A stretch of DNA of 64,000 nucleotides, taken from the IMG/VR virus record IMGVR_UViG_3300046514_000672, positions 1,654 through 65,653 of that record; one strand, 5' to 3'. Positions 1 to 64,000 of this stretch are shown piece after piece (the stretch's first letter is position 1; every line of letters starts with the position of its first letter). The stretch is from a virus. Lineage: Duplodnaviria; Caudoviricetes. Position numbers and translations under genes: made by a program. The notes under the pieces were generated by a model that did not search any database, was not told the origin of the DNA, and saw only the letters and a list, made by a program, of their open reading frames with translations.

Positions 1-1
1 C

Positions 2-331
2 CGTTATCCAGGGCAGATATGGGTCCGGTACCTGACGCCTTCGGCAGTGTCGAGGCTGGATAGAGGAAACCTCATTCAGTTTCTAATGGGACATGTAGGT
101 GAGCCATACTCGAAGCTCCAGGCATTTCTGTCCGCAATTGGTATAGAAACTGTGGACACATATTACGGCACCAAGCGGTGGTTCTGTAGCAAACTCGCTA
201 TGGACGCATATGTGGCCGGTGGGATACTGCCGGTAGGGCTCGGGGATGGAATCACCCCTGCGACACTTGGGGACCTCCCGATATTCACCAAGGCCGTACA
301 GGTGAAGGGGAAGAGGAAGGATCTGAGATGA
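2..331 (+). CDS. Permuted NlpC/P60 (YiiX/YebB-like) papain-fold protein, 5' truncated by the window edge
   Basis: Frame is open from base 2. The G-x-PY ... WFCSKL ... AY ... ITP pattern fits the C-terminal catalytic-Cys half of permuted NlpC/P60 enzymes. Confidence 0.6.
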   Translation, partial: RYPGQIWVRYLTPSAVSRLDRGNLIQFLMGHVGEPYSKLQAFLSAIGIETVDTYYGTKRWFCSKLAMDAYVAGGILPVGLGDGITPATLGDLPIFTKAVQVKGKRKDLR

Positions 332-432
332 CGTTAGGGATATTGATGATTGTCTTTGGGGCGGCGTCGATCCTGGGATTGGTGTATTTTCTCATCGAAC
401 TCAGCGCATATCTCGATGGTGAAGGGAAATAA
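328..432 (+). CDS. Small membrane protein (34 aa)
   Basis: ATG overlaps the upstream TGA; MTLGILMIVFGAASILGLVYFLIELSAYLDGEGK has one hydrophobic helix. Not in the ORF track. Confidence 0.55.
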   Translation: MTLGILMIVFGAASILGLVYFLIELSAYLDGEGK

Positions 433-687
433 ATGAAGGAAGAGGAGGTGGGGAGAGATTGGTTCGATGATATCTTCGAAGAGGGCCTGGAGAGGATAAA
501 GACCATTCCTGCACCGAGAGTTCTCACCCAGGCGGAATACGTGGAGCGGTTCCACCCGGCAGTGGAGCAGGTGACGTGTAGGGCCTGTAACACGTTTAAA
601 TCAACGATACTTAAAGACAAGGGGATTTGTATTGAGTGTATGCTCAAGGGGAAACAGAGAAAAGAAAGAATAGAGGACAAAATATGA
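433..687 (+). CDS. Hypothetical protein with two CxxC motifs
   Basis: CRAC ... CIEC; abuts the upstream stop. Confidence 0.6.
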   Translation: MKEEEVGRDWFDDIFEEGLERIKTIPAPRVLTQAEYVERFHPAVEQVTCRACNTFKSTILKDKGICIECMLKGKQRKERIEDKI

Positions 688-920
688 CATTTGGAGATGT
701 CTTTAATCAGCTATTGGAGTTTCCACAGGCTGAGATCTTCCGTGCTGGGTGGAATGGCAGAGGGATGGGAATAGGTATGCAGGAGCCAGATTTCAATTCT
801 AAAATGGGACATCCATACTTATACCTGCGTGGAGTAGATGGGAGGCGGTCTCCTTGGACACCCAACCAGTTGGATTTGTTTGGAAGAGATTGGTCGATCT
901 GTAATAAAGAGGAGAGATAA
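684..920 (+). CDS. DUF2829 / Tad2-like protein (candidate anti-Thoeris sponge)
   Basis: MTFG ... R-x-GWNG-x-GM ... W-x-P-x-Q-x-DL-x-x-x-DW family signature; ATG at 684 after GAGG. Confidence 0.75.
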   Translation: MTFGDVFNQLLEFPQAEIFRAGWNGRGMGIGMQEPDFNSKMGHPYLYLRGVDGRRSPWTPNQLDLFGRDWSICNKEER

Positions 921-921
921 T

Positions 922-1257
922 ATGAGCTGGAAAAGTTTCTTTGGCACAGCGGCGAGGGATATTGAGAAGGTGGCGATAGTTGCGGCACCGGTCGCGGCAA
1001 CAGCATTTGGTGGTGCTCCGGCAGGGAGTTTAGTGTCAGCGGTGATATCTGAGATCCAGGGAATGGTGACCGCCGGGAACATGCCAAATAAGGCACTGTT
1101 GACGACTAGTATCGGGCAGATTATCGAGGGTGTGATTGGGGTGTTGCAAGCGACTGGGAAGATACCGAGTCTGGACGTGCCCACAAAAGCATCGGTAGAT
1201 CTTGGCAAGGCAATGGCCAACGTCAACGCTCCTTCCTTCCCCTCCACGAAAGCCTAA
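922..1257 (+). CDS. Hypothetical Ala/Gly-rich protein
   Basis: ATG at 922 after GAGGAG; amphipathic helices. Confidence 0.6.
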   Translation: MSWKSFFGTAARDIEKVAIVAAPVAATAFGGAPAGSLVSAVISEIQGMVTAGNMPNKALLTTSIGQIIEGVIGVLQATGKIPSLDVPTKASVDLGKAMANVNAPSFPSTKA

Positions 1258-1263
1258 CCCTCC

Positions 1264-1716
1264 ATGACAGATAAGGAATACCGGACCACGCGAAACAAAA
1301 TAATCAAACTATTCAGAACGTGGTCCATACGCCTTGGACTGCGACATTGGGACATACGGGTGGATTTTACGCGTGACGACGACTCTGGGAACACCCTAGC
1401 AAAGTGTATCCCAGATTGGTCATATAAACATGCGACGATTACCTTCCATACGAATCTAATGAATGGGAAGAGTGATAAGAGGATCGCTGAGGTGGTGATT
1501 CATGAACTTGTTCACTGCCTTGTTCATGAGATGCGGGAATGGTCGCCAGAGAGACAATCAGGTGATGCACTCGATAAATGTATGGCACATGAGGAGAGGG
1601 TAGTTACGGAGCTTACCGATGCCATTATCTGGAGCTATGAAGACGGGGCAAAGGACCAAAAGAAAGGCCGATACCCCGGAGAAGAAGGAAGAAAGGGCAA
1701 GAAGGTGGGACAGTGA
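1264..1716 (+). CDS. HExxH zinc metallopeptidase-like protein
   Basis: HELVH followed by a downstream HEE motif. Confidence 0.65.
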   Translation: MTDKEYRTTRNKIIKLFRTWSIRLGLRHWDIRVDFTRDDDSGNTLAKCIPDWSYKHATITFHTNLMNGKSDKRIAEVVIHELVHCLVHEMREWSPERQSGDALDKCMAHEERVVTELTDAIIWSYEDGAKDQKKGRYPGEEGRKGKKVGQ

Positions 1717-1903
1717 GTTTATCGCGTGCAGAAATCACCCTACTCGACGTTGTAACAAATCCCTTTATGTCCATACTAGAAATTTGCGCTGCGGCAGTTG
1801 TAAGCACTCCCCCTCTCATCTCACCTATATGCGGTCAGAACAATGTAAATGGAAAACACTTTCCCGCCGAAGATATCTTAAAATAAAGGAGAATTCCATC
1901 TAA
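1619..1903 (+). CDS. Hypothetical Cys/His-rich basic protein (start uncertain)
   Basis: Fills the gap before the phosphoesterase; CRNH ... C ... CGSC. Confidence 0.35.
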   Translation: MPLSGAMKTGQRTKRKADTPEKKEERARRWDSEFIACRNHPTRRCNKSLYVHTRNLRCGSCKHSPSHLTYMRSEQCKWKTLSRRRYLKIKENSI

Positions 1904-2764
1904 ATGCACAAGCCACAGAATGTCCCATCTACTCAGGATTTCCTAGCCAGCCTCACCAAGGACTCACCTCCTGACGTTGTGGACATGCAGTTCACGATGA
2001 AGATTGGCGATGAGAGTAAGTATGTCACTGCGAACTTTGATCCTAAAGACTATCCAGATGGGATAGAAATCATCCACCTCACCGACGTACAATACGGGCA
2101 TCTGGCGTGTAATGTGGATAAATTCATTGAGTATCGAGAGTGGATACTATCGGAACCCAATCGTTTCGTATTCTTCGGCGGGGACATGGTAGATGCGGCC
2201 ACGGCACTCTCAGTTGCTTCGCCATATGAGAACACAGAGGAACCTCAGGGGCAGGTGTATAAATTCGTCCAGCTTGCCATGCCGATCCGGCACCGGGTAC
2301 TGGGATATGTAGGCGGGAACCATGAACGCCGGTCCAGCAAAGCATTCGGGGACCTTGGCCACCTCATCGCCACCCTCCTACGTATTCCATACTCCTCTGG
2401 TAAGCAATTCGTAGACATCAACTACGGCGGACATCAGCCGTTCAAGAACTCCCTCTGGCACGGTGGGACAGGGAGTAAGACCAAGGGCGCGAAGGCTCAG
2501 ATGATACATAGGTTCATGACACAGGGAGATTCCCAAGTGTATTGGGTAGGGCATTTACATGATGTTCTTATGATCGGTGATGTGAGAGAACGTCGCGGGC
2601 CTGACGGTGCGATTGTACCGGAGAAATACTGCGGTGTGATGTCATCCTCGTTCCTTGAGCACTATGGTACATACGCAGAGGTCATGGGACTCCCGGCAGG
2701 CGAATGCCAGATGTGGAGATTGGTGTTGGAACCTAATGGTAAGTGGATGATGACGCTACGATGA
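1904..2764 (+). CDS. Calcineurin-like metallophosphoesterase
   Basis: D-x-Q (for DxH), GD-x-x-D, GNHE, HG and GH-x-H motifs in the canonical order. Confidence 0.85.
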   Translation: MHKPQNVPSTQDFLASLTKDSPPDVVDMQFTMKIGDESKYVTANFDPKDYPDGIEIIHLTDVQYGHLACNVDKFIEYREWILSEPNRFVFFGGDMVDAATALSVASPYENTEEPQGQVYKFVQLAMPIRHRVLGYVGGNHERRSSKAFGDLGHLIATLLRIPYSSGKQFVDINYGGHQPFKNSLWHGGTGSKTKGAKAQMIHRFMTQGDSQVYWVGHLHDVLMIGDVRERRGPDGAIVPEKYCGVMSSSFLEHYGTYAEVMGLPAGECQMWRLVLEPNGKWMMTLR

Positions 2765-3117
2765 GTCGAGAAAAGGATTATTTTAGCCGGGATGAGTATA
2801 ATAATCTTCCCAAAACAGGACATAAGCCAGTGGAAACCCCAGGAGGCCATCTTTCCGCTGCTGAAATAAAGGAGATGAACTGGATCAAGCGCACTCCTAG
2901 GACCTTCTATACTCCTCCTGAGAAGATAATCAAGATGGGAAAGATGTTACTAGCCGGGAAGAGAATTGAGGAGATATCTTTAACATTAGATATCAACCGA
3001 CGCACGGTTAATCGATTTATCAAGCGTCTAGGTTTAGGAAGGATGGAAAGATGCCGGGATCAACAGGGGAGATGGGATTGGAGTTTCCGATCTATCCAGA
3101 GAGGAAAGGGACAGTAG
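2761..3117 (+). CDS. Helix-turn-helix DNA-binding protein
   Basis: GKRIEEISLTLDINRRTVNRFIK HTH; ATGA overlap with the upstream gene. Confidence 0.65.
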   Translation: MSREKDYFSRDEYNNLPKTGHKPVETPGGHLSAAEIKEMNWIKRTPRTFYTPPEKIIKMGKMLLAGKRIEEISLTLDINRRTVNRFIKRLGLGRMERCRDQQGRWDWSFRSIQRGKGQ

Positions 3118-3119
3118 AT

Positions 3120-3677
3120 ATGTATAAAGCATTTCTTGACATGGATGGGGTCATAGCAGATTTCATGAAGGCGATATGTAAAGCACATAACCGTCCCAAT
3201 CCATACGTTAATAATCCTTCCGCGCAAGGAGAGTTCAATACCGAGAAGGTCTGGGGAATTACACCTGAGGAATTCTGGGCACCGATCCAGGGGGAGAGTT
3301 TGGACTTCTGGGCAGGGATTGATAAGACCCCAGAAGCGGATAGGATAGTGAGATTGGTGTGTAGGGAGTTCGGTGCGGACAACGTGGCAATTCTCACCGC
3401 GCCAAGTAGAGATGCTGGGAGCGTTCCTGGGAAGCGGGCATGGATGGATAAGAATTATCCCCGTCTAGCGAAGAACATGATCTTCACCTCAGCCAAGGGA
3501 TTCCTGGCAGGACCGAAGAGAATTCTCATCGACGACAGAGACAGGAATGTAGTGGAGTTCAAACAGGCTGGAGGAGACGCTATACTCTTCCCTAGGCTCT
3601 GGAATTCCTCTTGGATGCATGATGGGGAGGGGATGAAGATATTAGAGAGGGAGTTGACGAAGGGGAGGAGATTATGA
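3120..3677 (+). CDS. HAD-family 5'(3')-deoxyribonucleotidase (NT5C-like)
   Basis: DMDGVIADF (motif I), ILTAP, K-x-x-W, LIDD (motif IV). Confidence 0.85.
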   Translation: MYKAFLDMDGVIADFMKAICKAHNRPNPYVNNPSAQGEFNTEKVWGITPEEFWAPIQGESLDFWAGIDKTPEADRIVRLVCREFGADNVAILTAPSRDAGSVPGKRAWMDKNYPRLAKNMIFTSAKGFLAGPKRILIDDRDRNVVEFKQAGGDAILFPRLWNSSWMHDGEGMKILERELTKGRRL

Positions 3678-4048
3678 GAGGTGTTAAAGAAGATTGTCCC
3701 AGTAATCAGAAATTTACTTTATTGCCCAAACAGCCAGATGAGCGAAAAGCCGTTCCCATCGGTACAGGAGTGTTGGATTATTTCCCATTGGCATTGGCAG
3801 AGATAGCGAGGGTAAGTAAGGCGGGGAACGACCAACATAACCCTGGCCAACCACTGCACTGGAACCGAGGAAAGAGCAAGGACCATTGGGATTGTATTAT
3901 CCGGCATGGCCTGGAACGGGGGATGATCGACACAGACGGGCAGCTTCATACCGCGAAACTCGCATGGAGAGCACTTGCACTTCTTCAGGAGGAACTGGAA
4001 ACACAGGGTGCTATATTGAGAACAGATGGTAACAAGGAAGTTAGATAA
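3674..4048 (+). CDS. DUF5664-like dATP/dGTP diphosphohydrolase domain protein
   Basis: P-x-AL-x-EIARVS-x-x-G ... W ... RH ... D-x-DG-x-x-H-x-A-x-x-AW-x-AL pattern. Confidence 0.7.
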   Translation: MRGVKEDCPSNQKFTLLPKQPDERKAVPIGTGVLDYFPLALAEIARVSKAGNDQHNPGQPLHWNRGKSKDHWDCIIRHGLERGMIDTDGQLHTAKLAWRALALLQEELETQGAILRTDGNKEVR

Positions 4049-4373
4049 CAAGGGGAAGATAATATGGACCAGGAGAAAACACGATCCGAAATCATGGACG
4101 AACTCACGAAAATCTGCCTCAGGGAAACTAAGGAAAGTTTTATTAAGTCAGCTATTGCGCTCATTGAGGCGGCAGTTGCAGATAACTCAGGTAGAGTTAG
4201 GACTTCAGATTGGAGTCTCAGGGTTAACTATAAGCCGGTGGGAGAGGACAGACGGGACGTGGCCAAGACAGTATCAATGGAGACGAATCAGAGAGGTGTG
4301 GGGTTTGACGAAAGCAATGAAGGAACCAGGGTTTTGGATGGACAGGAAGACGCCACCGGATTTTAGTAAATAA
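4026..4373 (+). CDS. XRE/Cro-family HTH regulator
   Basis: LRSLRRQLQITQVELGLQIGVSGLTISRWE is a textbook HTH_XRE. Confidence 0.7.
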   Translation: MVTRKLDNKGKIIWTRRKHDPKSWTNSRKSASGKLRKVLLSQLLRSLRRQLQITQVELGLQIGVSGLTISRWERTDGTWPRQYQWRRIREVWGLTKAMKEPGFWMDRKTPPDFSK

Positions 4374-4384
4374 GGAGAATGAAT

Positions 4385-4543
4385 ATGGCAAAGAAAAAGG
4401 TTGTTAAAGAGAAGGAAATGGAAGAATGTCCGGGCTGTAATGGGTCTGGAACACAACCGTGTGGGTATTGCGGTGCGGATGATATGGAAGAGTGCATTGA
4501 TTGTGGTGGTACAGGAGAAGTAGAGAAAGAGGACGAGGACTAA
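4385..4543 (+). CDS. Small DnaJ-type zinc-finger protein (52 aa)
   Basis: CPGCNGSG, CGYCG, CIDCGGTG; AAGGAG RBS. Not in the ORF track. Confidence 0.7.
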   Translation: MAKKKVVKEKEMEECPGCNGSGTQPCGYCGADDMEECIDCGGTGEVEKEDED

Positions 4544-4944
4544 TGGCACAATTCAACGCACTCACAGGGCCGGAACTGAAGAAATTCCTCCTGGCAAAGA
4601 TTGAAGAGGAGTTGGATAAGTCGGATAAGTTTGGGAACCATCTGAGCCATCCTTGGTTTCAATATACATTTGAGGTGGCGATTAGCACTTATCCACAAAA
4701 TGCAATGGACGCGAAGCCTGTGGTAATTGCCAAGGGGTTGGATACTAAGATTGCGGACGAGATTGAGATTGATGCACTATTGCCGGGAGTGGATGAAGAA
4801 TTTAAGTCTTCGGGAATAGTAGACACCCCAGACAAAGCACGAATCGAATCCAACCAGCCCATTCCCACCACGGTTAAAGGTGCAGGAGATGTCCTCGTGG
4901 ACAAGCCTGTGATGCCGAAGTTCCCGGCTAAGAAGGAGAAGTAA
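4543..4944 (+). CDS. Hypothetical protein
   Basis: TAATG coupling at both ends. Confidence 0.65.
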   Translation: MAQFNALTGPELKKFLLAKIEEELDKSDKFGNHLSHPWFQYTFEVAISTYPQNAMDAKPVVIAKGLDTKIADEIEIDALLPGVDEEFKSSGIVDTPDKARIESNQPIPTTVKGAGDVLVDKPVMPKFPAKKEK

Positions 4945-5270
4945 TGGAAGAGGAAATTCCACAAGAAGGGGTATTTCAGGCCGCAGAGAAGAATGTTATT
5001 TCCCTCTCCCTCGAAGACCTCAAATCCGTCCTCACCCAGGCTCTAGCCCCCCTCCAGTCCCGCCTGGATCAGGTAGAGGAGAGGTTGGTGGAGACGGAAA
5101 CGTCAAGGGACAACGTCCCTCAGGCAGGTAGAAAAGGTGATCCTAACGTGAGATGGAGTGATCAACGGATCGCAAGAAAGGCGACAATCGCTACACGGGC
5201 TGCAACTGACAATCCTGGGGACTATGACCATATCGTAGACTCATCATCCCTCACGCAGCGGGGTGGGTGA
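4944..5270 (+). CDS. Hypothetical coiled-coil protein
   Basis: Coupled ORF with AAGGAG RBS. Confidence 0.6.
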   Translation: MEEEIPQEGVFQAAEKNVISLSLEDLKSVLTQALAPLQSRLDQVEERLVETETSRDNVPQAGRKGDPNVRWSDQRIARKATIATRAATDNPGDYDHIVDSSSLTQRGG

Positions 5271-5563
5271 TGTTCAACATCGACCTAGTTCGTGTCTCAG
5301 ATGCCCTAGAGCGGATAGCCTCCGCTCTTGAGCGTCTCTCCCCACCCATCACCGATTCCCTCATCGATCCCCAACTACGCAAGCGCGGCCTCGAATCCCT
5401 CGTCACCTACGGAGACAACAATAAACTATGGGTAAAAGAAAACTTCCAGACTCTAATCGAGGAACAGGGCCTGTCCCCGGACCAAACAAGGGAAGCGTTA
5501 GTTCAGGCTATGTCCGAATATCAAGAGGACGAAGAGGAAAATCCATTCATGGAACCCCTGTAA
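5270..5563 (+). CDS. Hypothetical protein
   Basis: TGATG coupling; LERIASALERL coiled-coil. Confidence 0.6.
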   Translation: MFNIDLVRVSDALERIASALERLSPPITDSLIDPQLRKRGLESLVTYGDNNKLWVKENFQTLIEEQGLSPDQTREALVQAMSEYQEDEEENPFMEPL

Positions 5564-6357
5564 GTAACGTAGACGTGGCGACGAAGGAGGGATTGGAGAT
5601 TCATAAGGCGAATCCGCCCAAAAAGGGGAATACTCCCGGTCCGAATGGTTTAAAAGAGACAAAAAGGGACGAATTAGCGGAGAAAAGGGTACTCAAACGT
5701 CTCGGAAAGGGAGATGAAACCCCGAAACGGGTGGATTCTCCTGCTATTTTGCCCTTTGAGAACACCCTAGCCTATGCTTTCCGCCACGCAGGAGGCAAAG
5801 AAACGGCAATTAACGCGGCGAGGCTGCTGATAGACGTAAATATCAAGTTTAAACGCTTCGTTTTCGCATATGATAGTGCCTCAGTCACAGACAAACAGAG
5901 TATTGTCCTGGAAGACCTCTGCCGTGCGGCGGATATGTCTCCTGGAGAGTTCTTGGCAGAGGCAATTCCTGCCCTCTGGAACAGATCGGCGGACATCGCT
6001 AAGATCACCGCCGCTATCGCGCATCCTAGAGTGGTTGAGGCCACTATCGACCAATCCATGTCGCCGTTTGGCACCCAGGAGAAGAAAATGCTATTAGAAG
6101 CGTCAGGGTTCCTTCCTACCAGCAAGGGAATCACGATTGATAACCGCCACCAGACTCTAATCGCCAACCGTGGAGGATCGGTAGAGATGGGAAACATCCC
6201 AGGTCTCCCCTCCTTCGAAGATGACGGGATAGAAGCCTCTCGTGCGATCCGTGGAGATGCGTCAATGTCCTCTGTATCTGCCCCTAAGGCCATTTCTGCC
6301 CCTGCTGAGTCCATCATCGACGCTGAAGTTGAGGAAGTGGTCCATGTTCAGTCCTAG
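5428..6357 (+). CDS. Putative terminase small subunit (true start probably near 5563 or later)
   Basis: Directly upstream of and overlapping TerL; helical core and an IIDAEVEE acidic C-terminus. Mainly a positional call. Confidence 0.45.
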   Translation: MGKRKLPDSNRGTGPVPGPNKGSVSSGYVRISRGRRGKSIHGTPVSNVDVATKEGLEIHKANPPKKGNTPGPNGLKETKRDELAEKRVLKRLGKGDETPKRVDSPAILPFENTLAYAFRHAGGKETAINAARLLIDVNIKFKRFVFAYDSASVTDKQSIVLEDLCRAADMSPGEFLAEAIPALWNRSADIAKITAAIAHPRVVEATIDQSMSPFGTQEKKMLLEASGFLPTSKGITIDNRHQTLIANRGGSVEMGNIPGLPSFEDDGIEASRAIRGDASMSSVSAPKAISAPAESIIDAEVEEVVHVQS

Positions 6358-8602
6358 GATCATTGAACTCGCGCGGGTCGAGGCGACTAATTCCATAATT
6401 AAATCCTCCCCCTTCGATGGTAATAACCGTCCGCTATTCCCCGCTTCATTCTCCCTTCAGCGCCATTCCATCGCCCAGGTAGCCCAGGCGAATGCCCATT
6501 TGGAGTCTCTTATGACAGAGGATGAGAAGGGCAAGCATATCCTTACCCGTCCCTACACCACCGATGAGGTTCGGTGGATACGGAACGAGAGAAATATGTG
6601 CCGGTGCGATTTTGTCTATTGGGCCACCCGGTACGGGTTTATCATTAATTGGGAAGGGGAATTAGTACGTTTCAATCCCAATATCGCCCAACGCATGGCA
6701 TTGGATCTATTCGCAGAGTTAGAGGAGATGGAAATTGCGATACTAATCCAGTTCCTTAAGGCTCGACAGTTAGGTGTAACTACCATTACTGAACTCATCA
6801 TCCTCTGGAAGACCATTTTCTATCCTCGCACTAACGCCCTCGTCGCCTCTTCCGACCCCGACAAATCCTCGCAGATGGCCGATAAAATGGTGATATGTTT
6901 CAATAACCAGCCCGGTTGGTTAGTACCTGAGGTCACCGCTCAGAGAACAGGAGAATTAATTGAGTTTAAGAAACAGAATTCGGCGATTTCAATACAACAT
7001 GGTACTCAGATGTCTGGTTTGGCTCGTGGCGCGACTCCCACTACCTTTCATCTCTCAGAGGTTTGTGACTATAGGAATCCAGAAGCACTCATCGATGCCG
7101 CGCTTTTACGGGCCGTTCACGACTCTCCGCGAGTGTTCGGAGTACTTGAATCAACTGCTGCTGGTAGATACAATTACTGGCACAACAAATGGCTCTTCAA
7201 CATCGAAAACTGGCCCACCCACACCTCCCGTCTCTGTCCAGGATTCCTTCCCTGGTATGTCGGCACCGACATCTACCCTACCGACACATGGCTCAAAGCA
7301 CATCCAATCCCTATCGGATGGGAGCCTGAGAATATCGTACTTGCTCACGCCGAACGCGCAAAGAATTACGTCAGAACCGGACAAAACAAACTAGTTACTA
7401 AATTCCTCGGTGCAAATTGGGAGATGCCAAGGAAACAGATGTGGTTCTGGTGGGTGACCAGGAAGGAATACGCGGCACTAAAGAAACTAGGAGATTTCTA
7501 TGCGGAATTATGCGCGGATGACATTGAGGCATTTCAGGCAAATAAAAAATCTGTGTTCGATGCGGAAGTGCTCTCTGAATTCCGAGAAAATGCCAGATTC
7601 CCCTATGGAGTCTACGGTATCCAGGCCGATCAAACCGAGATTCCTCCTTCTCTCCAGGCTAACCCTAGGGACATTGATCCTAATACACCTCCCATTGATA
7701 TTCACTGCAAGTGGGCACCGACACAACCTGCTCATGATTATCGCCTTGTTCCTTTGCTCCATAGGGGTAGTGGGGTATTTGATCCTAACGGTAGAATACT
7801 TATGTACGAACCGCCCAGACCAGGATTCACCTACGGCATCGGCACCGACACAGGATATGGACAGGGACAAGACAGATCGGTAATACAGATATTGAGGAAG
7901 GGAGATGCTGAACGCAATGATGCACAGGTTCTTGAGTTTGCTAGTGACGCCGTTAATAGCTTTAATTTATGGCCTATCAATCTTGCTCTTGGTACTCTCT
8001 ACAGCACTTCTATTGGTGGTCAAATTCGCCAAGCAAAACAAGTTATTGAGATGGCCGCTAACGGAGAAAATGTTCATAACGAGCTTAAGAAGCGCGGATG
8101 GAGAAATTTCCACCGATGGGTCAGATACGACAGAAAAATGATGAACCAAGAGGCGAGTGCCACGCGGGAAGGATGGTACACCACTTCATGGTCCCGACCG
8201 ATGGTAATTGACATGCTCCTTGACGCATTGAATTCAGGCTGGCTCGATATCAACTCCCCTTGGTTCATAAATGAAATGGGAGATTTACAACTGGATTATG
8301 AGAAACAGAAAATCGAGGCTGTTGCGGGTGCTCATGACGACAGAATAATGTCTATGGGGATTGTGCTTTTTAGTCTACATGCTCTTGAAACTAGACACGC
8401 TGATAAGTGGAAAGAACGCACCCAACGTGACCTAGCCACCCCAGTAGTGTTTGCTAAGTTCTCTCCAGGTGAGCAAGGAATGGGACCGGCAACTGACTCA
8501 CCGTTAGATTCCTACACCTACCGCGTGGTCAACCCCTACGACAACGAGGACCTGCGCGGTCCAGGATCTATGATATGGACGCCAAGGGACGAGGAAAGGT
8601 AG
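6344..8602 (+). CDS. terL: Terminase large subunit
   Basis: KARQLGVTT (Walker A), HLSE (Walker B), ESTA coupling motif; nuclease motifs GTDTGYG, DRS, HDD. Confidence 0.92.
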   Translation: MFSPRIIELARVEATNSIIKSSPFDGNNRPLFPASFSLQRHSIAQVAQANAHLESLMTEDEKGKHILTRPYTTDEVRWIRNERNMCRCDFVYWATRYGFIINWEGELVRFNPNIAQRMALDLFAELEEMEIAILIQFLKARQLGVTTITELIILWKTIFYPRTNALVASSDPDKSSQMADKMVICFNNQPGWLVPEVTAQRTGELIEFKKQNSAISIQHGTQMSGLARGATPTTFHLSEVCDYRNPEALIDAALLRAVHDSPRVFGVLESTAAGRYNYWHNKWLFNIENWPTHTSRLCPGFLPWYVGTDIYPTDTWLKAHPIPIGWEPENIVLAHAERAKNYVRTGQNKLVTKFLGANWEMPRKQMWFWWVTRKEYAALKKLGDFYAELCADDIEAFQANKKSVFDAEVLSEFRENARFPYGVYGIQADQTEIPPSLQANPRDIDPNTPPIDIHCKWAPTQPAHDYRLVPLLHRGSGVFDPNGRILMYEPPRPGFTYGIGTDTGYGQGQDRSVIQILRKGDAERNDAQVLEFASDAVNSFNLWPINLALGTLYSTSIGGQIRQAKQVIEMAANGENVHNELKKRGWRNFHRWVRYDRKMMNQEASATREGWYTTSWSRPMVIDMLLDALNSGWLDINSPWFINEMGDLQLDYEKQKIEAVAGAHDDRIMSMGIVLFSLHALETRHADKWKERTQRDLATPVVFAKFSPGEQGMGPATDSPLDSYTYRVVNPYDNEDLRGPGSMIWTPRDEER

Positions 8603-8611
8603 AATAAAGGT

Positions 8612-8797
8612 ATGGAAACAGAACCCAGAGGATTGTCAAGGCAAATGACTCGGGAGATGCTTATGGTGCAGGCGAAGAACTTCCTGGGAGCTAACCCAGT
8701 AGTTGTCGCGCACCTCAATCGCAAACAGAGGAGAAAAGTAGCCCAGGATCTCGTGAAGAGACTATTAAAGGAGACGAGGGAAAATGATCGCATATGA
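8612..8797 (+). CDS. Hypothetical basic protein
   Basis: NRKQRR motif; packed between TerL and the next gene. Confidence 0.55.
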   Translation: METEPRGLSRQMTREMLMVQAKNFLGANPVVVAHLNRKQRRKVAQDLVKRLLKETRENDRI

Positions 8798-9416
8798 CTA
8801 TATCTGTCCCAAAGGACATATCACGGAGCATTTCCTCCGTGAGTTTCAGGAAGAGGTTACCTGTGGCCATTCCAAATGCAAATCGCCTGCCCGATATCAT
8901 CCTTCTTTCCATTACACCTCCCGATCCGCACAGCCCTTTTCCCCAGTCGTTATTCATAAGGATGCCCAAGGAAATGTGCGATTCCCTGGTCATGTTAACG
9001 CAAGAGTTCCTAAGGGATTTCGTAAAGTCGAACTCACAACGATAGGAGAGGTGAGGCAGTTTGAGAATGAGATGAACGCTAGGGATAGGGTTCAGGCGAA
9101 GGAGTTTCAGAACACTAGGCAGAAATTCCTGGACGGACAATTAGCGGAGAATAGGAGAGCGTTAGACGCTATTGCTAATGGCGGAACATGGCAAGGGATA
9201 GAGAAGGATGGTACTCCGGTGACGAGGCAGGGACTGTCCCCTAAGGGCAAACGCTTCCTCGACGCCATGCGAGAGGTCTCCCGCCAACGGCAGGAGAAGT
9301 CCCGTTCAGACTCCAACCCTCAGTTCTATGTTGAGGCATTCACCAATGATTCCTCCAACCGCGTGCGATATGAAGACAAAGCTAACGATTGGGGACATTC
9401 AGGATCTAGGAAATAA
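8784..9416 (+). CDS. FmdB-like zinc-ribbon protein
   Basis: N-terminal YDYICPKGH ... C-x4-C. Confidence 0.55.
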   Translation: MIAYDYICPKGHITEHFLREFQEEVTCGHSKCKSPARYHPSFHYTSRSAQPFSPVVIHKDAQGNVRFPGHVNARVPKGFRKVELTTIGEVRQFENEMNARDRVQAKEFQNTRQKFLDGQLAENRRALDAIANGGTWQGIEKDGTPVTRQGLSPKGKRFLDAMREVSRQRQEKSRSDSNPQFYVEAFTNDSSNRVRYEDKANDWGHSGSRK

Positions 9417-9418
9417 TC

Positions 9419-11614
9419 ATGTATAATTCATACACTGTACCATCGAGGTTGTTGAAGGAAGATATCCGCCTGGGATGGCTACAGGATGCGGTTCGGGAAG
9501 GGGAGACATTCCTCAGGAACCAAACTGCATATATGGACTTTCCCAACGTCAAGAATATCGTGGCCGGTATGCAGAGGGGGAAGATCCCCCAGCAGCTTTC
9601 CAAAATCAATGTGAATCTTCAGAAGAGAATTATCAGGGACGTGGTCTCTACCATGTCCAATCTCCGCCCGCTCTGGGGATATGCCTCTGACAATGAGGAA
9701 CTGGCTCAGGAATCGGAGATGTTGAACAAGCTCCTGATCAATTGGTATCAGTCAACGTTCTCGGATATTGAGATAAAGAAGTGTCTACAGTATGCTGGTG
9801 TGTTCGGCACTGGATATATCGGGCCGGATTGGAAGAGTAATTACTGGGTGCGGGGACGTGGTGAGATCGTTCTTAAGGTGTATTCTCCTGAGGATGTACT
9901 CCCAGTGCAGTTACCGGCTGATAACGATCTCCAACGTGCATACGGTGTGAGTCTCCGCGAAGCCGTCCCCATCAACCTCGCCCGCGCCATGTTCCCGACA
10001 ATGGCAGGGAAGATCATCCCAGATCGGCAATCTCCCTCTGGCCTGCGTCGTGGACTCACCCGGCTAAAATCCTATCTCTCCCCGGTACTCAACCGATTCG
10101 CAGCCGATCAGAGACCAAACAGGACCGCTGATACCTCCTTCCCGGTAGTGGATATCTACCAAACATATCTCCTAGATCTCTCGGTTAACGAAGGTCCTGA
10201 CGAATTGGTGATGGGTGAACCAGGAACCTCCTGGTCATATGTAGTCCCCGTGTTAGGATCTAACATCCCTGATGGGACTAATCCTGATGGGACGCCTCGG
10301 TTTAGGAAAGCCAGCCCTGAGGATGCGATGATCTACCCATTTCGTCGCCTCATCACATGGTGCAACTCCGGCATCCTCCGCGATGACACTTCATATTGGT
10401 GGCATGGGATGGTGCCGATAGTGAAGATGTCCTTTGACGAATGGGCATGGGAGTTCCTAGGATACTCGATGACGAGAGACCTGGACTCCATCGAGCAGTC
10501 CACTAACACCATCCGCAGAGCTATTGATGACTCTGCAAATGCTCGTCTCCGCCCGCCGATGATGTTTGATGACAGAACCCTCAGCAAGTCCCTGGTTGAG
10601 TCCGTTGACACTCGCGTCCCAGGTCAAGCGGTAGGCGTGGACTTCACCGTTGGTGACCGTCCTATGCGGCCCATTCTGGAACCGCAGTATTACGATGTTC
10701 CGTCATGGATTTTGGAGGTGGTGAAGGGAAATGATGAAAGCCAAAAATATCTATCAGGCGTGCAGGATTTCTCGGCCCTGGCGAAGGCGCAGCAGATACC
10801 AAGTTCAGATACGGTAGAAAAGATCATGGAAATGGCGGGGCCGATTGTTACGTCTATCTCCAGGAATATGGAAGCGGCACTAGGACAATTAGGAGAAATG
10901 ATCAAATGCATGTTCTTCCAGTTCTACACGGCTAAACGTCGTATCCAGATTCTTGGTAAGGACGGCATCACCCCTCTCGACACCTCTTATTTCACTCCTG
11001 ACAAACTTACCCCCTCACACATGCCCGGTGAGGCCAAGGACCGTTCCTCAGCCTTCACCGACGTTGCCCGCGCCCGCATGGCAATGGGGAGCATATATTT
11101 CAAGATCACTCCTAATTCTCTCCATCAGATTACACAAATGACAAGAAAGCTCCTCTATATCCAACTCCAAAAGGCCGGTATTCCCATCGATCCCTGGACG
11201 ATGGCGGAGATCAACGATATTCCCAATTTCGGTCAGCCCCCAGACGGTACCACTACCGTGTTCCAACGGTGGGTGGCGTTTGAGAAGATTAAAGGGGAAT
11301 TATCGGCAAGTATCCAGGCCAATGCTCAGTTGATTATGCAACAGGAGCAGCTACGCTTCGCAGCTATGGTGCAGTTAGCACAGCAAGAACAAGGTCCGCA
11401 GCCTGGACAGGGCGGTCCCGGTGGTCCGGGCGGTCAGCCCCCTCCCGGCGCTGGCGGGGCTCCGGGCTCTCCATCTGGCGCTCCTCTCCCTCAGTCCTCC
11501 CCTTCGCCTGCGCTAGGTCAGAACGCCCCCGGTCGCCCGCCTGAGTTCAACGGCGGCTCTCCTCAGATCGTACAGAAGGACGGCGGAACGAGAAGTACCA
11601 TCACCTCAAAATAG
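9419..11614 (+). CDS. Portal protein
   Basis: 731 aa after TerL; FGTGY motif, helical core, Gln/Pro/Gly-rich tail typical of P22-like portals. Confidence 0.8.
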   Translation: MYNSYTVPSRLLKEDIRLGWLQDAVREGETFLRNQTAYMDFPNVKNIVAGMQRGKIPQQLSKINVNLQKRIIRDVVSTMSNLRPLWGYASDNEELAQESEMLNKLLINWYQSTFSDIEIKKCLQYAGVFGTGYIGPDWKSNYWVRGRGEIVLKVYSPEDVLPVQLPADNDLQRAYGVSLREAVPINLARAMFPTMAGKIIPDRQSPSGLRRGLTRLKSYLSPVLNRFAADQRPNRTADTSFPVVDIYQTYLLDLSVNEGPDELVMGEPGTSWSYVVPVLGSNIPDGTNPDGTPRFRKASPEDAMIYPFRRLITWCNSGILRDDTSYWWHGMVPIVKMSFDEWAWEFLGYSMTRDLDSIEQSTNTIRRAIDDSANARLRPPMMFDDRTLSKSLVESVDTRVPGQAVGVDFTVGDRPMRPILEPQYYDVPSWILEVVKGNDESQKYLSGVQDFSALAKAQQIPSSDTVEKIMEMAGPIVTSISRNMEAALGQLGEMIKCMFFQFYTAKRRIQILGKDGITPLDTSYFTPDKLTPSHMPGEAKDRSSAFTDVARARMAMGSIYFKITPNSLHQITQMTRKLLYIQLQKAGIPIDPWTMAEINDIPNFGQPPDGTTTVFQRWVAFEKIKGELSASIQANAQLIMQQEQLRFAAMVQLAQQEQGPQPGQGGPGGPGGQPPPGAGGAPGSPSGAPLPQSSPSPALGQNAPGRPPEFNGGSPQIVQKDGGTRSTITSK

Positions 11615-11908
11615 ATCTATGGATGGTTTACTTGATTAAACGCGGAATACGAAAGGTTCCCTACTGCCTGAGGAAGTATCAGGACATCCATACTTTGCTA
11701 TACTACAAGTGACAGCTCTCCTCGCTGTTTCCTCCTCCTTGGCCCAACGCCCAGCAATCCCCACCGGGACCTGGGCGTTGGTGTTTTCTCCTAAAGTGTC
11801 AAGTTTATCGTACGGAAAACTTGACATCTATAGCCTGTAACCTATCTAGTTTATAGTGTCTTATAGGTCCTAGGCTATTGTGATATTATGAAGTTGTCGA
11901 GGTGAATT

Positions 11909-12088
11909 ATGCCAAGTGTATCAAAATCACAACAGGCCGCTATGGCAATTGCGGAGCATGAACCTGAGAAACTCAATCCCTCCAATAAAGGATTACTCAA
12001 AATGTCAAAGAAATCCCTCCATGATTTCGCCTCGACGCCCACGAAAGGGCTACCGTCCAAGGTAGGTTCGAAAGGAAAAAATGCCTAA
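11909..12088 (+). CDS. DUF3008-like small basic protein (59 aa)
   Basis: MPSVSKSQQAAMAIA ... MSKKSLHDFAST-x-x-KGLP; GAGG RBS. Not in the ORF track. Confidence 0.7.
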   Translation: MPSVSKSQQAAMAIAEHEPEKLNPSNKGLLKMSKKSLHDFASTPTKGLPSKVGSKGKNA

Positions 12089-12335
12089 CCAATTAACTGA
12101 TTTCTTATTTGGTAAAGGGGCGTTGGATAAGGCAGCAGGAGACGCGCAACAAAAAGCACGATCTGCCGGTCAGGTTCCTGCTACTCCTGCTTATTCTACT
12201 TCAGATATGGCGCAAATGGCAGAGGACTCCGCCCAACGGGCACGTTCCGCTGGCCAAACTCCCGCAGGCAGTAAAGCTCCCTATAAATCTCCCCTCTCAA
12301 CCCCAATGACTCCTGTTTCTCAGAAAGGAAAATAA
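12081..12335 (+). CDS. Small protein with an internal ARSAGQxPA duplication
   Basis: AQQKARSAGQVPA / AQRARSAGQTPA. Confidence 0.6.
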   Translation: MPNQLTDFLFGKGALDKAAGDAQQKARSAGQVPATPAYSTSDMAQMAEDSAQRARSAGQTPAGSKAPYKSPLSTPMTPVSQKGK

Positions 12336-12336
12336 C

Positions 12337-12459
12337 ATGGCTCTCTCCACTCCCTTCGTCGATGGCAAAATCAAAGGTATGTCCGGTGGCAAATCGGACG
12401 GTAAGAAATCTGACGGCAAGAAAGCTCCTAAAATGGGCGGAAAGATGAAGGGCAAGTAA
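12337..12459 (+). CDS. Lys/Gly-rich micro-protein (40 aa)
   Basis: MALSTPFVDGKIKGMSGGKSDGKKSDGKKAPKMGGKMKGK; AAGGA RBS. Confidence 0.6.
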   Translation: MALSTPFVDGKIKGMSGGKSDGKKSDGKKAPKMGGKMKGK

Positions 12460-12462
12460 CCA

Positions 12463-12807
12463 ATGGCCTCCTTCGCTCCTCCTCTCCCAGGCGGGCCGGG
12501 AGGTGGACCTACCCCTCCCTCTCCCCAACAGGCCCCACCTTCCCCCGGTGGTCCTCCTCCTGGACTCTCAGGTCTCGTGGGCGGTGTGCCTAACGCCACT
12601 CCCCTCGGCCCCACCCCTGATCAACAGGTGGAGGCGTATATGGAACAGGTGAGAAATCTCCATATGGCAATTGACGCCCTCGCCACCCAGCATCCTGAGG
12701 CGGCTAATGATCTAAATGACGCGAAAAATGCCCTCACAGCGAGTATGAGTAAGGTGGCGGTGAGTTCGGCATCCCCTGAGAGTGCTCCGCAACCGCAAAC
12801 GTTTTAG
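12463..12807 (+). CDS. Pro/Gly-rich protein with a helical C-terminus
   Basis: ORF track; lies in the head-gene region. Confidence 0.65.
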   Translation: MASFAPPLPGGPGGGPTPPSPQQAPPSPGGPPPGLSGLVGGVPNATPLGPTPDQQVEAYMEQVRNLHMAIDALATQHPEAANDLNDAKNALTASMSKVAVSSASPESAPQPQTF

Positions 12808-12814
12808 AGGAATT

Positions 12815-13042
12815 ATGCCAGATAATCAACAGGATTTAGATCGTGCCACTAAGACAATGGTAGACGCATCTGTGGCAGAAAAGAATGAGCGTAATACCGC
12901 TGCTGGTATGAATTCTGGTGATAGAACTAGTGCTAGAGCGGATATGTATGGCCGTACAATGCAACAAGCCGCGCAAGATCGGCAGCAGATTCAAAAGAAA
13001 ATGGGAGCTTTGTCTACCACAATGACTCCTGTTAAGAAGTAG
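12815..13042 (+). CDS. Small hypothetical protein
   Basis: GAGGA RBS; ends STTMTPVKK, resembling the end of the 12081 protein. Confidence 0.6.
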   Translation: MPDNQQDLDRATKTMVDASVAEKNERNTAAGMNSGDRTSARADMYGRTMQQAAQDRQQIQKKMGALSTTMTPVKK

Positions 13043-13049
13043 AGGAATT

Positions 13050-13253
13050 ATGGCAAAATTAACCATGTCAGAAAGGAAGGCACTCCCCAAGAGTGATTTC
13101 GCAGTACCTAGCAAAGCTCCAGGGCCGGGAAGCTACCCAATAAATGACAAAGCTCACGCCCGCAACGCCCTCTCCCGTGCGTCTCAGTTCGGGAGCAAAG
13201 CAGTTAAAGCAATTGTAAAGTCCAAGGCAGATAGGAAGTTAGGTTCTAAATAA
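13050..13253 (+). CDS. Small basic head-region protein (DUF6582-like)
   Basis: LT-x-x-ERKALP-x-SDFA-x-P ... YPI-x-DK-x-HARNAL-x-R. Confidence 0.65.
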   Translation: MAKLTMSERKALPKSDFAVPSKAPGPGSYPINDKAHARNALSRASQFGSKAVKAIVKSKADRKLGSK

Positions 13254-13270
13254 GGAGAAAAGGAAACAGT

Positions 13271-14191
13271 ATGGCACTTTCAGCAGAATCGCAACGTTGG
13301 TTGGAATCGCTTAAGACAGAGGGTGGATTGACAGATGAGGCATTTAATGCCATTAAATCTGCTATTAATGACAAAGCAGACAATTTCGTAAAAGGTTCAG
13401 TCCTCCGGCAGGATGACTATTCCCGACAGATGGCGGCGTTTAAGGAGACCCAGACAGCGGTTGAGAAAGCCGCTGCGGATCTCAAGGTCAAGGAAGCTGC
13501 GGTTACCAAGTTCCAGACCGATCTGGGAACCTGGAAAGAAGGCGCTGAAGCGAATTATAAGAAGGCCCTGGCTGAACGCGAAGCCTCTGAGCGCCGTGTG
13601 GCGGCGGTTACTGGCCGGTTCCGTACTACCGCTGAATCTATGGGCCTGGACGCGAATGAACTGTTAAAGGACTTAGACGTGACTCCTGTGGAAGATAAGA
13701 ATAAACCTAACCAGAATCAGCAACAGTTCGATGCGACTGGATATGTCAAGAAGGAAGACCTGGGACGTGCAGTTGCCGAATCTGGCATCATCGACGCTTC
13801 TATCCATGACCTGGACATCGAGCATCAGGCTCTAACAGGTCAGCGTCTCCCCGGTGCGCGGGCACTTGTCGAGGAGGCAATTAAGGCGAATAAACCTCTC
13901 ACTCAGTACGTCGCTGAGAAATACAACTACGCCGATCTCCGCAAAAAGGCCGACGACGCTGCTATCGCCAAGCGGATTGAAGAGGGTGTTCAGGCAGAAC
14001 TCACTAAGCGATATTCAGAGAATATGCTACCGGGGAATGTTCGTCCCGGTGTCAGAGATGACCTTAAGGGCTCTCCCATTTTCCAGGTGGAGGGTGGACT
14101 TAAACCTCCCGGTAATGAAGGCGGAGGTGGGGTGAGTGCTGCGATGGCGGCGTTCTCTGCCGGGAAATATAAGGGCGGACACCAAAATTAA
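13271..14191 (+). CDS. Capsid scaffolding protein
   Basis: Charged, helical/coiled-coil protein immediately upstream of the major capsid gene. Confidence 0.65.
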   Translation: MALSAESQRWLESLKTEGGLTDEAFNAIKSAINDKADNFVKGSVLRQDDYSRQMAAFKETQTAVEKAAADLKVKEAAVTKFQTDLGTWKEGAEANYKKALAEREASERRVAAVTGRFRTTAESMGLDANELLKDLDVTPVEDKNKPNQNQQQFDATGYVKKEDLGRAVAESGIIDASIHDLDIEHQALTGQRLPGARALVEEAIKANKPLTQYVAEKYNYADLRKKADDAAIAKRIEEGVQAELTKRYSENMLPGNVRPGVRDDLKGSPIFQVEGGLKPPGNEGGGGVSAAMAAFSAGKYKGGHQN

Positions 14192-14235
14192 TATTTAGAA
14201 AAAGTGGTATAGTTTTTCTAAATTGCCCAGGGGAT

Positions 14236-14266
14236 TTGACATCTCTCCTGGGCATTGTGTTATATT
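14236..14266 (+). promoter_or_regulatory. Sigma70-type promoter for the capsid operon
   Basis: TTGACA at 14236 and extended -10 TGnTATATT at 14258-14266. The 19-bp spacer is non-optimal; the -35 lies inside an inverted repeat. Confidence 0.5.
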
Positions 14267-14485
14267 GAAATCGTGAAGTAGAACTGAAATGGGTAGTGGG
14301 AGAGGATTTGGTAGAAAGTCCTCGTGGCAAGTAGTCATTTCCTTTCCCTAGCTCCCAACCCAGGAACCTACCTCAATCATTTCGGAGATTCACCTAGGAT
14401 CTCTGCTTCGAAACCTAAGCCGCTCCTCAGCGCCTAGGAAGAAACGGATCAGGTCGAACCATCCATTTCCCATTTAGGAGATATT

Positions 14486-15616
14486 ATGGCTGATCCCATT
14501 CTTGACGAAATCAATTTAACTACGCTGGCGGAAATCTATCCGCACACAATCGAGGACAACTTCTTCCTCGACACGCCGTTTCTGGCGTATATGCGTGCCC
14601 ATGCCCTGACGGATTTCACCGGTGGCGCTAACACGCGATTTACCTTCCTCTATAACCCGATGATCGGTGGGGCTTATGCTCGTGGTGAGAATTTCAACAT
14701 CACCAAGCGTCAGACCCTGGCCGGTGCGGTGTTTGATCCGAAGCTCTACGAAGTGTCGATTCCTGAATATCTGGAAGATCTGGAAGTGTTGAACAAAGGC
14801 CCTCTGGCGGTGTTCTCGCTCATCGACACCGACATGGCCAATGCCATGCATACCATCTCTGCAATCGTCGCCATTGCTCTAGCCCGGCACGGTCAGGCTT
14901 CTGGCGGTGGTGTGGTTGACAACCGGCCCAAGGAAATCAACGGCTGGGCAGAGGCAATGAATGACGGTGTAACCAATTCCTGGGACGGTAACTATTTCAC
15001 CACCTACGGCACAGCAACCCGTAACGGTGTGATCAGTTCCGCGCTCAATTCCGTCCCTTACTGGAACGGTTCTCAGGCCGGTGCGGCTGCTCCCATCACC
15101 TATCAGACCCTTGAGGAAACGTACCAGACGGCCTCGATTGGCCGTGAGGAACCGAACCTAGGTGTGTCGAACAAGGCAGTGTATGCTTTTATCAAAGAGC
15201 GTATCCAGCCCCAGCAACGGTTCGCCCAGGAACGTGATCCTTATTTCGGCGTCTCCGGCATGAAGATGAACTCTGCCATGATCATGAAGGATGATTACTT
15301 CCCCAGCTTGAAGTACGGTAAGAACGACCCTGACCTGGGGAACTATCTGACCGCGAATTTCACCTCTCATTCCACGACTGGTGCGAATTCCAATATGCCG
15401 ACTGCGACTACCCTTCAGCCCAACGAAGTCTTCAATTGGTTCAATACCAAGAAATGGCTGCTGCGGATCAGCAATTCCGCCCTCTACGGTTTCGGCTTCA
15501 CGGGCTTCAAACCCGCGCAGGATAACACCCGCGTGGTTGGTCAGATCCTGGCCGCGCTGAACCTGGAGTGCGTTGCTCCTCGTCTCCAAATGCAGATCTT
15601 CGGGATTAACGCGTAA
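14486..15616 (+). CDS. Major capsid protein
   Basis: 376 aa after the scaffold; AGGAG RBS; strongly C-ending codons; I-x-DNFF-x-x-TP N-terminus resembles HK97-fold capsid proteins. Confidence 0.8.
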   Translation: MADPILDEINLTTLAEIYPHTIEDNFFLDTPFLAYMRAHALTDFTGGANTRFTFLYNPMIGGAYARGENFNITKRQTLAGAVFDPKLYEVSIPEYLEDLEVLNKGPLAVFSLIDTDMANAMHTISAIVAIALARHGQASGGGVVDNRPKEINGWAEAMNDGVTNSWDGNYFTTYGTATRNGVISSALNSVPYWNGSQAGAAAPITYQTLEETYQTASIGREEPNLGVSNKAVYAFIKERIQPQQRFAQERDPYFGVSGMKMNSAMIMKDDYFPSLKYGKNDPDLGNYLTANFTSHSTTGANSNMPTATTLQPNEVFNWFNTKKWLLRISNSALYGFGFTGFKPAQDNTRVVGQILAALNLECVAPRLQMQIFGINA

Positions 15617-15646
15617 CGAAGAAGAAAGGAAAAAGGACATAATAAT

Positions 15647-16267
15647 ATGGCTAACAATACTGGAATTCTTCGTTATTCGAATCGATTCTTCAACGGCGCA
15701 AATGCCACTGGTGACGCTACTCCTGGCGGTGTGGTGGCTGGGTATACCAACCAGCCTCCGCAATACGTAGGCCAGCTTGGCGCGGTGGAACAGCTCTCCG
15801 CGTCTGGTGCGGCTCGGGTTACCGATCCTGCCGCTGCTCAGACCCTCTACGGTGGTGAGTATCAGTATGTGAAATTTGCTGATGACTCCACGGCGTATGC
15901 TGTGGGCCAGATCCTCTACTGGAAGGACACGGAGAACTACATTGTCACCAATGTGCCTCCGACATCCCTCACAGTGGCTGGTGTGGCGCTGTCTATCGTC
16001 ACTGGCGGGAACTACTGGTTTATGCAGGTCTCTGGTAAGGCTTCGGTGAAATTCGCCGCAGGTCTGACCACGCCTGCAATCGGCCAGCCGGTTTTCTCCA
16101 ACGAGGCTACTCCTCCGCTGGCGGTTAACTCTGCTACCGACGCAACGGCTGTTCTCTCTGGTGGCGCGGTGGTTGGTCTCTCGCAGTATATCGGTGTGGC
16201 GTTTGTCGCGCCGGTGTCCTCGACGATCACTGCTGTGGTTCTCAAGGGTCTGCCTCGGGTCGCGTAA
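15647..16267 (+). CDS. Capsid cement/decoration protein
   Basis: Follows the MCP; YQYVKF ... G-x-Y-W-F-x-Q-x-x-G pattern. Confidence 0.55.
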   Translation: MANNTGILRYSNRFFNGANATGDATPGGVVAGYTNQPPQYVGQLGAVEQLSASGAARVTDPAAAQTLYGGEYQYVKFADDSTAYAVGQILYWKDTENYIVTNVPPTSLTVAGVALSIVTGGNYWFMQVSGKASVKFAAGLTTPAIGQPVFSNEATPPLAVNSATDATAVLSGGAVVGLSQYIGVAFVAPVSSTITAVVLKGLPRVA

Positions 16268-16284
16268 AGGAAAGGATATAACAA

Positions 16285-16830
16285 ATGTCTGTCACTCTCA
16301 CTCGTGTTCCTGATGGTGAGGATGTTTGGGGACGAACTAGGGTCACAATGTTCGATGTGGCCCTGGACACCTCTTATCCTCTCACAGGTGGATATGTAAT
16401 TAATGCTCAGGATGTTGGGCTGAAGGCTTTCAAAGGGGTGGATATTGTAGGGTCGAATAAGGCAGGTGGTGCAGTTCTGCCGATATTTGATCTCACGTCT
16501 CTAACCTCTCCCGGCCAACTCCCGACTTCCCTGGCGCTCCGTCTATTTCTCCCTTCTGGTGGGGCTACCGCTCCTGCCACGCTCACCGCTCCTGTTGGTG
16601 GCACTGCGGGTGCCATTACCGTTGCTGGGACCGCTACTGGAACTATTCCGGCTGGCGGAACCACGGTGACCTCTACCGCTGCTAATGGCGCGATTGTATC
16701 TGTTCCTGGCACGGGGCTCACCGCCTCTCAGGCCACTGGCGGAGCCGTTGTGGCCGGGATCGGTAAGGAAGTGGGTAATACCACGGACGTGTCTACCCTT
16801 ATCTATCGTGTACGGTTCCTTGGGTTCTAA
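16285..16830 (+). CDS. Virion structural protein (minor head/decoration)
   Basis: DTSYP-x-x-GG motif with a Thr/Ala/Gly-rich insert; position in the head module. Confidence 0.5.
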   Translation: MSVTLTRVPDGEDVWGRTRVTMFDVALDTSYPLTGGYVINAQDVGLKAFKGVDIVGSNKAGGAVLPIFDLTSLTSPGQLPTSLALRLFLPSGGATAPATLTAPVGGTAGAITVAGTATGTIPAGGTTVTSTAANGAIVSVPGTGLTASQATGGAVVAGIGKEVGNTTDVSTLIYRVRFLGF

Positions 16831-16832
16831 TA

Positions 16833-17858
16833 ATGCCGCAGCTAATTGAATTAGCATCTGAGATAACGGGAGAGGTTCCTGGCCTCTCCCATCAGTTCGC
16901 ACGAAAATATATCAACCAAGCTCTCGATTCCATCCAGAGGGATTATCTCTGGAGCTGGAACATCGGTGAGGGGATATTGATCACCCCTGGTGCGATTGGT
17001 ACTGGGACAGTTTCTGTCACCCTATATAGTAATCAAGTTACGTTTGATTCAGCGGCCCAGGCGACACTGCTCCCATTTGTCCTCTCTAACGACCCCAATC
17101 CATTAATCAAGAGACAATTCCGTCTCCCCAATGGGCCGATCTATAACATCCTCGGTTACGACCCCTCGACAGGAATTATGACCCTGGACCGGATCTACAC
17201 TGAGCCTACCGATCCCACGGCTATTTATGCCATATATCGTTGTTATTACGATCCGCCCAGTTCAGATGGGATCGTTCCTAACTATGATTTCCTGAGATAT
17301 CTTTCGATTCTAAATCCCATTCAGGGCTACACCATCTCCGGTCGCCGTCTCACCCAGACGCGGGAGATGTTGAACCGGCGTGATCCCTTGCGCGGTGCCC
17401 AGGGTTATCCCTATTACGCTTTCGCATACAAACCCACCGGTAACGGTGCACCTTCCAATGGCCCTACCAATGGCATCACACAATATGAACTCTGGCCGCA
17501 CCCCACCTTCCTCCAGGCATACCCGGCACAATACGTCCGTCAGCATATCGACCTTGGCCTCAACGATTACCTCCCTAACCAATGTCCTCCCAACCTCATC
17601 CGCTACAAGGCCAAGGAACTCGCATTCCGTTGGGCAATGCAGAATGCAGGACGCATCTCAGAACTCAAGGGAGTTGATTGGAGATTTGCACTATCTGAAG
17701 TGGAGAAGAAATACAATTTCGAACTCGTCGGTGCGAAACGTAATGATAAGGAAATCGTCCTCGACATTATCCACCCAGGCTCGACCGGCATCTACGACTT
17801 CCAGGGTCCTATCGATAGTAATTATGCCCAATCCCACGGGATATTAGGGTACGTATAG
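16833..17858 (+). CDS. Head-tail adaptor protein
   Basis: ARKYINQAL ... W-x-W N-terminus and LWP-x-P motif typical of podoviral adaptors. Confidence 0.6.
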   Translation: MPQLIELASEITGEVPGLSHQFARKYINQALDSIQRDYLWSWNIGEGILITPGAIGTGTVSVTLYSNQVTFDSAAQATLLPFVLSNDPNPLIKRQFRLPNGPIYNILGYDPSTGIMTLDRIYTEPTDPTAIYAIYRCYYDPPSSDGIVPNYDFLRYLSILNPIQGYTISGRRLTQTREMLNRRDPLRGAQGYPYYAFAYKPTGNGAPSNGPTNGITQYELWPHPTFLQAYPAQYVRQHIDLGLNDYLPNQCPPNLIRYKAKELAFRWAMQNAGRISELKGVDWRFALSEVEKKYNFELVGAKRNDKEIVLDIIHPGSTGIYDFQGPIDSNYAQSHGILGYV

Positions 17859-17886
17859 TTAGATATAATGTAATTAAAGGAGATCT

Positions 17887-18111
17887 ATGGCTGACAAATA
17901 CCTTAATGGCCCGTTCGAAGGGGATATGAAACCCTGCCCCTCACCCACTTCTATGAGTCAGAAGTTGTCACTTCCGAGTTACCTTCCGACTAAAGAGGAC
18001 ACATCTGTGTTGAAGACGGTTACTGAAGTGTCTCTGCCGCACAGTAACGCGAAACTCGAATCCCCCTTTGAGCAGGATTTCCGTCCCGGTGTCGATTCCA
18101 GCAAGAAATAA
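17887..18111 (+). CDS. Small hypothetical protein
   Basis: AAGGAG RBS; GPFE/SPFE motifs at both ends. Confidence 0.55.
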   Translation: MADKYLNGPFEGDMKPCPSPTSMSQKLSLPSYLPTKEDTSVLKTVTEVSLPHSNAKLESPFEQDFRPGVDSSKK

Positions 18112-18131
18112 AGGAAGGATTTCGGTGATTA

Positions 18132-19460
18132 ATGTATACCCAAACAACCCTGGGACAGCTCTCAACACAGTTATTCCTACGCCTGAGCGCCCAGGGTTTT
18201 TGGACGATGGACGAGATACAGGGGTATGTAGTGGAGGCGTTACGGACATGGCAGGCGTTCTCCCAGTCGTATACGATCAAGGCCACAATTCCTACTACTC
18301 CCAACGTTTTCTTCTACGACTTATTCAAATTGATCCCTTCCCTCACTCCGACAATCACAGATCGGAATTTAATCGTTGATATCCAACGGTCCCTCCAGGA
18401 ACCTGTCTCCCCCATCTCATGGATAGGATCTGAACAATTCACCTTCCAACAGGTGATTAATGCTATTCAGAGATCTAGGAATAAGTTCCTCCTGGAGACT
18501 GGTATGGTTAACACGGTTGTGGAGATCCCAGGCCCAACTCCCTCCTCTGGCACTCTCGAACTTTCCCATAACACCATCGATGTTAGACATGCTATGTGGA
18601 AGGATCGGGAGGGGAACTATTCCCTCCTCTGGGAAACCGATCCCTACTCCCTCACCGCAGGAAATACTAAATGGTACAACACTCCCCAGGCAGTTCCCAC
18701 GGACTATTCAGTGTTCGTGCAGCAGCCATTGGTGCTTCAGCTCGCTCCGCCCCCTAATGATGTGGGTAGGGTGAATCTCATCACGGTAGAGTCTCTACCT
18801 GACCTGGACCCTGCTAATGTCGCTACTGTCCTAGGCATCCCTGATGATTATTGCTGGATCATTAAGTTCGGTGCCCTCGCTGACCTCTTCTATCAGGACG
18901 GCCCTGGACAGGACGAAGGCCGCGCACAATACTGTCAGTCCCGATATGAGGATGGAATTAAACTATCCCGAACATCGAATTTCATTCGTTTCGGGTATCA
19001 GACAGGCGTGCCCAGTTTCATAGACTCTATTTCCGAACTCGACACCACCAACCCTACCTGGATGAGCAAACTTCCAGGGACTCCTGACAGCATCGGCCTC
19101 GCGGGTAATATCGCCCTCACCACTCCTATCCCAGATGACAAACCCCATTCCATGTCCTTCGACATCACGCCGAATTTCCCTATCGGCGGGCCGTTGAATT
19201 ACGTCCAGGTAGGCAGGGAAGTACTCGATGTGATCGTTGATTACGCGCAACACCTTGCATATGTCAAGGAGGGGAGCTTTGAGCTAAAACAATCCCAGGG
19301 CCTCTACAAAAACCTCGTCATGCTCGCCGCCACACAGAACGACCGATTCCGCGCTGAGTCCATTAACTTCGACGTTCTCTCCGACCGGTCAGAACGAGAG
19401 AAGAAGGAAAATCCCAGGAGACGTTCAGATACACAGTTAAAGGAGCTGGATTATGAATAA
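18132..19460 (+). CDS. Second adaptor/tail-tube-like protein (two similar halves)
   Basis: FW-x-x-DEI-x-x-Y N-terminus; L-x-PPP and P-x-PD motifs. Confidence 0.55.
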   Translation: MYTQTTLGQLSTQLFLRLSAQGFWTMDEIQGYVVEALRTWQAFSQSYTIKATIPTTPNVFFYDLFKLIPSLTPTITDRNLIVDIQRSLQEPVSPISWIGSEQFTFQQVINAIQRSRNKFLLETGMVNTVVEIPGPTPSSGTLELSHNTIDVRHAMWKDREGNYSLLWETDPYSLTAGNTKWYNTPQAVPTDYSVFVQQPLVLQLAPPPNDVGRVNLITVESLPDLDPANVATVLGIPDDYCWIIKFGALADLFYQDGPGQDEGRAQYCQSRYEDGIKLSRTSNFIRFGYQTGVPSFIDSISELDTTNPTWMSKLPGTPDSIGLAGNIALTTPIPDDKPHSMSFDITPNFPIGGPLNYVQVGREVLDVIVDYAQHLAYVKEGSFELKQSQGLYKNLVMLAATQNDRFRAESINFDVLSDRSEREKKENPRRRSDTQLKELDYE

Positions 19461-21396
19461 ATTTCTACGTATCATGGCCATGTTAGTTATCACGTCCGGG
19501 GTAATGTCCGCCAAGCAAAAGCTCATGGGATACTGCGAAGCGGGGAACAATCCCGTTATCACCAACACCATTGTCTCCACTACAGTAGTGCAGAAATCCT
19601 TCCCGTCCTGTACGGTGACTGTATATATTACCGGTACTCTCACCCTAGCTTCTATCTTCGCTGACAACCTTGGCACCACCCTCTCCAACCCCTTCACGGC
19701 AAATAACGACGGTTCCTGGGGATTCTATGCCTCTAATGGAATCTATGATGTGAATTTCTCCAACGGTGGTATCCCCACCCCTTTCACTCTCGGCGGGAAT
19801 CTCATTAACGATCCATCTGTGTTCTACAATGACGTTACGTTATTTGGCGCTTTCTGTGACGGTATGACAGATGACGCACCCGCAATCAACGCGGCTCTGG
19901 CTAATGGTGGGACTGTGCTCCTTCCACAGAAACAAACCTGTAGACTGGCATCAACTATCACCATCCCTGCCGCATATACCGAACTCCAATGTAACGGATC
20001 TACTCTTCTCTACACCGGCACGGGAGATCTCTTAGATGTGTCTGCGTTTGGCAACACTCCTCCCTACGTCACAGGAAAGGTGGAGAAATGTCTTTTTGAC
20101 GCAACGGGTAATGCCAATGGCAACCTCATCGGTGTGCATCAGTTCTCGCGGTTAGGATTTGTGTATGAGGACGTGCGGTTCTCAAACTTCTCCACCACCA
20201 ACTCAGTAGGTATGGAGTGGGAGAATATCGCGCCGTCTGGTACTTCTCCAGGGTTTACCGAGCAATCTGCTATCAGAAAAGCAGATTTCTTCAATTGTAA
20301 CAAGGGCCTGAAATATATCAACACCGCTGGGTTTAATAGTTTCTTCTATAACTATATCACCGACGTACATTTCACCCTCCTCGACGGCCAGATCGGGCTC
20401 TCTATCGAAGGTAACGGCACCTCCAATAACCTCCTAGTCTTCGGCGGAACATATGACCTTCGCGTGAACATCTCCGCTAATGTCTCTGCACGTGGAGTAT
20501 CTGTAACAGGCGGAGCGGTAGTTGAGAGACAGAATTACTTCGGTGTGGGAGGGGAAAAGACATCTGGATCGGCAACAGATTACTCTCTATATGTAGATGC
20601 CGCTTCGTCAGTATATACCACCGGCCATGTATCCATTGATAACACAGGAGTGTTTTATGGCGGAGCTGAATCCTCCCTCGTTGTCCTACCACCCGTCAAC
20701 CCCACCACCGGTTCCGTTCATTTCGAAAACGGAGGTGGTATCTCCCCGCCCAGGCATTGTAAATATGACCTTGGCTATCCCTCCATCACCCCTAACGCCG
20801 CTAGTGATGCGAAGTTCTGGCTGGCGAACTTCGGCGGCACGGAGAATGATTGTAATTTTCAGATTCTAAAGCGTGCGACGGATAATACCAATCCCGATGT
20901 GGATATTCAAGGTACCGGCCCTGCGCCGGTTAATATCTTCTTCACTGACGCCCTCTCAGGTAACATCGGCATCGGTCCTGGATGGTCGGTGGCTTCCGCG
21001 CCAGTGTATAATCTCGATCTTGGAAAGGTTGGCACCACCTTCCGCACTCCTAATACTTTCATGTCAGGAACCTCCAAAGGCTTCCATCAACAATACGTCT
21101 CTCCCAATCCTGATGAGTCTTTTTCTGTCCTTATCGGTGCCGGTGCCTCCACAGCGACCTTTAACTTCACCACAGCTTGGAACTCTCTCCCCATGTGCAT
21201 CGCTACGCCCAACACAACCCTGGTGTCATACGGAGCTAACCCCATCATCGCAGGCTGGGCAATCGCTCCCTCTGTCTCCTCCGTCACCCTCAACCAGTGG
21301 GCTATGAACCTCACACCCGGTGGGTCCTACGGCACCTCAACCACCCTCACCTTCCCAGTGACATACTTCATCCATTGTAAAGGAAACCCCAACTAA
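19453..21396 (+). CDS. Tailspike-like beta-helix protein with a signal peptide
   Basis: MNKFLRIMAMLVITSGVMSA leader; NPFTA-x-x-DG anchor-like domain; FGA-x-x-DG-x-TDD-x-x-AINAAL pectin-lyase start. Confidence 0.7.
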   Translation: MNKFLRIMAMLVITSGVMSAKQKLMGYCEAGNNPVITNTIVSTTVVQKSFPSCTVTVYITGTLTLASIFADNLGTTLSNPFTANNDGSWGFYASNGIYDVNFSNGGIPTPFTLGGNLINDPSVFYNDVTLFGAFCDGMTDDAPAINAALANGGTVLLPQKQTCRLASTITIPAAYTELQCNGSTLLYTGTGDLLDVSAFGNTPPYVTGKVEKCLFDATGNANGNLIGVHQFSRLGFVYEDVRFSNFSTTNSVGMEWENIAPSGTSPGFTEQSAIRKADFFNCNKGLKYINTAGFNSFFYNYITDVHFTLLDGQIGLSIEGNGTSNNLLVFGGTYDLRVNISANVSARGVSVTGGAVVERQNYFGVGGEKTSGSATDYSLYVDAASSVYTTGHVSIDNTGVFYGGAESSLVVLPPVNPTTGSVHFENGGGISPPRHCKYDLGYPSITPNAASDAKFWLANFGGTENDCNFQILKRATDNTNPDVDIQGTGPAPVNIFFTDALSGNIGIGPGWSVASAPVYNLDLGKVGTTFRTPNTFMSGTSKGFHQQYVSPNPDESFSVLIGAGASTATFNFTTAWNSLPMCIATPNTTLVSYGANPIIAGWAIAPSVSSVTLNQWAMNLTPGGSYGTSTTLTFPVTYFIHCKGNPN

Positions 21397-21397
21397 T

Positions 21398-24300
21398 ATG
21401 TCTCTGCAATCCGATCTCTCCGCTCTGTTAGGACCTAACAAATCTATCGGCCAAGAATTCAGGCGCGTCTCGAAACGTGCGATATCTTTAGGAGTTGAGC
21501 TTAACTCTCCTGTGGATCTCGTGCCACCTGGGAAGTATCCTCTTTTACAAAATGTTAGATCTTATCAGGGGGGAAGGATCGAGGCACGACAGGGATTGGT
21601 GAGAGTAGCGCAGGCTCCTATCGCAGACACTAACGTTCACTCCATCGCTAGAATGAATGATTATGTATTTCAGAACTTCGTGAGGTTCCTTGGTGCGGGG
21701 ACAAATCTCTACTCAGGGGTGAACAGCTTTACCCAGATCGATACTGGATACTCGGGCGACCCCCTTTCCGTCGTCCCCTATCGTCCTGATCAGTCCCCTA
21801 GGGTCTGGGCATATATCGCCAACGCCAATAAAATGCGTAAGGTAGATACGGACAACACCGTATATAACGTAGGTATTGCTCCTCCTATTGATATCCCCTC
21901 TGCCGAACTTGCCCCGCCTAATTACCTACCTGCGAATGTGTTTGATCTAGGGGCCGGGAACTGGGGAGCAACGGGTGCGACAAATCCAGTGTTGGGAAAT
22001 AGATTAACAGGTGTTACCATTGGCACCATTCTCTATATCAATGGCGTATCTGGCTGGGCACTAATCGCCCCTTCTGGAGGTTTCTCTGACGCTATTTCCA
22101 CAGGAATGAGATTGATCATCAACGGAGGAGCTGGAAATCAGGAGTCTGCTACTGTCGAGGACACAAAGAAGGTATTCGTCCCCAACGCCTCACCTGCATT
22201 AACCGTAACGGGGATTATCTACGACAACCCTATAGCCGCCACTGGTCTTGCAACCATTACCCTTAGTCAACAATTAAATGGCATTGAGAGGAACTCTCTT
22301 ATTCAAATTGAAAGTGAATGGGTGAGGGTGATATCTGTCACTCCTGCTCCAACTGGTATCTACAACGCCAGTTTTCGTGTCTCTACTACCATCTCACATG
22401 GTGTGGGATCGGGGATCACTCTTCCACCCCAAGGCAACATCTATATCTACCTTGCCAACACTCACGTTGCCGGTGAGCCACTAACCGCCACCATGCAGAC
22501 ATCTACCATCGCAGGTGGGTCCACAGGAGCCACTGGGAGCTTCTACACCAATGCCGCAGCGGCGTTCCCGTATAATTTTGGTGCTATCGGTGGTGTGCCG
22601 ATCCAACCTGATGATTTTATCCATGTTGGTGTATATGTGGACCATCCAGAGTGGTTAGTGGAGGGGAAATTAGTATTAGATATCGATCCTAATACCACGG
22701 TCACACATACTGCGTTAGATGGCAACCAGAATGCCTATTGGAAATCATTTCGTCCTAATGACCTCCAGCCAATTATTCTCTCTGCTGAGACCACTGATTC
22801 TGCAAGGACCGCCGCTATTCAACTCCAGGTACAGAATGAATCTGACGTGGCGTTTGCGACTAACCTAGAGGGAGGTATCGCGCCGGAACTACAATCTGGA
22901 TCATCCCAACAGGTATTGGGACAACAGGTGTGGACGGATTTTATCTGGAAAGTGTCTGACCTGTTCAGGGTGGGTAGTAATCAATTCGTGGATCTCTCCA
23001 CGCTTCGTGCGATACAGTTCCGTATCACTGTCGCCGCAGGACAGACAATTAATGTCTCAGTGCATAACTTATGGGTGGGCGGTGGATATGGACCGGATAA
23101 CTGGCCTAACCACTCTCCATTTATCTATCGGGTGAGATATAGATCCTCCGCCACCGGCGCTAAGTCTCTTCCCGGCCCAGCAATGAGAACTGGGATTGAT
23201 TCCCGGCGTCAGGCGATCACCGTTACCTGCGCCCAGTCCCTTGATCCTCAGGTAGACAAAATTGACATTGAGAGGTTGGGCGGAACGAATCCAGACTGGC
23301 ATTATATCGCCACTATCGCCAATTCCTCCACGCCTACATATATCGACGCCCAAGCCAGTGGGGCTATTATCACCAATCCTCCATTGGATATCGATGTGTC
23401 TCAGCCGTTTGCCATTTCAGACTTGCCCAAAACCTCTACCGTTACTGTCTCAGGTACAGCGGTGTTTCGCACCGCAGGGAGTGTTTTTAACACCGCCTGG
23501 GAGAAAGGGACGGAGGTGATCGTCAATGGCATTTCCACTACCCTCTATGCATCCCCTTACTCCACTGCCCTTCTTCACGTTGCTGACACCATCCCATCAG
23601 GCACTGGATTAATCCTGGAGATCAACGAACCCATTCTTGCTGGTCAGCCTCTCCCGGTTATGTGGGGACCGTTCTATGAGTGCCTGTTTGGTGTAGGGAA
23701 TCCCCTCGACGCAGGGAGTGTATATTTCACTAACCCTACTAATCCAGATGGTGCGTCGGTGAAGAATCGTATAGAGGTAACCTCTCCATCAGAGAAAATG
23801 CAAAACGGCTGTCTCTATGACGGCAGGAGTTATGCATTTTCAGACCAGAGATTCTTCCAAGTAACCCCCTCTAGTTCCGCTACGGTTAAGTTCGACTTCA
23901 CAGAGATCCCCAATGGTAAGGGACTGTTCGCCAAATGGGCATTCTCAGTAGGTAAGAAGATCCACTTCCTAGCATCAGATGGGATATATGAGACCACCGG
24001 CGGGGAACCGATTTGTATCTCTGACGATATCCGGCCACTATTCCCACAGGGCGATTCCCCTGGATTTGCAGTTAATAGTATAAATCCTATAGACATGACT
24101 ATGACAGATAACCTACGTCTGGCGGAGCACCAAGGATATGTATATTTTGATTATATAGACACTAGTGGATTTTTAAAAACACTTGTTTATGTCGAAGACG
24201 ACAAAGCATGGTATCCAGATAGTTATTTTTCTGGAGACATACTAAAGGGTGTCCTTAGTCATTATTCTGAAACAGGAGAATTTAAAGGAGTAGAATATAG

Positions 24301-25339
24301 AACTCTACTTATTGGAGGAAACAACAATCTTCTTTTCACTCCAGGCGGAACTTTTGATGATAACGAAGAGATTCTATGTACCGCCGCTACCCCCGCAGAG
24401 AATTTAGACGACCCTAGGGCCAAAAAACAATTTGGAGATTTGGCATTTGATTTAGATCCTGATAATACAGACATCACAGTGATGCCAAGAATTAGCAATC
24501 TTTCTACCTCTCTACCGTCTGTAGTTTATAATTATGCCGGTCGCGGAATTTCCGCTCCGCTTGATTTATCCTCTGGTGCGGGAGTGTTCGCTAGGAATAT
24601 AGGAGTGATATTTAGTTGGTCTACTAGAACGGGTAATCCTAAGATCTACGGCTACGACATTTCGTATCTCCTTCGCCCAGAAGACACAGCGATGAGAGCA
24701 ACGGACTGGTCGGATGATGGATATCCAGGGGACAAATTCTTCCAGGGATTTTTGCTCACATGTGACACTAAAGGACTAGACAAGGTGATTAAGATCCAAG
24801 GGGATCAGGGGGACGTAGAGACGTTTACCATTAATCATAATGGTATTGAGACAAAACCGTATGTGTTCACCCCGCCGAAGATCTTCTCCTTGGTAAGGAT
24901 AATTTCTACTGATACAGTACTCTGGGATTATTACAAGACCAAATGGGTATGGGAGCCGTCGCCGAACTTAGTGACCTTGTATCAAACCCAAGGCACTACC
25001 CATGACATCCCTGGGTATCAATTCCTAAAAGACGGCTACATCGCGCATATGTCTACGGCAGATGTCATCCTTACCATTAACGTGGACGGGACGCTGTTCA
25101 GTTACAAAATCCCAGCCTCAGGCGGTGTGTATGTTAAGAACTACCTAGTGTTCGCCATCAATCCCTCCACCGGGCAGGCGCTGAAGGGCAAGTTATTTGC
25201 ATACGGTGTGTCCTCAACCGCACCTTTCCGCCTCTTTGAGAAAGACTGCGAGGTACGGGTCCATTCCTGGATCGGCGGGGATTACGTGGTAAAGCAGCCA
25301 TTTGGGGATATCCACAGGTTGGCCGGGGCTAGAATATAG
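21398..25339 (+). CDS. Tail nozzle/stabilization-like protein (1313 aa)
   Basis: L-x-NVR N-terminus; FLASDGIY and ISDDI propeller motifs; large beta-rich insert. Confidence 0.6.
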   Translation: MSLQSDLSALLGPNKSIGQEFRRVSKRAISLGVELNSPVDLVPPGKYPLLQNVRSYQGGRIEARQGLVRVAQAPIADTNVHSIARMNDYVFQNFVRFLGAGTNLYSGVNSFTQIDTGYSGDPLSVVPYRPDQSPRVWAYIANANKMRKVDTDNTVYNVGIAPPIDIPSAELAPPNYLPANVFDLGAGNWGATGATNPVLGNRLTGVTIGTILYINGVSGWALIAPSGGFSDAISTGMRLIINGGAGNQESATVEDTKKVFVPNASPALTVTGIIYDNPIAATGLATITLSQQLNGIERNSLIQIESEWVRVISVTPAPTGIYNASFRVSTTISHGVGSGITLPPQGNIYIYLANTHVAGEPLTATMQTSTIAGGSTGATGSFYTNAAAAFPYNFGAIGGVPIQPDDFIHVGVYVDHPEWLVEGKLVLDIDPNTTVTHTALDGNQNAYWKSFRPNDLQPIILSAETTDSARTAAIQLQVQNESDVAFATNLEGGIAPELQSGSSQQVLGQQVWTDFIWKVSDLFRVGSNQFVDLSTLRAIQFRITVAAGQTINVSVHNLWVGGGYGPDNWPNHSPFIYRVRYRSSATGAKSLPGPAMRTGIDSRRQAITVTCAQSLDPQVDKIDIERLGGTNPDWHYIATIANSSTPTYIDAQASGAIITNPPLDIDVSQPFAISDLPKTSTVTVSGTAVFRTAGSVFNTAWEKGTEVIVNGISTTLYASPYSTALLHVADTIPSGTGLILEINEPILAGQPLPVMWGPFYECLFGVGNPLDAGSVYFTNPTNPDGASVKNRIEVTSPSEKMQNGCLYDGRSYAFSDQRFFQVTPSSSATVKFDFTEIPNGKGLFAKWAFSVGKKIHFLASDGIYETTGGEPICISDDIRPLFPQGDSPGFAVNSINPIDMTMTDNLRLAEHQGYVYFDYIDTSGFLKTLVYVEDDKAWYPDSYFSGDILKGVLSHYSETGEFKGVEYRTLLIGGNNNLLFTPGGTFDDNEEILCTAATPAENLDDPRAKKQFGDLAFDLDPDNTDITVMPRISNLSTSLPSVVYNYAGRGISAPLDLSSGAGVFARNIGVIFSWSTRTGNPKIYGYDISYLLRPEDTAMRATDWSDDGYPGDKFFQGFLLTCDTKGLDKVIKIQGDQGDVETFTINHNGIETKPYVFTPPKIFSLVRIISTDTVLWDYYKTKWVWEPSPNLVTLYQTQGTTHDIPGYQFLKDGYIAHMSTADVILTINVDGTLFSYKIPASGGVYVKNYLVFAINPSTGQALKGKLFAYGVSSTAPFRLFEKDCEVRVHSWIGGDYVVKQPFGDIHRLAGARI

Positions 25340-25367
25340 TTGATAGAATAGAGTTATAGGAGATCAA

Positions 25368-25724
25368 ATGGCGATTAACAGACCAAGGCGATCATATTAC
25401 GGGGTGCAAATAACCTTGACAAGTGCGGATACTAACTATGAGATTTACACTCTGGTTGAGGCAATTGTCACCGTGGCCACTAACCCTTCCGACGCGCCGG
25501 GTGCGTGTAGGGAGTTTAACATCCAGTCCGATCCTGGGAATGACGGGAGTAATCCGATACTGGTTGGGGATTCTGAACTATCTGCAACACGATATGGATA
25601 TTCTCTCTCTGCTGGGGATTCCAGAGTGTACCGGAGTGATATCAATAACGTTCAGGTAGCTGGGAAATATGTACGGTCCCATGCGTCTGGGCAGAAGTTG
25701 AATGTGGAGATCGATCTGGGATAA
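25368..25724 (+). CDS. Small beta-sandwich virion protein
   Basis: AGGAG RBS; I-Q ... N ... I-x-VG ... G-x-x-L-x-x-G pattern. Confidence 0.5.
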   Translation: MAINRPRRSYYGVQITLTSADTNYEIYTLVEAIVTVATNPSDAPGACREFNIQSDPGNDGSNPILVGDSELSATRYGYSLSAGDSRVYRSDINNVQVAGKYVRSHASGQKLNVEIDLG

Positions 25725-25725
25725 T

Positions 25726-26349
25726 ATGAAGAAACTATTCTATCCATTATCGTTTCTTTTCGTACTATTACTCTCTGTATACTTCACACCGCTACCTGTG
25801 TATTCACAGGGCGGAGGTGGAATTAGTATTTCTGTGGCGAGGAAATTCGTTATCTACACTACCCTCCCAGCTACATGCGCGGCGGGACAGGTAGCTTATC
25901 AGATTTCTGACACCTCCTTTTACGGTTGTACCTCTACTAACACATGGCATCTCTTGGGCACCTCTGGCGGATCAGGAACGGTAACCAGTATTGTATTTTC
26001 TGCTCCTCTCACGGGCGGTACTGTCACCACAACCGGAACTGTTGGGTGCGCCACCTGTACGATTACCATAGCTTCAGGAACTAAGGCCCTGGCTACTTCC
26101 CTTATCGCTTCTGGGGCATGTTCTGCTGCCCAGACAGCCACAGCTACCGGTACTTTAACCACCGATTCTATCGCAGCATCTTTCAACGCTGACCCCACGG
26201 GTGTAACAGGATACACTCCCTCCACTTCTGGAGGGCTCTATATTGTCGCGTACCCCACTGCGGATCTTGCCAATTTCAAAGTCTGCAACAATACTTCCGC
26301 AGGAATTACTCCCGGCGCAATTACCCTTAATTTCCGCGTTACTCGATAA
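25726..26349 (+). CDS. Signal-peptide, Cys-rich tail-associated protein
   Basis: MKKLFYPLSFLFVLLLSVYF leader; C-terminal ~95 aa nearly duplicate the end of the 26359 protein. Confidence 0.65.
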   Translation: MKKLFYPLSFLFVLLLSVYFTPLPVYSQGGGGISISVARKFVIYTTLPATCAAGQVAYQISDTSFYGCTSTNTWHLLGTSGGSGTVTSIVFSAPLTGGTVTTTGTVGCATCTITIASGTKALATSLIASGACSAAQTATATGTLTTDSIAASFNADPTGVTGYTPSTSGGLYIVAYPTADLANFKVCNNTSAGITPGAITLNFRVTR

Positions 26350-26358
26350 GGAGAAGAT

Positions 26359-28908
26359 ATGAAATTACTCTCAAAGATACTCATCCTTTGCTCCTTGGGA
26401 GTAATGTCATATGGGAGGGGATTACTCTCAGGGAATTGTGAACAGGGAGGATGGAGAGTTCAAACACAAGGAATGCAATCCTCGACCCTCGTTCAGCGTA
26501 GTTTCCCTGCATGTACGGTGACGGTATATGTGGTAGGGTCTGGAACCCCTGCTACTATTTATTCCTCCAGCTCCGGTTCGCCCCATCTCAACCCATTCAC
26601 TGCCGGTCCTGATGGGAGTTATCTCTTCTACGCAGATGATAATAATTATGAGATTCATTTCTCAGGTGCGAATATCATCACAGCATTTATTCGCTACGGC
26701 ACGGTATCCTCCGGTAGCGGAAGCCTTGCCAACGTCTCCACCACACCCACTGCTAATTTCATTCCCCAGGCATATAATACAGCTCTAATAGATATTGGAT
26801 GGCTACCTAGAACCGGCACTGGATCTAAGGTCCTCACCGCTACCGGCACCCTCACCCCTGACACAGGCGCGTGTTTTGATTCTAATAACAACGCTGTGTC
26901 CTGCCCTAATGGATTGTTTGACGCCACGGTTCTCTACGTCTCTGCCACCGGTAATGACGCTAACCCTGGCACATCCTGGGCGTTTCCTAAACGCACCGTG
27001 GCCGCAGCGGTCAATGCTCTCCCTCTCTCAGTAGGCGGCGTGGCATCACACACAGGCACGGTGAACATCGGTCCTGGAACATTCGTGGAAACCGCCACGC
27101 CTATCGAGTTCAACGCCGACATCCACCTTGTTTGTGCGGCGTCTGGAGACAACGGCGAAGGGGTGAATAACGCTACGGTGATTCAGTTAGGCTCTGGCCG
27201 TAACACCTCCCTCTTCTCATACACCTCTGCATACTCTATGGCAAACGGCTACGCACATTTTCTCCAGGCAGACCATTGTATGTTTGATGGGAATAAAGGG
27301 AGTAATTCTTCAGCTCCTGCGCTCATCAAGATCTGGAACGGTGGATATCAAAATAGCTTTCATGAGGTAGGGTTCCAGAACGCACATGGCGTGGCGTTGC
27401 AGATCGATAACCAAGCGGTGAACTTCTCATGCTTTGTATGCACCTTCGCAGGAAATGATGGAGGTGCGTTTTATCTCAATGACCTCGTAGGCGCTAACGT
27501 CGTCTCCTTCTATGACACACAGATCGATAACTCAGGGGTGAATCCTATCCTCATCACCCAGGCACTGACCGACACCGGTGGATCAAATATCGCCACGTTT
27601 ATCAATACTAAATTCGAAGCCACAACCGGCGTCGTCAACCACGCGCACGTCATCGACTTTACTCCTCCTTCCTCCAGCGGCAATCCATTCTCCATTAATA
27701 TCATGGGACTCACGGCAGAGAACACGATTGGTTCCGGCACCTTCGCCATCTTCCAAGAGAACCAAGGGGGGTACGGAGCGAATTGGAATATTCAAGGAGT
27801 GAATGTTGGTGGGTATACTGGGGCGTTTAAGAATAATAAGAACGGTGCGATTAGTAATAACGGGGAAATTAAACACCTCATCGATTCCGACACAGCCAAT
27901 CTCTATGAGTCCTCTCCTGATATTCAGGTATCGGGCGGCGCGGGGATTTATTCCGGTCTCGGTACGCCTGTTGGTAATGTCGCGGCATGCATAGGATCGG
28001 TGTATATGCGCTTGAATGGCGGCGTGAGTACTACCCTCTATGTCAAACAATCGGGAATATGTACGGACAACACTGGCTGGGCACCGGCAGGAGGCGGAGG
28101 TGGCGGATCTGTTGACGCTACGATTATTCAAGAGGCAACATTAGTGGCCGTTGCTTCTGGATCTGGCACGGCCTATGCAGGCAACGCCACTACTTGTATC
28201 TCTAGCTATCTGGCTGGACAGGTATTTCTATGGAAACCGGATACCACTAATACTTCCACCACTCCTTCGTTAAATATCTGTACTCAGGGGCCGAAGACAA
28301 TTGTTCATAGGTCAGATAGTTCAGCCTTGGCAAATAATGAATTAGATACCGGCCAATACTGCACATCTCTCTATGACGGCACCAATATGCTCACGTCTGG
28401 GTGTTTCATGGGTCCTGGAACCACTACCTATACCTATAACAACTCCCTCGCCACACCTGCCAGTGGGCATGGGAACTTGGGATTCTACGGTACCGGGAAG
28501 GTTATCCAAGGTGTGTCTGATGACGGAACTAATAGCTATTCTGTACAGGATAATACCTGCACCGGACAGGTCGTGCAAAAGATTGTCGCAGGCTCTATTA
28601 CTTGTGGATCGGTAGGTTTAGAAATTGCAACAGGATCAAAAGCTCTTGCCACTGGTGCCATTTCTTCTGGAACCTGTACCTCGGCCCAAACCGCTACGGC
28701 CACCGGCACATTAACTACTGATACTATCCTAGCGGCTTTCAACGCTGACCCTACTGGAACTACCGGATATCTCCCCTCCACATCAGGTGGACTTTATATT
28801 ATTGCCTATCCCACTGCCGACACGGTTAACTTTAAAGTTTGTAATAATACAATTGGAAGTATAACCCCTGGTGCCGCTATCACTATTAATTGGAGAACAA
28901 TACGATGA
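26359..28908 (+). CDS. Second tailspike-like beta-helix protein with a signal peptide
   Basis: MKLLSKILILCSLGVMSYG leader; N-domain shared with 19453; YVSATGND-x-N-x-G ... P-x-x-TV-x-x-AV beta-helix start; G-x-G-x-P-x-G-x-V-x-A-x-x-GS-x-Y tail module. Confidence 0.7.
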   Translation: MKLLSKILILCSLGVMSYGRGLLSGNCEQGGWRVQTQGMQSSTLVQRSFPACTVTVYVVGSGTPATIYSSSSGSPHLNPFTAGPDGSYLFYADDNNYEIHFSGANIITAFIRYGTVSSGSGSLANVSTTPTANFIPQAYNTALIDIGWLPRTGTGSKVLTATGTLTPDTGACFDSNNNAVSCPNGLFDATVLYVSATGNDANPGTSWAFPKRTVAAAVNALPLSVGGVASHTGTVNIGPGTFVETATPIEFNADIHLVCAASGDNGEGVNNATVIQLGSGRNTSLFSYTSAYSMANGYAHFLQADHCMFDGNKGSNSSAPALIKIWNGGYQNSFHEVGFQNAHGVALQIDNQAVNFSCFVCTFAGNDGGAFYLNDLVGANVVSFYDTQIDNSGVNPILITQALTDTGGSNIATFINTKFEATTGVVNHAHVIDFTPPSSSGNPFSINIMGLTAENTIGSGTFAIFQENQGGYGANWNIQGVNVGGYTGAFKNNKNGAISNNGEIKHLIDSDTANLYESSPDIQVSGGAGIYSGLGTPVGNVAACIGSVYMRLNGGVSTTLYVKQSGICTDNTGWAPAGGGGGGSVDATIIQEATLVAVASGSGTAYAGNATTCISSYLAGQVFLWKPDTTNTSTTPSLNICTQGPKTIVHRSDSSALANNELDTGQYCTSLYDGTNMLTSGCFMGPGTTTYTYNNSLATPASGHGNLGFYGTGKVIQGVSDDGTNSYSVQDNTCTGQVVQKIVAGSITCGSVGLEIATGSKALATGAISSGTCTSAQTATATGTLTTDTILAAFNADPTGTTGYLPSTSGGLYIIAYPTADTVNFKVCNNTIGSITPGAAITINWRTIR

Positions 28909-29636
28909 AAAAACTAATTCTATTATTCCTATTAGCCATACAAGGAATCTTTGCGACATGTACCACGCCTTGTAAGGATACCCAGTTCTTTGCCACCAAT
29001 GGGGCTACAGGAACTACGCCTGCTATGAACAACACAGGTGCGACGGCACTTATTGTCCTTGGCAGTTGCTTTAGCCAAGACTGCTCAGGCATAACCATCA
29101 CCAGTTCTCCTGGTAACACTTTCACATGTTTAACGTCATTGTCTGGAGCAACAAGTTCTGCAATTTTATGTTATGCACTTACTCCGATAGTGAGTAGTTC
29201 TCAAACAGTATCTTACAGCGGCTGCTCTGTTGGGTGTGGAGTGTTTGCAATGTCCTTAACCGGAACAGGAGCATTGGATGGCAGTCCTGGGTTTGTTTCT
29301 CATCTCGATTCCGGCGGCACCGTTAGCAGTTTTCAGCCTGGATCTATTTCCACGTCACAATCCAACAGCGTAGTCATATCTGGTATGGGAGGATATTGTA
29401 CTAGTTCTTTTGGTATCATTAGCATCGATTCAAGCTATACCATTGGTGTTAGTCAATGTCTGGCCACCGCGATGGACGGAGGCATTGCCTACAAGGTGAT
29501 TTCTGCCGCTGGAGCAACTAATCCTACATGGAGTATAACCAGCGCCAACTGGCAAAACGCAGCAGGATATAACATTGCATTTTTAGCCGCTGCCACTAGT
29601 ACTGCATCCCAACCTAATATATTAGGGATTTTATAA
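28905..29636 (+). CDS. Signal-peptide, Cys-rich beta protein
   Basis: MKKLILLFLLAIQGIFA leader; 10 Cys. Confidence 0.65.
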   Translation: MKKLILLFLLAIQGIFATCTTPCKDTQFFATNGATGTTPAMNNTGATALIVLGSCFSQDCSGITITSSPGNTFTCLTSLSGATSSAILCYALTPIVSSSQTVSYSGCSVGCGVFAMSLTGTGALDGSPGFVSHLDSGGTVSSFQPGSISTSQSNSVVISGMGGYCTSSFGIISIDSSYTIGVSQCLATAMDGGIAYKVISAAGATNPTWSITSANWQNAAGYNIAFLAAATSTASQPNILGIL

Positions 29637-32600
29637 TGAAGAATTTATTTCTTTTATTCTTTCTGTGCCTTGGTAATTTATTCTCCCAAGTAACCGTTTC
29701 GTTCTCTTATCCCATGAACGGTGCGACAATTGGTGGAGGCGGGATACAACTTTCCGGACCGGTTGCCTCTTCCGCAGCCGCGATTACTAGTGTAACCATT
29801 TCCATTAATGGAGGAGCCTTTGGAGGATTTGCTACATTATTCGGTTCTCCTCCTAATACATGGCTAATGTCATTACAGGGTTCGGCCATGACAGCCGGGG
29901 CTACTACGTTACAACTTAAAGCCACCGATGCCATGTCAAATACCGGTTTGTCATCTATTATTAACGTCACGGTTATCCATAGCAATCCTCAATGTTCCCA
30001 CACCACCGCTCCTGGAAGTTCATCTATCTTCTGCGAAAAGGCGGTGACAAATATTAGCACATCCACCAATACCGCAAGATCGGTTACGCTTACCGGTGGG
30101 CTAACCGCAGGACAATTAATATTCTGCCAAGCCGAGGCATCTGTCCCAGCTTCACCGGCCACACAATTAACCAGTAGCGTTACCGCTGGAGCTACGCTTA
30201 TTCACGTAGTTAGTTCTGCTGGATTCCCGGCTACTCCATTTTTCGCCACGTTGAGTCCTATTGGTGGCCTAGGCACAGGTACACCTCAAGTTCCTACCCC
30301 CGAAGATACAGTAACCGTTACTAACGTGTCTGGATTGAACTGGACGGTTACGGCAGTTCCCCAAAACCACGCTAGCGGAGAAATCGTAGGTAACTGGAGT
30401 GTGGTGCAAGGACAAAGTAATTATCCCTGGAAATCCACATATTTAACCGATAGCTTAGGCATTCCCTTCACGTTCTATAACGAAGTAGGAACTCGGGCAA
30501 CTGATAACGATGTAGAGCAGATGGGAACCTATTATGCCTTCGTCCCTGCCTCAACAGGATCTAATGAGGTAATTACCAGCCAGAATCCCAACGGTTCCGG
30601 ACAGGTAAATCTTCTTCAGTGCGCGCTTTTCTCTGGAGTCAATTCTGTCGGTAATGGTGCGTACCTTATGGGCTGGGCAGGCCAGAACGATGGATCAACC
30701 GTTTTACCTGGGCCAGCTTATGTAAACCCATTTATTGTGACTCCTGGAGATCTAATCGTTACGTCTGTTTTTGCGGCTCCTATTGTGCCTCTTGGTACTG
30801 CCCAACTAGCAATTGAAGATACTTCTAAGCCCTACGGCCAAATCAATTACTTTGTCGCCACTTCCAGTCCAGTACAACCTGAGACATCTGCTAATGTGGA
30901 TGGATTTTTTGAAGTATCTATAGCCTTCCATCCAACTGGATTTAGTAGTGGAGGCGTGCAGGCATTTATCACAGAACCATACATTAGTCCTAGGCCGGGT
31001 GAGAAAACATCTCAATTGGCGTTAGTAGCCGCGCAGGTAACAACCAGCACTGGGACTATTACTAATGTAGATGTGTCATTTGATAACGGGCCGTATAATG
31101 CTACTTTTGGTCCTATGGCATTGGAAGGCGGGTCCAGTTGGAATGCACAACTAGACGCCAGGATAGTGTCCGCAGGTTCCCACACATTACAGGTCCGTGC
31201 GACGGATTCCTTTGGTAATATAGGATACTCCTCTCCCGCGACACCGATTATTATTGAACATATTCCATTTGTGTGTGCCCACACACAGGTTGGTCCCCCA
31301 GGAACAGGGTATTTCTGTGAACAATATGCAGCGGCTGATGGAGTTAATCCACAAGCTATTACCTTTCCAGCAGTGGCCGGGGTGGGATTACGTGCAGGGC
31401 AGACGATTATCCTACAGACATCGATGGGCAACGCGCAGGTATTCCAGACCACTAATAACGGCGCGATTGATAACGTACAGACATCATTTCTCCTCAATGG
31501 CGCATGTTCTAGCTTCCCGGCCACACCATTTGACGTGAAAGTAAATGAACACGCAGGATATGGTGCATATGGCCGTGTGGAGAAAATGACAGTTCATGCC
31601 TGCACAGGGTCTACTGCTTCTAGTGTTACCAGAGGCGTGCCTGGGAATGATTGTGTGATTCCTAGTGGGGAACTGAGTGCATGTTCCATCGCCATTGCAC
31701 ATGATAATGGGGCCTGGGTGAATCGCTGGGGAGCACAGACACCGGACACAACCAATATCACCTCCACTCATGGATTCACATGGACGGCGGTTAAGCGAGT
31801 ATCATCTGGGCCATTTGCTGACCTAGACGACGCCAATGGTGCTATATGGTATACGGTAGTGCCGTCAAACATCTCTACAGATGAGGTGATTACATTTACT
31901 GATGCCATTTCTAATTTCTCTATCGTATTGGGTGTGGTATACACAGGACTAGGCGCATTGGAACCTGGGGCGGTATACACCACTAATCTGGGCGGGTTTG
32001 GTTCTGGATCTGCCAGCACCGGTCCATATTTCTCCCAACCAGGAGATATAAATATCGCCCTAATTGGCGGAGCACCAGAGAGTGTCATCCCATCGAATCC
32101 AATTACTAACGTGCGTGCAGGAGATACTGTTAGACCATATTCAATCTTTGCTGATCAATACTCTGTGTCGTCTATCGCTAATATCGGAACTTATATGGGA
32201 TCTGAGGGTGCGTCAGTGATAGGTATGGCATTTCAACCAGCGGCCCCCTCTACATTTGGTAGATCGATTGTGCTTAGTTCTCAAACGGCATTTAACAATT
32301 CCATCCCTGGTATTCCCTCTAATGGTGTTTGTACAATGGAAATTTCCATGCATGATTGGGGGAATCAGGTTGTCTCTGAACATCCAATACAGAATAATAT
32401 TTGTGATATCAATACATATTGGTTTGCTGTATCAGGCGGCAATCCTCAGATGTTATTAACTCCTCTACACAATACAGGTGCAGGTGACTGTCAAGTGAAC
32501 TTCACTGGACATAATCTAGTAACCATTCGTTGGCAAAGGATACCGGCCACGGGCAGTACTGGAACAATCATCTGCCAAGCTACGGACGAAACAGGGAATA

Positions 32601-35600
32601 CCTTTGTTAATATGTCTACCAATTATACGGGGATAACTGGACCAGTTACGACAAATGGATTTACCGTTGGCGGAACGACTACTCCTATCTCATATGCTTA
32701 TGCGAGAGTGTATGGTACTAATTTCTCGGCTACCGCCACTCCCCCTACCACAGCACAAGATCAAACAGGAGCAGTGTTTCAATGGAAATTCGACCTAGGG
32801 AATAATGTAGGAAGTTTAAATGATTCCACCGCCGGGAATACTCATCCAGCCACACTCTCATCGGGTTCCCCAACCTATGTTAATACGGCCTATCAGAATC
32901 TAATCAAGGCCCTACCTAGAACCCTCAACGCACCTGCGTATACAAAATGGTTGCCGTTTAAGGTGAACGCTACCAACACCCTCGATGGGTCCACTTCATA
33001 TACTCAGGCTAACGCCTCCCCAAATGTCTCTGTTACCTCATGGACTAATGTTAGCGGTCCAGTTACTCCTATCATTGTCTCTCCGTCTGCATTAGTTACT
33101 AATGTTACTGGATTAACCCAACGAGGTGGATATACATATAATCTCCATGTGGTTGACACCTCCTCCAATAGTGCTGACGCACAATTGTTGGTAGGGGCTG
33201 TGGATTATGATGCCAATGGAGTGTTGGTACAGACGGCAGATGAGAAAAAGATCTATGGAGATCAGATAGTATGGGGGAAAAATCCCTGGGGATATGCTGA
33301 TGAGAGGAACTGCACTGCGGTTAATCTCCAGATTAATGGAACAAATTGTAATGGAGATCAAATCCAAGCGTCGGGGAATGCATATTTTTCTACCACTACT
33401 TGGCTAACTCCAGCAACAGGAACGGTAAGTTATCCATTTGCCGGGTATGGTCCGTCTCCAGGGCAAGCGTGTTTGGCGGGAGGGGTAACCAAGGCAACAT
33501 TAAATGGGTCGATTACATCTTCGGCTACGTCCATCTTGATCCATCATTCAGAATGCCTAGACCTAACCTCCTTTCCGACGTGGATTTTAATTGGCAATAC
33601 TATAGGAAACATAAGTGGAGTTCCACAACAAGAGCAGGTATGTATTTCTTCTTCTGGCGGAGTGTTCACCGGGGATGCTACACTAGCTGTCTGTTACGAC
33701 GGTCGTGGAATGGCTGGAGCAAATCTATTAAATGCCCAGCCTTTAGGATCTGCTCAGATGTGGGCGGACACTACAATAGTGGGGCAATTCAAGATCACCG
33801 GTAGTGGGACTAAATTCTATTCCGATCCTGCCAGACCCATATGCCCCGCTGGAGTTCCTGGGCCTCCTGGACCAGTAGCTTATTACATAGGTCAAGCGGC
33901 ATTTACTGCTGGTTCCTCCACCGCAACCTTATCAGGATTTGGAGCGGCATGGACAACTCTTAACGGAGTGGTAGCAGGTGGATACATCCGCGCCAATGCC
34001 ACTCATGCATCCGGTACACCATTTGCTTTCTGGGCAAAGATTGTTTCCGTCACAGACCCAACTCATTTAGTCATGGATAGACCTGCACCTACTGGGATTG
34101 ATGCAGGGCCTTTTAACTATGCCATTACCGCGACACAATTCCTCTCCCTCGACTGGATACAGAACAGCCACGCATATCGGTCACTTTGGCAGGGAAGTGG
34201 ATGTGCGTCTGAAACGGCAGCGTTCGGAGTGCCGTCACATGATGTTACAAGTTTAGACTCTACTGTTCAGTCTGGGGTTAATATCAGCTACAAGAATGCC
34301 CTAGGTGCGATTAGTTCTCAAGGTCCTAATTTCTATGCTACCGGTCGTGCGGAAAGACAACTTGAACATAGAAGTGGATACACACCGGCGCTAACCGCCG
34401 CGAATCAGATTGATGATAATTATGTCAGAGATCCTGAGGTATCTGGGATTGGTGGAGGGAGTCCATTATTAAATGGTGGAGGGATTATTGGAAGCATCAT
34501 AGATAAAATATTTAACGGCTCTACGCCATTGGATTGGTTAGATGTTACGCCATTTGCCTCACAAGGAGTGGCGGAGGCGGCGAAGAATTGCAACACTGCT
34601 GATCCCAGAGATCAGGGATATCCACAAGGATGGTTGGGATTAGTGGCGCTGAAGGACCCAAATTTTACGCGCCAAATGACATGGACCACCGGCCTACAAG
34701 CCTGGGCAACTAGGGACCAAACGTGTAGGAGAAATGCAACTGATGGATATGCAGGGGTTCAGGTGAATTCCTGGGCGGGCTCTAGTATAGGTGGTATACC
34801 CGGAGCGCCATTAACCCTCACCAACGGCAGTAAACTTGCTTCCCCAACCACGGGGACATTCTCTCCGGGAATCTGTGCAGGGGTGGATGACGGAACTGGA
34901 ACTATTCATGTTATTGTCGGGTCCACAATCGCAACAGTGGTCACGGGGAATGTCGCGGCAGGTGGGTTTAGAATAACCATCACCGACACCTCAGTGTCTC
35001 CGCCATTAGTGGTAACAAGGGAATACTCAGGCTCGGGCGGCATGGGAAGTACCATTACTCTCGCTGGGGCCTGGACGGGCCTCACCACTGGAGATTATAC
35101 GTTTATGGTTGAGGATGGAAGTCTACAGGGATATATGACTTCTATTGGTAACTCTAACCTAGACTGGCCGGATGTTTCTGTGGCTACTGGATTAATTAAT
35201 AATCGCACCCTTCAACATTTTTACGCATGTCAGTACAACTCCCCTACCCAGATCACACTTAATCGCTCCTGGGACCAACTAGCAGGAACTACCACTAATA
35301 ACTATATGGTTAGTTATGTGGTAAGTGGGTTTGAGGTGCAGCCGTTTATGTTGGGGGGAATTAAAGCATCTGGCACTAGATGGGCAGGACAGAACTCCGA
35401 CCCTACAGTTTCTTCTGCTTATTCCATTATGAACGGGCAATTAGGGACCTGGATTGCGAACTTCGGTTCTGATCTTAACTCTCCAGGGACTTTAGGAATA
35501 TATTATAACCGGGTTAGTGGAGACTGTGAAGTGCCGGGAGTTCCTAACCCCTCTCCCACATTTGATAGTATTCATGGAACCTCCCTCACCCAACCTTCAT

Positions 35601-36007
35601 GTGGATTTATGGGCCTTACCACAACAACCGGAGGACAATATACCGCTAGAGTAAATACCGCAGAAGCCATCACCGGATACGAAGCATATTACGACGCACA
35701 GTGTGCGTTAGGAATATCTCAATGCAATACAGCAAGAGCATTCGTCGATAAGTATTACGGCGCAGTCTATGGCGATTGTTCGATGACACAGGGAGGAGGA
35801 AGTACCTTTTACTGTGACGCGCATTTTGTCAATACCCAGAATGAGTTATCTAATGCCTTCCTAGGCGGGATCAAATGGACCGGGTTCTTCTTCGGCATGG
35901 GAAATTCCGCGAGGTGGCCAGCACATAGATTAAATGCGGGAATACCTACATCCCCTAAGGTACAGTTCTTCGGCGGAGTGTATGATTTAGGTGGGGTACA
36001 TAACTAA
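29636..36007 (+). CDS. Giant (2123 aa) multi-domain adhesin/receptor-binding-like protein with a signal peptide
   Basis: MKNLFLLFFLCLGNLFS|Q leader; two Ig-like repeats (L-x-x-x-ATD-x-x-x-N-x-G-x-S); PKD-like TLDGS ... W ... GP ... G-x-Y-x-Y-x-L-x-V-x-D domain. Confidence 0.7.
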   Translation: MKNLFLLFFLCLGNLFSQVTVSFSYPMNGATIGGGGIQLSGPVASSAAAITSVTISINGGAFGGFATLFGSPPNTWLMSLQGSAMTAGATTLQLKATDAMSNTGLSSIINVTVIHSNPQCSHTTAPGSSSIFCEKAVTNISTSTNTARSVTLTGGLTAGQLIFCQAEASVPASPATQLTSSVTAGATLIHVVSSAGFPATPFFATLSPIGGLGTGTPQVPTPEDTVTVTNVSGLNWTVTAVPQNHASGEIVGNWSVVQGQSNYPWKSTYLTDSLGIPFTFYNEVGTRATDNDVEQMGTYYAFVPASTGSNEVITSQNPNGSGQVNLLQCALFSGVNSVGNGAYLMGWAGQNDGSTVLPGPAYVNPFIVTPGDLIVTSVFAAPIVPLGTAQLAIEDTSKPYGQINYFVATSSPVQPETSANVDGFFEVSIAFHPTGFSSGGVQAFITEPYISPRPGEKTSQLALVAAQVTTSTGTITNVDVSFDNGPYNATFGPMALEGGSSWNAQLDARIVSAGSHTLQVRATDSFGNIGYSSPATPIIIEHIPFVCAHTQVGPPGTGYFCEQYAAADGVNPQAITFPAVAGVGLRAGQTIILQTSMGNAQVFQTTNNGAIDNVQTSFLLNGACSSFPATPFDVKVNEHAGYGAYGRVEKMTVHACTGSTASSVTRGVPGNDCVIPSGELSACSIAIAHDNGAWVNRWGAQTPDTTNITSTHGFTWTAVKRVSSGPFADLDDANGAIWYTVVPSNISTDEVITFTDAISNFSIVLGVVYTGLGALEPGAVYTTNLGGFGSGSASTGPYFSQPGDINIALIGGAPESVIPSNPITNVRAGDTVRPYSIFADQYSVSSIANIGTYMGSEGASVIGMAFQPAAPSTFGRSIVLSSQTAFNNSIPGIPSNGVCTMEISMHDWGNQVVSEHPIQNNICDINTYWFAVSGGNPQMLLTPLHNTGAGDCQVNFTGHNLVTIRWQRIPATGSTGTIICQATDETGNTFVNMSTNYTGITGPVTTNGFTVGGTTTPISYAYARVYGTNFSATATPPTTAQDQTGAVFQWKFDLGNNVGSLNDSTAGNTHPATLSSGSPTYVNTAYQNLIKALPRTLNAPAYTKWLPFKVNATNTLDGSTSYTQANASPNVSVTSWTNVSGPVTPIIVSPSALVTNVTGLTQRGGYTYNLHVVDTSSNSADAQLLVGAVDYDANGVLVQTADEKKIYGDQIVWGKNPWGYADERNCTAVNLQINGTNCNGDQIQASGNAYFSTTTWLTPATGTVSYPFAGYGPSPGQACLAGGVTKATLNGSITSSATSILIHHSECLDLTSFPTWILIGNTIGNISGVPQQEQVCISSSGGVFTGDATLAVCYDGRGMAGANLLNAQPLGSAQMWADTTIVGQFKITGSGTKFYSDPARPICPAGVPGPPGPVAYYIGQAAFTAGSSTATLSGFGAAWTTLNGVVAGGYIRANATHASGTPFAFWAKIVSVTDPTHLVMDRPAPTGIDAGPFNYAITATQFLSLDWIQNSHAYRSLWQGSGCASETAAFGVPSHDVTSLDSTVQSGVNISYKNALGAISSQGPNFYATGRAERQLEHRSGYTPALTAANQIDDNYVRDPEVSGIGGGSPLLNGGGIIGSIIDKIFNGSTPLDWLDVTPFASQGVAEAAKNCNTADPRDQGYPQGWLGLVALKDPNFTRQMTWTTGLQAWATRDQTCRRNATDGYAGVQVNSWAGSSIGGIPGAPLTLTNGSKLASPTTGTFSPGICAGVDDGTGTIHVIVGSTIATVVTGNVAAGGFRITITDTSVSPPLVVTREYSGSGGMGSTITLAGAWTGLTTGDYTFMVEDGSLQGYMTSIGNSNLDWPDVSVATGLINNRTLQHFYACQYNSPTQITLNRSWDQLAGTTTNNYMVSYVVSGFEVQPFMLGGIKASGTRWAGQNSDPTVSSAYSIMNGQLGTWIANFGSDLNSPGTLGIYYNRVSGDCEVPGVPNPSPTFDSIHGTSLTQPSCGFMGLTTTTGGQYTARVNTAEAITGYEAYYDAQCALGISQCNTARAFVDKYYGAVYGDCSMTQGGGSTFYCDAHFVNTQNELSNAFLGGIKWTGFFFGMGNSARWPAHRLNAGIPTSPKVQFFGGVYDLGGVHN

Positions 36008-37434
36008 TGGGATTCATACCTAATTTCCTAGGCAAGGTAGATCCGCAAGTTAATAAGACAATTGCGGATCTATATGCTAGGGTGGTGGCGTTGGAGGCAA
36101 AGGAGAAGGAGAAACAGACCACACCTCCGATTGACTACGCGGCGATTAGTAAACAACTGTCAATTGCTGGCACAGCCCCTCTCAACATCTCAGGGCTAAT
36201 CGGTGAGCTGTCCCAGGTACAGAAGTCTAAAGCCGTGCCGATAACCACCGGGGCTCTCCCCGCACCTGGAAGTCCACTTGCCCAACCGGGCAGTCTAGTG
36301 CAGTTCAACGGCATCCTCTATTTCTATAACACCAACACCAACCCAGGAGTATGGACACCGGTGGGCGCGGTAGGTGTATTTCTCCAGGACACACATGCTA
36401 ATCGTATTGCTAACTTCCCTCCTGGGACGTTCGCTGTGGGAACTGTGTTCTGGGAGACGGATAGGAATGTGCTGTATCTTAATGAAGGGACATTTGGATC
36501 TAGTCATTGGGAATATATATTAGGACAATATGATGACGTGATTGCTAATAGACCTAGTGATCTAGGTTCTGCCGATAAGTATTTTCTCTTCTTCGCCACT
36601 GACACCAGGATCACTTTCGTCTGGACCGGAGGAGCATGGAGCTATGTCACCGGGATACATGAAGACGTAATCGCCAACCGCCCGGCACCCCAGCCCGATG
36701 GCTATCTCTATGCCGCTACGGACTGGAGGATAGTATGGGTGTCCTTAGGCGGAGCGTGGCATTACTTCTGGGGAATAATGGACGATGTGGCCGCAAACCG
36801 GCCAGCATCTTTAGGAGCTAATGATGTAGGGTTTGCGTTTATCGCCACAGATACGTTGATATTCGAGTATTGGGACGGTGCCGCTTGGCATACGGTGGGG
36901 GCAGGTGGGATCACGCAACTCACAGGTGATGTAACAGCGGGTCCGGGTAGTGGCTCTCAAGTTGCCACGGCAGTTAAAATCCCTCCCGGCGTCACTCTCA
37001 CAGGTACTCCAGGTGTGGGAGATGTCCCTACCGCTACGTCCTCTACCACTGCTACATGGCAACCGGGGACATCCCCTCCCGGAGCCTGGACGCCATATAC
37101 ACCTACGATAACTGCTGGCGCGGCGGTAACCACCACTACATTAAAAGCCGCGTATCAAGTGGTGGGGAAGACAGTTGTGTATAGGATATATTGGCTGGGG
37201 AGTTTAGGCGGAGCGTCAGCGAATATCTCCTTTACCGTTCCTGTATCAGCGTTCTCTTCTGGTGTGAGTTATGCCCAGATGGCACCAATGACACACTTGC
37301 GCGGAGGGACATTAACCTTTGCTTCTGCGGTGCTAATCGACGGATCGAGTACCTTTACCTGCGCGGCAGGGACGAATTTCCCAGGATCTACCACCTTAGA
37401 GATCCTATTGGAGGGTGTTTATGAGGCGGCGTAA
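36007..37434 (+). CDS. Tail fibre with ANR(P) repeats (no signal peptide)
   Basis: Four D-x-x-ANR ... (A/E)TD ... W repeats; LTGDVT; WTPYTPT ... GKTV C-terminal fibre domain. Confidence 0.65.
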   Translation: MGFIPNFLGKVDPQVNKTIADLYARVVALEAKEKEKQTTPPIDYAAISKQLSIAGTAPLNISGLIGELSQVQKSKAVPITTGALPAPGSPLAQPGSLVQFNGILYFYNTNTNPGVWTPVGAVGVFLQDTHANRIANFPPGTFAVGTVFWETDRNVLYLNEGTFGSSHWEYILGQYDDVIANRPSDLGSADKYFLFFATDTRITFVWTGGAWSYVTGIHEDVIANRPAPQPDGYLYAATDWRIVWVSLGGAWHYFWGIMDDVAANRPASLGANDVGFAFIATDTLIFEYWDGAAWHTVGAGGITQLTGDVTAGPGSGSQVATAVKIPPGVTLTGTPGVGDVPTATSSTTATWQPGTSPPGAWTPYTPTITAGAAVTTTTLKAAYQVVGKTVVYRIYWLGSLGGASANISFTVPVSAFSSGVSYAQMAPMTHLRGGTLTFASAVLIDGSSTFTCAAGTNFPGSTTLEILLEGVYEAA

Positions 37435-37464
37435 GATTATCAGTATAATGGAATTGAGGATATC

Positions 37465-38169
37465 ATGAGTTTCTGGAGCACATTAAGCGGCGGGCTGGCC
37501 AGTTTGATTCCTGGAGTTGGGCCGTTTATTGGTCCGTTAGTGGGGGCGGGCGTGGCGGGATTGACTGGGGGATTGTTGGGGAAAGGGTCGGGGTCTGCTA
37601 CTAGCGGGGGCGACACCACCGCTTCGCTTAATGGACAACTGGGGCAAGTGTTAGGTGGAGGTAGTCCTACTCCACAGGCACAACAGGCGAGTAAATATTA
37701 TTCCACAATCCTCAACGGTAACAGAACCGCCACAGAGGCATTGCTTCGTCCGCAGGTGTCTACCGTGTTAGGTCAGTATGACAACGCTGCGAAGGCCGCT
37801 GCGGAACTGGGTCCTAGAGGTGGGGGACGGACTGAGACCCAGGCGGAGTTAGGGTCTAAGAAGGTTGGTGTGTATGAGAATGCCCTGGAAACGGCACAAC
37901 CTAAGGCTGCGGAAGGGTTGACGACGCTGTCAGGACAGAATAATGGATTGATATCTTCTCTGTTAGGGGCCAGGACCGGTAGTAATCAGTTAGGGTTTGA
38001 GCAGACACAGGAGACGAATAAGCAACTAGGCGGGTTGGGAAGTGGGATTGGGAGTATATTAGTTAATTTACTCAAGGGTAAAGGTAAGGCTCCTGGCGGA
38101 GGCGGCGGTGGAGGCGGTATTTTAGGTGGTGGAGGTGGTGGATCGTTTGGTGACGCGGGAGATGAATAA
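37465..38169 (+). CDS. Putative DNA ejection/pilot protein
   Basis: Gly/Ala-rich hydrophobic N-terminus, Gln-rich helices, position after the fibres. Confidence 0.55.
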   Translation: MSFWSTLSGGLASLIPGVGPFIGPLVGAGVAGLTGGLLGKGSGSATSGGDTTASLNGQLGQVLGGGSPTPQAQQASKYYSTILNGNRTATEALLRPQVSTVLGQYDNAAKAAAELGPRGGGRTETQAELGSKKVGVYENALETAQPKAAEGLTTLSGQNNGLISSLLGARTGSNQLGFEQTQETNKQLGGLGSGIGSILVNLLKGKGKAPGGGGGGGGILGGGGGGSFGDAGDE

Positions 38170-40088
38170 TGATACTTCCACTGCTTGCTGGATTCGCTGA
38201 GGGCGCGGGCAAAGAATTCTCTGGTATTGCTGAGAAGGAACGTGCTAATAAGATGCAGAACGACCGGCTAGTTGCCGGGGCATTGTTAGATAAGTTAAAG
38301 GACCCCACCCTCTCCCCTGAGGACCATGACAATATCTCCCGGCAATATTATAAGACCCTTGGTGTGAAGGGCGGAGACATCGAGCAGATCATGCAGGCGC
38401 ATAACTATATGCGTCAGGCCGCGCAGGATCACATGGCGCAGCATGGTCCTCCTCCTGGGAATAGTGATGATCCTGGGAATTCTTTAGCCCCCTCACCAAC
38501 ATTAGGAGCTATTCCTACTCAGGAAGGACAAGGAACATCGGGCGGACAAGGGCCTCTGGGACAAATCCCATCCATGCCGGTTACGCCTACTAAACGATTA
38601 ACCGTTGGCGATTTAAAAGAACAACAGGCAAATAGTGATGCTTTGATAAAGGGCAGAACTTCTAATCTAATCGACGAGGAAAAGAAGGACACGGAATTAT
38701 CCAATAACATTAAATTATATAAGAGATATACCGGTCAGTCCCCCTCCAACGACCAGATCGCGCAGATGTTGAATATGCAGCCACGGTTCCGGCCATTAGT
38801 AGGGAACATCGCGCCCAGAACGGTTAGCGGAGAAGATGCGGTTTCGTCTGGCGCACAAACAGATCTCGACGGTGCGGCGATTGATCCTACAGGTGAGTAT
38901 CAGAGAGTGATGGAAGCGGATCACGTTACTACACGAGGATTCATCAAAACCCTCCATCGGGCGTCGGGTGCAGAGTGGGTACAAATACAAACACCTAACG
39001 CTCCTGCTCCCATCTGGGGGCATATTTTCAGGGACAAACAAGGGAATATTACTAAGATCGATCAGACGCCGGGGATGCAGCCTCCTAGTGGATATTTAGA
39101 GTCTGATAAAACCGCCAATCATCAAGTATTTAAGACAATATTACAAAGTGATGGTAGCGAAACTTTAGTACCCGTAACCGAAAAGACTCAAACTACTTCT
39201 ACTCCTCAACTGGCCGCAGCGGGTACTGGGGCAACACCTACTACTCCTCTTCCAGGACAAGGCCAATCCCAATCCGCAGCCCCTGGAAGTGCATTACCTA
39301 AAGCGTCTTCCATCACTCCGGCCTCACCCCTTCCTTCAATTCCTCAGGGTTTAGGCGGACCTATCGCAACTGGTGCTACCAGTCCATATACCTCTCCTAT
39401 CCGGCCTGGAGCTAACGGTACTGGGATTGTGGTAGGACATAAACCATTAACTAAGGAAGAATTCACTGCGGTAAATACCTCTCGTCAGGGCTTAGAAATG
39501 ATCAGTAGGATTGAGGGTTTGATTAAAGCAGATCCTAATGCACTCTATAAACAGGCAGGGCCGGGATCGTTAGGAGCTAGACGACTCGCTTCGTATATGG
39601 GAGAGTTATCAGATCTCATTAAACGTTTGCGATCAGGCGCGGCGACGAATGAGTCTGAGGAGAAATTTTATCTCGGGCAATTGCCAGGAGCAATGGATAA
39701 GCTCAGTGAGAATCTACCCTTTGGGCTGGCCGAACCTGGATTGGTAGAGGATAAACTCAATCTACATAAGAATTTATTTAATGGAGTCATTCAACAATGG
39801 GGAAATAGGGCGGTTGGCGGCTGGCCTACTTCTCCTACAGCTACTGCACAGGATTTCGGCGTTGACCCTAGTAAGGTAGAGAAGCCTAACGTGGGAGATT
39901 GGGTGCCCAGATTTGATAAGCAAGAAGCGGCCAAGAACAAGAACGCTACTCCTTCCACTCCGTTACCTAATGGACCTGATACTAAGATAGAGGTGAAAGC
40001 TCCTGATGGTCAGATCGGCCATCTTACCCAGAAACAGATTGACGCCGCAAAGAAGGAAGGGGTTATATTTACCCCGACTAAGAAATAA
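38169..40088 (+). CDS. Putative internal virion (ejection) protein
   Basis: LAGFAEG N-terminus; RSGAAT-x-x-SE motif; Cys-free. Confidence 0.55.
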   Translation: MILPLLAGFAEGAGKEFSGIAEKERANKMQNDRLVAGALLDKLKDPTLSPEDHDNISRQYYKTLGVKGGDIEQIMQAHNYMRQAAQDHMAQHGPPPGNSDDPGNSLAPSPTLGAIPTQEGQGTSGGQGPLGQIPSMPVTPTKRLTVGDLKEQQANSDALIKGRTSNLIDEEKKDTELSNNIKLYKRYTGQSPSNDQIAQMLNMQPRFRPLVGNIAPRTVSGEDAVSSGAQTDLDGAAIDPTGEYQRVMEADHVTTRGFIKTLHRASGAEWVQIQTPNAPAPIWGHIFRDKQGNITKIDQTPGMQPPSGYLESDKTANHQVFKTILQSDGSETLVPVTEKTQTTSTPQLAAAGTGATPTTPLPGQGQSQSAAPGSALPKASSITPASPLPSIPQGLGGPIATGATSPYTSPIRPGANGTGIVVGHKPLTKEEFTAVNTSRQGLEMISRIEGLIKADPNALYKQAGPGSLGARRLASYMGELSDLIKRLRSGAATNESEEKFYLGQLPGAMDKLSENLPFGLAEPGLVEDKLNLHKNLFNGVIQQWGNRAVGGWPTSPTATAQDFGVDPSKVEKPNVGDWVPRFDKQEAAKNKNATPSTPLPNGPDTKIEVKAPDGQIGHLTQKQIDAAKKEGVIFTPTKK

Positions 40089-41749
40089 TGCCTGAAGATT
40101 ATTCCAAATACGGATTCGAACCTAAGGCGCAGGATTATTCTAAGTATGGGTTTGAACCTAAACCCACACAAGAAGATGTGGATAAATTAGGACAATCCGA
40201 TCTCCCTGGTGCGGCTAAAGAGTTCGGGCAGGGCGCGTTGAATCTTGTAAAAGGAATTGGATCAGGGGTTACACATTCCGCTGTGGGACTATATGATATG
40301 TATAGGCAGATGGGAAGAACACCCACTGGTGCAGATACCACTCAAGGCCCGGTGAGGATTGGCACGGCTCCTCCTAACTCAGTCCTAAATCCTTCTCCAC
40401 TTCCTCAAGCGCCACAAGTCCTCCAACAAGCTGGCCACCCCCCACAGGGAACCATGATGGGTACGGTTGGGAGAGGAGCAGAACAGTTAGGTGAGTTCTT
40501 CCTCCCTGGATCTGCCACTAACGATATGGTGAAACTTGCGGAGAAAGCACCGGGTATTCTCCGCACGCCTGCGGAGATACTTGCAAATGGGGCAATAAAG
40601 GGAGCAATTAGAACAGGAGGAGAAGCTCTGGGAGCTGGAGTAACCACCGCAGTGCAGACAGATATGGACAAGGAAAAAATTGCCCAGGCGGCGTTATATT
40701 CAGGAATAACATCTGGCGCGTTCTCAACCGTAGGAACATTATTACAAACAATCCCTCCGGCTTTTGCCTACTCTAAACTATATATCCCTAGCAGGTTCGA
40801 TCTTCATAAACGCAATGAAATCTATGCCGATGGGATTGAGAACGCTATTAATATCTCCAAGGCGGGAATTGATAAAGCACGGGCGGTAGAGGAATTGAAT
40901 CGCGCAGGGGTGCAAAATATCATTGATCAGAATGGCCATGTGGCAATAGATCCTAATATTGTCAAGGCTCCCGTGGCGAAGCTCCTCGACTGGGCGGACA
41001 AGATCGGGGACAAGGAGATGGCAAAAAGTATTAATAAAACCTGGAAGAATTTCTCTGAGAGATACGGTGCGATAGACGCGGTACCTGCCACGCCCTCTAC
41101 AACTATCCAGGTTCCAGGGGCTAATCCCGCTGCTTCATTGACCCCTGCGGGAATGCCCAGAACAATATCTATGCCTGGGACACCCGCCCAACCGGCAAAG
41201 CCTATGACGATGACGTTGTCGGAGGCGAATGATGTAAAGGGGGCACTTTACGGTGTGCTTGAAGACGCCTATGGACGGTTAGGATCTAACAAGAAACTCG
41301 CACAAAAAGCTGTGGCGAGGGGATTGAAGGAGTCGATTGAGGACATCGCGCCAGAGGTGAAGGCGCTGAATCAGAACACACAAAATGCCAAGATCCTCGG
41401 AGACGCGATTGAGAAATATGTAGAGGCCAATCCAGATCTACTCCAGGGATACCATTTAGCATATTTCCTCGCGGCGGGACTGGGCAATTATCTCCCTCAT
41501 GCTAGTGGATATGCGGCGGCAGCGGCGACGATTGACGCATTACGTAACCCCAGGATACGCTCTGCCCTGGTTCTCACTGCTCATGGTCAGGGACCGGTAG
41601 CGGCGGCTGCAAGAGGGGCAGCTACTTTAGCTACTCGTGGTGGAGCTGCGGCTATTGCTAATCCTCAAGTCTCCCAAGGATTCTCCCCCATGCCCTCCGG
41701 CCTCGACACTTCTGCTTATCAGGTACCCAATGGAACAACCAACAAATAA
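40088..41749 (+). CDS. Putative internal virion (ejection) protein
   Basis: Tandem DYSKYGFEPK repeat at the N-terminus; Gly/Ala amphipathic helices. Confidence 0.55.
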   Translation: MPEDYSKYGFEPKAQDYSKYGFEPKPTQEDVDKLGQSDLPGAAKEFGQGALNLVKGIGSGVTHSAVGLYDMYRQMGRTPTGADTTQGPVRIGTAPPNSVLNPSPLPQAPQVLQQAGHPPQGTMMGTVGRGAEQLGEFFLPGSATNDMVKLAEKAPGILRTPAEILANGAIKGAIRTGGEALGAGVTTAVQTDMDKEKIAQAALYSGITSGAFSTVGTLLQTIPPAFAYSKLYIPSRFDLHKRNEIYADGIENAINISKAGIDKARAVEELNRAGVQNIIDQNGHVAIDPNIVKAPVAKLLDWADKIGDKEMAKSINKTWKNFSERYGAIDAVPATPSTTIQVPGANPAASLTPAGMPRTISMPGTPAQPAKPMTMTLSEANDVKGALYGVLEDAYGRLGSNKKLAQKAVARGLKESIEDIAPEVKALNQNTQNAKILGDAIEKYVEANPDLLQGYHLAYFLAAGLGNYLPHASGYAAAAATIDALRNPRIRSALVLTAHGQGPVAAAARGAATLATRGGAAAIANPQVSQGFSPMPSGLDTSAYQVPNGTTNK

Positions 41750-42011
41750 CATAAACGACATCCAACGACAGATCGACACTGCCACGAAGATAGAGAGAAT
41801 CGAGACCATGACAGAGGAGATCTATCATCGGTTGTTTGGGAATGGCCAGCCTGGGGAACTTGATAAGTTGAAATTTGAGGCGGAGAAATTGAAAACGGAG
41901 ATAAAGGATCTTCAAACCACTAGATCCTGGGCGAAAGGGGTTATGTCCACCTTGGGCCTGCTCGTCACAGGGGATATTGGAATGCACTTGAAGAACTTCT
42001 TCAAGAACTAG
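41730..42011 (+). CDS. Possible holin / coiled-coil membrane protein
   Basis: L-x-GNG-x-PG coiled-coil with a weakly hydrophobic C-terminus; last gene of the arm. Confidence 0.45.
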   Translation: MEQPTNNINDIQRQIDTATKIERIETMTEEIYHRLFGNGQPGELDKLKFEAEKLKTEIKDLQTTRSWAKGVMSTLGLLVTGDIGMHLKNFFKN

Positions 42012-42232
42012 TGTCGAGCGTTCTCTGCCCTTTTTACATCTTTCCACGCCTCCTCCACCCCTTTCCAGAGGTGGAGTTCTCTTGCGTCTATGATTCCTGG
42101 GGTGTCTTGTGCTCGTAGCGCGATCCAAACGTTCCAGGCGGCTGCGAAGACGTTCTCAGGAGGAGGAGGGCTCTGGGCACGGCTGAGGGCCGGGAATAGG
42201 GTTCCTAGGGCCAGGAATGACCGTCGTTTCAT
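42008..42232 (-). CDS. Small protein with a twin-arginine (Tat)-like signal
   Basis: MKRRSFLALGTLFPALSRA|Q. Confidence 0.6.
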   Translation of the reverse strand: MKRRSFLALGTLFPALSRAQSPPPPENVFAAAWNVWIALRAQDTPGIIDARELHLWKGVEEAWKDVKRAENARH

Positions 42233-45200
42233 GCCGCCACTCCTTTCATACCCGTCAAATTTCCCGTCTTCTCGTCATAGTCTGCCCAGTTCTCTCCTAC
42301 CTTGGGTTCTGCGTCTACGAATAGGCCGTTGGGTGCCATCTCAGGGTCGGTGAGGGTGAGACAGGGCTCTCGCATGATACGGAGTTCGTCCTCTAAGCAC
42401 TTGTCTACAAGATTAGTATCGCAGTGGAAGATCAAGGAGTCATGGATTTGATTGATGAAATTGTACTTGGCAAACAAATCCTCCTCTTGTTTCCATTTCA
42501 ACATTAAAGTTTTGCGATACCATTCAAAATCCGCCAACGCTGCATCACGTTCGGCTTCCGTTTTAAACCCAGCTTTGTTCACCGCCTCAAATACGTCTTC
42601 AAACGTAGATTTCAAGGCACCAACAGGAAGCCTATACCCGGCACTCCTCAACATCTCCTCCTTGATCATCCCAAACGCGTCGTTCGCTGGGAAGAACGCC
42701 ACAGCACTCTCAAAATCATCCCCCTGGGACCAGTCGCCCATAGAATTAGTGAACTTGTTCCATTTGCTACTATCCCATTTGAAAACGTCGTAGAAGCGGC
42801 GGATGTATCCCCACCTCGATATCAAATATGTCTGCTTATGTGCTAACTGTGTTATCTCCTTTTGGAACTTTGTCACTCCTGAGAAGGTTTCTTTAAATAA
42901 GGTAAGAAATTCTTCCACTTCCTTCGACGACTTGTAGCTCTCCGGGTTCTGTTCGAAAATAGATCTCGCCCCCTGGGAAAACCCAATACCAAGAATCACC
43001 CGCTTGGATTTGTAGTCTCGTACCTGTTGGAAGGTACATCCGTTGGGATAATTTGGGATCGCTTCCGCTGGGTACAGTCTCGGATCGGCTTTCATCTTTT
43101 TGAACCATTCTTTTAAATCCTTATCTGACCAGGACATGAGATCCTTGGCCTCGGGAAGCTTGAGACGAAAGGCCGTCATGTAGCTGTGAACATCGATGGC
43201 GCTTAATCTTGCGTAGGCGTGGTCTTTGGCTTCGAAGGCTAGGGTTTGGGCGTGGAAACTTTTCTTATCGATTTCGATAAGTCTTCTTCCAGGCTTCGCA
43301 CAGATCGCCATGCGGAACTCTTTAGCAAGATCACCGTGTTTGGGAAAATTCTGTACGTTTGGTTCTGTTGACGAAAGTTGTCCCGTAGCAGTATCAGCGA
43401 GGTTGAACGTGCTGTGAATATACCCATTTCTTATTTGCTCCTTCAAACCAGTATAATATGTCCCACCAAACTTTTTCAACTTCGATATCTCTACCAACAT
43501 CCCAAACACCGGATCACCGGTTGCCTTCGCTAACTTTTCCATCTCCTTAGCGCCGGTATTGTCTTTTAGTTCTTTATCCTTTTTATCTCGGACTTTAGGA
43601 ACCTGATATTTCGTGAGACGTTCAGCATCCGAGCGAGATTGCCCCTTTGCCATCCTCCTCGCCACTTCTTCATTATGTTTGTATTCAATGTATTTAATCT
43701 TCTGCGGCCCCGATCCCACCGAGAAGGGAATGATTCTACACCACCTTGAAAGTCTCTCCACGTCCAGGGTTTGTTTGTTGAAAACCTCCACATCACGTTT
43801 AGAGTAAACCACCTTTCTCTCTTCCAGTTGCTCTGGGACCACTGGCTCCCCGTCGTCACCAATAATTGGAACCGATTCAGTAATAACAATCCTACCTGAT
43901 CCATCCACTGGGTTCCCAGAGAGATCCAGAAATGGAAGTAGTTGTTTGGGCGTGTTGACATATCCATATTCTGCAACGGCTCCCTTCTTTTTACGTTTAG
44001 GTTCAAGGTTGAGGATGGCTTCGGGGATTAGACTCTGAATCTGGGTATTGATCTCCTCAGCGCGGGAGAGGATCTTCTCACCGAATATTTTATGCTTCTC
44101 TTCGTCGATGGGGAACCCGCGTTTACTGGCGAGGATCATCTCAGGGCGTAACATGAGAACATGGCGGTTGAAGGAATTGCGGAGTCCCCTCTGGTCCATT
44201 ACCGAGAATATCCCCTCTGCGTCCATGTGGAGAGAGATCACGTCGCAGCATCCATATTCCTCTTCCGCGTCGAATGCTAAGTGCTTCCAAGGGGCTAGGT
44301 CAGGTGCGTAAAAGGAGGTGGCGAATTGCAACCCCCTGGGAAGGTCCGGTTGTACCCACGACCACGCAGCCATGAGGTCTACGTCTTCTCCGTTAATGAC
44401 TAATCCATGCCCTGCGACAACCTTGTTATCGAACTTCCAGCCGTTCCAGGTGAGCTTGCGGTTCCTGCCAGCGAGTAGGCGTCTACTTCCTTCCTTGACC
44501 CATTCAGTACGGAATCCTGGGAATACATATCCAGTGGTCTGGTCAAATGCGAACTGGATCTGATCCACCTCGGTTTTGATAACGTCGATCTCGGATTCAT
44601 CCCCGGCCATCTCTAATGAACGGGGTGTTTCAATATCCCACGCAAGGTCCCATTCAGGGTGTTTCTCCGCGAGGCGGATGATATTGTCCATGACATTTCT
44701 GTCACCCTTGACGACATTAAACTTTCGATATCCTCTGAATCCTACCTTGGCGATGTTGAGGGCAAGTTCTATATCCCTTGTCACCACCCCCGCCAGCGTC
44801 ATTCCCCCTTGAGCTTTTTCAACCTTGCCTCCCATTCCTCCTGACTGAGCCTCTTTATCTTTGGAACGAGTTTTGGAGCCTCTGAGGAGAAATGAAGGAT
44901 GGTATGTGGCGATGACTGGGATTGGCTTTCCGTCAACAAAGTATTCAGGCCGGGACGATTGTAATATGTATCCACGGATGAGTTTAATGCCTTGATTGTA
45001 TCCTGCCATACCGGTGATGGTCCGGGTGGGAATTGCTCCGAGGGCGACAATGGCTCTAGGTCTCCTATCGGCGATGAGCTTTCGGTTGTATTGTTGACAG
45101 TGTTCGATTGCACTGGTTTCATAAGGCGCACCGTCAAGCCAATTTCCAGCTCCTGGCTGGCACCAGATTGTGTTTGAAAGGAGAAGTTGTGAACGGTCGA

Positions 45201-45411
45201 GACCGGAGATTCTGCGGATAATTCCTTGAAAAACGCTACCGCTAGGGGAATTTGGCCGCAACGGAAGACTGTCTTGTGCTTCTCTCGCTCCAAGATGGTC
45301 GCCAACGACAAGGACTCCAGAAGATCCGAGACCTTCAGGAGACATAAATCCAATAGCTTTGTTGGTGTCATATAATGTACATCCTTTACAAGTGTCAGGC
45401 TGACGGTTCAT
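42229..45411 (-). CDS. polA: Family A DNA polymerase with N-terminal family-4-like uracil-DNA glycosylase and 3'-5' exonuclease domains
   Basis: UDG: CxxC, VVGDHLG, C-x-P, IVALG, YHPS. Exonuclease: DIET, N-x-x-x-FD, Y-x-x-x-D. Polymerase: TATGQLSS-x-x-PN-x-QN-x-P, DVH, QIHDS. Confidence 0.92.
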   Translation of the reverse strand: MNRQPDTCKGCTLYDTNKAIGFMSPEGLGSSGVLVVGDHLGAREAQDSLPLRPNSPSGSVFQGIIRRISGLDRSQLLLSNTIWCQPGAGNWLDGAPYETSAIEHCQQYNRKLIADRRPRAIVALGAIPTRTITGMAGYNQGIKLIRGYILQSSRPEYFVDGKPIPVIATYHPSFLLRGSKTRSKDKEAQSGGMGGKVEKAQGGMTLAGVVTRDIELALNIAKVGFRGYRKFNVVKGDRNVMDNIIRLAEKHPEWDLAWDIETPRSLEMAGDESEIDVIKTEVDQIQFAFDQTTGYVFPGFRTEWVKEGSRRLLAGRNRKLTWNGWKFDNKVVAGHGLVINGEDVDLMAAWSWVQPDLPRGLQFATSFYAPDLAPWKHLAFDAEEEYGCCDVISLHMDAEGIFSVMDQRGLRNSFNRHVLMLRPEMILASKRGFPIDEEKHKIFGEKILSRAEEINTQIQSLIPEAILNLEPKRKKKGAVAEYGYVNTPKQLLPFLDLSGNPVDGSGRIVITESVPIIGDDGEPVVPEQLEERKVVYSKRDVEVFNKQTLDVERLSRWCRIIPFSVGSGPQKIKYIEYKHNEEVARRMAKGQSRSDAERLTKYQVPKVRDKKDKELKDNTGAKEMEKLAKATGDPVFGMLVEISKLKKFGGTYYTGLKEQIRNGYIHSTFNLADTATGQLSSTEPNVQNFPKHGDLAKEFRMAICAKPGRRLIEIDKKSFHAQTLAFEAKDHAYARLSAIDVHSYMTAFRLKLPEAKDLMSWSDKDLKEWFKKMKADPRLYPAEAIPNYPNGCTFQQVRDYKSKRVILGIGFSQGARSIFEQNPESYKSSKEVEEFLTLFKETFSGVTKFQKEITQLAHKQTYLISRWGYIRRFYDVFKWDSSKWNKFTNSMGDWSQGDDFESAVAFFPANDAFGMIKEEMLRSAGYRLPVGALKSTFEDVFEAVNKAGFKTEAERDAALADFEWYRKTLMLKWKQEEDLFAKYNFINQIHDSLIFHCDTNLVDKCLEDELRIMREPCLTLTDPEMAPNGLFVDAEPKVGENWADYDEKTGNLTGMKGVAA

Positions 45412-45560
45412 TCCTTCTCCTTCTTCCTCAACCCCTTTAACACGTCAATAGTCTGAGCGACAGTCCTCGCTAGGATCTCGATGTAGATTACCACTACCAT
45501 GAGGAAACTGAGGCCATCGGTGATGGGTTTCTGTAGTGTGGCGAAGTCTGGGATGGTCAT
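45408..45560 (-). CDS. Small membrane protein (50 aa)
   Basis: MTIPDFATLQKPITDGLSFLMVVVIYIEILA...; stop overlaps the polA ATG. Confidence 0.5.
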   Translation of the reverse strand: MTIPDFATLQKPITDGLSFLMVVVIYIEILARTVAQTIDVLKGLRKKEKE

Positions 45561-45567
45561 TGGATTC

Positions 45568-45726
45568 CTACTCTTTTGGAACTTGTGGTTTTAACCATTT
45601 CCATAATGCAAATGCACAATCTTCGCAAACAAAATATGAAGCAGACTTTTTGTAAGTGACATCTAATACAGTAAGATCTTTCAGCTCCCCACAACGATCA
45701 CAGAATGATTCTCCTTCAATAATCAT
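45568..45726 (-). CDS. Small C4 zinc-finger protein (52 aa)
   Basis: CDRC ... CEDC; AAGGAG RBS. Not in the ORF track. Confidence 0.6.
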   Translation of the reverse strand: MIIEGESFCDRCGELKDLTVLDVTYKKSASYFVCEDCAFALWKWLKPQVPKE

Positions 45727-45780
45727 CTCTCTCCTTTATGCGTAGGGCCACTTCCCGTAGGAGGTAGCCCGCATTCGCCA

Positions 45781-45810
45781 ATTATAAATATAGGCAATCG
45801 TTTGTGTTAA
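45781..45810 (-). promoter_or_regulatory. Sigma70-type promoter upstream of the polA cistrons
   Basis: TTAACA-18 bp-TATAAT on the minus strand in an intergenic gap. Confidence 0.55.
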
Positions 45811-45842
45811 GAGCATTACTACTCAGCTCAGTCTAGTTACCC

Positions 45843-46019
45843 TTAGACTCTAGGGGTGTCCACTACGGCAACCTTGGCAAGGGGTTGAAGAAACCGGGTT
45901 AGGGATTCTCGACAATTAAGGCACAAATGCAGGCTTTTTTCTACATATGCATCTTGTGTAATATTTACAGATTTAATTCGATCTGTGGACGTACATCGGT
46001 CGCAATAGGTTATGGTCAT
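45843..46019 (-). CDS. Small C4 zinc-finger protein (58 aa)
   Basis: MTITYCDRC ... LCLNC; ATGA coupling. Not in the ORF track. Confidence 0.6.
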   Translation of the reverse strand: MTITYCDRCTSTDRIKSVNITQDAYVEKSLHLCLNCRESLTRFLQPLAKVAVVDTPRV

Positions 46020-46273
46020 TTTGTTTCTCCAGACTCTAGGGGAGGGGCAGATAAGGAAAGAGAATATGGGGGCTTGTCAAACCTTGCCCACACTCCCCGT
46101 CCGAATCCGTCCTTTACCATTGACATACATTCTAGTTCACACAGGAGACGCAGGGCGTCTGCATTGGCCGTTAGCCAACCTGTTTCGTACACCCCACTTC
46201 TCTCTATACAGTGCTGCATGACCATGTCAACCAGCGCCCATTTTAATGCGTTGTTTTCTTCCTCAATGGTCAT
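46016..46273 (-). CDS. Hypothetical protein
   Basis: GAGGAG RBS before MTIEEEN. Confidence 0.6.
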   Translation of the reverse strand: MTIEEENNALKWALVDMVMQHCIERSGVYETGWLTANADALRLLCELECMSMVKDGFGRGVWARFDKPPYSLSLSAPPLESGETK

Positions 46274-46444
46274 TTTGATTCTCCTCTTGGTGGATATCGG
46301 CAAGTAGGCTCGGACCCTACTGTATTACACTCTAGCGCCACACCCTTGGATCTAGCTTCCCTCCCTCATAAGGGAGTTTAGGCACTTACCCGATGGATCA
46401 TACAGACTGCCCGGTTGTCGTGCTTAAATCTTAGATGCTACTCC

Positions 46445-46927
46445 TCAGTTCCCCGATCCAAAATGTAATTCCGCCAGCCCCGGCGCAATCTCATATGCAG
46501 ACAGGACATCCCCAGGCCGGTCAACCCAGAAGTTATGGACGACTGAGCGGTCATAGAGGCTACCGGCAAATTCCTCGAACTGGTCGGGATTGTTGAGATC
46601 GCCGGTGAATCCAACTACATGGCCCTGGGTGGCCTTACCTGAGATGACCCAGATCTTCGTGTCAGAGTCCATATAGGTCACCGGAATCCACAGGGCAGAA
46701 TTCAGTCCGTCTGTGAGCAGCGCAGTAGGGTCGATCTGTTGGACCTTGGCCAGCATCGCCTGGGCCTGGGCCTTGGTGGAGAAGAATTGCCAAAGGTTCT
46801 TCGGCACCGGGATAACCACCGATCCCTGGAATGTAAACACAGTGTACACAGCGTTAGGCTGTGTGGTCATAGCCGGGAGGGAAGGGATTCCCAGGGCCAG
46901 CATTGATAATAGAATTAGTTTCTTCAT
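46445..46927 (-). CDS. Secreted protein (signal peptide)
   Basis: MKKLILLSMLALGIPSLPA leader; AAGGA RBS. Confidence 0.65.
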   Translation of the reverse strand: MKKLILLSMLALGIPSLPAMTTQPNAVYTVFTFQGSVVIPVPKNLWQFFSTKAQAQAMLAKVQQIDPTALLTDGLNSALWIPVTYMDSDTKIWVISGKATQGHVVGFTGDLNNPDQFEEFAGSLYDRSVVHNFWVDRPGDVLSAYEIAPGLAELHFGSGN

Positions 46928-46937
46928 ATTTTCCTTT

Positions 46938-47135
46938 CTATTTGAAACTCGAATCGTGGCTGAATTCTTCAGGATGCTCACGAATAGCTGATCGGGCCAT
47001 GACGACATTTTGTGCGGAATTGATGGCTGTGCTAAACATCTCCACATCGTCACTGTGTGCCGTGGGCAGGGCGACAAATGCAGTGTATGCATCCGTCAAC
47101 ATGGTTATCACATTCATTTCTTCTGTATTCAACAT
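46938..47135 (-). CDS. Small helical protein
   Basis: LP-x-x-H-x-DD ... F-x-x-AI-x-x-x-Q-x-x-V-x-AR pattern. Confidence 0.55.
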   Translation of the reverse strand: MLNTEEMNVITMLTDAYTAFVALPTAHSDDVEMFSTAINSAQNVVMARSAIREHPEEFSHDSSFK

Positions 47136-47211
47136 AATTATACCTCAAATACTCTCGGGAAGTCATACCATTTTATCTCAACTTCCCCTGTAGGAGAGAC
47201 GTAGAAGATTC

Positions 47212-47346
47212 TCATTGCATCTCCTCTGTCATCTCCTTTATAAGGGTCTTCCTTCCTTCATAATCCTGCGGACGTTCGTGTTCTTGTGTGACGTAGCGGA
47301 GGATCATGATTAGGGAACGGAGGACCAATTTTTGAAACGTTGACAT
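47212..47346 (-). CDS. Small hypothetical protein (44 aa)
   Basis: MSTFQKLVLRSLIMILRY...; AGGAG RBS. Confidence 0.45.
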   Translation of the reverse strand: MSTFQKLVLRSLIMILRYVTQEHERPQDYEGRKTLIKEMTEEMQ

Positions 47347-47355
47347 ATTTCTCTC

Positions 47356-47730
47356 CTATTGCAATATCGTAATCTGAATCAACGTCGGCGGGAACAGAGT
47401 AGGAACCGTAGGGGCCACATCATTGCTCGGCACGGACTCATTAGGCACCGCAGTGGAATTTGTCGCGGTAACGAAGTAACAATATGTGGTTCCACCGGTT
47501 ACTGTCGCGTCCACATATGTCTTGGGGACGATGGGGGAGGAATTGATCTTGGTGAAACCAGAGGGGACAGAGGTGGGCGGAGTGGACGGACAAGCACCGA
47601 CTAAACGATAAGCATTGTAATTGGTACCGGCAGGGTTAGCCGTGTCTGCCCAGGTAATGGTAACGGAATGTGTAGGTGTCTGGGCGAAGATCACCACAGA
47701 CAGGAGCGGAAGTAGCAATAGTTTTTTCAT
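47356..47730 (-). CDS. Secreted single fibronectin type III domain protein
   Basis: MKKLLLLPLLSVVIFA|Q; V-x-I-x-W ... YN-x-YR ... Y-x-D ... G-x-x-Y-x-Y-x-VTA ... ES-x-PSN. Confidence 0.8.
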   Translation of the reverse strand: MKKLLLLPLLSVVIFAQTPTHSVTITWADTANPAGTNYNAYRLVGACPSTPPTSVPSGFTKINSSPIVPKTYVDATVTGGTTYCYFVTATNSTAVPNESVPSNDVAPTVPTLFPPTLIQITILQ

Positions 47731-49160
47731 AAATATTTTCTCACTTTCGGATCAACTTTAATTCTCTCTGCTAACTTGAACGGTTCACCTACGATGGTCA
47801 GCCCTTCATGATTCTTACACCGTGACAGCGCCACATACGCCATCCCAGGATGGCCAAAGAACGGGTCGCGGATGTCGATCTGTACACGATCCAGGGTCAG
47901 CCCTTGGGACTTATGAGCGGTTGTGGCGTATGCGAGTCTAAGGGGATAAAACTTAATAGCTCCTGTGTTCCAAGTTCCAGAACTACAGTTATAGCTTGGG
48001 AGTCCCCATTGCGCGTGTCGAATGCCACGGGCGTCATGGTCACACCCTTCCTCACAATAGATATGGGTAGGCGGGAATTGTTGCCCTGGGTACAATACCT
48101 CATTCCTGACAACTCCGTCCCAGGGGTCCAGCCCCATCCGCTCCGCTTCATCTCCTCGCGCAACCTTGTATCGAATAATCGGCCTGATACCAACCAGGGA
48201 TGAATTACGTACCAGCTTGATCCAAATTGTTCCATCGACATCTTTCTCCTGTATAGTCCCACAGTCTCCGTTAGCATATGCGAATCCATTCCCATCTGCC
48301 GGGGAGGCGTTGGCAAGGATCATGACATAGGCCCCGTCCTTGAGCTTTAACATCTCAGGGATATTCTTCCACTCATTGGCTTGGTCTCCCCAGGTGAGAG
48401 ACTTCATACCATAGGCAACCCCAGGCAGTGCGATCAGTTCAGAGTAATTATGATTATCCACCTGATCATTCTTAGACATGATGGTAGAGCCTTGGAAGGC
48501 TTTCATCACGGAGGGTTTGAATTTGACACCGAGGGACTTGAGGATATCTACACTTGCCTGTCCCTCGCCCTTCCTCGCATGGTTTAGAGCCTGAAGAAAC
48601 TCCAGATTATCCTGTCTCCAGATTTTCTCCAGCCGCACTGTATCATGTTCGAAATGTGCCCAGCTATCCGCCTCAAATGCCCATGGTGCCTTCACGGGAG
48701 GGAGCTGGCAGAAGTCCCCGGTGCAAATGATCCCTAATGGTCTCCCTTCCATGTCCTTGAATTGATTCGCTTGATTCGCCGCGTTGTGGATGTAGTCGAG
48801 CTGCCTGCCGTCCATCATCGAGACTTCGTCTATGACGAGGTTCCTTACTCCCTTTCCTATTTTGTGGAGTTTAGATGTAAGATAACCCCGGTCAAAGTTA
48901 TCCCTAAGCTTATCAGTATCATAATAACCGAGAACGGAGTTGAGAGTTGTAGTGCCCAGATTAATAGCAGCAATGCCAGTGGTAGCAGTAAGTAGACCAT
49001 ACTTCGGGTCCTCCTCGATTAGTTTCTTTTGTAAATATGTCTTACCAGTGCCCGCCGCGCCGGTGATGAACTTGCAATGCACGGAAGATGGGACATAATT
49101 ATCATCCTCCAGGGAGGATGGTTGGGGGGCAGTGTTTAGTAATTCGTCTAGTGTGGCCAT
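47727..49160 (-). CDS. Pif1/RecD-like SF1B helicase
   Basis: GAAGTGKT, ATTGIAA, IDEVSM, GDFCQLPPV, T-x-HKSQG-x-T, YVALSR. Confidence 0.9.
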   Translation of the reverse strand: MATLDELLNTAPQPSSLEDDNYVPSSVHCKFITGAAGTGKTYLQKKLIEEDPKYGLLTATTGIAAINLGTTTLNSVLGYYDTDKLRDNFDRGYLTSKLHKIGKGVRNLVIDEVSMMDGRQLDYIHNAANQANQFKDMEGRPLGIICTGDFCQLPPVKAPWAFEADSWAHFEHDTVRLEKIWRQDNLEFLQALNHARKGEGQASVDILKSLGVKFKPSVMKAFQGSTIMSKNDQVDNHNYSELIALPGVAYGMKSLTWGDQANEWKNIPEMLKLKDGAYVMILANASPADGNGFAYANGDCGTIQEKDVDGTIWIKLVRNSSLVGIRPIIRYKVARGDEAERMGLDPWDGVVRNEVLYPGQQFPPTHIYCEEGCDHDARGIRHAQWGLPSYNCSSGTWNTGAIKFYPLRLAYATTAHKSQGLTLDRVQIDIRDPFFGHPGMAYVALSRCKNHEGLTIVGEPFKLAERIKVDPKVRKYL

Positions 49161-49354
49161 AGTTTCCCGTTCTCAATAATACATTCCAAATGCCATACAT
49201 TTCGTAGGTTATCCTCATCCGGCAGTGCAGAGATAATCTCAGGGTCCTCTACAAACCGTTTACATAGGAGACAATGGGTATGAGTTTGTATAACGGCAGG
49301 GTAGTTATTCAAGTTCCCACCCTCTCTTCTCTGCGATCCGATAAATAGTATCAA
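49148..49354 (-). CDS. Small zinc-finger protein (start uncertain)
   Basis: CLLC ... HLEC. Confidence 0.4.
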   Translation of the reverse strand: MILFIGSQRREGGNLNNYPAVIQTHTHCLLCKRFVEDPEIISALPDEDNLRNVWHLECIIENGKLWPH

Positions 49355-49508
49355 TCCTTTCTCTCACTGCAATCCCGTTAGTGTTGAAGTTCACCACTTC
49401 ACCGTCTGACGTGGAGTTCCAGAAGGGTTCGGTAACTCTAATATTCAACTCCTCTTGGAGTTCTTCCTTGTTCATTGCCTTAAGGGGTTTGGGGGAATGG
49501 ATTTTCAT
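49305..49508 (-). CDS. Hypothetical protein
   Basis: ORF track; AAGGA upstream. Confidence 0.55.
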   Translation of the reverse strand: MKIHSPKPLKAMNKEELQEELNIRVTEPFWNSTSDGEVVNFNTNGIAVRERIDTIYRIAEKRGWELE

Positions 49509-49807
49509 GATGTTTTGTGTCCTTTCGAAATTAAACGTTCCGAAGCTTACGGTACTAGAATATGAACGTGAAAGTTATCTAGCTTTCCCTGTACAGGGGC
49601 TAACCGTTTAAATATGAGAAGGTTCCACACTGGTCCACCTACAAACCCGAGGCAATCCGCAGGTTTACCCAACTGGGAATGACCCATCGGCTCCCACAGC
49701 CAGTCACAGCCGGATTTAAATCTCCGTTACTCACTGGTCTACGCCTCACCTACCCAGGAAGCACCCAGGAACGGAAGTTTGCCACGCTTCCGCATATCGT
49801 TGGAAGG

Positions 49808-49990
49808 TTATCCTTCCGAATTCATACTCCGCCGTACCCGCAGCACAGCATATTCATGCACGCCCAGGGCAGAGACAATACTCGCACTCGTCTCGCCCTT
49901 AGCGATACGGGAGCGGATACTCTTCTCTTGATTAGCCGTCAACGGATACTTCTGGGGACGACCGGGACCTGATTGTTTCTTGGTTGCCAT
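49808..49990 (-). CDS. Small HTH DNA-binding protein
   Basis: GRP ... LT ... GET-x-x-SI-x-x-x-LGV-x-x-x-x-V-x-RV. Confidence 0.7.
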   Translation of the reverse strand: MATKKQSGPGRPQKYPLTANQEKSIRSRIAKGETSASIVSALGVHEYAVLRVRRSMNSEG

Positions 49991-50285
49991 ATAATTCCTT
50001 TCTATTGGTCATTGGCAATTTCGTCAATTGGGGTGGTCTTAGAGCCTAACGGCATTCATCCCGTTGGTACCTTACTTCAGCTCTAACGTCACCGGACCTT
50101 CGACCTATATTCTCCAAGCCTAGGTATTCAACTCGCCACACCATAGCGGGAGGGGGTTTCTGCGGGATGGAAGCCTGGACGAACCGTAGCTATAAACCAT
50201 CCGGGTTACTCCTCCCCCTCTCTAGCCCCTAGCTTGGTACTTCCCTTAACCCCAGTGAGAGCGGAACTGGGTCCTTGGTAAAGGA

Positions 50286-50927
50286 TTAGTCAGGGAAGTA
50301 ATCTTGAATTTTAGCCTGGGCGGCGACTTCACCCGTGCCCTTAATGTTAATCACGTGGTTGTAACGGTCAGAACCAGGGAGCTTAGGAAAGTTCTTCTGG
50401 CCCGACAGTGCAGTTTTATACTTCGGAGCCTCAGCCGTGCCGTCGTTGTACTGCGCGACCCATTTGGTAGAGACCTTGATGATAGGTTCACCGGCAAGTG
50501 CCTCACGAAACGCCTTCGCCAGGGCCAATGGAGTCTTCAAACTCTCCACAAACGCACGGGCCTCAGGATTCTTCGCCCCGCCAAGGATCTGAAGGATGAT
50601 ATACGCCATCGGGTTCTTGTTGTCAAACACGAGGGTGTTCACGCGTTCAAACACGCGGCGGTTGTTGTTGGCGTCCTCACTGACCACCCCGGCAGAGAAC
50701 TTCGTAGCGAAATACGTTCGCTTTTCCCCTGCCTTATTCGGTTTCGTTTCTTTCTGTTCCCAGTCCGGGGACAGATAAAGTTTCACCCGATGTACCCCGT
50801 CGTCGATAGGCGGAGGGCCTTCCATAGGATTAGCATCGGGATTGAGTTCGATCTCTTCCGCGACCATCGAGCTGTCTAGGCTATCCAGGTCCACTTTATA
50901 GCTTTGATTATTTGTTTCGTCCGCCAT
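50286..50927 (-). CDS. Putative single-stranded DNA-binding protein
   Basis: P-x-x-DG-x-H-x-V OB-fold-like start; lies next to the Sak4-like ATPase. Confidence 0.5.
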   Translation of the reverse strand: MADETNNQSYKVDLDSLDSSMVAEEIELNPDANPMEGPPPIDDGVHRVKLYLSPDWEQKETKPNKAGEKRTYFATKFSAGVVSEDANNNRRVFERVNTLVFDNKNPMAYIILQILGGAKNPEARAFVESLKTPLALAKAFREALAGEPIIKVSTKWVAQYNDGTAEAPKYKTALSGQKNFPKLPGSDRYNHVINIKGTGEVAAQAKIQDYFPD

Positions 50928-50997
50928 TTATTTCCTTTCGTTTCCTTCCTTGCAATTAGTTAGATACAGATTGAGCATAAAAGATTCAGGGATTATT

Positions 50998-51282
50998 TCA
51001 TTCCCAGACCGTATCAATTTCTGTGGTTTTGGGAACTTTGGGAACAACGATAAATCTGGGTTCGTCACCGGCCACCCACGCCGAACGTCTTTCCATAACA
51101 GAAGATCCATATTGTGCCGCAATGAATTGATCAAACTCGGAGGGCCTACGAAAGTCCACGATTTCATAGGTCGCCAGCAGCTTTTCAATATTTTGTTTGG
51201 CATCTGGCGTAGAGTAAATATCAGATGGGCGCTTTGTTACCGTCTCAACCGTCTCAACCTTCTTTGTATATGTATATTTCAT
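50998..51282 (-). CDS. Hypothetical protein
   Basis: ATGA coupling with the upstream ATPase. Confidence 0.55.
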   Translation of the reverse strand: MKYTYTKKVETVETVTKRPSDIYSTPDAKQNIEKLLATYEIVDFRRPSEFDQFIAAQYGSSVMERRSAWVAGDEPRFIVVPKVPKTTEIDTVWE

Positions 51283-52418
51283 CCTAATCCTTTCCTCTTC
51301 GCATCGATCTCCTCTTTCCACTTCCTTGCGTCATCCGTCCCTAATGTCAACATCTCATCCTGAGCGCGGAGATAATCCCCCACTCCCACATTCCCTAACA
51401 GAAAGTACCCATTAGGTGCATTCATCCTCTTTTTAAACGCCTCCATCTTCCCTGGGACCAACCTGGACTTCGCAGGCCACATGATCCCAGTGGCGGAGTC
51501 AGGATGGGACTGGAACCATGCGCGAACCCTGAGTTCAGAGAGCTTCTGCTTCTCATTCAATGGGTCCTTACCCTTCTCTTCCTGGTAGTCTTCGAAGTGC
51601 AGACAGTCTCCTACGTACTGAGGGATCGCAGCGGTAATTGCACTGCCTGCCACTAACGGTCCATACTTCGTTTGTTTGTCGAGTTTGTCTTCTCCCTTAC
51701 CCTCCAGAGAAGTGTAAAGTATCCGCTCAACAGGCAGGCTAGAGAAATTCCGAATAAGATCGAGGATGAAGTTCTGAGCATAGTTATAATGCCCGCGACT
51801 TGGAGCGCCAAAAGAAAAAGATCCAAAATCGGACTCTTCGGTAAACTTCGATACCACATCCTCATTTATCTTCCTCCCCTTATCTACAGCGTCACGCATA
51901 ATAGCAGAGGAAATACTCGCCCAGCCTTCGATAGCAAATGCGCCTACGTCAGCTAGGAGTTTCTTCCTATCATCCCTGGATGGAACCGTCACTGCCCCTG
52001 GTTGCCTGATCCCATGTTCCAACTTCTTCGGCCACGCTCCTTTACTCGCAGCGATCAACGCCGCGTTCATACTCTGTTCGTCAATCACCCTCCAGGGTTC
52101 GATAATCCCTATGTTCACCTCAGGCTGGATAGGCGCATAACCCCCACCGTCAGCCGTGATGAGTCTTGTTTTCTTCCCAGTCTTCTCATAGATATACCTA
52201 GCAAACTGCCCTATCTGCGAGGTCTTGAACGTTCCGGTGGGTCCGTACATGACCATTGTGTTGTGGAGCATTTCTGCCACTGCCTGGGGGTCTGAGACTG
52301 TGAAGGATTGGTCGGACAACGCAGGTTTGGGTACAAACTTCTCGCGTATCTCTTTTCCGATCTCAGAGTAGATAGGAATATTTTGTAAATTAGGTTCTGA
52401 TTTCTTTGGAAATTCCAT
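51279..52418 (-). CDS. AAA_24 / Sak4-like P-loop recombination ATPase
   Basis: YGPTGTFKTS Walker A; GP-x-x-x-G ... IP-x-x-x-G pattern; context with SSB and nuclease. Confidence 0.65.
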   Translation of the reverse strand: MEFPKKSEPNLQNIPIYSEIGKEIREKFVPKPALSDQSFTVSDPQAVAEMLHNTMVMYGPTGTFKTSQIGQFARYIYEKTGKKTRLITADGGGYAPIQPEVNIGIIEPWRVIDEQSMNAALIAASKGAWPKKLEHGIRQPGAVTVPSRDDRKKLLADVGAFAIEGWASISSAIMRDAVDKGRKINEDVVSKFTEESDFGSFSFGAPSRGHYNYAQNFILDLIRNFSSLPVERILYTSLEGKGEDKLDKQTKYGPLVAGSAITAAIPQYVGDCLHFEDYQEEKGKDPLNEKQKLSELRVRAWFQSHPDSATGIMWPAKSRLVPGKMEAFKKRMNAPNGYFLLGNVGVGDYLRAQDEMLTLGTDDARKWKEEIDAKRKGLG

Positions 52419-52446
52419 TCATTCCTTTCCTTGGGGAGATACTTTT

Positions 52447-52455
52447 ATTATAGCA
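52447..52455 (-). promoter_or_regulatory. Extended -10 promoter element
   Basis: TGCTATAAT on the minus strand ~30 bp upstream of the ATPase start. Confidence 0.45.
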
Positions 52456-52456
52456 A

Positions 52457-52669
52457 TTACTGTAGTCGAGCGGCAACGGGAGGATTGACGTAGTTGAAGA
52501 TTTGTTCTGCCGCGACTAGCCCTTGTTGGGCGCAAAATACTCCATCTATGCCCTCTCGATTACTCCCAGCAAATGCCTTGGCAATCTCCATCGCGGCGTT
52601 AGCAATGGCATTTCTCCTCATCACCTCTCGTTGTTCTAGCTCTGCTGGGTCGATCATTGTTGCTTTCAT
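52457..52669 (-). CDS. Hypothetical protein
   Basis: Coupled ORF with AGGAG RBS. Confidence 0.55.
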   Translation of the reverse strand: MKATMIDPAELEQREVMRRNAIANAAMEIAKAFAGSNREGIDGVFCAQQGLVAAEQIFNYVNPPVAARLQ

Positions 52670-52944
52670 TAAAACTCCTGACCTTTGAATTGACGTGGCG
52701 GTTGCTGCGTCATTACCTCATTCACGGTCTCGATTAATGTCTTATACGCGGTTTCGTATTTCTCCAGGCCCAGGATGCGGAGATTCGCCTCGGCCAACTT
52801 ATCTTTGTTCTGTGCATTTTCGAACTGGAGTTCTGTGTATCCTTTCAGTTTTGTTTGGTCACTAATGGCATATCCTACCACTCCGCCCACGAACAATGAC
52901 ATAGCCACACACACTATCGGCACCGCCACATTAAGCTGCTTCAT
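52669..52944 (-). CDS. Membrane-anchored coiled-coil protein
   Basis: N-terminal hydrophobic helix followed by a coiled-coil. Confidence 0.55.
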   Translation of the reverse strand: MKQLNVAVPIVCVAMSLFVGGVVGYAISDQTKLKGYTELQFENAQNKDKLAEANLRILGLEKYETAYKTLIETVNEVMTQQPPRQFKGQEF

Positions 52945-53170
52945 ATTGCTCCTTTTGTTTGTCGAGCAAGGTCTGGTCGGTTAGTGTACGCTCTAGTTGG
53001 TTGACCAGTGAAAACTTCGGATCAACCGCCTCTCCCGCCAACACCACCTCCACAAACTCTTTCTGCTCCGGCACACGGCGTACAAACTGCGCCAGGGCCA
53101 GGGTATACGCAGCCTCAGCGATAGCCAAATCTCGATCATCCAACGATGCAAATTTCAATATCCTCTTCAT
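52931..53170 (-). CDS. Hypothetical protein
   Basis: AAGGAG RBS before MKRILKF. Confidence 0.55.
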   Translation of the reverse strand: MKRILKFASLDDRDLAIAEAAYTLALAQFVRRVPEQKEFVEVVLAGEAVDPKFSLVNQLERTLTDQTLLDKQKEQYEAA

Positions 53171-53171
53171 A

Positions 53172-54080
53172 TTATGCTCCTTTCTCTTTACAATATTTCC
53201 CAAAGGCATTGTCGAGTTGCTTATCTGAAATGGTTCCTTCCAGCCGTAGGAGGATCTTTTTCTTCAATTCCACCTCTCCATGATTACTCCCAGGCCCCTC
53301 TTCATCAATCGCCTCGTTCAAATACTTCTTAAACCCTGGCATCTTCATCGTGATCACCGCGCCTGCTTCCTCAGCAGCCTCACGAATCGCGGCAGATCTC
53401 GCGCCACGAGGAGCTTTCAATTCCTGAGGTTCTTGCATCTCTTGTACCGTTGGCGGAGGAGAAGATAATACATTCTGTATAACTTCTGCCCGTTTCTGCA
53501 TGTCCTTCACCTTCAAGAGAGTAAACGCATCATCCGCCGTGATCTCTCCCTTATGCACTTTGATCTGCACCGCTTCCGGGAGTTCCGTTACCAGCTTCAG
53601 CGCCTGACTCACCTGCGCCTCACTGCCCAGACCAAGGATTAATTTAATCTCTTGCTGATTGTATTTACTCTCAGTGAGCCGCATTGCCGCACGTCCGTGA
53701 TCGATAATAGTCAGAGACTTCTTCGCTACATTCTCTCTGAGGTTATCAACCAAGATGTCAACCTCTGACTTGTCCTTATCCGTCTCTAGCACCACCGGAA
53801 TCATGAACTCAGGATGGGTCTTACCATATTCATTCGCCGCGAACCACCTACGATAGCCGATGATGACCTTCAGGCTAGGTCCAGTTTCAGTCTTAACTGG
53901 CACCACGGTAATCGCCTGCATAATCCCCCGACCTGCCTCCAGGTCCTCAAGGATATCTGCCACGTCCGCTACTGTATATGGAAACGCCCTTCCATTCTCC
54001 TCTTGGTTGACAATAAGGTCCCGTGGGTATACCTCTCGGCCTTCAAAACGTTTACTCTCGATTGATAGTGTACGCGCCAT
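53172..54080 (-). CDS. ParB/Srx-like protein
   Basis: G-x-x-Q-x-I-x-V ... IGYRRW-x-A ... EN ... L, then an HTH. Confidence 0.75.
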   Translation of the reverse strand: MARTLSIESKRFEGREVYPRDLIVNQEENGRAFPYTVADVADILEDLEAGRGIMQAITVVPVKTETGPSLKVIIGYRRWFAANEYGKTHPEFMIPVVLETDKDKSEVDILVDNLRENVAKKSLTIIDHGRAAMRLTESKYNQQEIKLILGLGSEAQVSQALKLVTELPEAVQIKVHKGEITADDAFTLLKVKDMQKRAEVIQNVLSSPPPTVQEMQEPQELKAPRGARSAAIREAAEEAGAVITMKMPGFKKYLNEAIDEEGPGSNHGEVELKKKILLRLEGTISDKQLDNAFGKYCKEKGA

Positions 54081-54093
54081 TTCTGCTCCTCAA

Positions 54094-55518
54094 TTAATCA
54101 GATGCAATTACTTCGATAGAAGTTTCAGCCAAGTGATTAGGGGTTCTGGGCTCAACCGTCAAGCTACTCAACGGATCATACATATACCCCTTACTCCCAT
54201 AACACAGCCCCTTGAACTGACAATAATAGCAGTCAGTAGGGTAGTCAGGATGCATGGGGAAGTGTTCATCCAGTTTCTCCTCGAACCCAGGCTGGCCTAG
54301 AACGTTGAACACGTCTTGTCGTCCCTTTGCCAGTCTTCGTTCTTCATAGAGGATCGTCCGTTTCCACCTGTCAATATCCTCTTCGTTCCGATAATACTCC
54401 ATAGGAAGTACAAACTGCTGTTGTATTCCATACCCTGGATCAAACCCCTGGATGGACTCATGGGCGAGTATCCCCATCCACTCCTTCACCCCAATCTGTC
54501 CCTCTTCCCATATAGGAGTAGATCTCCAGCCCTTCCCCAGGGTATGATTCCCTCCCATGTCATCCTTGAAGTTCCATTGCAATGCATATGGCATCATCCC
54601 CGCCATTAATTGTTTGTTCTTTGTCATCCGCACCGGGCCTAGGTCCTCAGTCTTCTTAAATGGCCGGATGAGAGGATTGAAATATGTGTACTTCCCAGAC
54701 CCTTCTGGGTATTCTTTACGCGTGCCCTTGAGGGCGAACTCCATTTTTACCGCGTCGATGAAAGGAGAGGCACCAGAAGAATATCTATCAACAAACCATC
54801 TAGGAACGGTTTCAGTAATTTTCTCAACCGGCACGGGAATCATTGTCCCGGCCTGCGCCTCATCCATTATCTTCTGCCACCTCCCCAGCCGCTGTTCCAC
54901 CGTCGCAATCTCACTCATCCCCTGCATATCATGACGATTCTGTTCCTCGTCATGCACGGGTTTCCATACCTTCTTGGTCTTGAGGGATAGGATATATAGT
55001 CCTAATGTATCCTTATCCATGAGTAATGCGTCACCTCGCATTCCCCAGACTAGATCGAATCCAAGAATAGGATCATTCTCTTCTCGACTACCTAGTGTGA
55101 AAATTGCACTCTCATCCCTCTCCGCCTCGACAATCTCAAACCTCTCCTTTATCTGCGGCAACGCGAAATAATCATACCCTCTGATCAATGCCTCGATCAG
55201 TGCCGCCTGTTCGTAATAGACATAACTCGCATCCTCACCCGCCTCCAGTGCCAGCCCCACAGACTTCACCTGCGGCCAATAGCCTTTCCACTTCCCATAC
55301 CCTTCTAATGTTCTCCCCACCGCCTCATCCACATTAGATCCTAACAATAGGTGATTAATCCCCTCATGAAACGCACCACCAGTGAGAAGATCCATGTTCA
55401 TACGATTGGGACGTACACCTGAGATAGGCGTACCGTTGGGTACCTCATATCCATACCATCGTGCCCGGGGACACCTACGCCCCTCAAGTACTCGTGAACG
55501 ATCTGAATAGCTTCGCAT
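54094..55518 (-). CDS. PD-(D/E)xK exonuclease (Cas4/RecB-like)
   Basis: CPR, G-x-AFH, E, D-x(12)-SLKT, C-x-x-C-x5-C Fe-S-type cysteines. Confidence 0.7.
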   Translation of the reverse strand: MRSYSDRSRVLEGRRCPRARWYGYEVPNGTPISGVRPNRMNMDLLTGGAFHEGINHLLLGSNVDEAVGRTLEGYGKWKGYWPQVKSVGLALEAGEDASYVYYEQAALIEALIRGYDYFALPQIKERFEIVEAERDESAIFTLGSREENDPILGFDLVWGMRGDALLMDKDTLGLYILSLKTKKVWKPVHDEEQNRHDMQGMSEIATVEQRLGRWQKIMDEAQAGTMIPVPVEKITETVPRWFVDRYSSGASPFIDAVKMEFALKGTRKEYPEGSGKYTYFNPLIRPFKKTEDLGPVRMTKNKQLMAGMMPYALQWNFKDDMGGNHTLGKGWRSTPIWEEGQIGVKEWMGILAHESIQGFDPGYGIQQQFVLPMEYYRNEEDIDRWKRTILYEERRLAKGRQDVFNVLGQPGFEEKLDEHFPMHPDYPTDCYYCQFKGLCYGSKGYMYDPLSSLTVEPRTPNHLAETSIEVIASD

Positions 55519-55529
55519 AATTATCCCCT

Positions 55530-55742
55530 TTAGTGTTTTATTTCACGTTCATATTCAACAGATGGAGATTCTTCTATTTCCCCGAACTCCGCACCGCACC
55601 AGTCACATTTTTCATGTGACCATGAATGGTTACAGTGGTGTCCGCAGGGACGTTGAGACTTTGGGCATTTATAGTATGGATCTGTTTCTTCATTATCAGG
55701 ATCTTCTTCGCAAGAAATACAAGTTTCGTCTAGTTCTGTCAT
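55530..55742 (-). CDS. Small Cys/His-rich protein
   Basis: CISC, CPKS-x-x-x-CGHHCNH, CDWC. Confidence 0.55.
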   Translation of the reverse strand: MTELDETCISCEEDPDNEETDPYYKCPKSQRPCGHHCNHSWSHEKCDWCGAEFGEIEESPSVEYEREIKH

Positions 55743-55887
55743 ATCTCCACCTCCTCAACCACGGTTTCGATTAGAGACGCTCCTTGAGCCTTAGCCCATT
55801 TATACGCCTCTTCCTTTGTAAGAAATGCAGACAGTCCAGAACTGATATCATCCCCATAATCAATACGATAGTATACAGGATAGATTT

Positions 55888-56268
55888 TCATTTCCTCGCC
55901 TCCTCAACCACCCCCGCAATCAACCCGTCCACAATCTCCATTAACTTTCCCTGGCTCGGTATCTTCCTTACCACCACCGTCTTCCCACTCAGCGTCCTAA
56001 ACTTCTCATCATCGTCCTTGAGAAGAAACAATATCTTCATCGTCATCCCACCAAACCTCCCCCACCTCTTGAGAGAATTAATCATCCTCTCCTCATTCCC
56101 CCTTTTCCATCTCTCCTTAAATTTCTCCCTGCTAAATCCCTCCGGCGTCCTCATCCTCATGCCCCGACTCCCCGCCTCGCTCCACCCCTCAGCACTAAAC
56201 TTAGTTGACGCTAACGCCCGCTCCAGTTTCTCCCTGTTCGTTGCTGGCTTTTCCTTCCCCAATGACAT
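55888..56268 (-). CDS. Hypothetical basic protein
   Basis: ORF track; overlaps the end of the helicase gene. Confidence 0.4.
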   Translation of the reverse strand: MSLGKEKPATNREKLERALASTKFSAEGWSEAGSRGMRMRTPEGFSREKFKERWKRGNEERMINSLKRWGRFGGMTMKILFLLKDDDEKFRTLSGKTVVVRKIPSQGKLMEIVDGLIAGVVEEARK

Positions 56269-57214
56269 ATTCCCCCTTCCTCACCCTCACCAGCTTTCCA
56301 TCCTCTACTTCTTTCGCAATATACCTATCAAACGTCCTTCTATTCACCCCCTTCTTAACCGCCACACTCATTAGATGAGAATAATCAAATTTCGCTCCAG
56401 GTATTTTCTCCCTTCCCTCCAGTATCGTATCGATGATGAACCTGCTATATCCCTCGGCCTTGGCGATCCTCTCCGGCAGTTCAAACCACCCCTGGTCATT
56501 CAATGACATATTCAACATCTCATTAGGATGATTACGTGGAAGGAGACTCACGATCCGTTGATTGTCCTTCTCCCCGCTCTCGATAATTATCACTCCCTCA
56601 CTGTAGCTCGCCCATGCCACAGATCCTAATATCTTCTGTCTAGGGTCCAAAAACTTCTCCCCCTCCTTGACTTTCGTGGTATGACATGCTCCAACAATCG
56701 TAACTCCCTTGATCTTACAGTATCTCTGCAATCCCGCCAGCCAACTACTCACCACCTTGTAGTTGTTCACCTGTCCGTCAGGACACATCCCTGTGAATCC
56801 GTCAATATAGATGAAATCTGGCCTGTATCCATAGAGACTGGTGAGCCTAGGCAGGATCTTTCCCGTCAGGTCCGCACCTACCAGATTCTCATCCACCAGT
56901 GAGAACACCGGAAACTTCACCTCCAGCCGCTCCTGCGTCTCGTACACGCTGTCCACCGCCCGATCCCCTGAGATGTACGCCCACTTCACCGGCATCGTCC
57001 TACGGCCCAGGAAATCGCTTGGCGGGGTATCGTGGAGGGCCTTATAGAGCTGGAACAGCATCGTGGTCTTTCCCACACCGCTCGCACCCCCGATCAAATG
57101 CACTCGTCCTGCCGGGAACAGATCCTCGATAATATACCTCGCCTTCTTACTACCATTTCTTAATGTTTTTTCTGCAACCGTTTCCTCTCCCGCCACGTCT
57201 AATATAGAATCCAT
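56201..57214 (-). CDS. AAA_25 / RepA-like RecA-fold helicase
   Basis: GASGVGKTT, YIDG, H-x-x-K, LGS; winged-helix-like C-terminus. Confidence 0.8.
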   Translation of the reverse strand: MDSILDVAGEETVAEKTLRNGSKKARYIIEDLFPAGRVHLIGGASGVGKTTMLFQLYKALHDTPPSDFLGRRTMPVKWAYISGDRAVDSVYETQERLEVKFPVFSLVDENLVGADLTGKILPRLTSLYGYRPDFIYIDGFTGMCPDGQVNNYKVVSSWLAGLQRYCKIKGVTIVGACHTTKVKEGEKFLDPRQKILGSVAWASYSEGVIIIESGEKDNQRIVSLLPRNHPNEMLNMSLNDQGWFELPERIAKAEGYSRFIIDTILEGREKIPGAKFDYSHLMSVAVKKGVNRRTFDRYIAKEVEDGKLVRVRKGEYVIGEGKASNEQGETGAGVSVN

Positions 57215-57324
57215 ACAATTTCCCTTTCACGCCCACCAACCCACATCACCAGCCCCAGGGGGGGCCTAACCATATAAATATAGGTTTCGTGTCAAGATAA
57301 CTAACTAGCAGAATAGGGGTTGTA

Positions 57325-57477
57325 AGATATGGACAGAGCTTTCCCGGCCTTTAGTCGTTGTTGCAAACAAAGGTAGACAACGGGCATAGGTCTCAGTGTC
57401 CAAATCTCCCCCTTGTCTAAACCGCATTTCGACATCCCCTCTCCTGCAAAAGCTATCAAAACTCTCTGTCCATATCT
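57325..57477. repeat. Perfect 14-bp inverted repeat in a ~370-bp intergenic region
   Basis: AGATATGGACAGAG (57325-57338) / CTCTGTCCATATCT (57464-57477). Confidence 0.75.
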
Positions 57478-57586
57478 CTATGTACCTAATATACCATAGA
57501 ATTAGAGAGATTATGACATCTGTCTAATCCCCCTACTGTAACTGGGGTTCAGGGTGGGTATACACTTTTACACCCCTGTATAGGTG

Positions 57587-58018
57587 TTAATTGAGGTTGA
57601 GGAACTTTAATGAGTCGGAAGGTGGGCCGATTGCCGCATCCATAGAGTCTAACTCAACCTTCAATACTATCGGTGGAATCCCCATAGTCGCCCCCAGCTT
57701 GTCGAACACCTGTCGTAGGCGTTTCCTTCCTTGCCCTGCCTTGGCCGCTGCGGCGAGCTTGGCGCGGCTGAACATGAATCCCCCTAGTGTCCCGGCTAGT
57801 CGTTTAGGGATCGCTCCTGCCCCCGCCAGCGCCTCAGCGGCGCGGGATATAGCCACCTGCCCAGCATAGTCCACATCATTCTCTTCTCCAGGCTTCAGGA
57901 AGGTAATCCCCTGCGCCACAACCACCCCGTGTTCTAGTACGTCACATACCGTCGCCTGTCGCTGACGGAGACGGTATTCAAACTTCCTTCCTCGAATGTT
58001 TAATGGTAGATATGTCAT
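57587..58018 (-). CDS. Hypothetical protein
   Basis: ATGA-coupled ORF. Confidence 0.55.
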   Translation of the reverse strand: MTYLPLNIRGRKFEYRLRQRQATVCDVLEHGVVVAQGITFLKPGEENDVDYAGQVAISRAAEALAGAGAIPKRLAGTLGGFMFSRAKLAAAAKAGQGRKRLRQVFDKLGATMGIPPIVLKVELDSMDAAIGPPSDSLKFLNLN

Positions 58019-58263
58019 ACAGTTCCTTGTCTCCTTTTCTGTTCTTCTTTAAACTCCTCAAATGCTGGGAAAGTTCCCCTCTTAGCCATTTCCAAGGCTT
58101 CTTGTTTTTCTCTATTTGCTTTTCGCTGGGCGATAGCAACTATACTATTATAATCCTGTTCCGCCCCCTGCATACAGGCTTTAGAACAAAATAATGTAGT
58201 GTAAACATTTTCATCCGAATAGCCAAATGGCGTTTCACAATAATCACAAGTCAAAGTTTGCAT
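58015..58263 (-). CDS. Zinc-finger protein
   Basis: CDYC ... FCSKAC. Confidence 0.6.
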   Translation of the reverse strand: MQTLTCDYCETPFGYSDENVYTTLFCSKACMQGAEQDYNSIVAIAQRKANREKQEALEMAKRGTFPAFEEFKEEQKRRQGTV

Positions 58264-58508
58264 ATCTCATACTCCTTCGGTACTGGCCCATCCACGCCCT
58301 TGATCCAGAACCTTATGTATTCCTCCCCCTCATACAGTTCATAACACCCGCCGTAATCAGTGAGCACCTGCACCGCCCTCTTTACAGGCAAGGCAGAATT
58401 CCTTATTGCTACTGATACGCACTCTGCATCCTTCACCACCGCAACGTTTGAAGGTGTTCTTGATGATCTTACTGAGCGCTTGGATACGTAGTTCTTCTTT
58501 CGTGCCAT
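58251..58508 (-). CDS. Hypothetical protein
   Basis: ORF track; AAGGA upstream. Confidence 0.45.
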   Translation of the reverse strand: MARKKNYVSKRSVRSSRTPSNVAVVKDAECVSVAIRNSALPVKRAVQVLTDYGGCYELYEGEEYIRFWIKGVDGPVPKEYEICKL

Positions 58509-58555
58509 AATTATCTGGATTCCTTCTCACTCCTCTTGGATTATTGATTGGTTTT

Positions 58556-58930
58556 CTACGCATGATATCCCTCCCGAACCTCCTGGCATTCACGGCAATA
58601 TTCACTCTCCGGCACTATCCGTAACCTCGCCATTGGTATCTCTTCTTCACAATTCGTACATACCCCATACGGAGTCGCCAGTTCCACATCAATATCCTCA
58701 AGGAGCAATCTATGTATCGCATAGTTCACCTTCTCAAGGAGTTTGGTCTCCCGGTTGATCTCCCCCGCGCCCTGTTCACGATTAGCGGCCTGTGTCGCAC
58801 GATCTAATGGATCTGCTAATCTCTCTACATCTATCCTCTCTGCCCTCTTCGCCGGGGACAACGATGCTAACAGTCCCGCACGTTTGAGTTTGAGGAGGGT
58901 TAGAATCTCCTCGCGTTGTTTGGATGTCAC
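58556..58930 (-). CDS. DksA/TraR-family C4 zinc-finger protein
   Basis: Coiled-coil tip D-x-x-D-x-A; YGVC-x-x-C-x-x-x-I-x-x-x-RL-x-x-x-P ... C-x-x-CQ. Confidence 0.88.
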   Translation of the reverse strand: MTSKQREEILTLLKLKRAGLLASLSPAKRAERIDVERLADPLDRATQAANREQGAGEINRETKLLEKVNYAIHRLLLEDIDVELATPYGVCTNCEEEIPMARLRIVPESEYCRECQEVREGYHA

Positions 58931-59160
58931 AATTTCATCTCCTCTTTTTCCCTTTCATCCCCTCAATCCCAACCACCATCAATAGGATTAGGATTGTTAC
59001 TACTATCGTCAATTGGTCCTCGGGTAATCATGTTCTGTTCGTTCACCCTGTCGATATCCTACCGCCGTGCTATGCTGCACCAGATTAATTACGTCCGTAG
59101 ACAATCCAGGGTTAGCTTCTAATAATCCCTTATACTTACTGAAGAATTCTAGTAGTGTCA

Positions 59161-59379
59161 TCACTCCACCGTCCCTGTTGCGATCCTATTCGTAATCCCC
59201 AACCCCCTAATCACCGGTATGGCGTCCGCGTGGCGCAATACGTACCTTTTGTCCTTGCTTAGCCCCTTCAGACGGTATGTAATACCGGACGAATCCACTT
59301 CGATAATTATGTTCCTTCCTTGATACTGTACCTCCACCTCGCGTACCGTTGGTTTCTCTCCCACTAACAGTTTCTTCAT
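59161..59379 (-). CDS. Hypothetical protein
   Basis: GGAG RBS; I-x-YRLKG motif. Confidence 0.55.
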   Translation of the reverse strand: MKKLLVGEKPTVREVEVQYQGRNIIIEVDSSGITYRLKGLSKDKRYVLRHADAIPVIRGLGITNRIATGTVE

Positions 59380-59448
59380 AGTCCCTATTCTCCCTTCCTA
59401 AATCACTACTGAACTCATAATCACTAATCGGGTCCGCCCAGGGATCTA

Positions 59449-59676
59449 TCATCTGTCCCTCCAGATCCTATAATGGTCTTCATCAACTCGCCTAGACACA
59501 AAATGTTTAGTGCCGTCTAAATTCCGCCTATGTATACCCCCTGATAACTTTCCAGAATTCTTTGCCTTCACTAAGAAACTATCCCCTACCTCCAATTCAT
59601 CCCAGGGATATTTAGCATTCCTGGGATTCCCCTCTATGGGGATACCCTTATCTACTTTAATAGAGAACTTGTCCAT
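59449..59676 (-). CDS. Small putative DNA-binding phage protein
   Basis: K-x-IP ... KYPW-x-x-LEVGDSF ... RIWR, a widespread phage pattern. Confidence 0.65.
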   Translation of the reverse strand: MDKFSIKVDKGIPIEGNPRNAKYPWDELEVGDSFLVKAKNSGKLSGGIHRRNLDGTKHFVSRRVDEDHYRIWRDR

Positions 59677-59941
59677 ATTCCCTCGGCTTTCTATTCCTCA
59701 CCGCCCACAATCGTTTAGGTCCCTCTTCAAACACCTCCTCCTCAATATCCCCTTTCTCCCAGGCCAACCCTGGCGGAATGTATCCAGTTAGATGCTGGAT
59801 AAGTTCAAGCGGATGCGGGGTTAACTTAGCCGGTGCCTTTCTCCGGTCTAGGACGATCCTGTACTCATTCCCCTCAGGATCTACCTTCAGATCCGTATAA
59901 AACTCACTGGCATTCCCTCTCACGCCTTTAATTACTATCAT
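59657..59941 (-). CDS. Hypothetical protein
   Basis: ATGA-coupled ORF. Confidence 0.5.
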   Translation of the reverse strand: MIVIKGVRGNASEFYTDLKVDPEGNEYRIVLDRRKAPAKLTPHPLELIQHLTGYIPPGLAWEKGDIEEEVFEEGPKRLWAVRNRKPREYGQVLY

Positions 59942-60369
59942 GCTGATGCTTCCTTCCCTTTCTGAATATCCCCTCTCACAAACGCAACCTGATGTCCGCC
60001 GATAGACACCTTATCCTTCGGCACTTGATATGCCTTTAGTTGGATGCCATATCTCTCAAAAAGATTCCGCGCCTTTGGTCCGAAGTATTCCTGCGCTTGT
60101 CGTTTATTGGCAAATGCAAACACTATATCCTTCTCGCCTTTATTCCCATTGGTATAGAACTCATCCCAATTCCGATGATCTGTTACGGCCTTCCACTCAT
60201 ACCAATCACTAAACCCACTCCTAGGTGGAATCTCAACACCGTCCATAAATGGCACTGGCATATTGTTCCCCTCGAAGTACATCCAATCTCCAAAAGGATA
60301 TGCACGCCTTAACTTAGGTGCCTGAAACGGCCCAAATCCCTTCTCATCTTCATACCTATATACAGTCAT
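59938..60369 (-). CDS. Hypothetical early protein, possible ADP-ribosyltransferase-like fold
   Basis: VYR-x-E ... GP ... FAF ... Q ... QVAF. The ORF is credible; the fold call is tentative. Confidence 0.45.
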   Translation of the reverse strand: MTVYRYEDEKGFGPFQAPKLRRAYPFGDWMYFEGNNMPVPFMDGVEIPPRSGFSDWYEWKAVTDHRNWDEFYTNGNKGEKDIVFAFANKRQAQEYFGPKARNLFERYGIQLKAYQVPKDKVSIGGHQVAFVRGDIQKGKEASA

Positions 60370-60425
60370 TGCCTTTCTCTATTCTCCTTATGGTTAGTTA
60401 CCATTGCCTGATTTGATGACTACCG

Positions 60426-61064
60426 TTAGCCTTTGGATTCAGCTAATCTTTTCCACACTCCCCAGGTAATCGCCTGCAACTGATTAGGGATTAGTCCTAA
60501 CCTCTCCGCAAGTCTAACGTAATGCATTGCGTACCAGGGATACTCCCCTGGGGTTACTATCGCGTCCTTGTCTGCCGTAGCGCCTCGGTTGCTCCTAGAC
60601 TCTATAGCAAGTCCTTTAGCATGCCGATCAATCGTTACCACCCCTATATATTCAGGGTCTAATATGTTCTGGTAGAAACTCTTGGTTTTATTCCCTCCCA
60701 GGACATCCATAGGAATCTCACCGTTGAGAATACGAATTGCCTTAGTGATATTCCCCATGCCATAACTACCTACCATTGGCACGTTATCTATCTTCCATCC
60801 ATCGATCAAACGTTCAGCATCTAATAGATTCCTTCCCCATTCATTCCCAGGGGACAGCGCGGCCACTACCCCTATCACATGCGGTAGTGGTACCTCTTGT
60901 CTCTCTGCTATGATCTGGCATGCGCTATTCGCATCACGATACCAGAACATACCGATATCTCTCTCTTGGTCTGTTGCTTGAGAGAGGACAGAGAGAATAT
61001 TCCTCTCTATCCTCTTTGACCATCCTTTATGCTTGGTAGCTTTGTTCGCCATAGGGGGTATCAT
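60426..61064 (-). CDS. Conserved phage protein, DUF7178-like (possible HhH-GPD-related fold)
   Basis: G-x-x-WY, AALSP-x-x-x-W-x-x-N, K-x-x-SF-x-x-NI, VTID-x-H, QA-x-x-W. Confidence 0.6.
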   Translation of the reverse strand: MIPPMANKATKHKGWSKRIERNILSVLSQATDQERDIGMFWYRDANSACQIIAERQEVPLPHVIGVVAALSPGNEWGRNLLDAERLIDGWKIDNVPMVGSYGMGNITKAIRILNGEIPMDVLGGNKTKSFYQNILDPEYIGVVTIDRHAKGLAIESRSNRGATADKDAIVTPGEYPWYAMHYVRLAERLGLIPNQLQAITWGVWKRLAESKG

Positions 61065-61254
61065 TACCTCCTCTCTTAGCGTTAGCCCCTGCAATTGCTG
61101 GATTCAGTACCCAATCATTGGTACTGGCATCATACCAAAGGATCGCGGTTTCGCCATTGCTGGCATAGATAACCCGATGCCGTAAGGGTCCATATTGTTT
61201 CTGGACCTTACGCACGGCAGAGTTAATTTGTTGTGATGTTGCTCTCATTCCCAT
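61027..61254 (-). CDS. Hypothetical protein
   Basis: AGGAG RBS. Confidence 0.5.
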   Translation of the reverse strand: MGMRATSQQINSAVRKVQKQYGPLRHRVIYASNGETAILWYDASTNDWVLNPAIAGANAKRGGNDTPYGEQSYQA

Positions 61255-61266
61255 AGTTATCTCCTG

Positions 61267-61692
61267 TTACCTCTGATCATGTTTCAACTCGTGCAGGTGT
61301 ACCCGCAGGAATTCTTCCCTTTCCTGATCCATCGGTTCAGGATAGCTCTCGACAAAATCACTACTCACCACTTCAGTAGTGCGTAATACACTTTCCTGAT
61401 CAAACACCTTGCCGATCCATTGGGCATGATCGTTAGCCCTAGTGTTCACTACCGCGTGATCATCGCCGATCAGGGGGTACGCCTCTAGTACCTCAATCAC
61501 CACGCTAGGCTCACGTACAAACTTCCCCTTGTCATTCGTCCATCCACCCTCACTCTTAGTGAGTGTGAATCCGCCATATACCTTTGCAGTCCGTTCAAGT
61601 ACCGTCTCTAATCTCTCATCCACATTCGTGATATGGAACCCCTGGCCGGTAACTCCTGTCCCCAGGTAGAATCTAAACCTATTCGATAGCAT
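61267..61692 (-). CDS. DUF3574 / phage SAM-lyase-like protein
   Basis: GGFT ... G-x-W ... E-x-S-x-V-x-EV ... F-x-QESVL. Confidence 0.55.
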   Translation of the reverse strand: MLSNRFRFYLGTGVTGQGFHITNVDERLETVLERTAKVYGGFTLTKSEGGWTNDKGKFVREPSVVIEVLEAYPLIGDDHAVVNTRANDHAQWIGKVFDQESVLRTTEVVSSDFVESYPEPMDQEREEFLRVHLHELKHDQR

Positions 61693-61712
61693 ACTGTATT
61701 TGTGTCCTTTGT

Positions 61713-61778
61713 TGGGAAGATATCCCAGAAAAGGGACTAGCAGATTGACCGCCAATGTCCCCTTCCCGCGAAATCCTA
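61713..61778 (-). repeat. Leader hairpin repeat, copy A
   Basis: 18-bp exact match (TGGGAAGATATCCCAGAA on +) with 62456-62473, plus an adjacent long stem. Confidence 0.75.
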
Positions 61779-61795
61779 GAAGGAGGTTACAGGAC

Positions 61796-62029
61796 TCACT
61801 TGGTTATATTCGATGCGATGGTTTCCTCCTTCGATTCACCCTTTATCACATGCCTAGGGTGTAGCCATATACTCCCACCAGTTACGGCAGAAACTACGTA
61901 ATCATCCAAGTGCCATAGGTCCACGCGATTATCTATGATCCCTGCCGTATCTGGCACTACACGGTCATTGAAATGCTTAGGAATGATCGGACGTACTCCT
62001 GTGATGGAACACCACTCTCTAAGGGTCAT
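61796..62029 (-). CDS. Hypothetical protein
   Basis: AAGGAGG RBS. Confidence 0.55.
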   Translation of the reverse strand: MTLREWCSITGVRPIIPKHFNDRVVPDTAGIIDNRVDLWHLDDYVVSAVTGGSIWLHPRHVIKGESKEETIASNITK

Positions 62030-62160
62030 TCGAACACCTCCTTAGACTTCTTTCTGTCTCTCTTGTTCCATTCCATACCGCATTGGATACACCTGAACCA
62101 TTTGAGGAGTCCTAGTGTCCCTAGTAGTGAACATTGACCACCACATAGTTTGCACGTCAT
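62026..62160 (-). CDS. Small zinc-ribbon protein (44 aa)
   Basis: MTCKLCGG ... RCIQCG; ATGA-coupled on both sides. Not in the ORF track. Confidence 0.6.
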   Translation of the reverse strand: MTCKLCGGQCSLLGTLGLLKWFRCIQCGMEWNKRDRKKSKEVFE

Positions 62161-62441
62161 TTGCCTAGGAGTCCTTTCAACTCCGCTTTAACCCTCTTGG
62201 CCGTGTCGCCGCGCCATGAGCTTGCATTGCTCAAAAAGTATGCCACAATCGACCGTCCCGAGTCCTGAAAGTACGGATCATTGATCGAGTCCAATTCTCT
62301 CATGGCATTGAGATATGGTTCGGCAGCATAATTGACTTTCTTCCAATCTCGCCTAATCTCTGCCGCGATCGTATAGATCGGCCTAGGTCCTGGTTGTGTC
62401 CGTTGAACCTTATCGGCCAGTACATCACCTATCGTGAACAT
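62157..62441 (-). CDS. Conserved phage hypothetical protein
   Basis: IA-x-EIR-x-DW ... A-x-PYL-x-AM ... YFLSNA-x-x-WRG-x-x-A-x-x-x-K-x-EL. Confidence 0.65.
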   Translation of the reverse strand: MFTIGDVLADKVQRTQPGPRPIYTIAAEIRRDWKKVNYAAEPYLNAMRELDSINDPYFQDSGRSIVAYFLSNASSWRGDTAKRVKAELKGLLGK

Positions 62442-62455
62442 TCCTAATTCTCCTA

Positions 62456-62514
62456 TGGGAAGATATCCCAGAATGGGCAGACTGTCACTATCTGCCCTAT
62501 CTGCGAGACCCTAG
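62456..62514 (-). repeat. Leader hairpin repeat, copy B
   Basis: GGGCAGA/TCTGCCC stem followed (on -) by TTCTGGGATATCTTCCCA and then the RBS. Confidence 0.75.
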
Positions 62515-62867
62515 CTGGAAACTACGCAAGTGCCACTATCGGATACCGTGTACTCAATCTTCGCGGCACCAGGAATAGCCCATATCCCTACTGCCGTACG
62601 TTTCGCCATCCTTGCCGCGCTGTGCAGGTCCATAGCGGCTTTCTTCGCGAGTCTCTCACATGACAAATCGGTGGATTGTAGAGAGTTGAAATACCTGCCA
62701 CAAAACAGATTGTCGAGTAGGAATCCATTCTCATCCAATGCATCTTCCGGGTAATGGATCTCTACTTCATATGTGAACTGTTTAGGGCTATCGTGATTAG
62801 GTCCACAATGATATTCCCCGTGAACCTCGACGGTAAAGGCCCCTTGTGCTCTCTGAACAAAGCTCAT
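62511..62867 (-). CDS. Divergent QueD/PTPS-like T-fold protein
   Basis: HCG-x-x-H ... Y-x-V-x-I ... LDENGFLLD ... SCE-x-LA. Confidence 0.55.
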   Translation of the reverse strand: MSFVQRAQGAFTVEVHGEYHCGPNHDSPKQFTYEVEIHYPEDALDENGFLLDNLFCGRYFNSLQSTDLSCERLAKKAAMDLHSAARMAKRTAVGIWAIPGAAKIEYTVSDSGTCVVSS

Positions 62868-62939
62868 AGATGTGTCCCCAGGTACAACGCAAATGATACG
62901 ATTCCCGCGTGGAATATCAGAACAAATACAAACTGTCCC

Positions 62940-63254
62940 TTACTCATGGTATGCTCCTGCCAGAATGTCCTGTCTGATACTGCCCTGCCGTGCCGTGTCG
63001 ATGCCGATCTCCTTCGCCTTGCCGTACCTATTCTCTAGGTCCTGGGGTGAACCATCGACTACTGGCAATGTACTCACTAGCCCCTTGGTATAACTCGCCT
63101 GATTCCCCTCAGGATCATTGAGAATGTATTCAGCCAGAAACGTACTGGTCGATTCAATCTCCTGCCCTTCGATCAAAGCATATCTCAATGCGCCATTGGC
63201 ACGAAATAACGCCTGTTGCAGTTCTCTCACATCATGAAACACTACCATAATCAA
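62940..63254 (-). CDS. Hypothetical protein
   Basis: AAGGAG RBS. Confidence 0.55.
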   Translation of the reverse strand: MIMVVFHDVRELQQALFRANGALRYALIEGQEIESTSTFLAEYILNDPEGNQASYTKGLVSTLPVVDGSPQDLENRYGKAKEIGIDTARQGSIRQDILAGAYHE

Positions 63255-63333
63255 TCTCCTTCATTCCTATGTATTGGTATTGGATGAGCTTAAGCTATCC
63301 AAGATAGGGACAGTATCCCTATCTCGCATGTCT

Positions 63334-63495
63334 CTATGTCGATTGTTCCCACACTTCCCAATAAATCTCTCCTTTGGCCTTGCGATACATTGGATTAGCG
63401 CGATAGAACATGGTCTTGGCAGACTTCAAACTATCGGCCAAGAATCCGTCCACGTGCTTGCCCTCGGGTGCAAAATAGAATTCATATCGTTTCAT
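63334..63495 (-). CDS. Small hypothetical protein (53 aa)
   Basis: MKRYEFYFAPEGK...; GAGGA RBS. Not in the ORF track. Confidence 0.5.
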   Translation of the reverse strand: MKRYEFYFAPEGKHVDGFLADSLKSAKTMFYRANPMYRKAKGEIYWEVWEQST

Positions 63496-63549
63496 TAGTC
63501 ATTCCTCTCTCAATCCTTGCCTACCTAGATGCATCCACATCGCCCATGG

Positions 63550-63711
63550 TTACACCGATTGTTGATAAATGATCCCTATGATAACTGCCAGTGTCATAAG
63601 GACTAACCTAACCATGATCCGCTTGTCATCCCTCGGAGTCCAGCTAGACTCTAAGGGAGTAGACATCCTACTGCCCTGCATCCCTCCTTTGTTGAACGCG
63701 TTCAAATCCAT
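63550..63711 (-). CDS. Small membrane protein (up to 53 aa)
   Basis: C-terminal IMVRLVLMTLAVIIGIIY. Confidence 0.4.
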   Translation of the reverse strand: MDLNAFNKGGMQGSRMSTPLESSWTPRDDKRIMVRLVLMTLAVIIGIIYQQSV

Positions 63712-63717
63712 ATGCAA

Positions 63718-63879
63718 CTAGTTGCCTATCACCACTTGAGTAATCGGTGTGCCCTCAATCATCTTGGCTATCTCTTTTGCATCCACCGTCGCGCCGGTAA
63801 GGGCCAGTGTCTGTAATGCGTCGGCAAGCGCTATCGCTTCTGTCATGCTGCCTACCGCGAATGTGATAGTTAGTGTCAT
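63718..63879 (-). CDS. Small hypothetical protein (53 aa)
   Basis: AAGGAGA RBS before MTLTITFAV. Confidence 0.55.
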   Translation of the reverse strand: MTLTITFAVGSMTEAIALADALQTLALTGATVDAKEIAKMIEGTPITQVVIGN

Positions 63880-64000
63880 AGGTTAATATCTCCTTCGTGA
63901 TGTCCCGTCACAGGACATATTGCACGTCCCCTGCCATTTGTATCTCATAGTAGTTATTAGTACTAGTACGTGAATATCTTTCACACCTGTGCCGAATCTT

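What the first reader, a model, noticed from the sequence alone, without database searches (positions are those of the whole stretch)
19453..36007. Tail module of signal-peptide-bearing, Cys-rich receptor-binding proteins: a possible extracytoplasmic virion-maturation system
Seen: five genes embedded among the adaptor, nozzle and fibre genes (19453, 25726, 26359, 28905, 29636) start with Sec-type leaders (MK/MNK, hydrophobic core, small-residue cleavage site). In two, the leader directly precedes a tailspike-type anchor-like domain (TVTVY ... NPFTA-x-x-DG ... FYA). Hand-counted Cys in the mature parts are about 11, 6, 18 and 10, with dozens in the giant, often as local pairs. By contrast the MCP and the leaderless 36007 fibre have 1 each, the ejection proteins none, and the 1313-aa nozzle about 7. 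Established: tailed phages assemble in the reducing cytoplasm and their spikes normally lack signal peptides. Inference: these proteins are exported, oxidised in the periplasm and docked onto virions at lysis. Alternatively they form a host-surface display or exclusion system built from tail parts.
Basis: partly seen in the sequence, partly recalled or inferred. Interest (0 to 1): 0.85.

Follow-up and report, generated by a model that had tools for sequence, protein, structure and literature searches.

The report
Phage tail spikes carrying export signals
A soil phage and many of its relatives put secretion signals on their tail spikes and fibres, which suggests that these host-recognition parts mature outside the cytoplasm before joining the virus particle, a route not described for tailed phages.

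Summary
The window is nearly all of a 65.6-kb podophage genome. Its nearest cultured relatives are the Acidobacteriota phages Tunturi_1 and Tunturi_2.

- **Leaders.** Five tail-module genes (19453, 25726, 26359, 28905, 29636) begin with a basic n-region, a hydrophobic core and a small-residue cleavage site, behind Shine-Dalgarno sequences. They hold 11, 6, 19, 10 and 33 Cys; the other structural genes hold 0-7.
- **Conservation.** Tunturi_2 has leaders on five tail genes. Leaders occur in 12 of 14 homologues of the giant protein, and in 135 of 149 of the best relatives of the spike N-domain.
- **Cleavage motif.** In 139 leader-bearing relatives an A-x-A-type site sits 7 residues before a conserved Cys. 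Sequence conservation starts exactly there.
- **Covariation.** That Cys is present in 131 of 135 leader-bearing forms and absent in 9 of 14 leaderless ones.
- **The domain.** It resembles tailspike head-binding domains, though the matches are middling.

Best reading (about 0.5): Sec export, cleavage, disulfide formation outside the cytoplasm, then docking onto particles at lysis. Export is well supported by comparison. Docking is only inferred. Five literature searches found no description of this.

The parts
18132..19460 (+). Leaderless adaptor protein (442 aa, 2 Cys). Its stop overlaps the start of the first leader-bearing spike gene by 8 bases.
   Evidence: Pfam PF24175 SU10_adaptor, E 7.1e-10. 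Cys count and N-terminus.
19453..21396 (+). Spike 1 (647 aa, 11 Cys). Predicted leader residues 1-20 (19453-19512). Head-binding-like N-domain about residues 21-120, with Cys28 and Cys53. Then a pectate-lyase-like body.
   Evidence: AGGAG upstream. Homologues with leaders. Model shows helix 2-15 then a beta-sandwich, pLDDT 80. Fold matches. Atlas lead 'Tail spike protein', Head_binding plus PF12708, score 0.92. Weak phrog_4250 EPS depolymerase hit, E 0.0015.
21398..25339 (+). Leaderless 1313-aa protein (7 Cys), a putative nozzle by size and position.
   Evidence: No Pfam or PHROG match. A 983-1401-aa ORF follows the adaptor-like gene in related loci. 'Nozzle' is an inference.
25368..25724 (+). 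Leaderless 118-aa protein (1 Cys) of unknown role. Tunturi_2 has a 124-aa gene in a similar position, annotated 'tail fiber protein'.
25726..26349 (+). Leader-bearing 207-aa protein (6 Cys). Predicted leader about residues 1-27. The C-terminal 105 residues are 69% identical to the C-terminus of spike 26359.
26359..28908 (+). Spike 3 (849 aa, 19 Cys, one of them in the leader). Predicted leader residues 1-19 (26359-26415). The same N-domain, with Cys27 and Cys52. The C-terminal domain (residues 745-849) is shared with 25726.
   Evidence: (AGGAG upstream).
28905..29636 (+). Leader-bearing 243-aa all-beta protein (10 Cys). Predicted leader residues 1-17.
   Evidence: 4 of 6 homologues carry leaders. 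Model pLDDT 76, beta-sandwich, no convincing PDB match.
29636..36007 (+). Giant leader-bearing protein (2123 aa, 33 Cys, one in the leader). Predicted leader residues 1-17. Two Ig-like N-terminal modules. The roughly 1250-aa C-terminal core is shared with other leader-bearing proteins.
   Evidence: Weak Big_13 and K319L-like PKD hits below Pfam cut-offs. PKD stretch confirmed by profile against PDB, E 6e-8. 12 of 14 homologues carry leaders. 6 invariant and 2 nearly invariant Cys in the 14-row alignment.
36007..37434 (+). Leaderless fibre-like protein (475 aa, 1 Cys), the internal contrast.
   Evidence: Weak phrog_4120 minor tail protein hit, E 0.002.

Best explanation
These five genes encode the phage's tail spikes, fibres and accessory receptor-binding proteins. 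Each is made with a cleavable Sec-type signal peptide.

The proposed mechanism runs as follows.
1. Late in infection the proteins are threaded unfolded through the host Sec translocon.
2. Signal peptidase I removes the leader. In the spike family this is 7 residues before a conserved Cys.
3. The proteins fold, trimerise and form disulfides in the oxidising periplasm. One disulfide staples the first strand of the head-binding-like N-domain.
4. Capsid, portal, adaptor and the putative nozzle are all leaderless and assemble in the cytoplasm.
5. The two pools meet only when the inner membrane is breached at lysis, or after release. The spikes then dock through their N-domain.

What is shown here: the leaders are real, conserved, carry a cleavage motif, and co-vary with the N-domain Cys. 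What is inferred: export itself, the disulfides, virion attachment and its timing. Exported spikes may also act on the cell's own envelope polysaccharide before release. This does not conflict with the main reading.
For: **Leaders in the window.** Five leaders, SD-backed starts and no SD at downstream starts.

**Cultured relatives.** Tunturi_2 (MCP 32% identical) has classic leaders ending A-x-A-Q on gp12, 13, 14, 16 and 17, with 20, 10, 21, 2 and 34 Cys.

**Homologues.**
- Leaders in 6 of 8 N-domain homologues of 19453.
- Leaders in 12 of 14 homologues of the giant protein, and 4 of 6 of 28905.

**Wide survey.** A profile of the N-domain without its leader found 4852 cluster representatives at E <= 0.001. 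In 135 of the 149 motif-bearing members of the best 150 a hydrophobic leader precedes the domain.

**Cleavage motif.** Among 139 leader-bearing members, the residue 8 before the Cys is A/G/T/S in 128. The residue 10 before is A/L/V/G/S/I in 124.

**Conservation boundary.** Leader against first 40 mature residues: 6/18 vs 34/40, 13/20 vs 36/40, 4/17 vs 29/40 identical.

**Covariation.**
- Leader with both Cys 131; leader without Cys1 4; no leader with both Cys 5, four of which look like cut leaders; no leader and no Cys1 9. Fisher p = 1.6e-8, relatedness not controlled.
- Cys1 never occurs without Cys2 (0 of 136).
- In 22 IMG/VR loci, 17 have leader plus Cys1. Five (3 distinct) are leaderless and all lack Cys1.

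**Cys content.**
- Spike bodies with leaders hold an even Cys number in 87 of 117, p = 1.3e-7.
- Leader-positive ORFs of 300 aa or more hold 1.69% Cys against 0.64% (n = 20 vs 134, p = 5e-9).

**Spike identity.**
- The same domain sits at the extreme N-terminus of a leaderless, Cys-free tail protein of E. coli phage ep3 and of annotated tailspikes.
- Fold matches: Pam1 tail machine Z 7.4 (rmsd 3.9 A, 80 residues aligned), P22 tailspike head-binding domain Z 6.4 (3.0 A, 79), Sf6 gp14N complex Z 6.3 (5.3 A, 88), Pan3 Z 6.2 (3.9 A, 75).
- Atlas lead at 0.92.

**No other receptor-binding candidate in Tunturi_2.** It has no large leaderless fibre gene outside the leader-bearing block.

**Not a common bacterial family.** 3 of 401 genomes of the phylum of an Acidobacteriota MAG matched.

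**Lineage-specific.** Tunturi_3, another podophage on the same host, has no leader on the 24 structural-module CDS I read, by eye; that script printed hydrophobicity and n-region charge, not the later leader heuristic.
Against: - **No direct test.** No signal-peptide predictor and no experiment. Export, cleavage and disulfides are all inferred.
- **Basic mature N-terminus.** The predicted mature N-terminus is basic: Arg at +1 in 72 of 139, Arg/Lys at +3 in 95 of 139. From recalled E. coli work, not checked here, this hinders Sec translocation.
- **Cys richness is not confined to exported forms.** Cys density of spike bodies is not lower in leaderless relatives (median 1.54% vs 1.47%, n = 10 vs 117, p = 0.99).
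- **Local pairing.** Local Cys pairing is not beyond chance.
- **Relatedness.** The tree-based test of leader against Cys1 had only 2 independent pairs on supported branches and cannot show independence.
- **Weak fold matches.** Z is under 8 and the matches are mixed with generic Ig-like and pilin domains. Pfam Head_binding did not match by sequence.
- **A leaderless fibre exists.** The window phage has the leaderless 36007 fibre, which might suffice for infection. The leader-bearing proteins could therefore be accessory or not in the virion.
- **No proteomics found.** The main text of the Tunturi paper has 0 occurrences of 'mass spectrometry' or 'signal peptide'.
- **Size.** Export and periplasmic trimerisation of a 2123-aa protein is demanding.
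- **No precedent.** My searches turned up no tailed phage with post-lysis tail completion in vivo.
Confidence: 0.5

Rival explanations
1. The proteins are exported but are not virion parts. They would be free or cell-surface enzymes and binders built from tail-spike modules. They would trim or mask the host's own exopolysaccharide or receptors, easing release, preventing re-adsorption to debris, or excluding other phages. Infection would rely on the leaderless fibre.
For: - All the evidence for export applies here too.
- The window phage has a leaderless fibre at 36007.
- In Tunturi_2 the leader-bearing block lies three genes upstream of the annotated endolysin (gp17, then gp18-20, then gp21) and is separated from the adaptor-like and large structural genes. 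In locus L031 the leader-bearing ORFs are followed by small membrane-like ORFs.
- A bacterial tailspike-like enzyme, WceF, is exported to act on exopolysaccharide, in that case by Tat (passages of PMC7949094).
- Two further small leader-bearing proteins lie outside the tail module.
Against: - The leader is followed by a domain found at the N-terminus of annotated virion spikes and similar in fold to head-binding domains. A free enzyme has no evident use for it.
- In the window and several related loci the gene directly follows the adaptor-like gene.
- Tunturi_2 forms plaques and shows no large leaderless fibre gene outside the leader-bearing block.
- Five genes covering about 12 kb, roughly a fifth of the genome, is a large investment for accessory functions.
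Confidence: 0.25
2. The hydrophobic N-termini are not cleaved. They would act as signal anchors that tether the proteins to the inner membrane until membrane depolarisation or lysis, like SAR endolysins, or they would stay in the mature protein.
For: - Basic residues flank the hydrophobic core on both sides in the spike family.
- The model shows an N-terminal helix, residues 2-15.
- Tethering would keep large spikes at the site where particles emerge.
Against: - A small-residue (-3,-1) motif is conserved at a fixed distance from the domain (128 and 124 of 139). An anchor does not need one.
- Leaders are rich in Leu/Ile/Phe, not in the Gly/Ala/Ser typical of SAR domains (recalled).
- Conservation begins exactly at the predicted cleavage site.
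- Leaderless relatives start at that same position, with Met at +1 in 11 of 139 leader-bearing forms.
Confidence: 0.08
3. The leaders are not used for export. They would be start-codon artefacts or inert extensions, and the spikes would assemble in the cytoplasm as in other tailed phages. The Cys would oxidise only after release, or not at all.
For: - Leaderless relatives of the same spike family exist and some are just as Cys-rich.
- A few database entries start downstream of the leader.
- The basic mature N-terminus is unfavourable for Sec in E. coli (recalled).
Against: - SD motifs precede the leader-including starts and not the downstream ones.
- The genes abut or overlap their upstream neighbours at these starts.
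- The leader's properties are conserved across thousands of diverged sequences while its sequence drifts.
- Cys1 tracks the leader.
Confidence: 0.07

Closest known systems
Podophage tailspikes with an N-terminal head-binding domain (P22 gp9, Sf6 gp14)
   Same: A small N-terminal beta-sandwich is followed by a beta-helix-like body, encoded next to the adaptor and hub/nozzle genes. Fold similarity of the N-domain model: Z 6.4 (rmsd 3.0 A, 79 aligned) to the P22 head-binding domain and Z 6.3 (5.3 A, 88) to the Sf6 gp8:gp14N complex. The Atlas lead names Head_binding plus a pectate-lyase-like body. From recalled textbook work, P22 spikes attach last and can be added to spike-less heads in vitro. 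This makes late docking plausible.
   Different: Those spikes have no signal peptide. A preprint legend says so for P22 ('no signal peptide present'). They fold in the cytoplasm. Pfam PF09008 does not match here by sequence. This family adds a leader and a Cys pair.
Tunturiibacter phages Tunturi_1 and Tunturi_2 (cultured podophages of Acidobacteriota)
   Same: They are the nearest cultured relatives (MCP 32% identity over 99%). They share the spike N-domain, and the alignment covers the leader. Five consecutive tail genes carry leaders and many Cys.
   Different: Gene order differs. Their leader-bearing block follows the head genes and lies upstream of the annotated endolysin, apart from the adaptor-like and large structural genes. 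The paper's main text has no occurrence of 'signal peptide'.
Receptor-binding protein pIII of filamentous Ff phages
   Same: It is a phage receptor-binding protein made with a Sec signal peptide and stabilised by disulfides formed outside the cytoplasm (recalled knowledge, not checked here). This is the only well-known case of an exported phage adsorption protein.
   Different: Ff phages assemble by extrusion through the envelope without lysis, and pIII stays membrane-anchored until it is incorporated. Here the particle is a tailed, DNA-packaged podophage built in the cytoplasm.
WceF of Pantoea stewartii (bacterial tailspike-like glycanase)
   Same: It is a trimeric beta-helix protein with a tailspike fold, made with a cleavable N-terminal signal peptide and acting on exopolysaccharide (passages of PMC7949094).
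   Different: It is a chromosomal gene of an exopolysaccharide cluster and is exported folded by Tat, not Sec. No twin-arginine motif occurs in the five leaders here. It is not part of a phage tail module.
SAR (signal-anchor-release) endolysins
   Same: These are phage proteins exported by Sec before lysis, with regulatory disulfides in some (passage of PMC3556154 on P1 Lyz).
   Different: SAR domains are uncleaved, weakly hydrophobic anchors on small enzymes. Here the leaders are strongly hydrophobic, carry a conserved cleavage motif and precede large structural proteins.

Membership tests
Sec-type signal peptide cleaved by signal peptidase I | Basic n-region followed by an uncharged hydrophobic core of about 8-15 residues at the N-terminus | tested here: met
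   All five window proteins. 135 of 149 of the best relatives of the N-domain.
Sec-type signal peptide cleaved by signal peptidase I | Small, uncharged residues at -1 and -3 of the cleavage site | tested here: met
   The position 8 before Cys1 is A/G/T/S in 128 of 139. The position 10 before is A/L/V/G/S/I in 124 of 139. In the window, 26359 has S-Y-G|R. 19453 has M-S-A|K, and the Met at -3 is atypical.
Sec-type signal peptide cleaved by signal peptidase I | Neutral or acidic start of the mature chain | tested here: not met
   In the spike family, Arg at +1 in 72 of 139 and Arg/Lys at +3 in 95 of 139. The giant protein, 25726 and the Tunturi_2 proteins begin with Q/T/A and meet the feature. 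The rule itself is recalled from E. coli work.
Sec-type signal peptide cleaved by signal peptidase I | Positive call by a trained predictor (SignalP); demonstrated export and cleavage | not testable with these tools
   No predictor was on hand and no proteomics was found.
Lipoprotein signal peptide (signal peptidase II) | Lipobox L-[AS]-[GA]-C at the end of the hydrophobic core | tested here: not met
   Read. There is no lipobox in 19453, 25726, 26359 or 29636. 28905 has I-F-A-T-C, which is not canonical. In the spike family the conserved Cys lies 7 residues past the small-residue site and follows G-[YWF].
Tat signal peptide | Twin-arginine motif in the n-region | tested here: not met
   No RR in the first 12 residues of any of the five.
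P22-type tailspike head-binding domain (Pfam PF09008) | Sequence match to the family profile | tested here: not met
   No Pfam family at E <= 0.01 for 19453 or 26359.
P22-type tailspike head-binding domain (Pfam PF09008) | Same fold and the same N-terminal position in a spike | tested here: inconclusive
   Z 6.4 to 2vnl_A (rmsd 3.0 A, 79 aligned), 6.3 to 7sg7_A (5.3 A, 88), 7.4 to 7eeq_A (3.9 A, 80), among generic beta-sandwiches of similar Z. Foldseek best hit E 0.013. Atlas lead 0.92. The N-terminal position is shared with the leaderless ep3 tail protein.
P22-type tailspike head-binding domain (Pfam PF09008) | Binds the adaptor/hub of the particle | not testable with these tools
   This needs virion structure or binding assays.
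SU10-type podophage tail (adaptor plus nozzle) | Adaptor of the SU10 family next to the portal/head module | tested here: met
   PF24175, E 7.1e-10, 40.1 bits against a cut-off of 27.

The most novel reading that the evidence does not exclude
A large clade of soil podophages, probably of Acidobacteriota, has split virion assembly across the inner membrane. The survey found 4852 sequence clusters of this N-domain at E <= 0.001. Only the best 150 were read, and 135 of the 149 motif-bearing ones carry leaders.

In this reading the DNA-filled particle is built in the cytoplasm. Its spikes and fibres are Sec-exported, cleaved and disulfide-stapled in the periplasm. Infectious virions are completed only when lysis brings the two pools together. 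Leaderless relatives that lack the N-domain Cys would be the ancestral or reverted cytoplasmic form.
Probability: 0.45. Interest if true: 0.9.

Novelty: new variant of a known kind. Interest (0 to 1): 0.78.

Why it matters
Textbook assembly of tailed phages takes place wholly in the reducing cytoplasm. If these spikes are exported first, several things follow.

- **Infectivity.** It would depend on the host's Sec, signal peptidase and disulfide machinery, and on the mixing of two compartments at lysis.
- **Adhesin design.** Phages could then use oxidised, Cys-rich, extracellular-type adhesin and glycanase domains that cannot fold in the cytoplasm.
- **Practice.** It would change how receptor-binding proteins of soil phages should be annotated (mature N-termini) and expressed (periplasmic or oxidising hosts).
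- **Scale.** The trait is not a single oddity. The N-domain family is very large in metagenomes.
- **Testability.** The trait occurs in two cultured phages, Tunturi_1 and Tunturi_2, so the question can be tested directly at the bench.

Tried and rejected
**Searches that found nothing useful**
- Scan of viral contigs with the 1313-aa protein: no pattern match.
- Sequence search of 19453 and 26359 against PDB: nothing meaningful.
- Pfam, PHROGs and NCBIfam on the five proteins: only weak or sub-threshold hits.
- Foldseek of the N-domain model: no match at E <= 0.001.
- Model of 28905: beta-sandwich, no convincing PDB match, TM 0.27 or less.
- Atlas search of the giant's C-terminal 1264 aa: only low-score LamG-like leads, 0.77.

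**Tests that were inconclusive**
- Binding prediction, adaptor alignment plus three copies of the mature N-domain: no verdict, score 0.00. I draw nothing from it.
- Tree of 168 N-domains, to test leader against Cys1 on independent branches: only 2 pairs on supported branches.

**Ideas rejected**
- *The trait is imposed by the host.* Rejected: Tunturi_3, on the same host strain, has leaderless tail proteins with 0-7 Cys each.
- *This is an ordinary bacterial secreted family borrowed by a phage.* Not supported: only 2 loci in the genome collection, and 3 of 401 genomes of that phylum, matched.
- *Whole-protein Cys richness marks export.* Weakened: leaderless relatives have similar body Cys density.
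- *The phage brings its own disulfide oxidoreductase or signal peptidase.* No such Pfam family appeared among the 39 window proteins scanned at E <= 0.01. Smaller ORFs were not scanned. I did not identify the lysis cassette of the window phage.

**Literature**
- Five full-text searches listed no paper describing signal peptides on tail spikes or fibres of tailed phages. For most hits I saw only titles and the starts of abstracts.
- I read passages of PMC11924767, PMC5723332, bioRxiv 10.64898/2026.09.13.751334, PMC13730344, PMC3556154 and PMC7949094.
- Supplements were closed. Those of PMC11924767 may hold annotation or proteome tables that bear on this.

Full report
**What the window is**

The window is bases 1654-65653 of a 65,653-bp virus record with direct terminal repeats. 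Identified genes include:
- a large terminase at 6242 and a portal at 9419 (PHROGs and Pfam);
- a major head protein at 14486;
- an SU10-type adaptor at 18132 (Pfam PF24175, E 7.1e-10);
- a 1313-aa leaderless protein that I take to be the nozzle from its size and position only;
- replication genes on the other strand.

The only phage records matching the head protein are Tunturiibacter phages Tunturi_1 and Tunturi_2, at 32% identity over 99% of the protein. These are podophages isolated on an Acidobacteriota host (passages of PMC11924767). Two MAG contigs carrying the spike N-domain are titled Candidatus Sulfotelmatobacter and Bryobacterales. The host is therefore probably an acidobacterium. 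This is an inference.

**Checking the observation**

The five ORFs are present as described. Each begins with a Lys-bearing n-region, a strongly hydrophobic core and a small-residue site.
- Cys counts are 11, 6, 19, 10 and 33, which makes 11, 6, 18, 10 and 32 after the predicted leaders are removed.
- The head protein and the 36007 fibre have 1 Cys each, the three ejection proteins none, and the 1313-aa protein 7.
- A simple heuristic (basic n-region, uncharged core of at least 9 residues with an 8-residue hydrophobicity of at least 2.0, small residues at -1 and -3) flagged exactly these five among the 14 + strand ORFs of 200 aa or more between 14000 and 42000.
- The leader-including starts sit behind AGGAG (19453, 26359) or GGAG (28905), like the head gene. 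The printed upstream stretches of downstream in-frame starts show no such motif, by my reading.
- The genes abut or overlap their upstream neighbours.
- The claim of 'local pairs' of Cys does not beat random placement.

**Are the leaders real?**

The comparative evidence says yes.
1. In Tunturi_2, gp12, 13, 14, 16 and 17 start with classic leaders ending A-x-A-Q and hold 20, 10, 21, 2 and 34 Cys.
2. Leaders occur in homologues as follows. For 19453, in 6 of the 8 homologues that have the N-domain; one of the others starts two residues before the first Cys, and one lacks both the leader and both Cys. For the giant protein, in 12 of 14, two of them behind a short upstream extension of the called ORF. 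For 28905, in 4 of 6.
3. Leader sequences drift while the mature start is conserved. Identities are 6/18 against 34/40, 5/18 against 21/40, 7/18 against 15/40, 13/20 against 36/40 and 4/17 against 29/40 for leader against the first 40 mature residues.
4. I searched 1.84 billion cluster representatives with a profile of the N-domain built without its leader. It found 4852 at E <= 0.001 and 2232 at E <= 1e-10. In the best 150 the domain usually begins at residue 20-30.
5. Of those 150, 149 matched my motif. Their classes were: 131 with leader and both Cys; 4 with leader but lacking the first Cys; 5 without leader but with both Cys, four of which begin inside what looks like a leader's end; and 9 without leader that all lack the first Cys. 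Fisher p = 1.6e-8, without control for relatedness.
6. Among 139 leader-bearing members, the residue 8 before the first Cys is A/G/T/S in 128 and the residue 10 before is A/L/V/G/S/I in 124. This is a (-3,-1) motif at a fixed distance. Leaderless relatives start with Met exactly at the predicted +1, and 11 of the 139 keep a Met there.
7. An independent sample of 22 IMG/VR contigs (16-74 kb, 19 of them 57-74 kb) gave 17 with leader and first Cys. The other 5 (3 distinct sequences) are leaderless and all lack it. For four loci my motif pattern failed and I read them by eye.

**Are they spikes?**

- The N-domains of 19453 and 26359 are 45% identical.
- By tblastn they match the N-terminal regions of proteins annotated as tailspike, tail fibre or head-binding-domain protein in enterobacterial phages.
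- In E. coli phage ep3 the domain sits at the very N-terminus of a leaderless tail protein, without either Cys, just after the annotated tail-protein genes.
- An AlphaFold2 model (pLDDT 80) shows helix 2-15 and then a beta-sandwich.
- Foldseek's best hit is a chain of the cyanopodophage Pan3 tail complex, E 0.013.
- VIA-align ranks the Pam1 tail machine first (Z 7.4, rmsd 3.9 A, 80 aligned). The P22 tailspike head-binding domain (Z 6.4, 3.0 A, 79), the Sf6 gp8:gp14N complex (Z 6.3, 5.3 A, 88), Pan3 (Z 6.2, 3.9 A, 75) and two P22 tail complexes (Z 6.1 and 5.5) all fall in the top 24. The Z values are middling and generic Ig-like and pilin domains score alike.
- The ESM Atlas feature search puts 19453 next to 'Tail spike protein' clusters with Head_binding plus a pectate-lyase-like body, score 0.92. 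This is a lead only.
- Pfam Head_binding itself does not match.
- In the window and in several related contigs the gene follows the adaptor-like gene directly.
- Tunturi_2 has no large leaderless fibre gene outside its leader-bearing block. In that cultured phage the leader-bearing proteins are therefore the only evident receptor-binding candidates. This is an inference.

**Controls and limits**

- The trait is not imposed by the host. Tunturi_3, another podophage of the same host strain, shows no leader on any of the 24 structural-module CDS I read by eye from printed hydrophobicity and charge, and its tail fibre proteins have 0-7 Cys.
- The family is not a common bacterial secretome family. 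The strict pattern scan of one genome per species gave 2 loci. A profile search of 401 genomes of the phylum of one of those MAGs gave 3 matches.
- Across the window, Tunturi_2 and the 22 contigs, leader-positive ORFs of 300 aa or more hold more Cys than leader-negative ones: median 1.69% against 0.64%, n = 20 and 134, p = 5e-9. The heuristic misses some true leaders, and the negative set holds some spurious ORFs.
- Spike bodies behind leaders have an even number of Cys in 87 of 117, p = 1.3e-7.

Results against my reading:
- The bodies of the 10 leaderless N-domain proteins are not poorer in Cys (median 1.54% against 1.47%, p = 0.99).
- The tree of 168 N-domains is too poorly supported to show that leader and Cys changed together independently (2 usable pairs).
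- The predicted mature start of the spike family is basic. From recalled E. coli work this disfavours Sec export.

**Mechanism**

The best-supported chain is the one given above as the best explanation. It runs from translation from the upstream ATG, through Sec targeting and cleavage at the conserved small-residue site, to folding and disulfide formation outside the cytoplasm. The covariation of the first N-domain Cys with the leader, and the fact that it never occurs without the second Cys (0 of 136), are what a disulfide formed only in exported forms would give.

Capsid, portal, adaptor and the 1313-aa protein have no leaders. Attachment can therefore happen only once the inner membrane is breached, or after release. 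P22 spikes can be added to spike-less heads in vitro (recalled), which makes this chemically reasonable. I found no data on it for these phages.

The rival that the proteins are exported but act as free or surface enzymes or exclusion factors remains open. The window phage has a leaderless fibre at 36007, and it encodes two more small leader-bearing proteins among the early genes.

**Other anatomy**

- 25726 and 26359 share a C-terminal domain, 69% identical over 105 residues, with two aligned Cys.
- The giant protein has two N-terminal Ig-like modules (weak Big_13 hit) and a PKD stretch (profile against PDB, E 6e-8).
- Its C-terminal core, about 58% of the query, is shared with leader-bearing proteins of 1183-2449 aa. 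In these the leader directly precedes a conserved 'GQSLVL' start. Some carry LamG, DUF2341 and chitobiase-type domains.
- Six Cys are invariant and two nearly so in the 14-row alignment.
- 28905 is a beta-sandwich with no clear structural relative.

**Novelty**

Five full-text searches returned no paper on signal peptides in the tail spikes or fibres of tailed phages. The Tunturi paper's main text does not contain the term, and I could not see its supplements. A 2026 preprint legend states the usual view, that the P22 tailspike has no signal peptide because it needs no export. The closest analogies are:
- the exported, disulfide-bonded pIII of filamentous phages (recalled);
- the Tat-exported bacterial tailspike-like enzyme WceF;
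- SAR endolysins.

I file this as a new variant of a known kind, namely tailspikes. If docking after export is confirmed, it would be a new assembly route.

Noticed in passing
window 47356-47730 (-) and 46445-46927 (-): Two more small proteins with classic leaders lie among the replication genes. One starts MKKLLLLPLLSVVIFAQ (124 aa, 2 Cys). The other starts at an internal MKKLILLSMLALGIPSLPA within the 215-aa ORF. They may be exported exclusion or surface-modifying factors.
   Followed up: partly
relatives P0033-P0179 of the spike N-domain: In 11 of 139 leader-bearing relatives a Met sits at the predicted +1. This is exactly where leaderless relatives start. It fits gain of the leader by N-terminal extension or loss by truncation, or it could allow a second, cytoplasmic isoform.
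   Followed up: partly
window 26035-26346 and 28591-28905: The small protein 25726 and the spike 26359 end in the same domain, 69% identical over 105 residues, with two aligned Cys. It looks like a shared, recently exchanged binding module.
   Followed up: partly
locus L029 9920-13593: One related phage contig carries a leader-bearing N-domain spike (531 aa, 10 Cys) directly followed by a leaderless paralogue (692 aa, 3 Cys, no N-domain Cys). Both forms therefore occur in one genome.
   Followed up: no
L002 9802-22744 and 23916-24335; L031 9911-19861: In Tunturi_2 the leader-bearing block lies three genes upstream of the annotated endolysin. In L031 it is followed by small membrane-like ORFs. 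No lysis cassette was identified in the window itself.
   Followed up: partly
L034 28010-29209 (-), Tunturi_2 gp79: This gene is annotated 'tail protein', but it starts MNTKILLLSLLLTGC, which is lipobox-like, and is followed by a Pro-rich stretch. It lies among the early genes and looks like a lipoprotein, not a tail part.
   Followed up: no
window 6242-8602 (+): The large terminase ORF is long (786 aa). Its PHROG matches fall into an N-terminal stretch (115-250) and a C-terminal stretch (635-709), leaving about 380 residues unmatched between them. That region may be an insertion.
   Followed up: no
window 42229-45411 (-) and 51279-52418 (-): A 1060-aa protein joins a uracil-DNA-glycosylase-superfamily domain to a family A DNA polymerase domain. 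A separate 379-aa ORF has a short, weak PolA match, below the Pfam cut-off.
   Followed up: no
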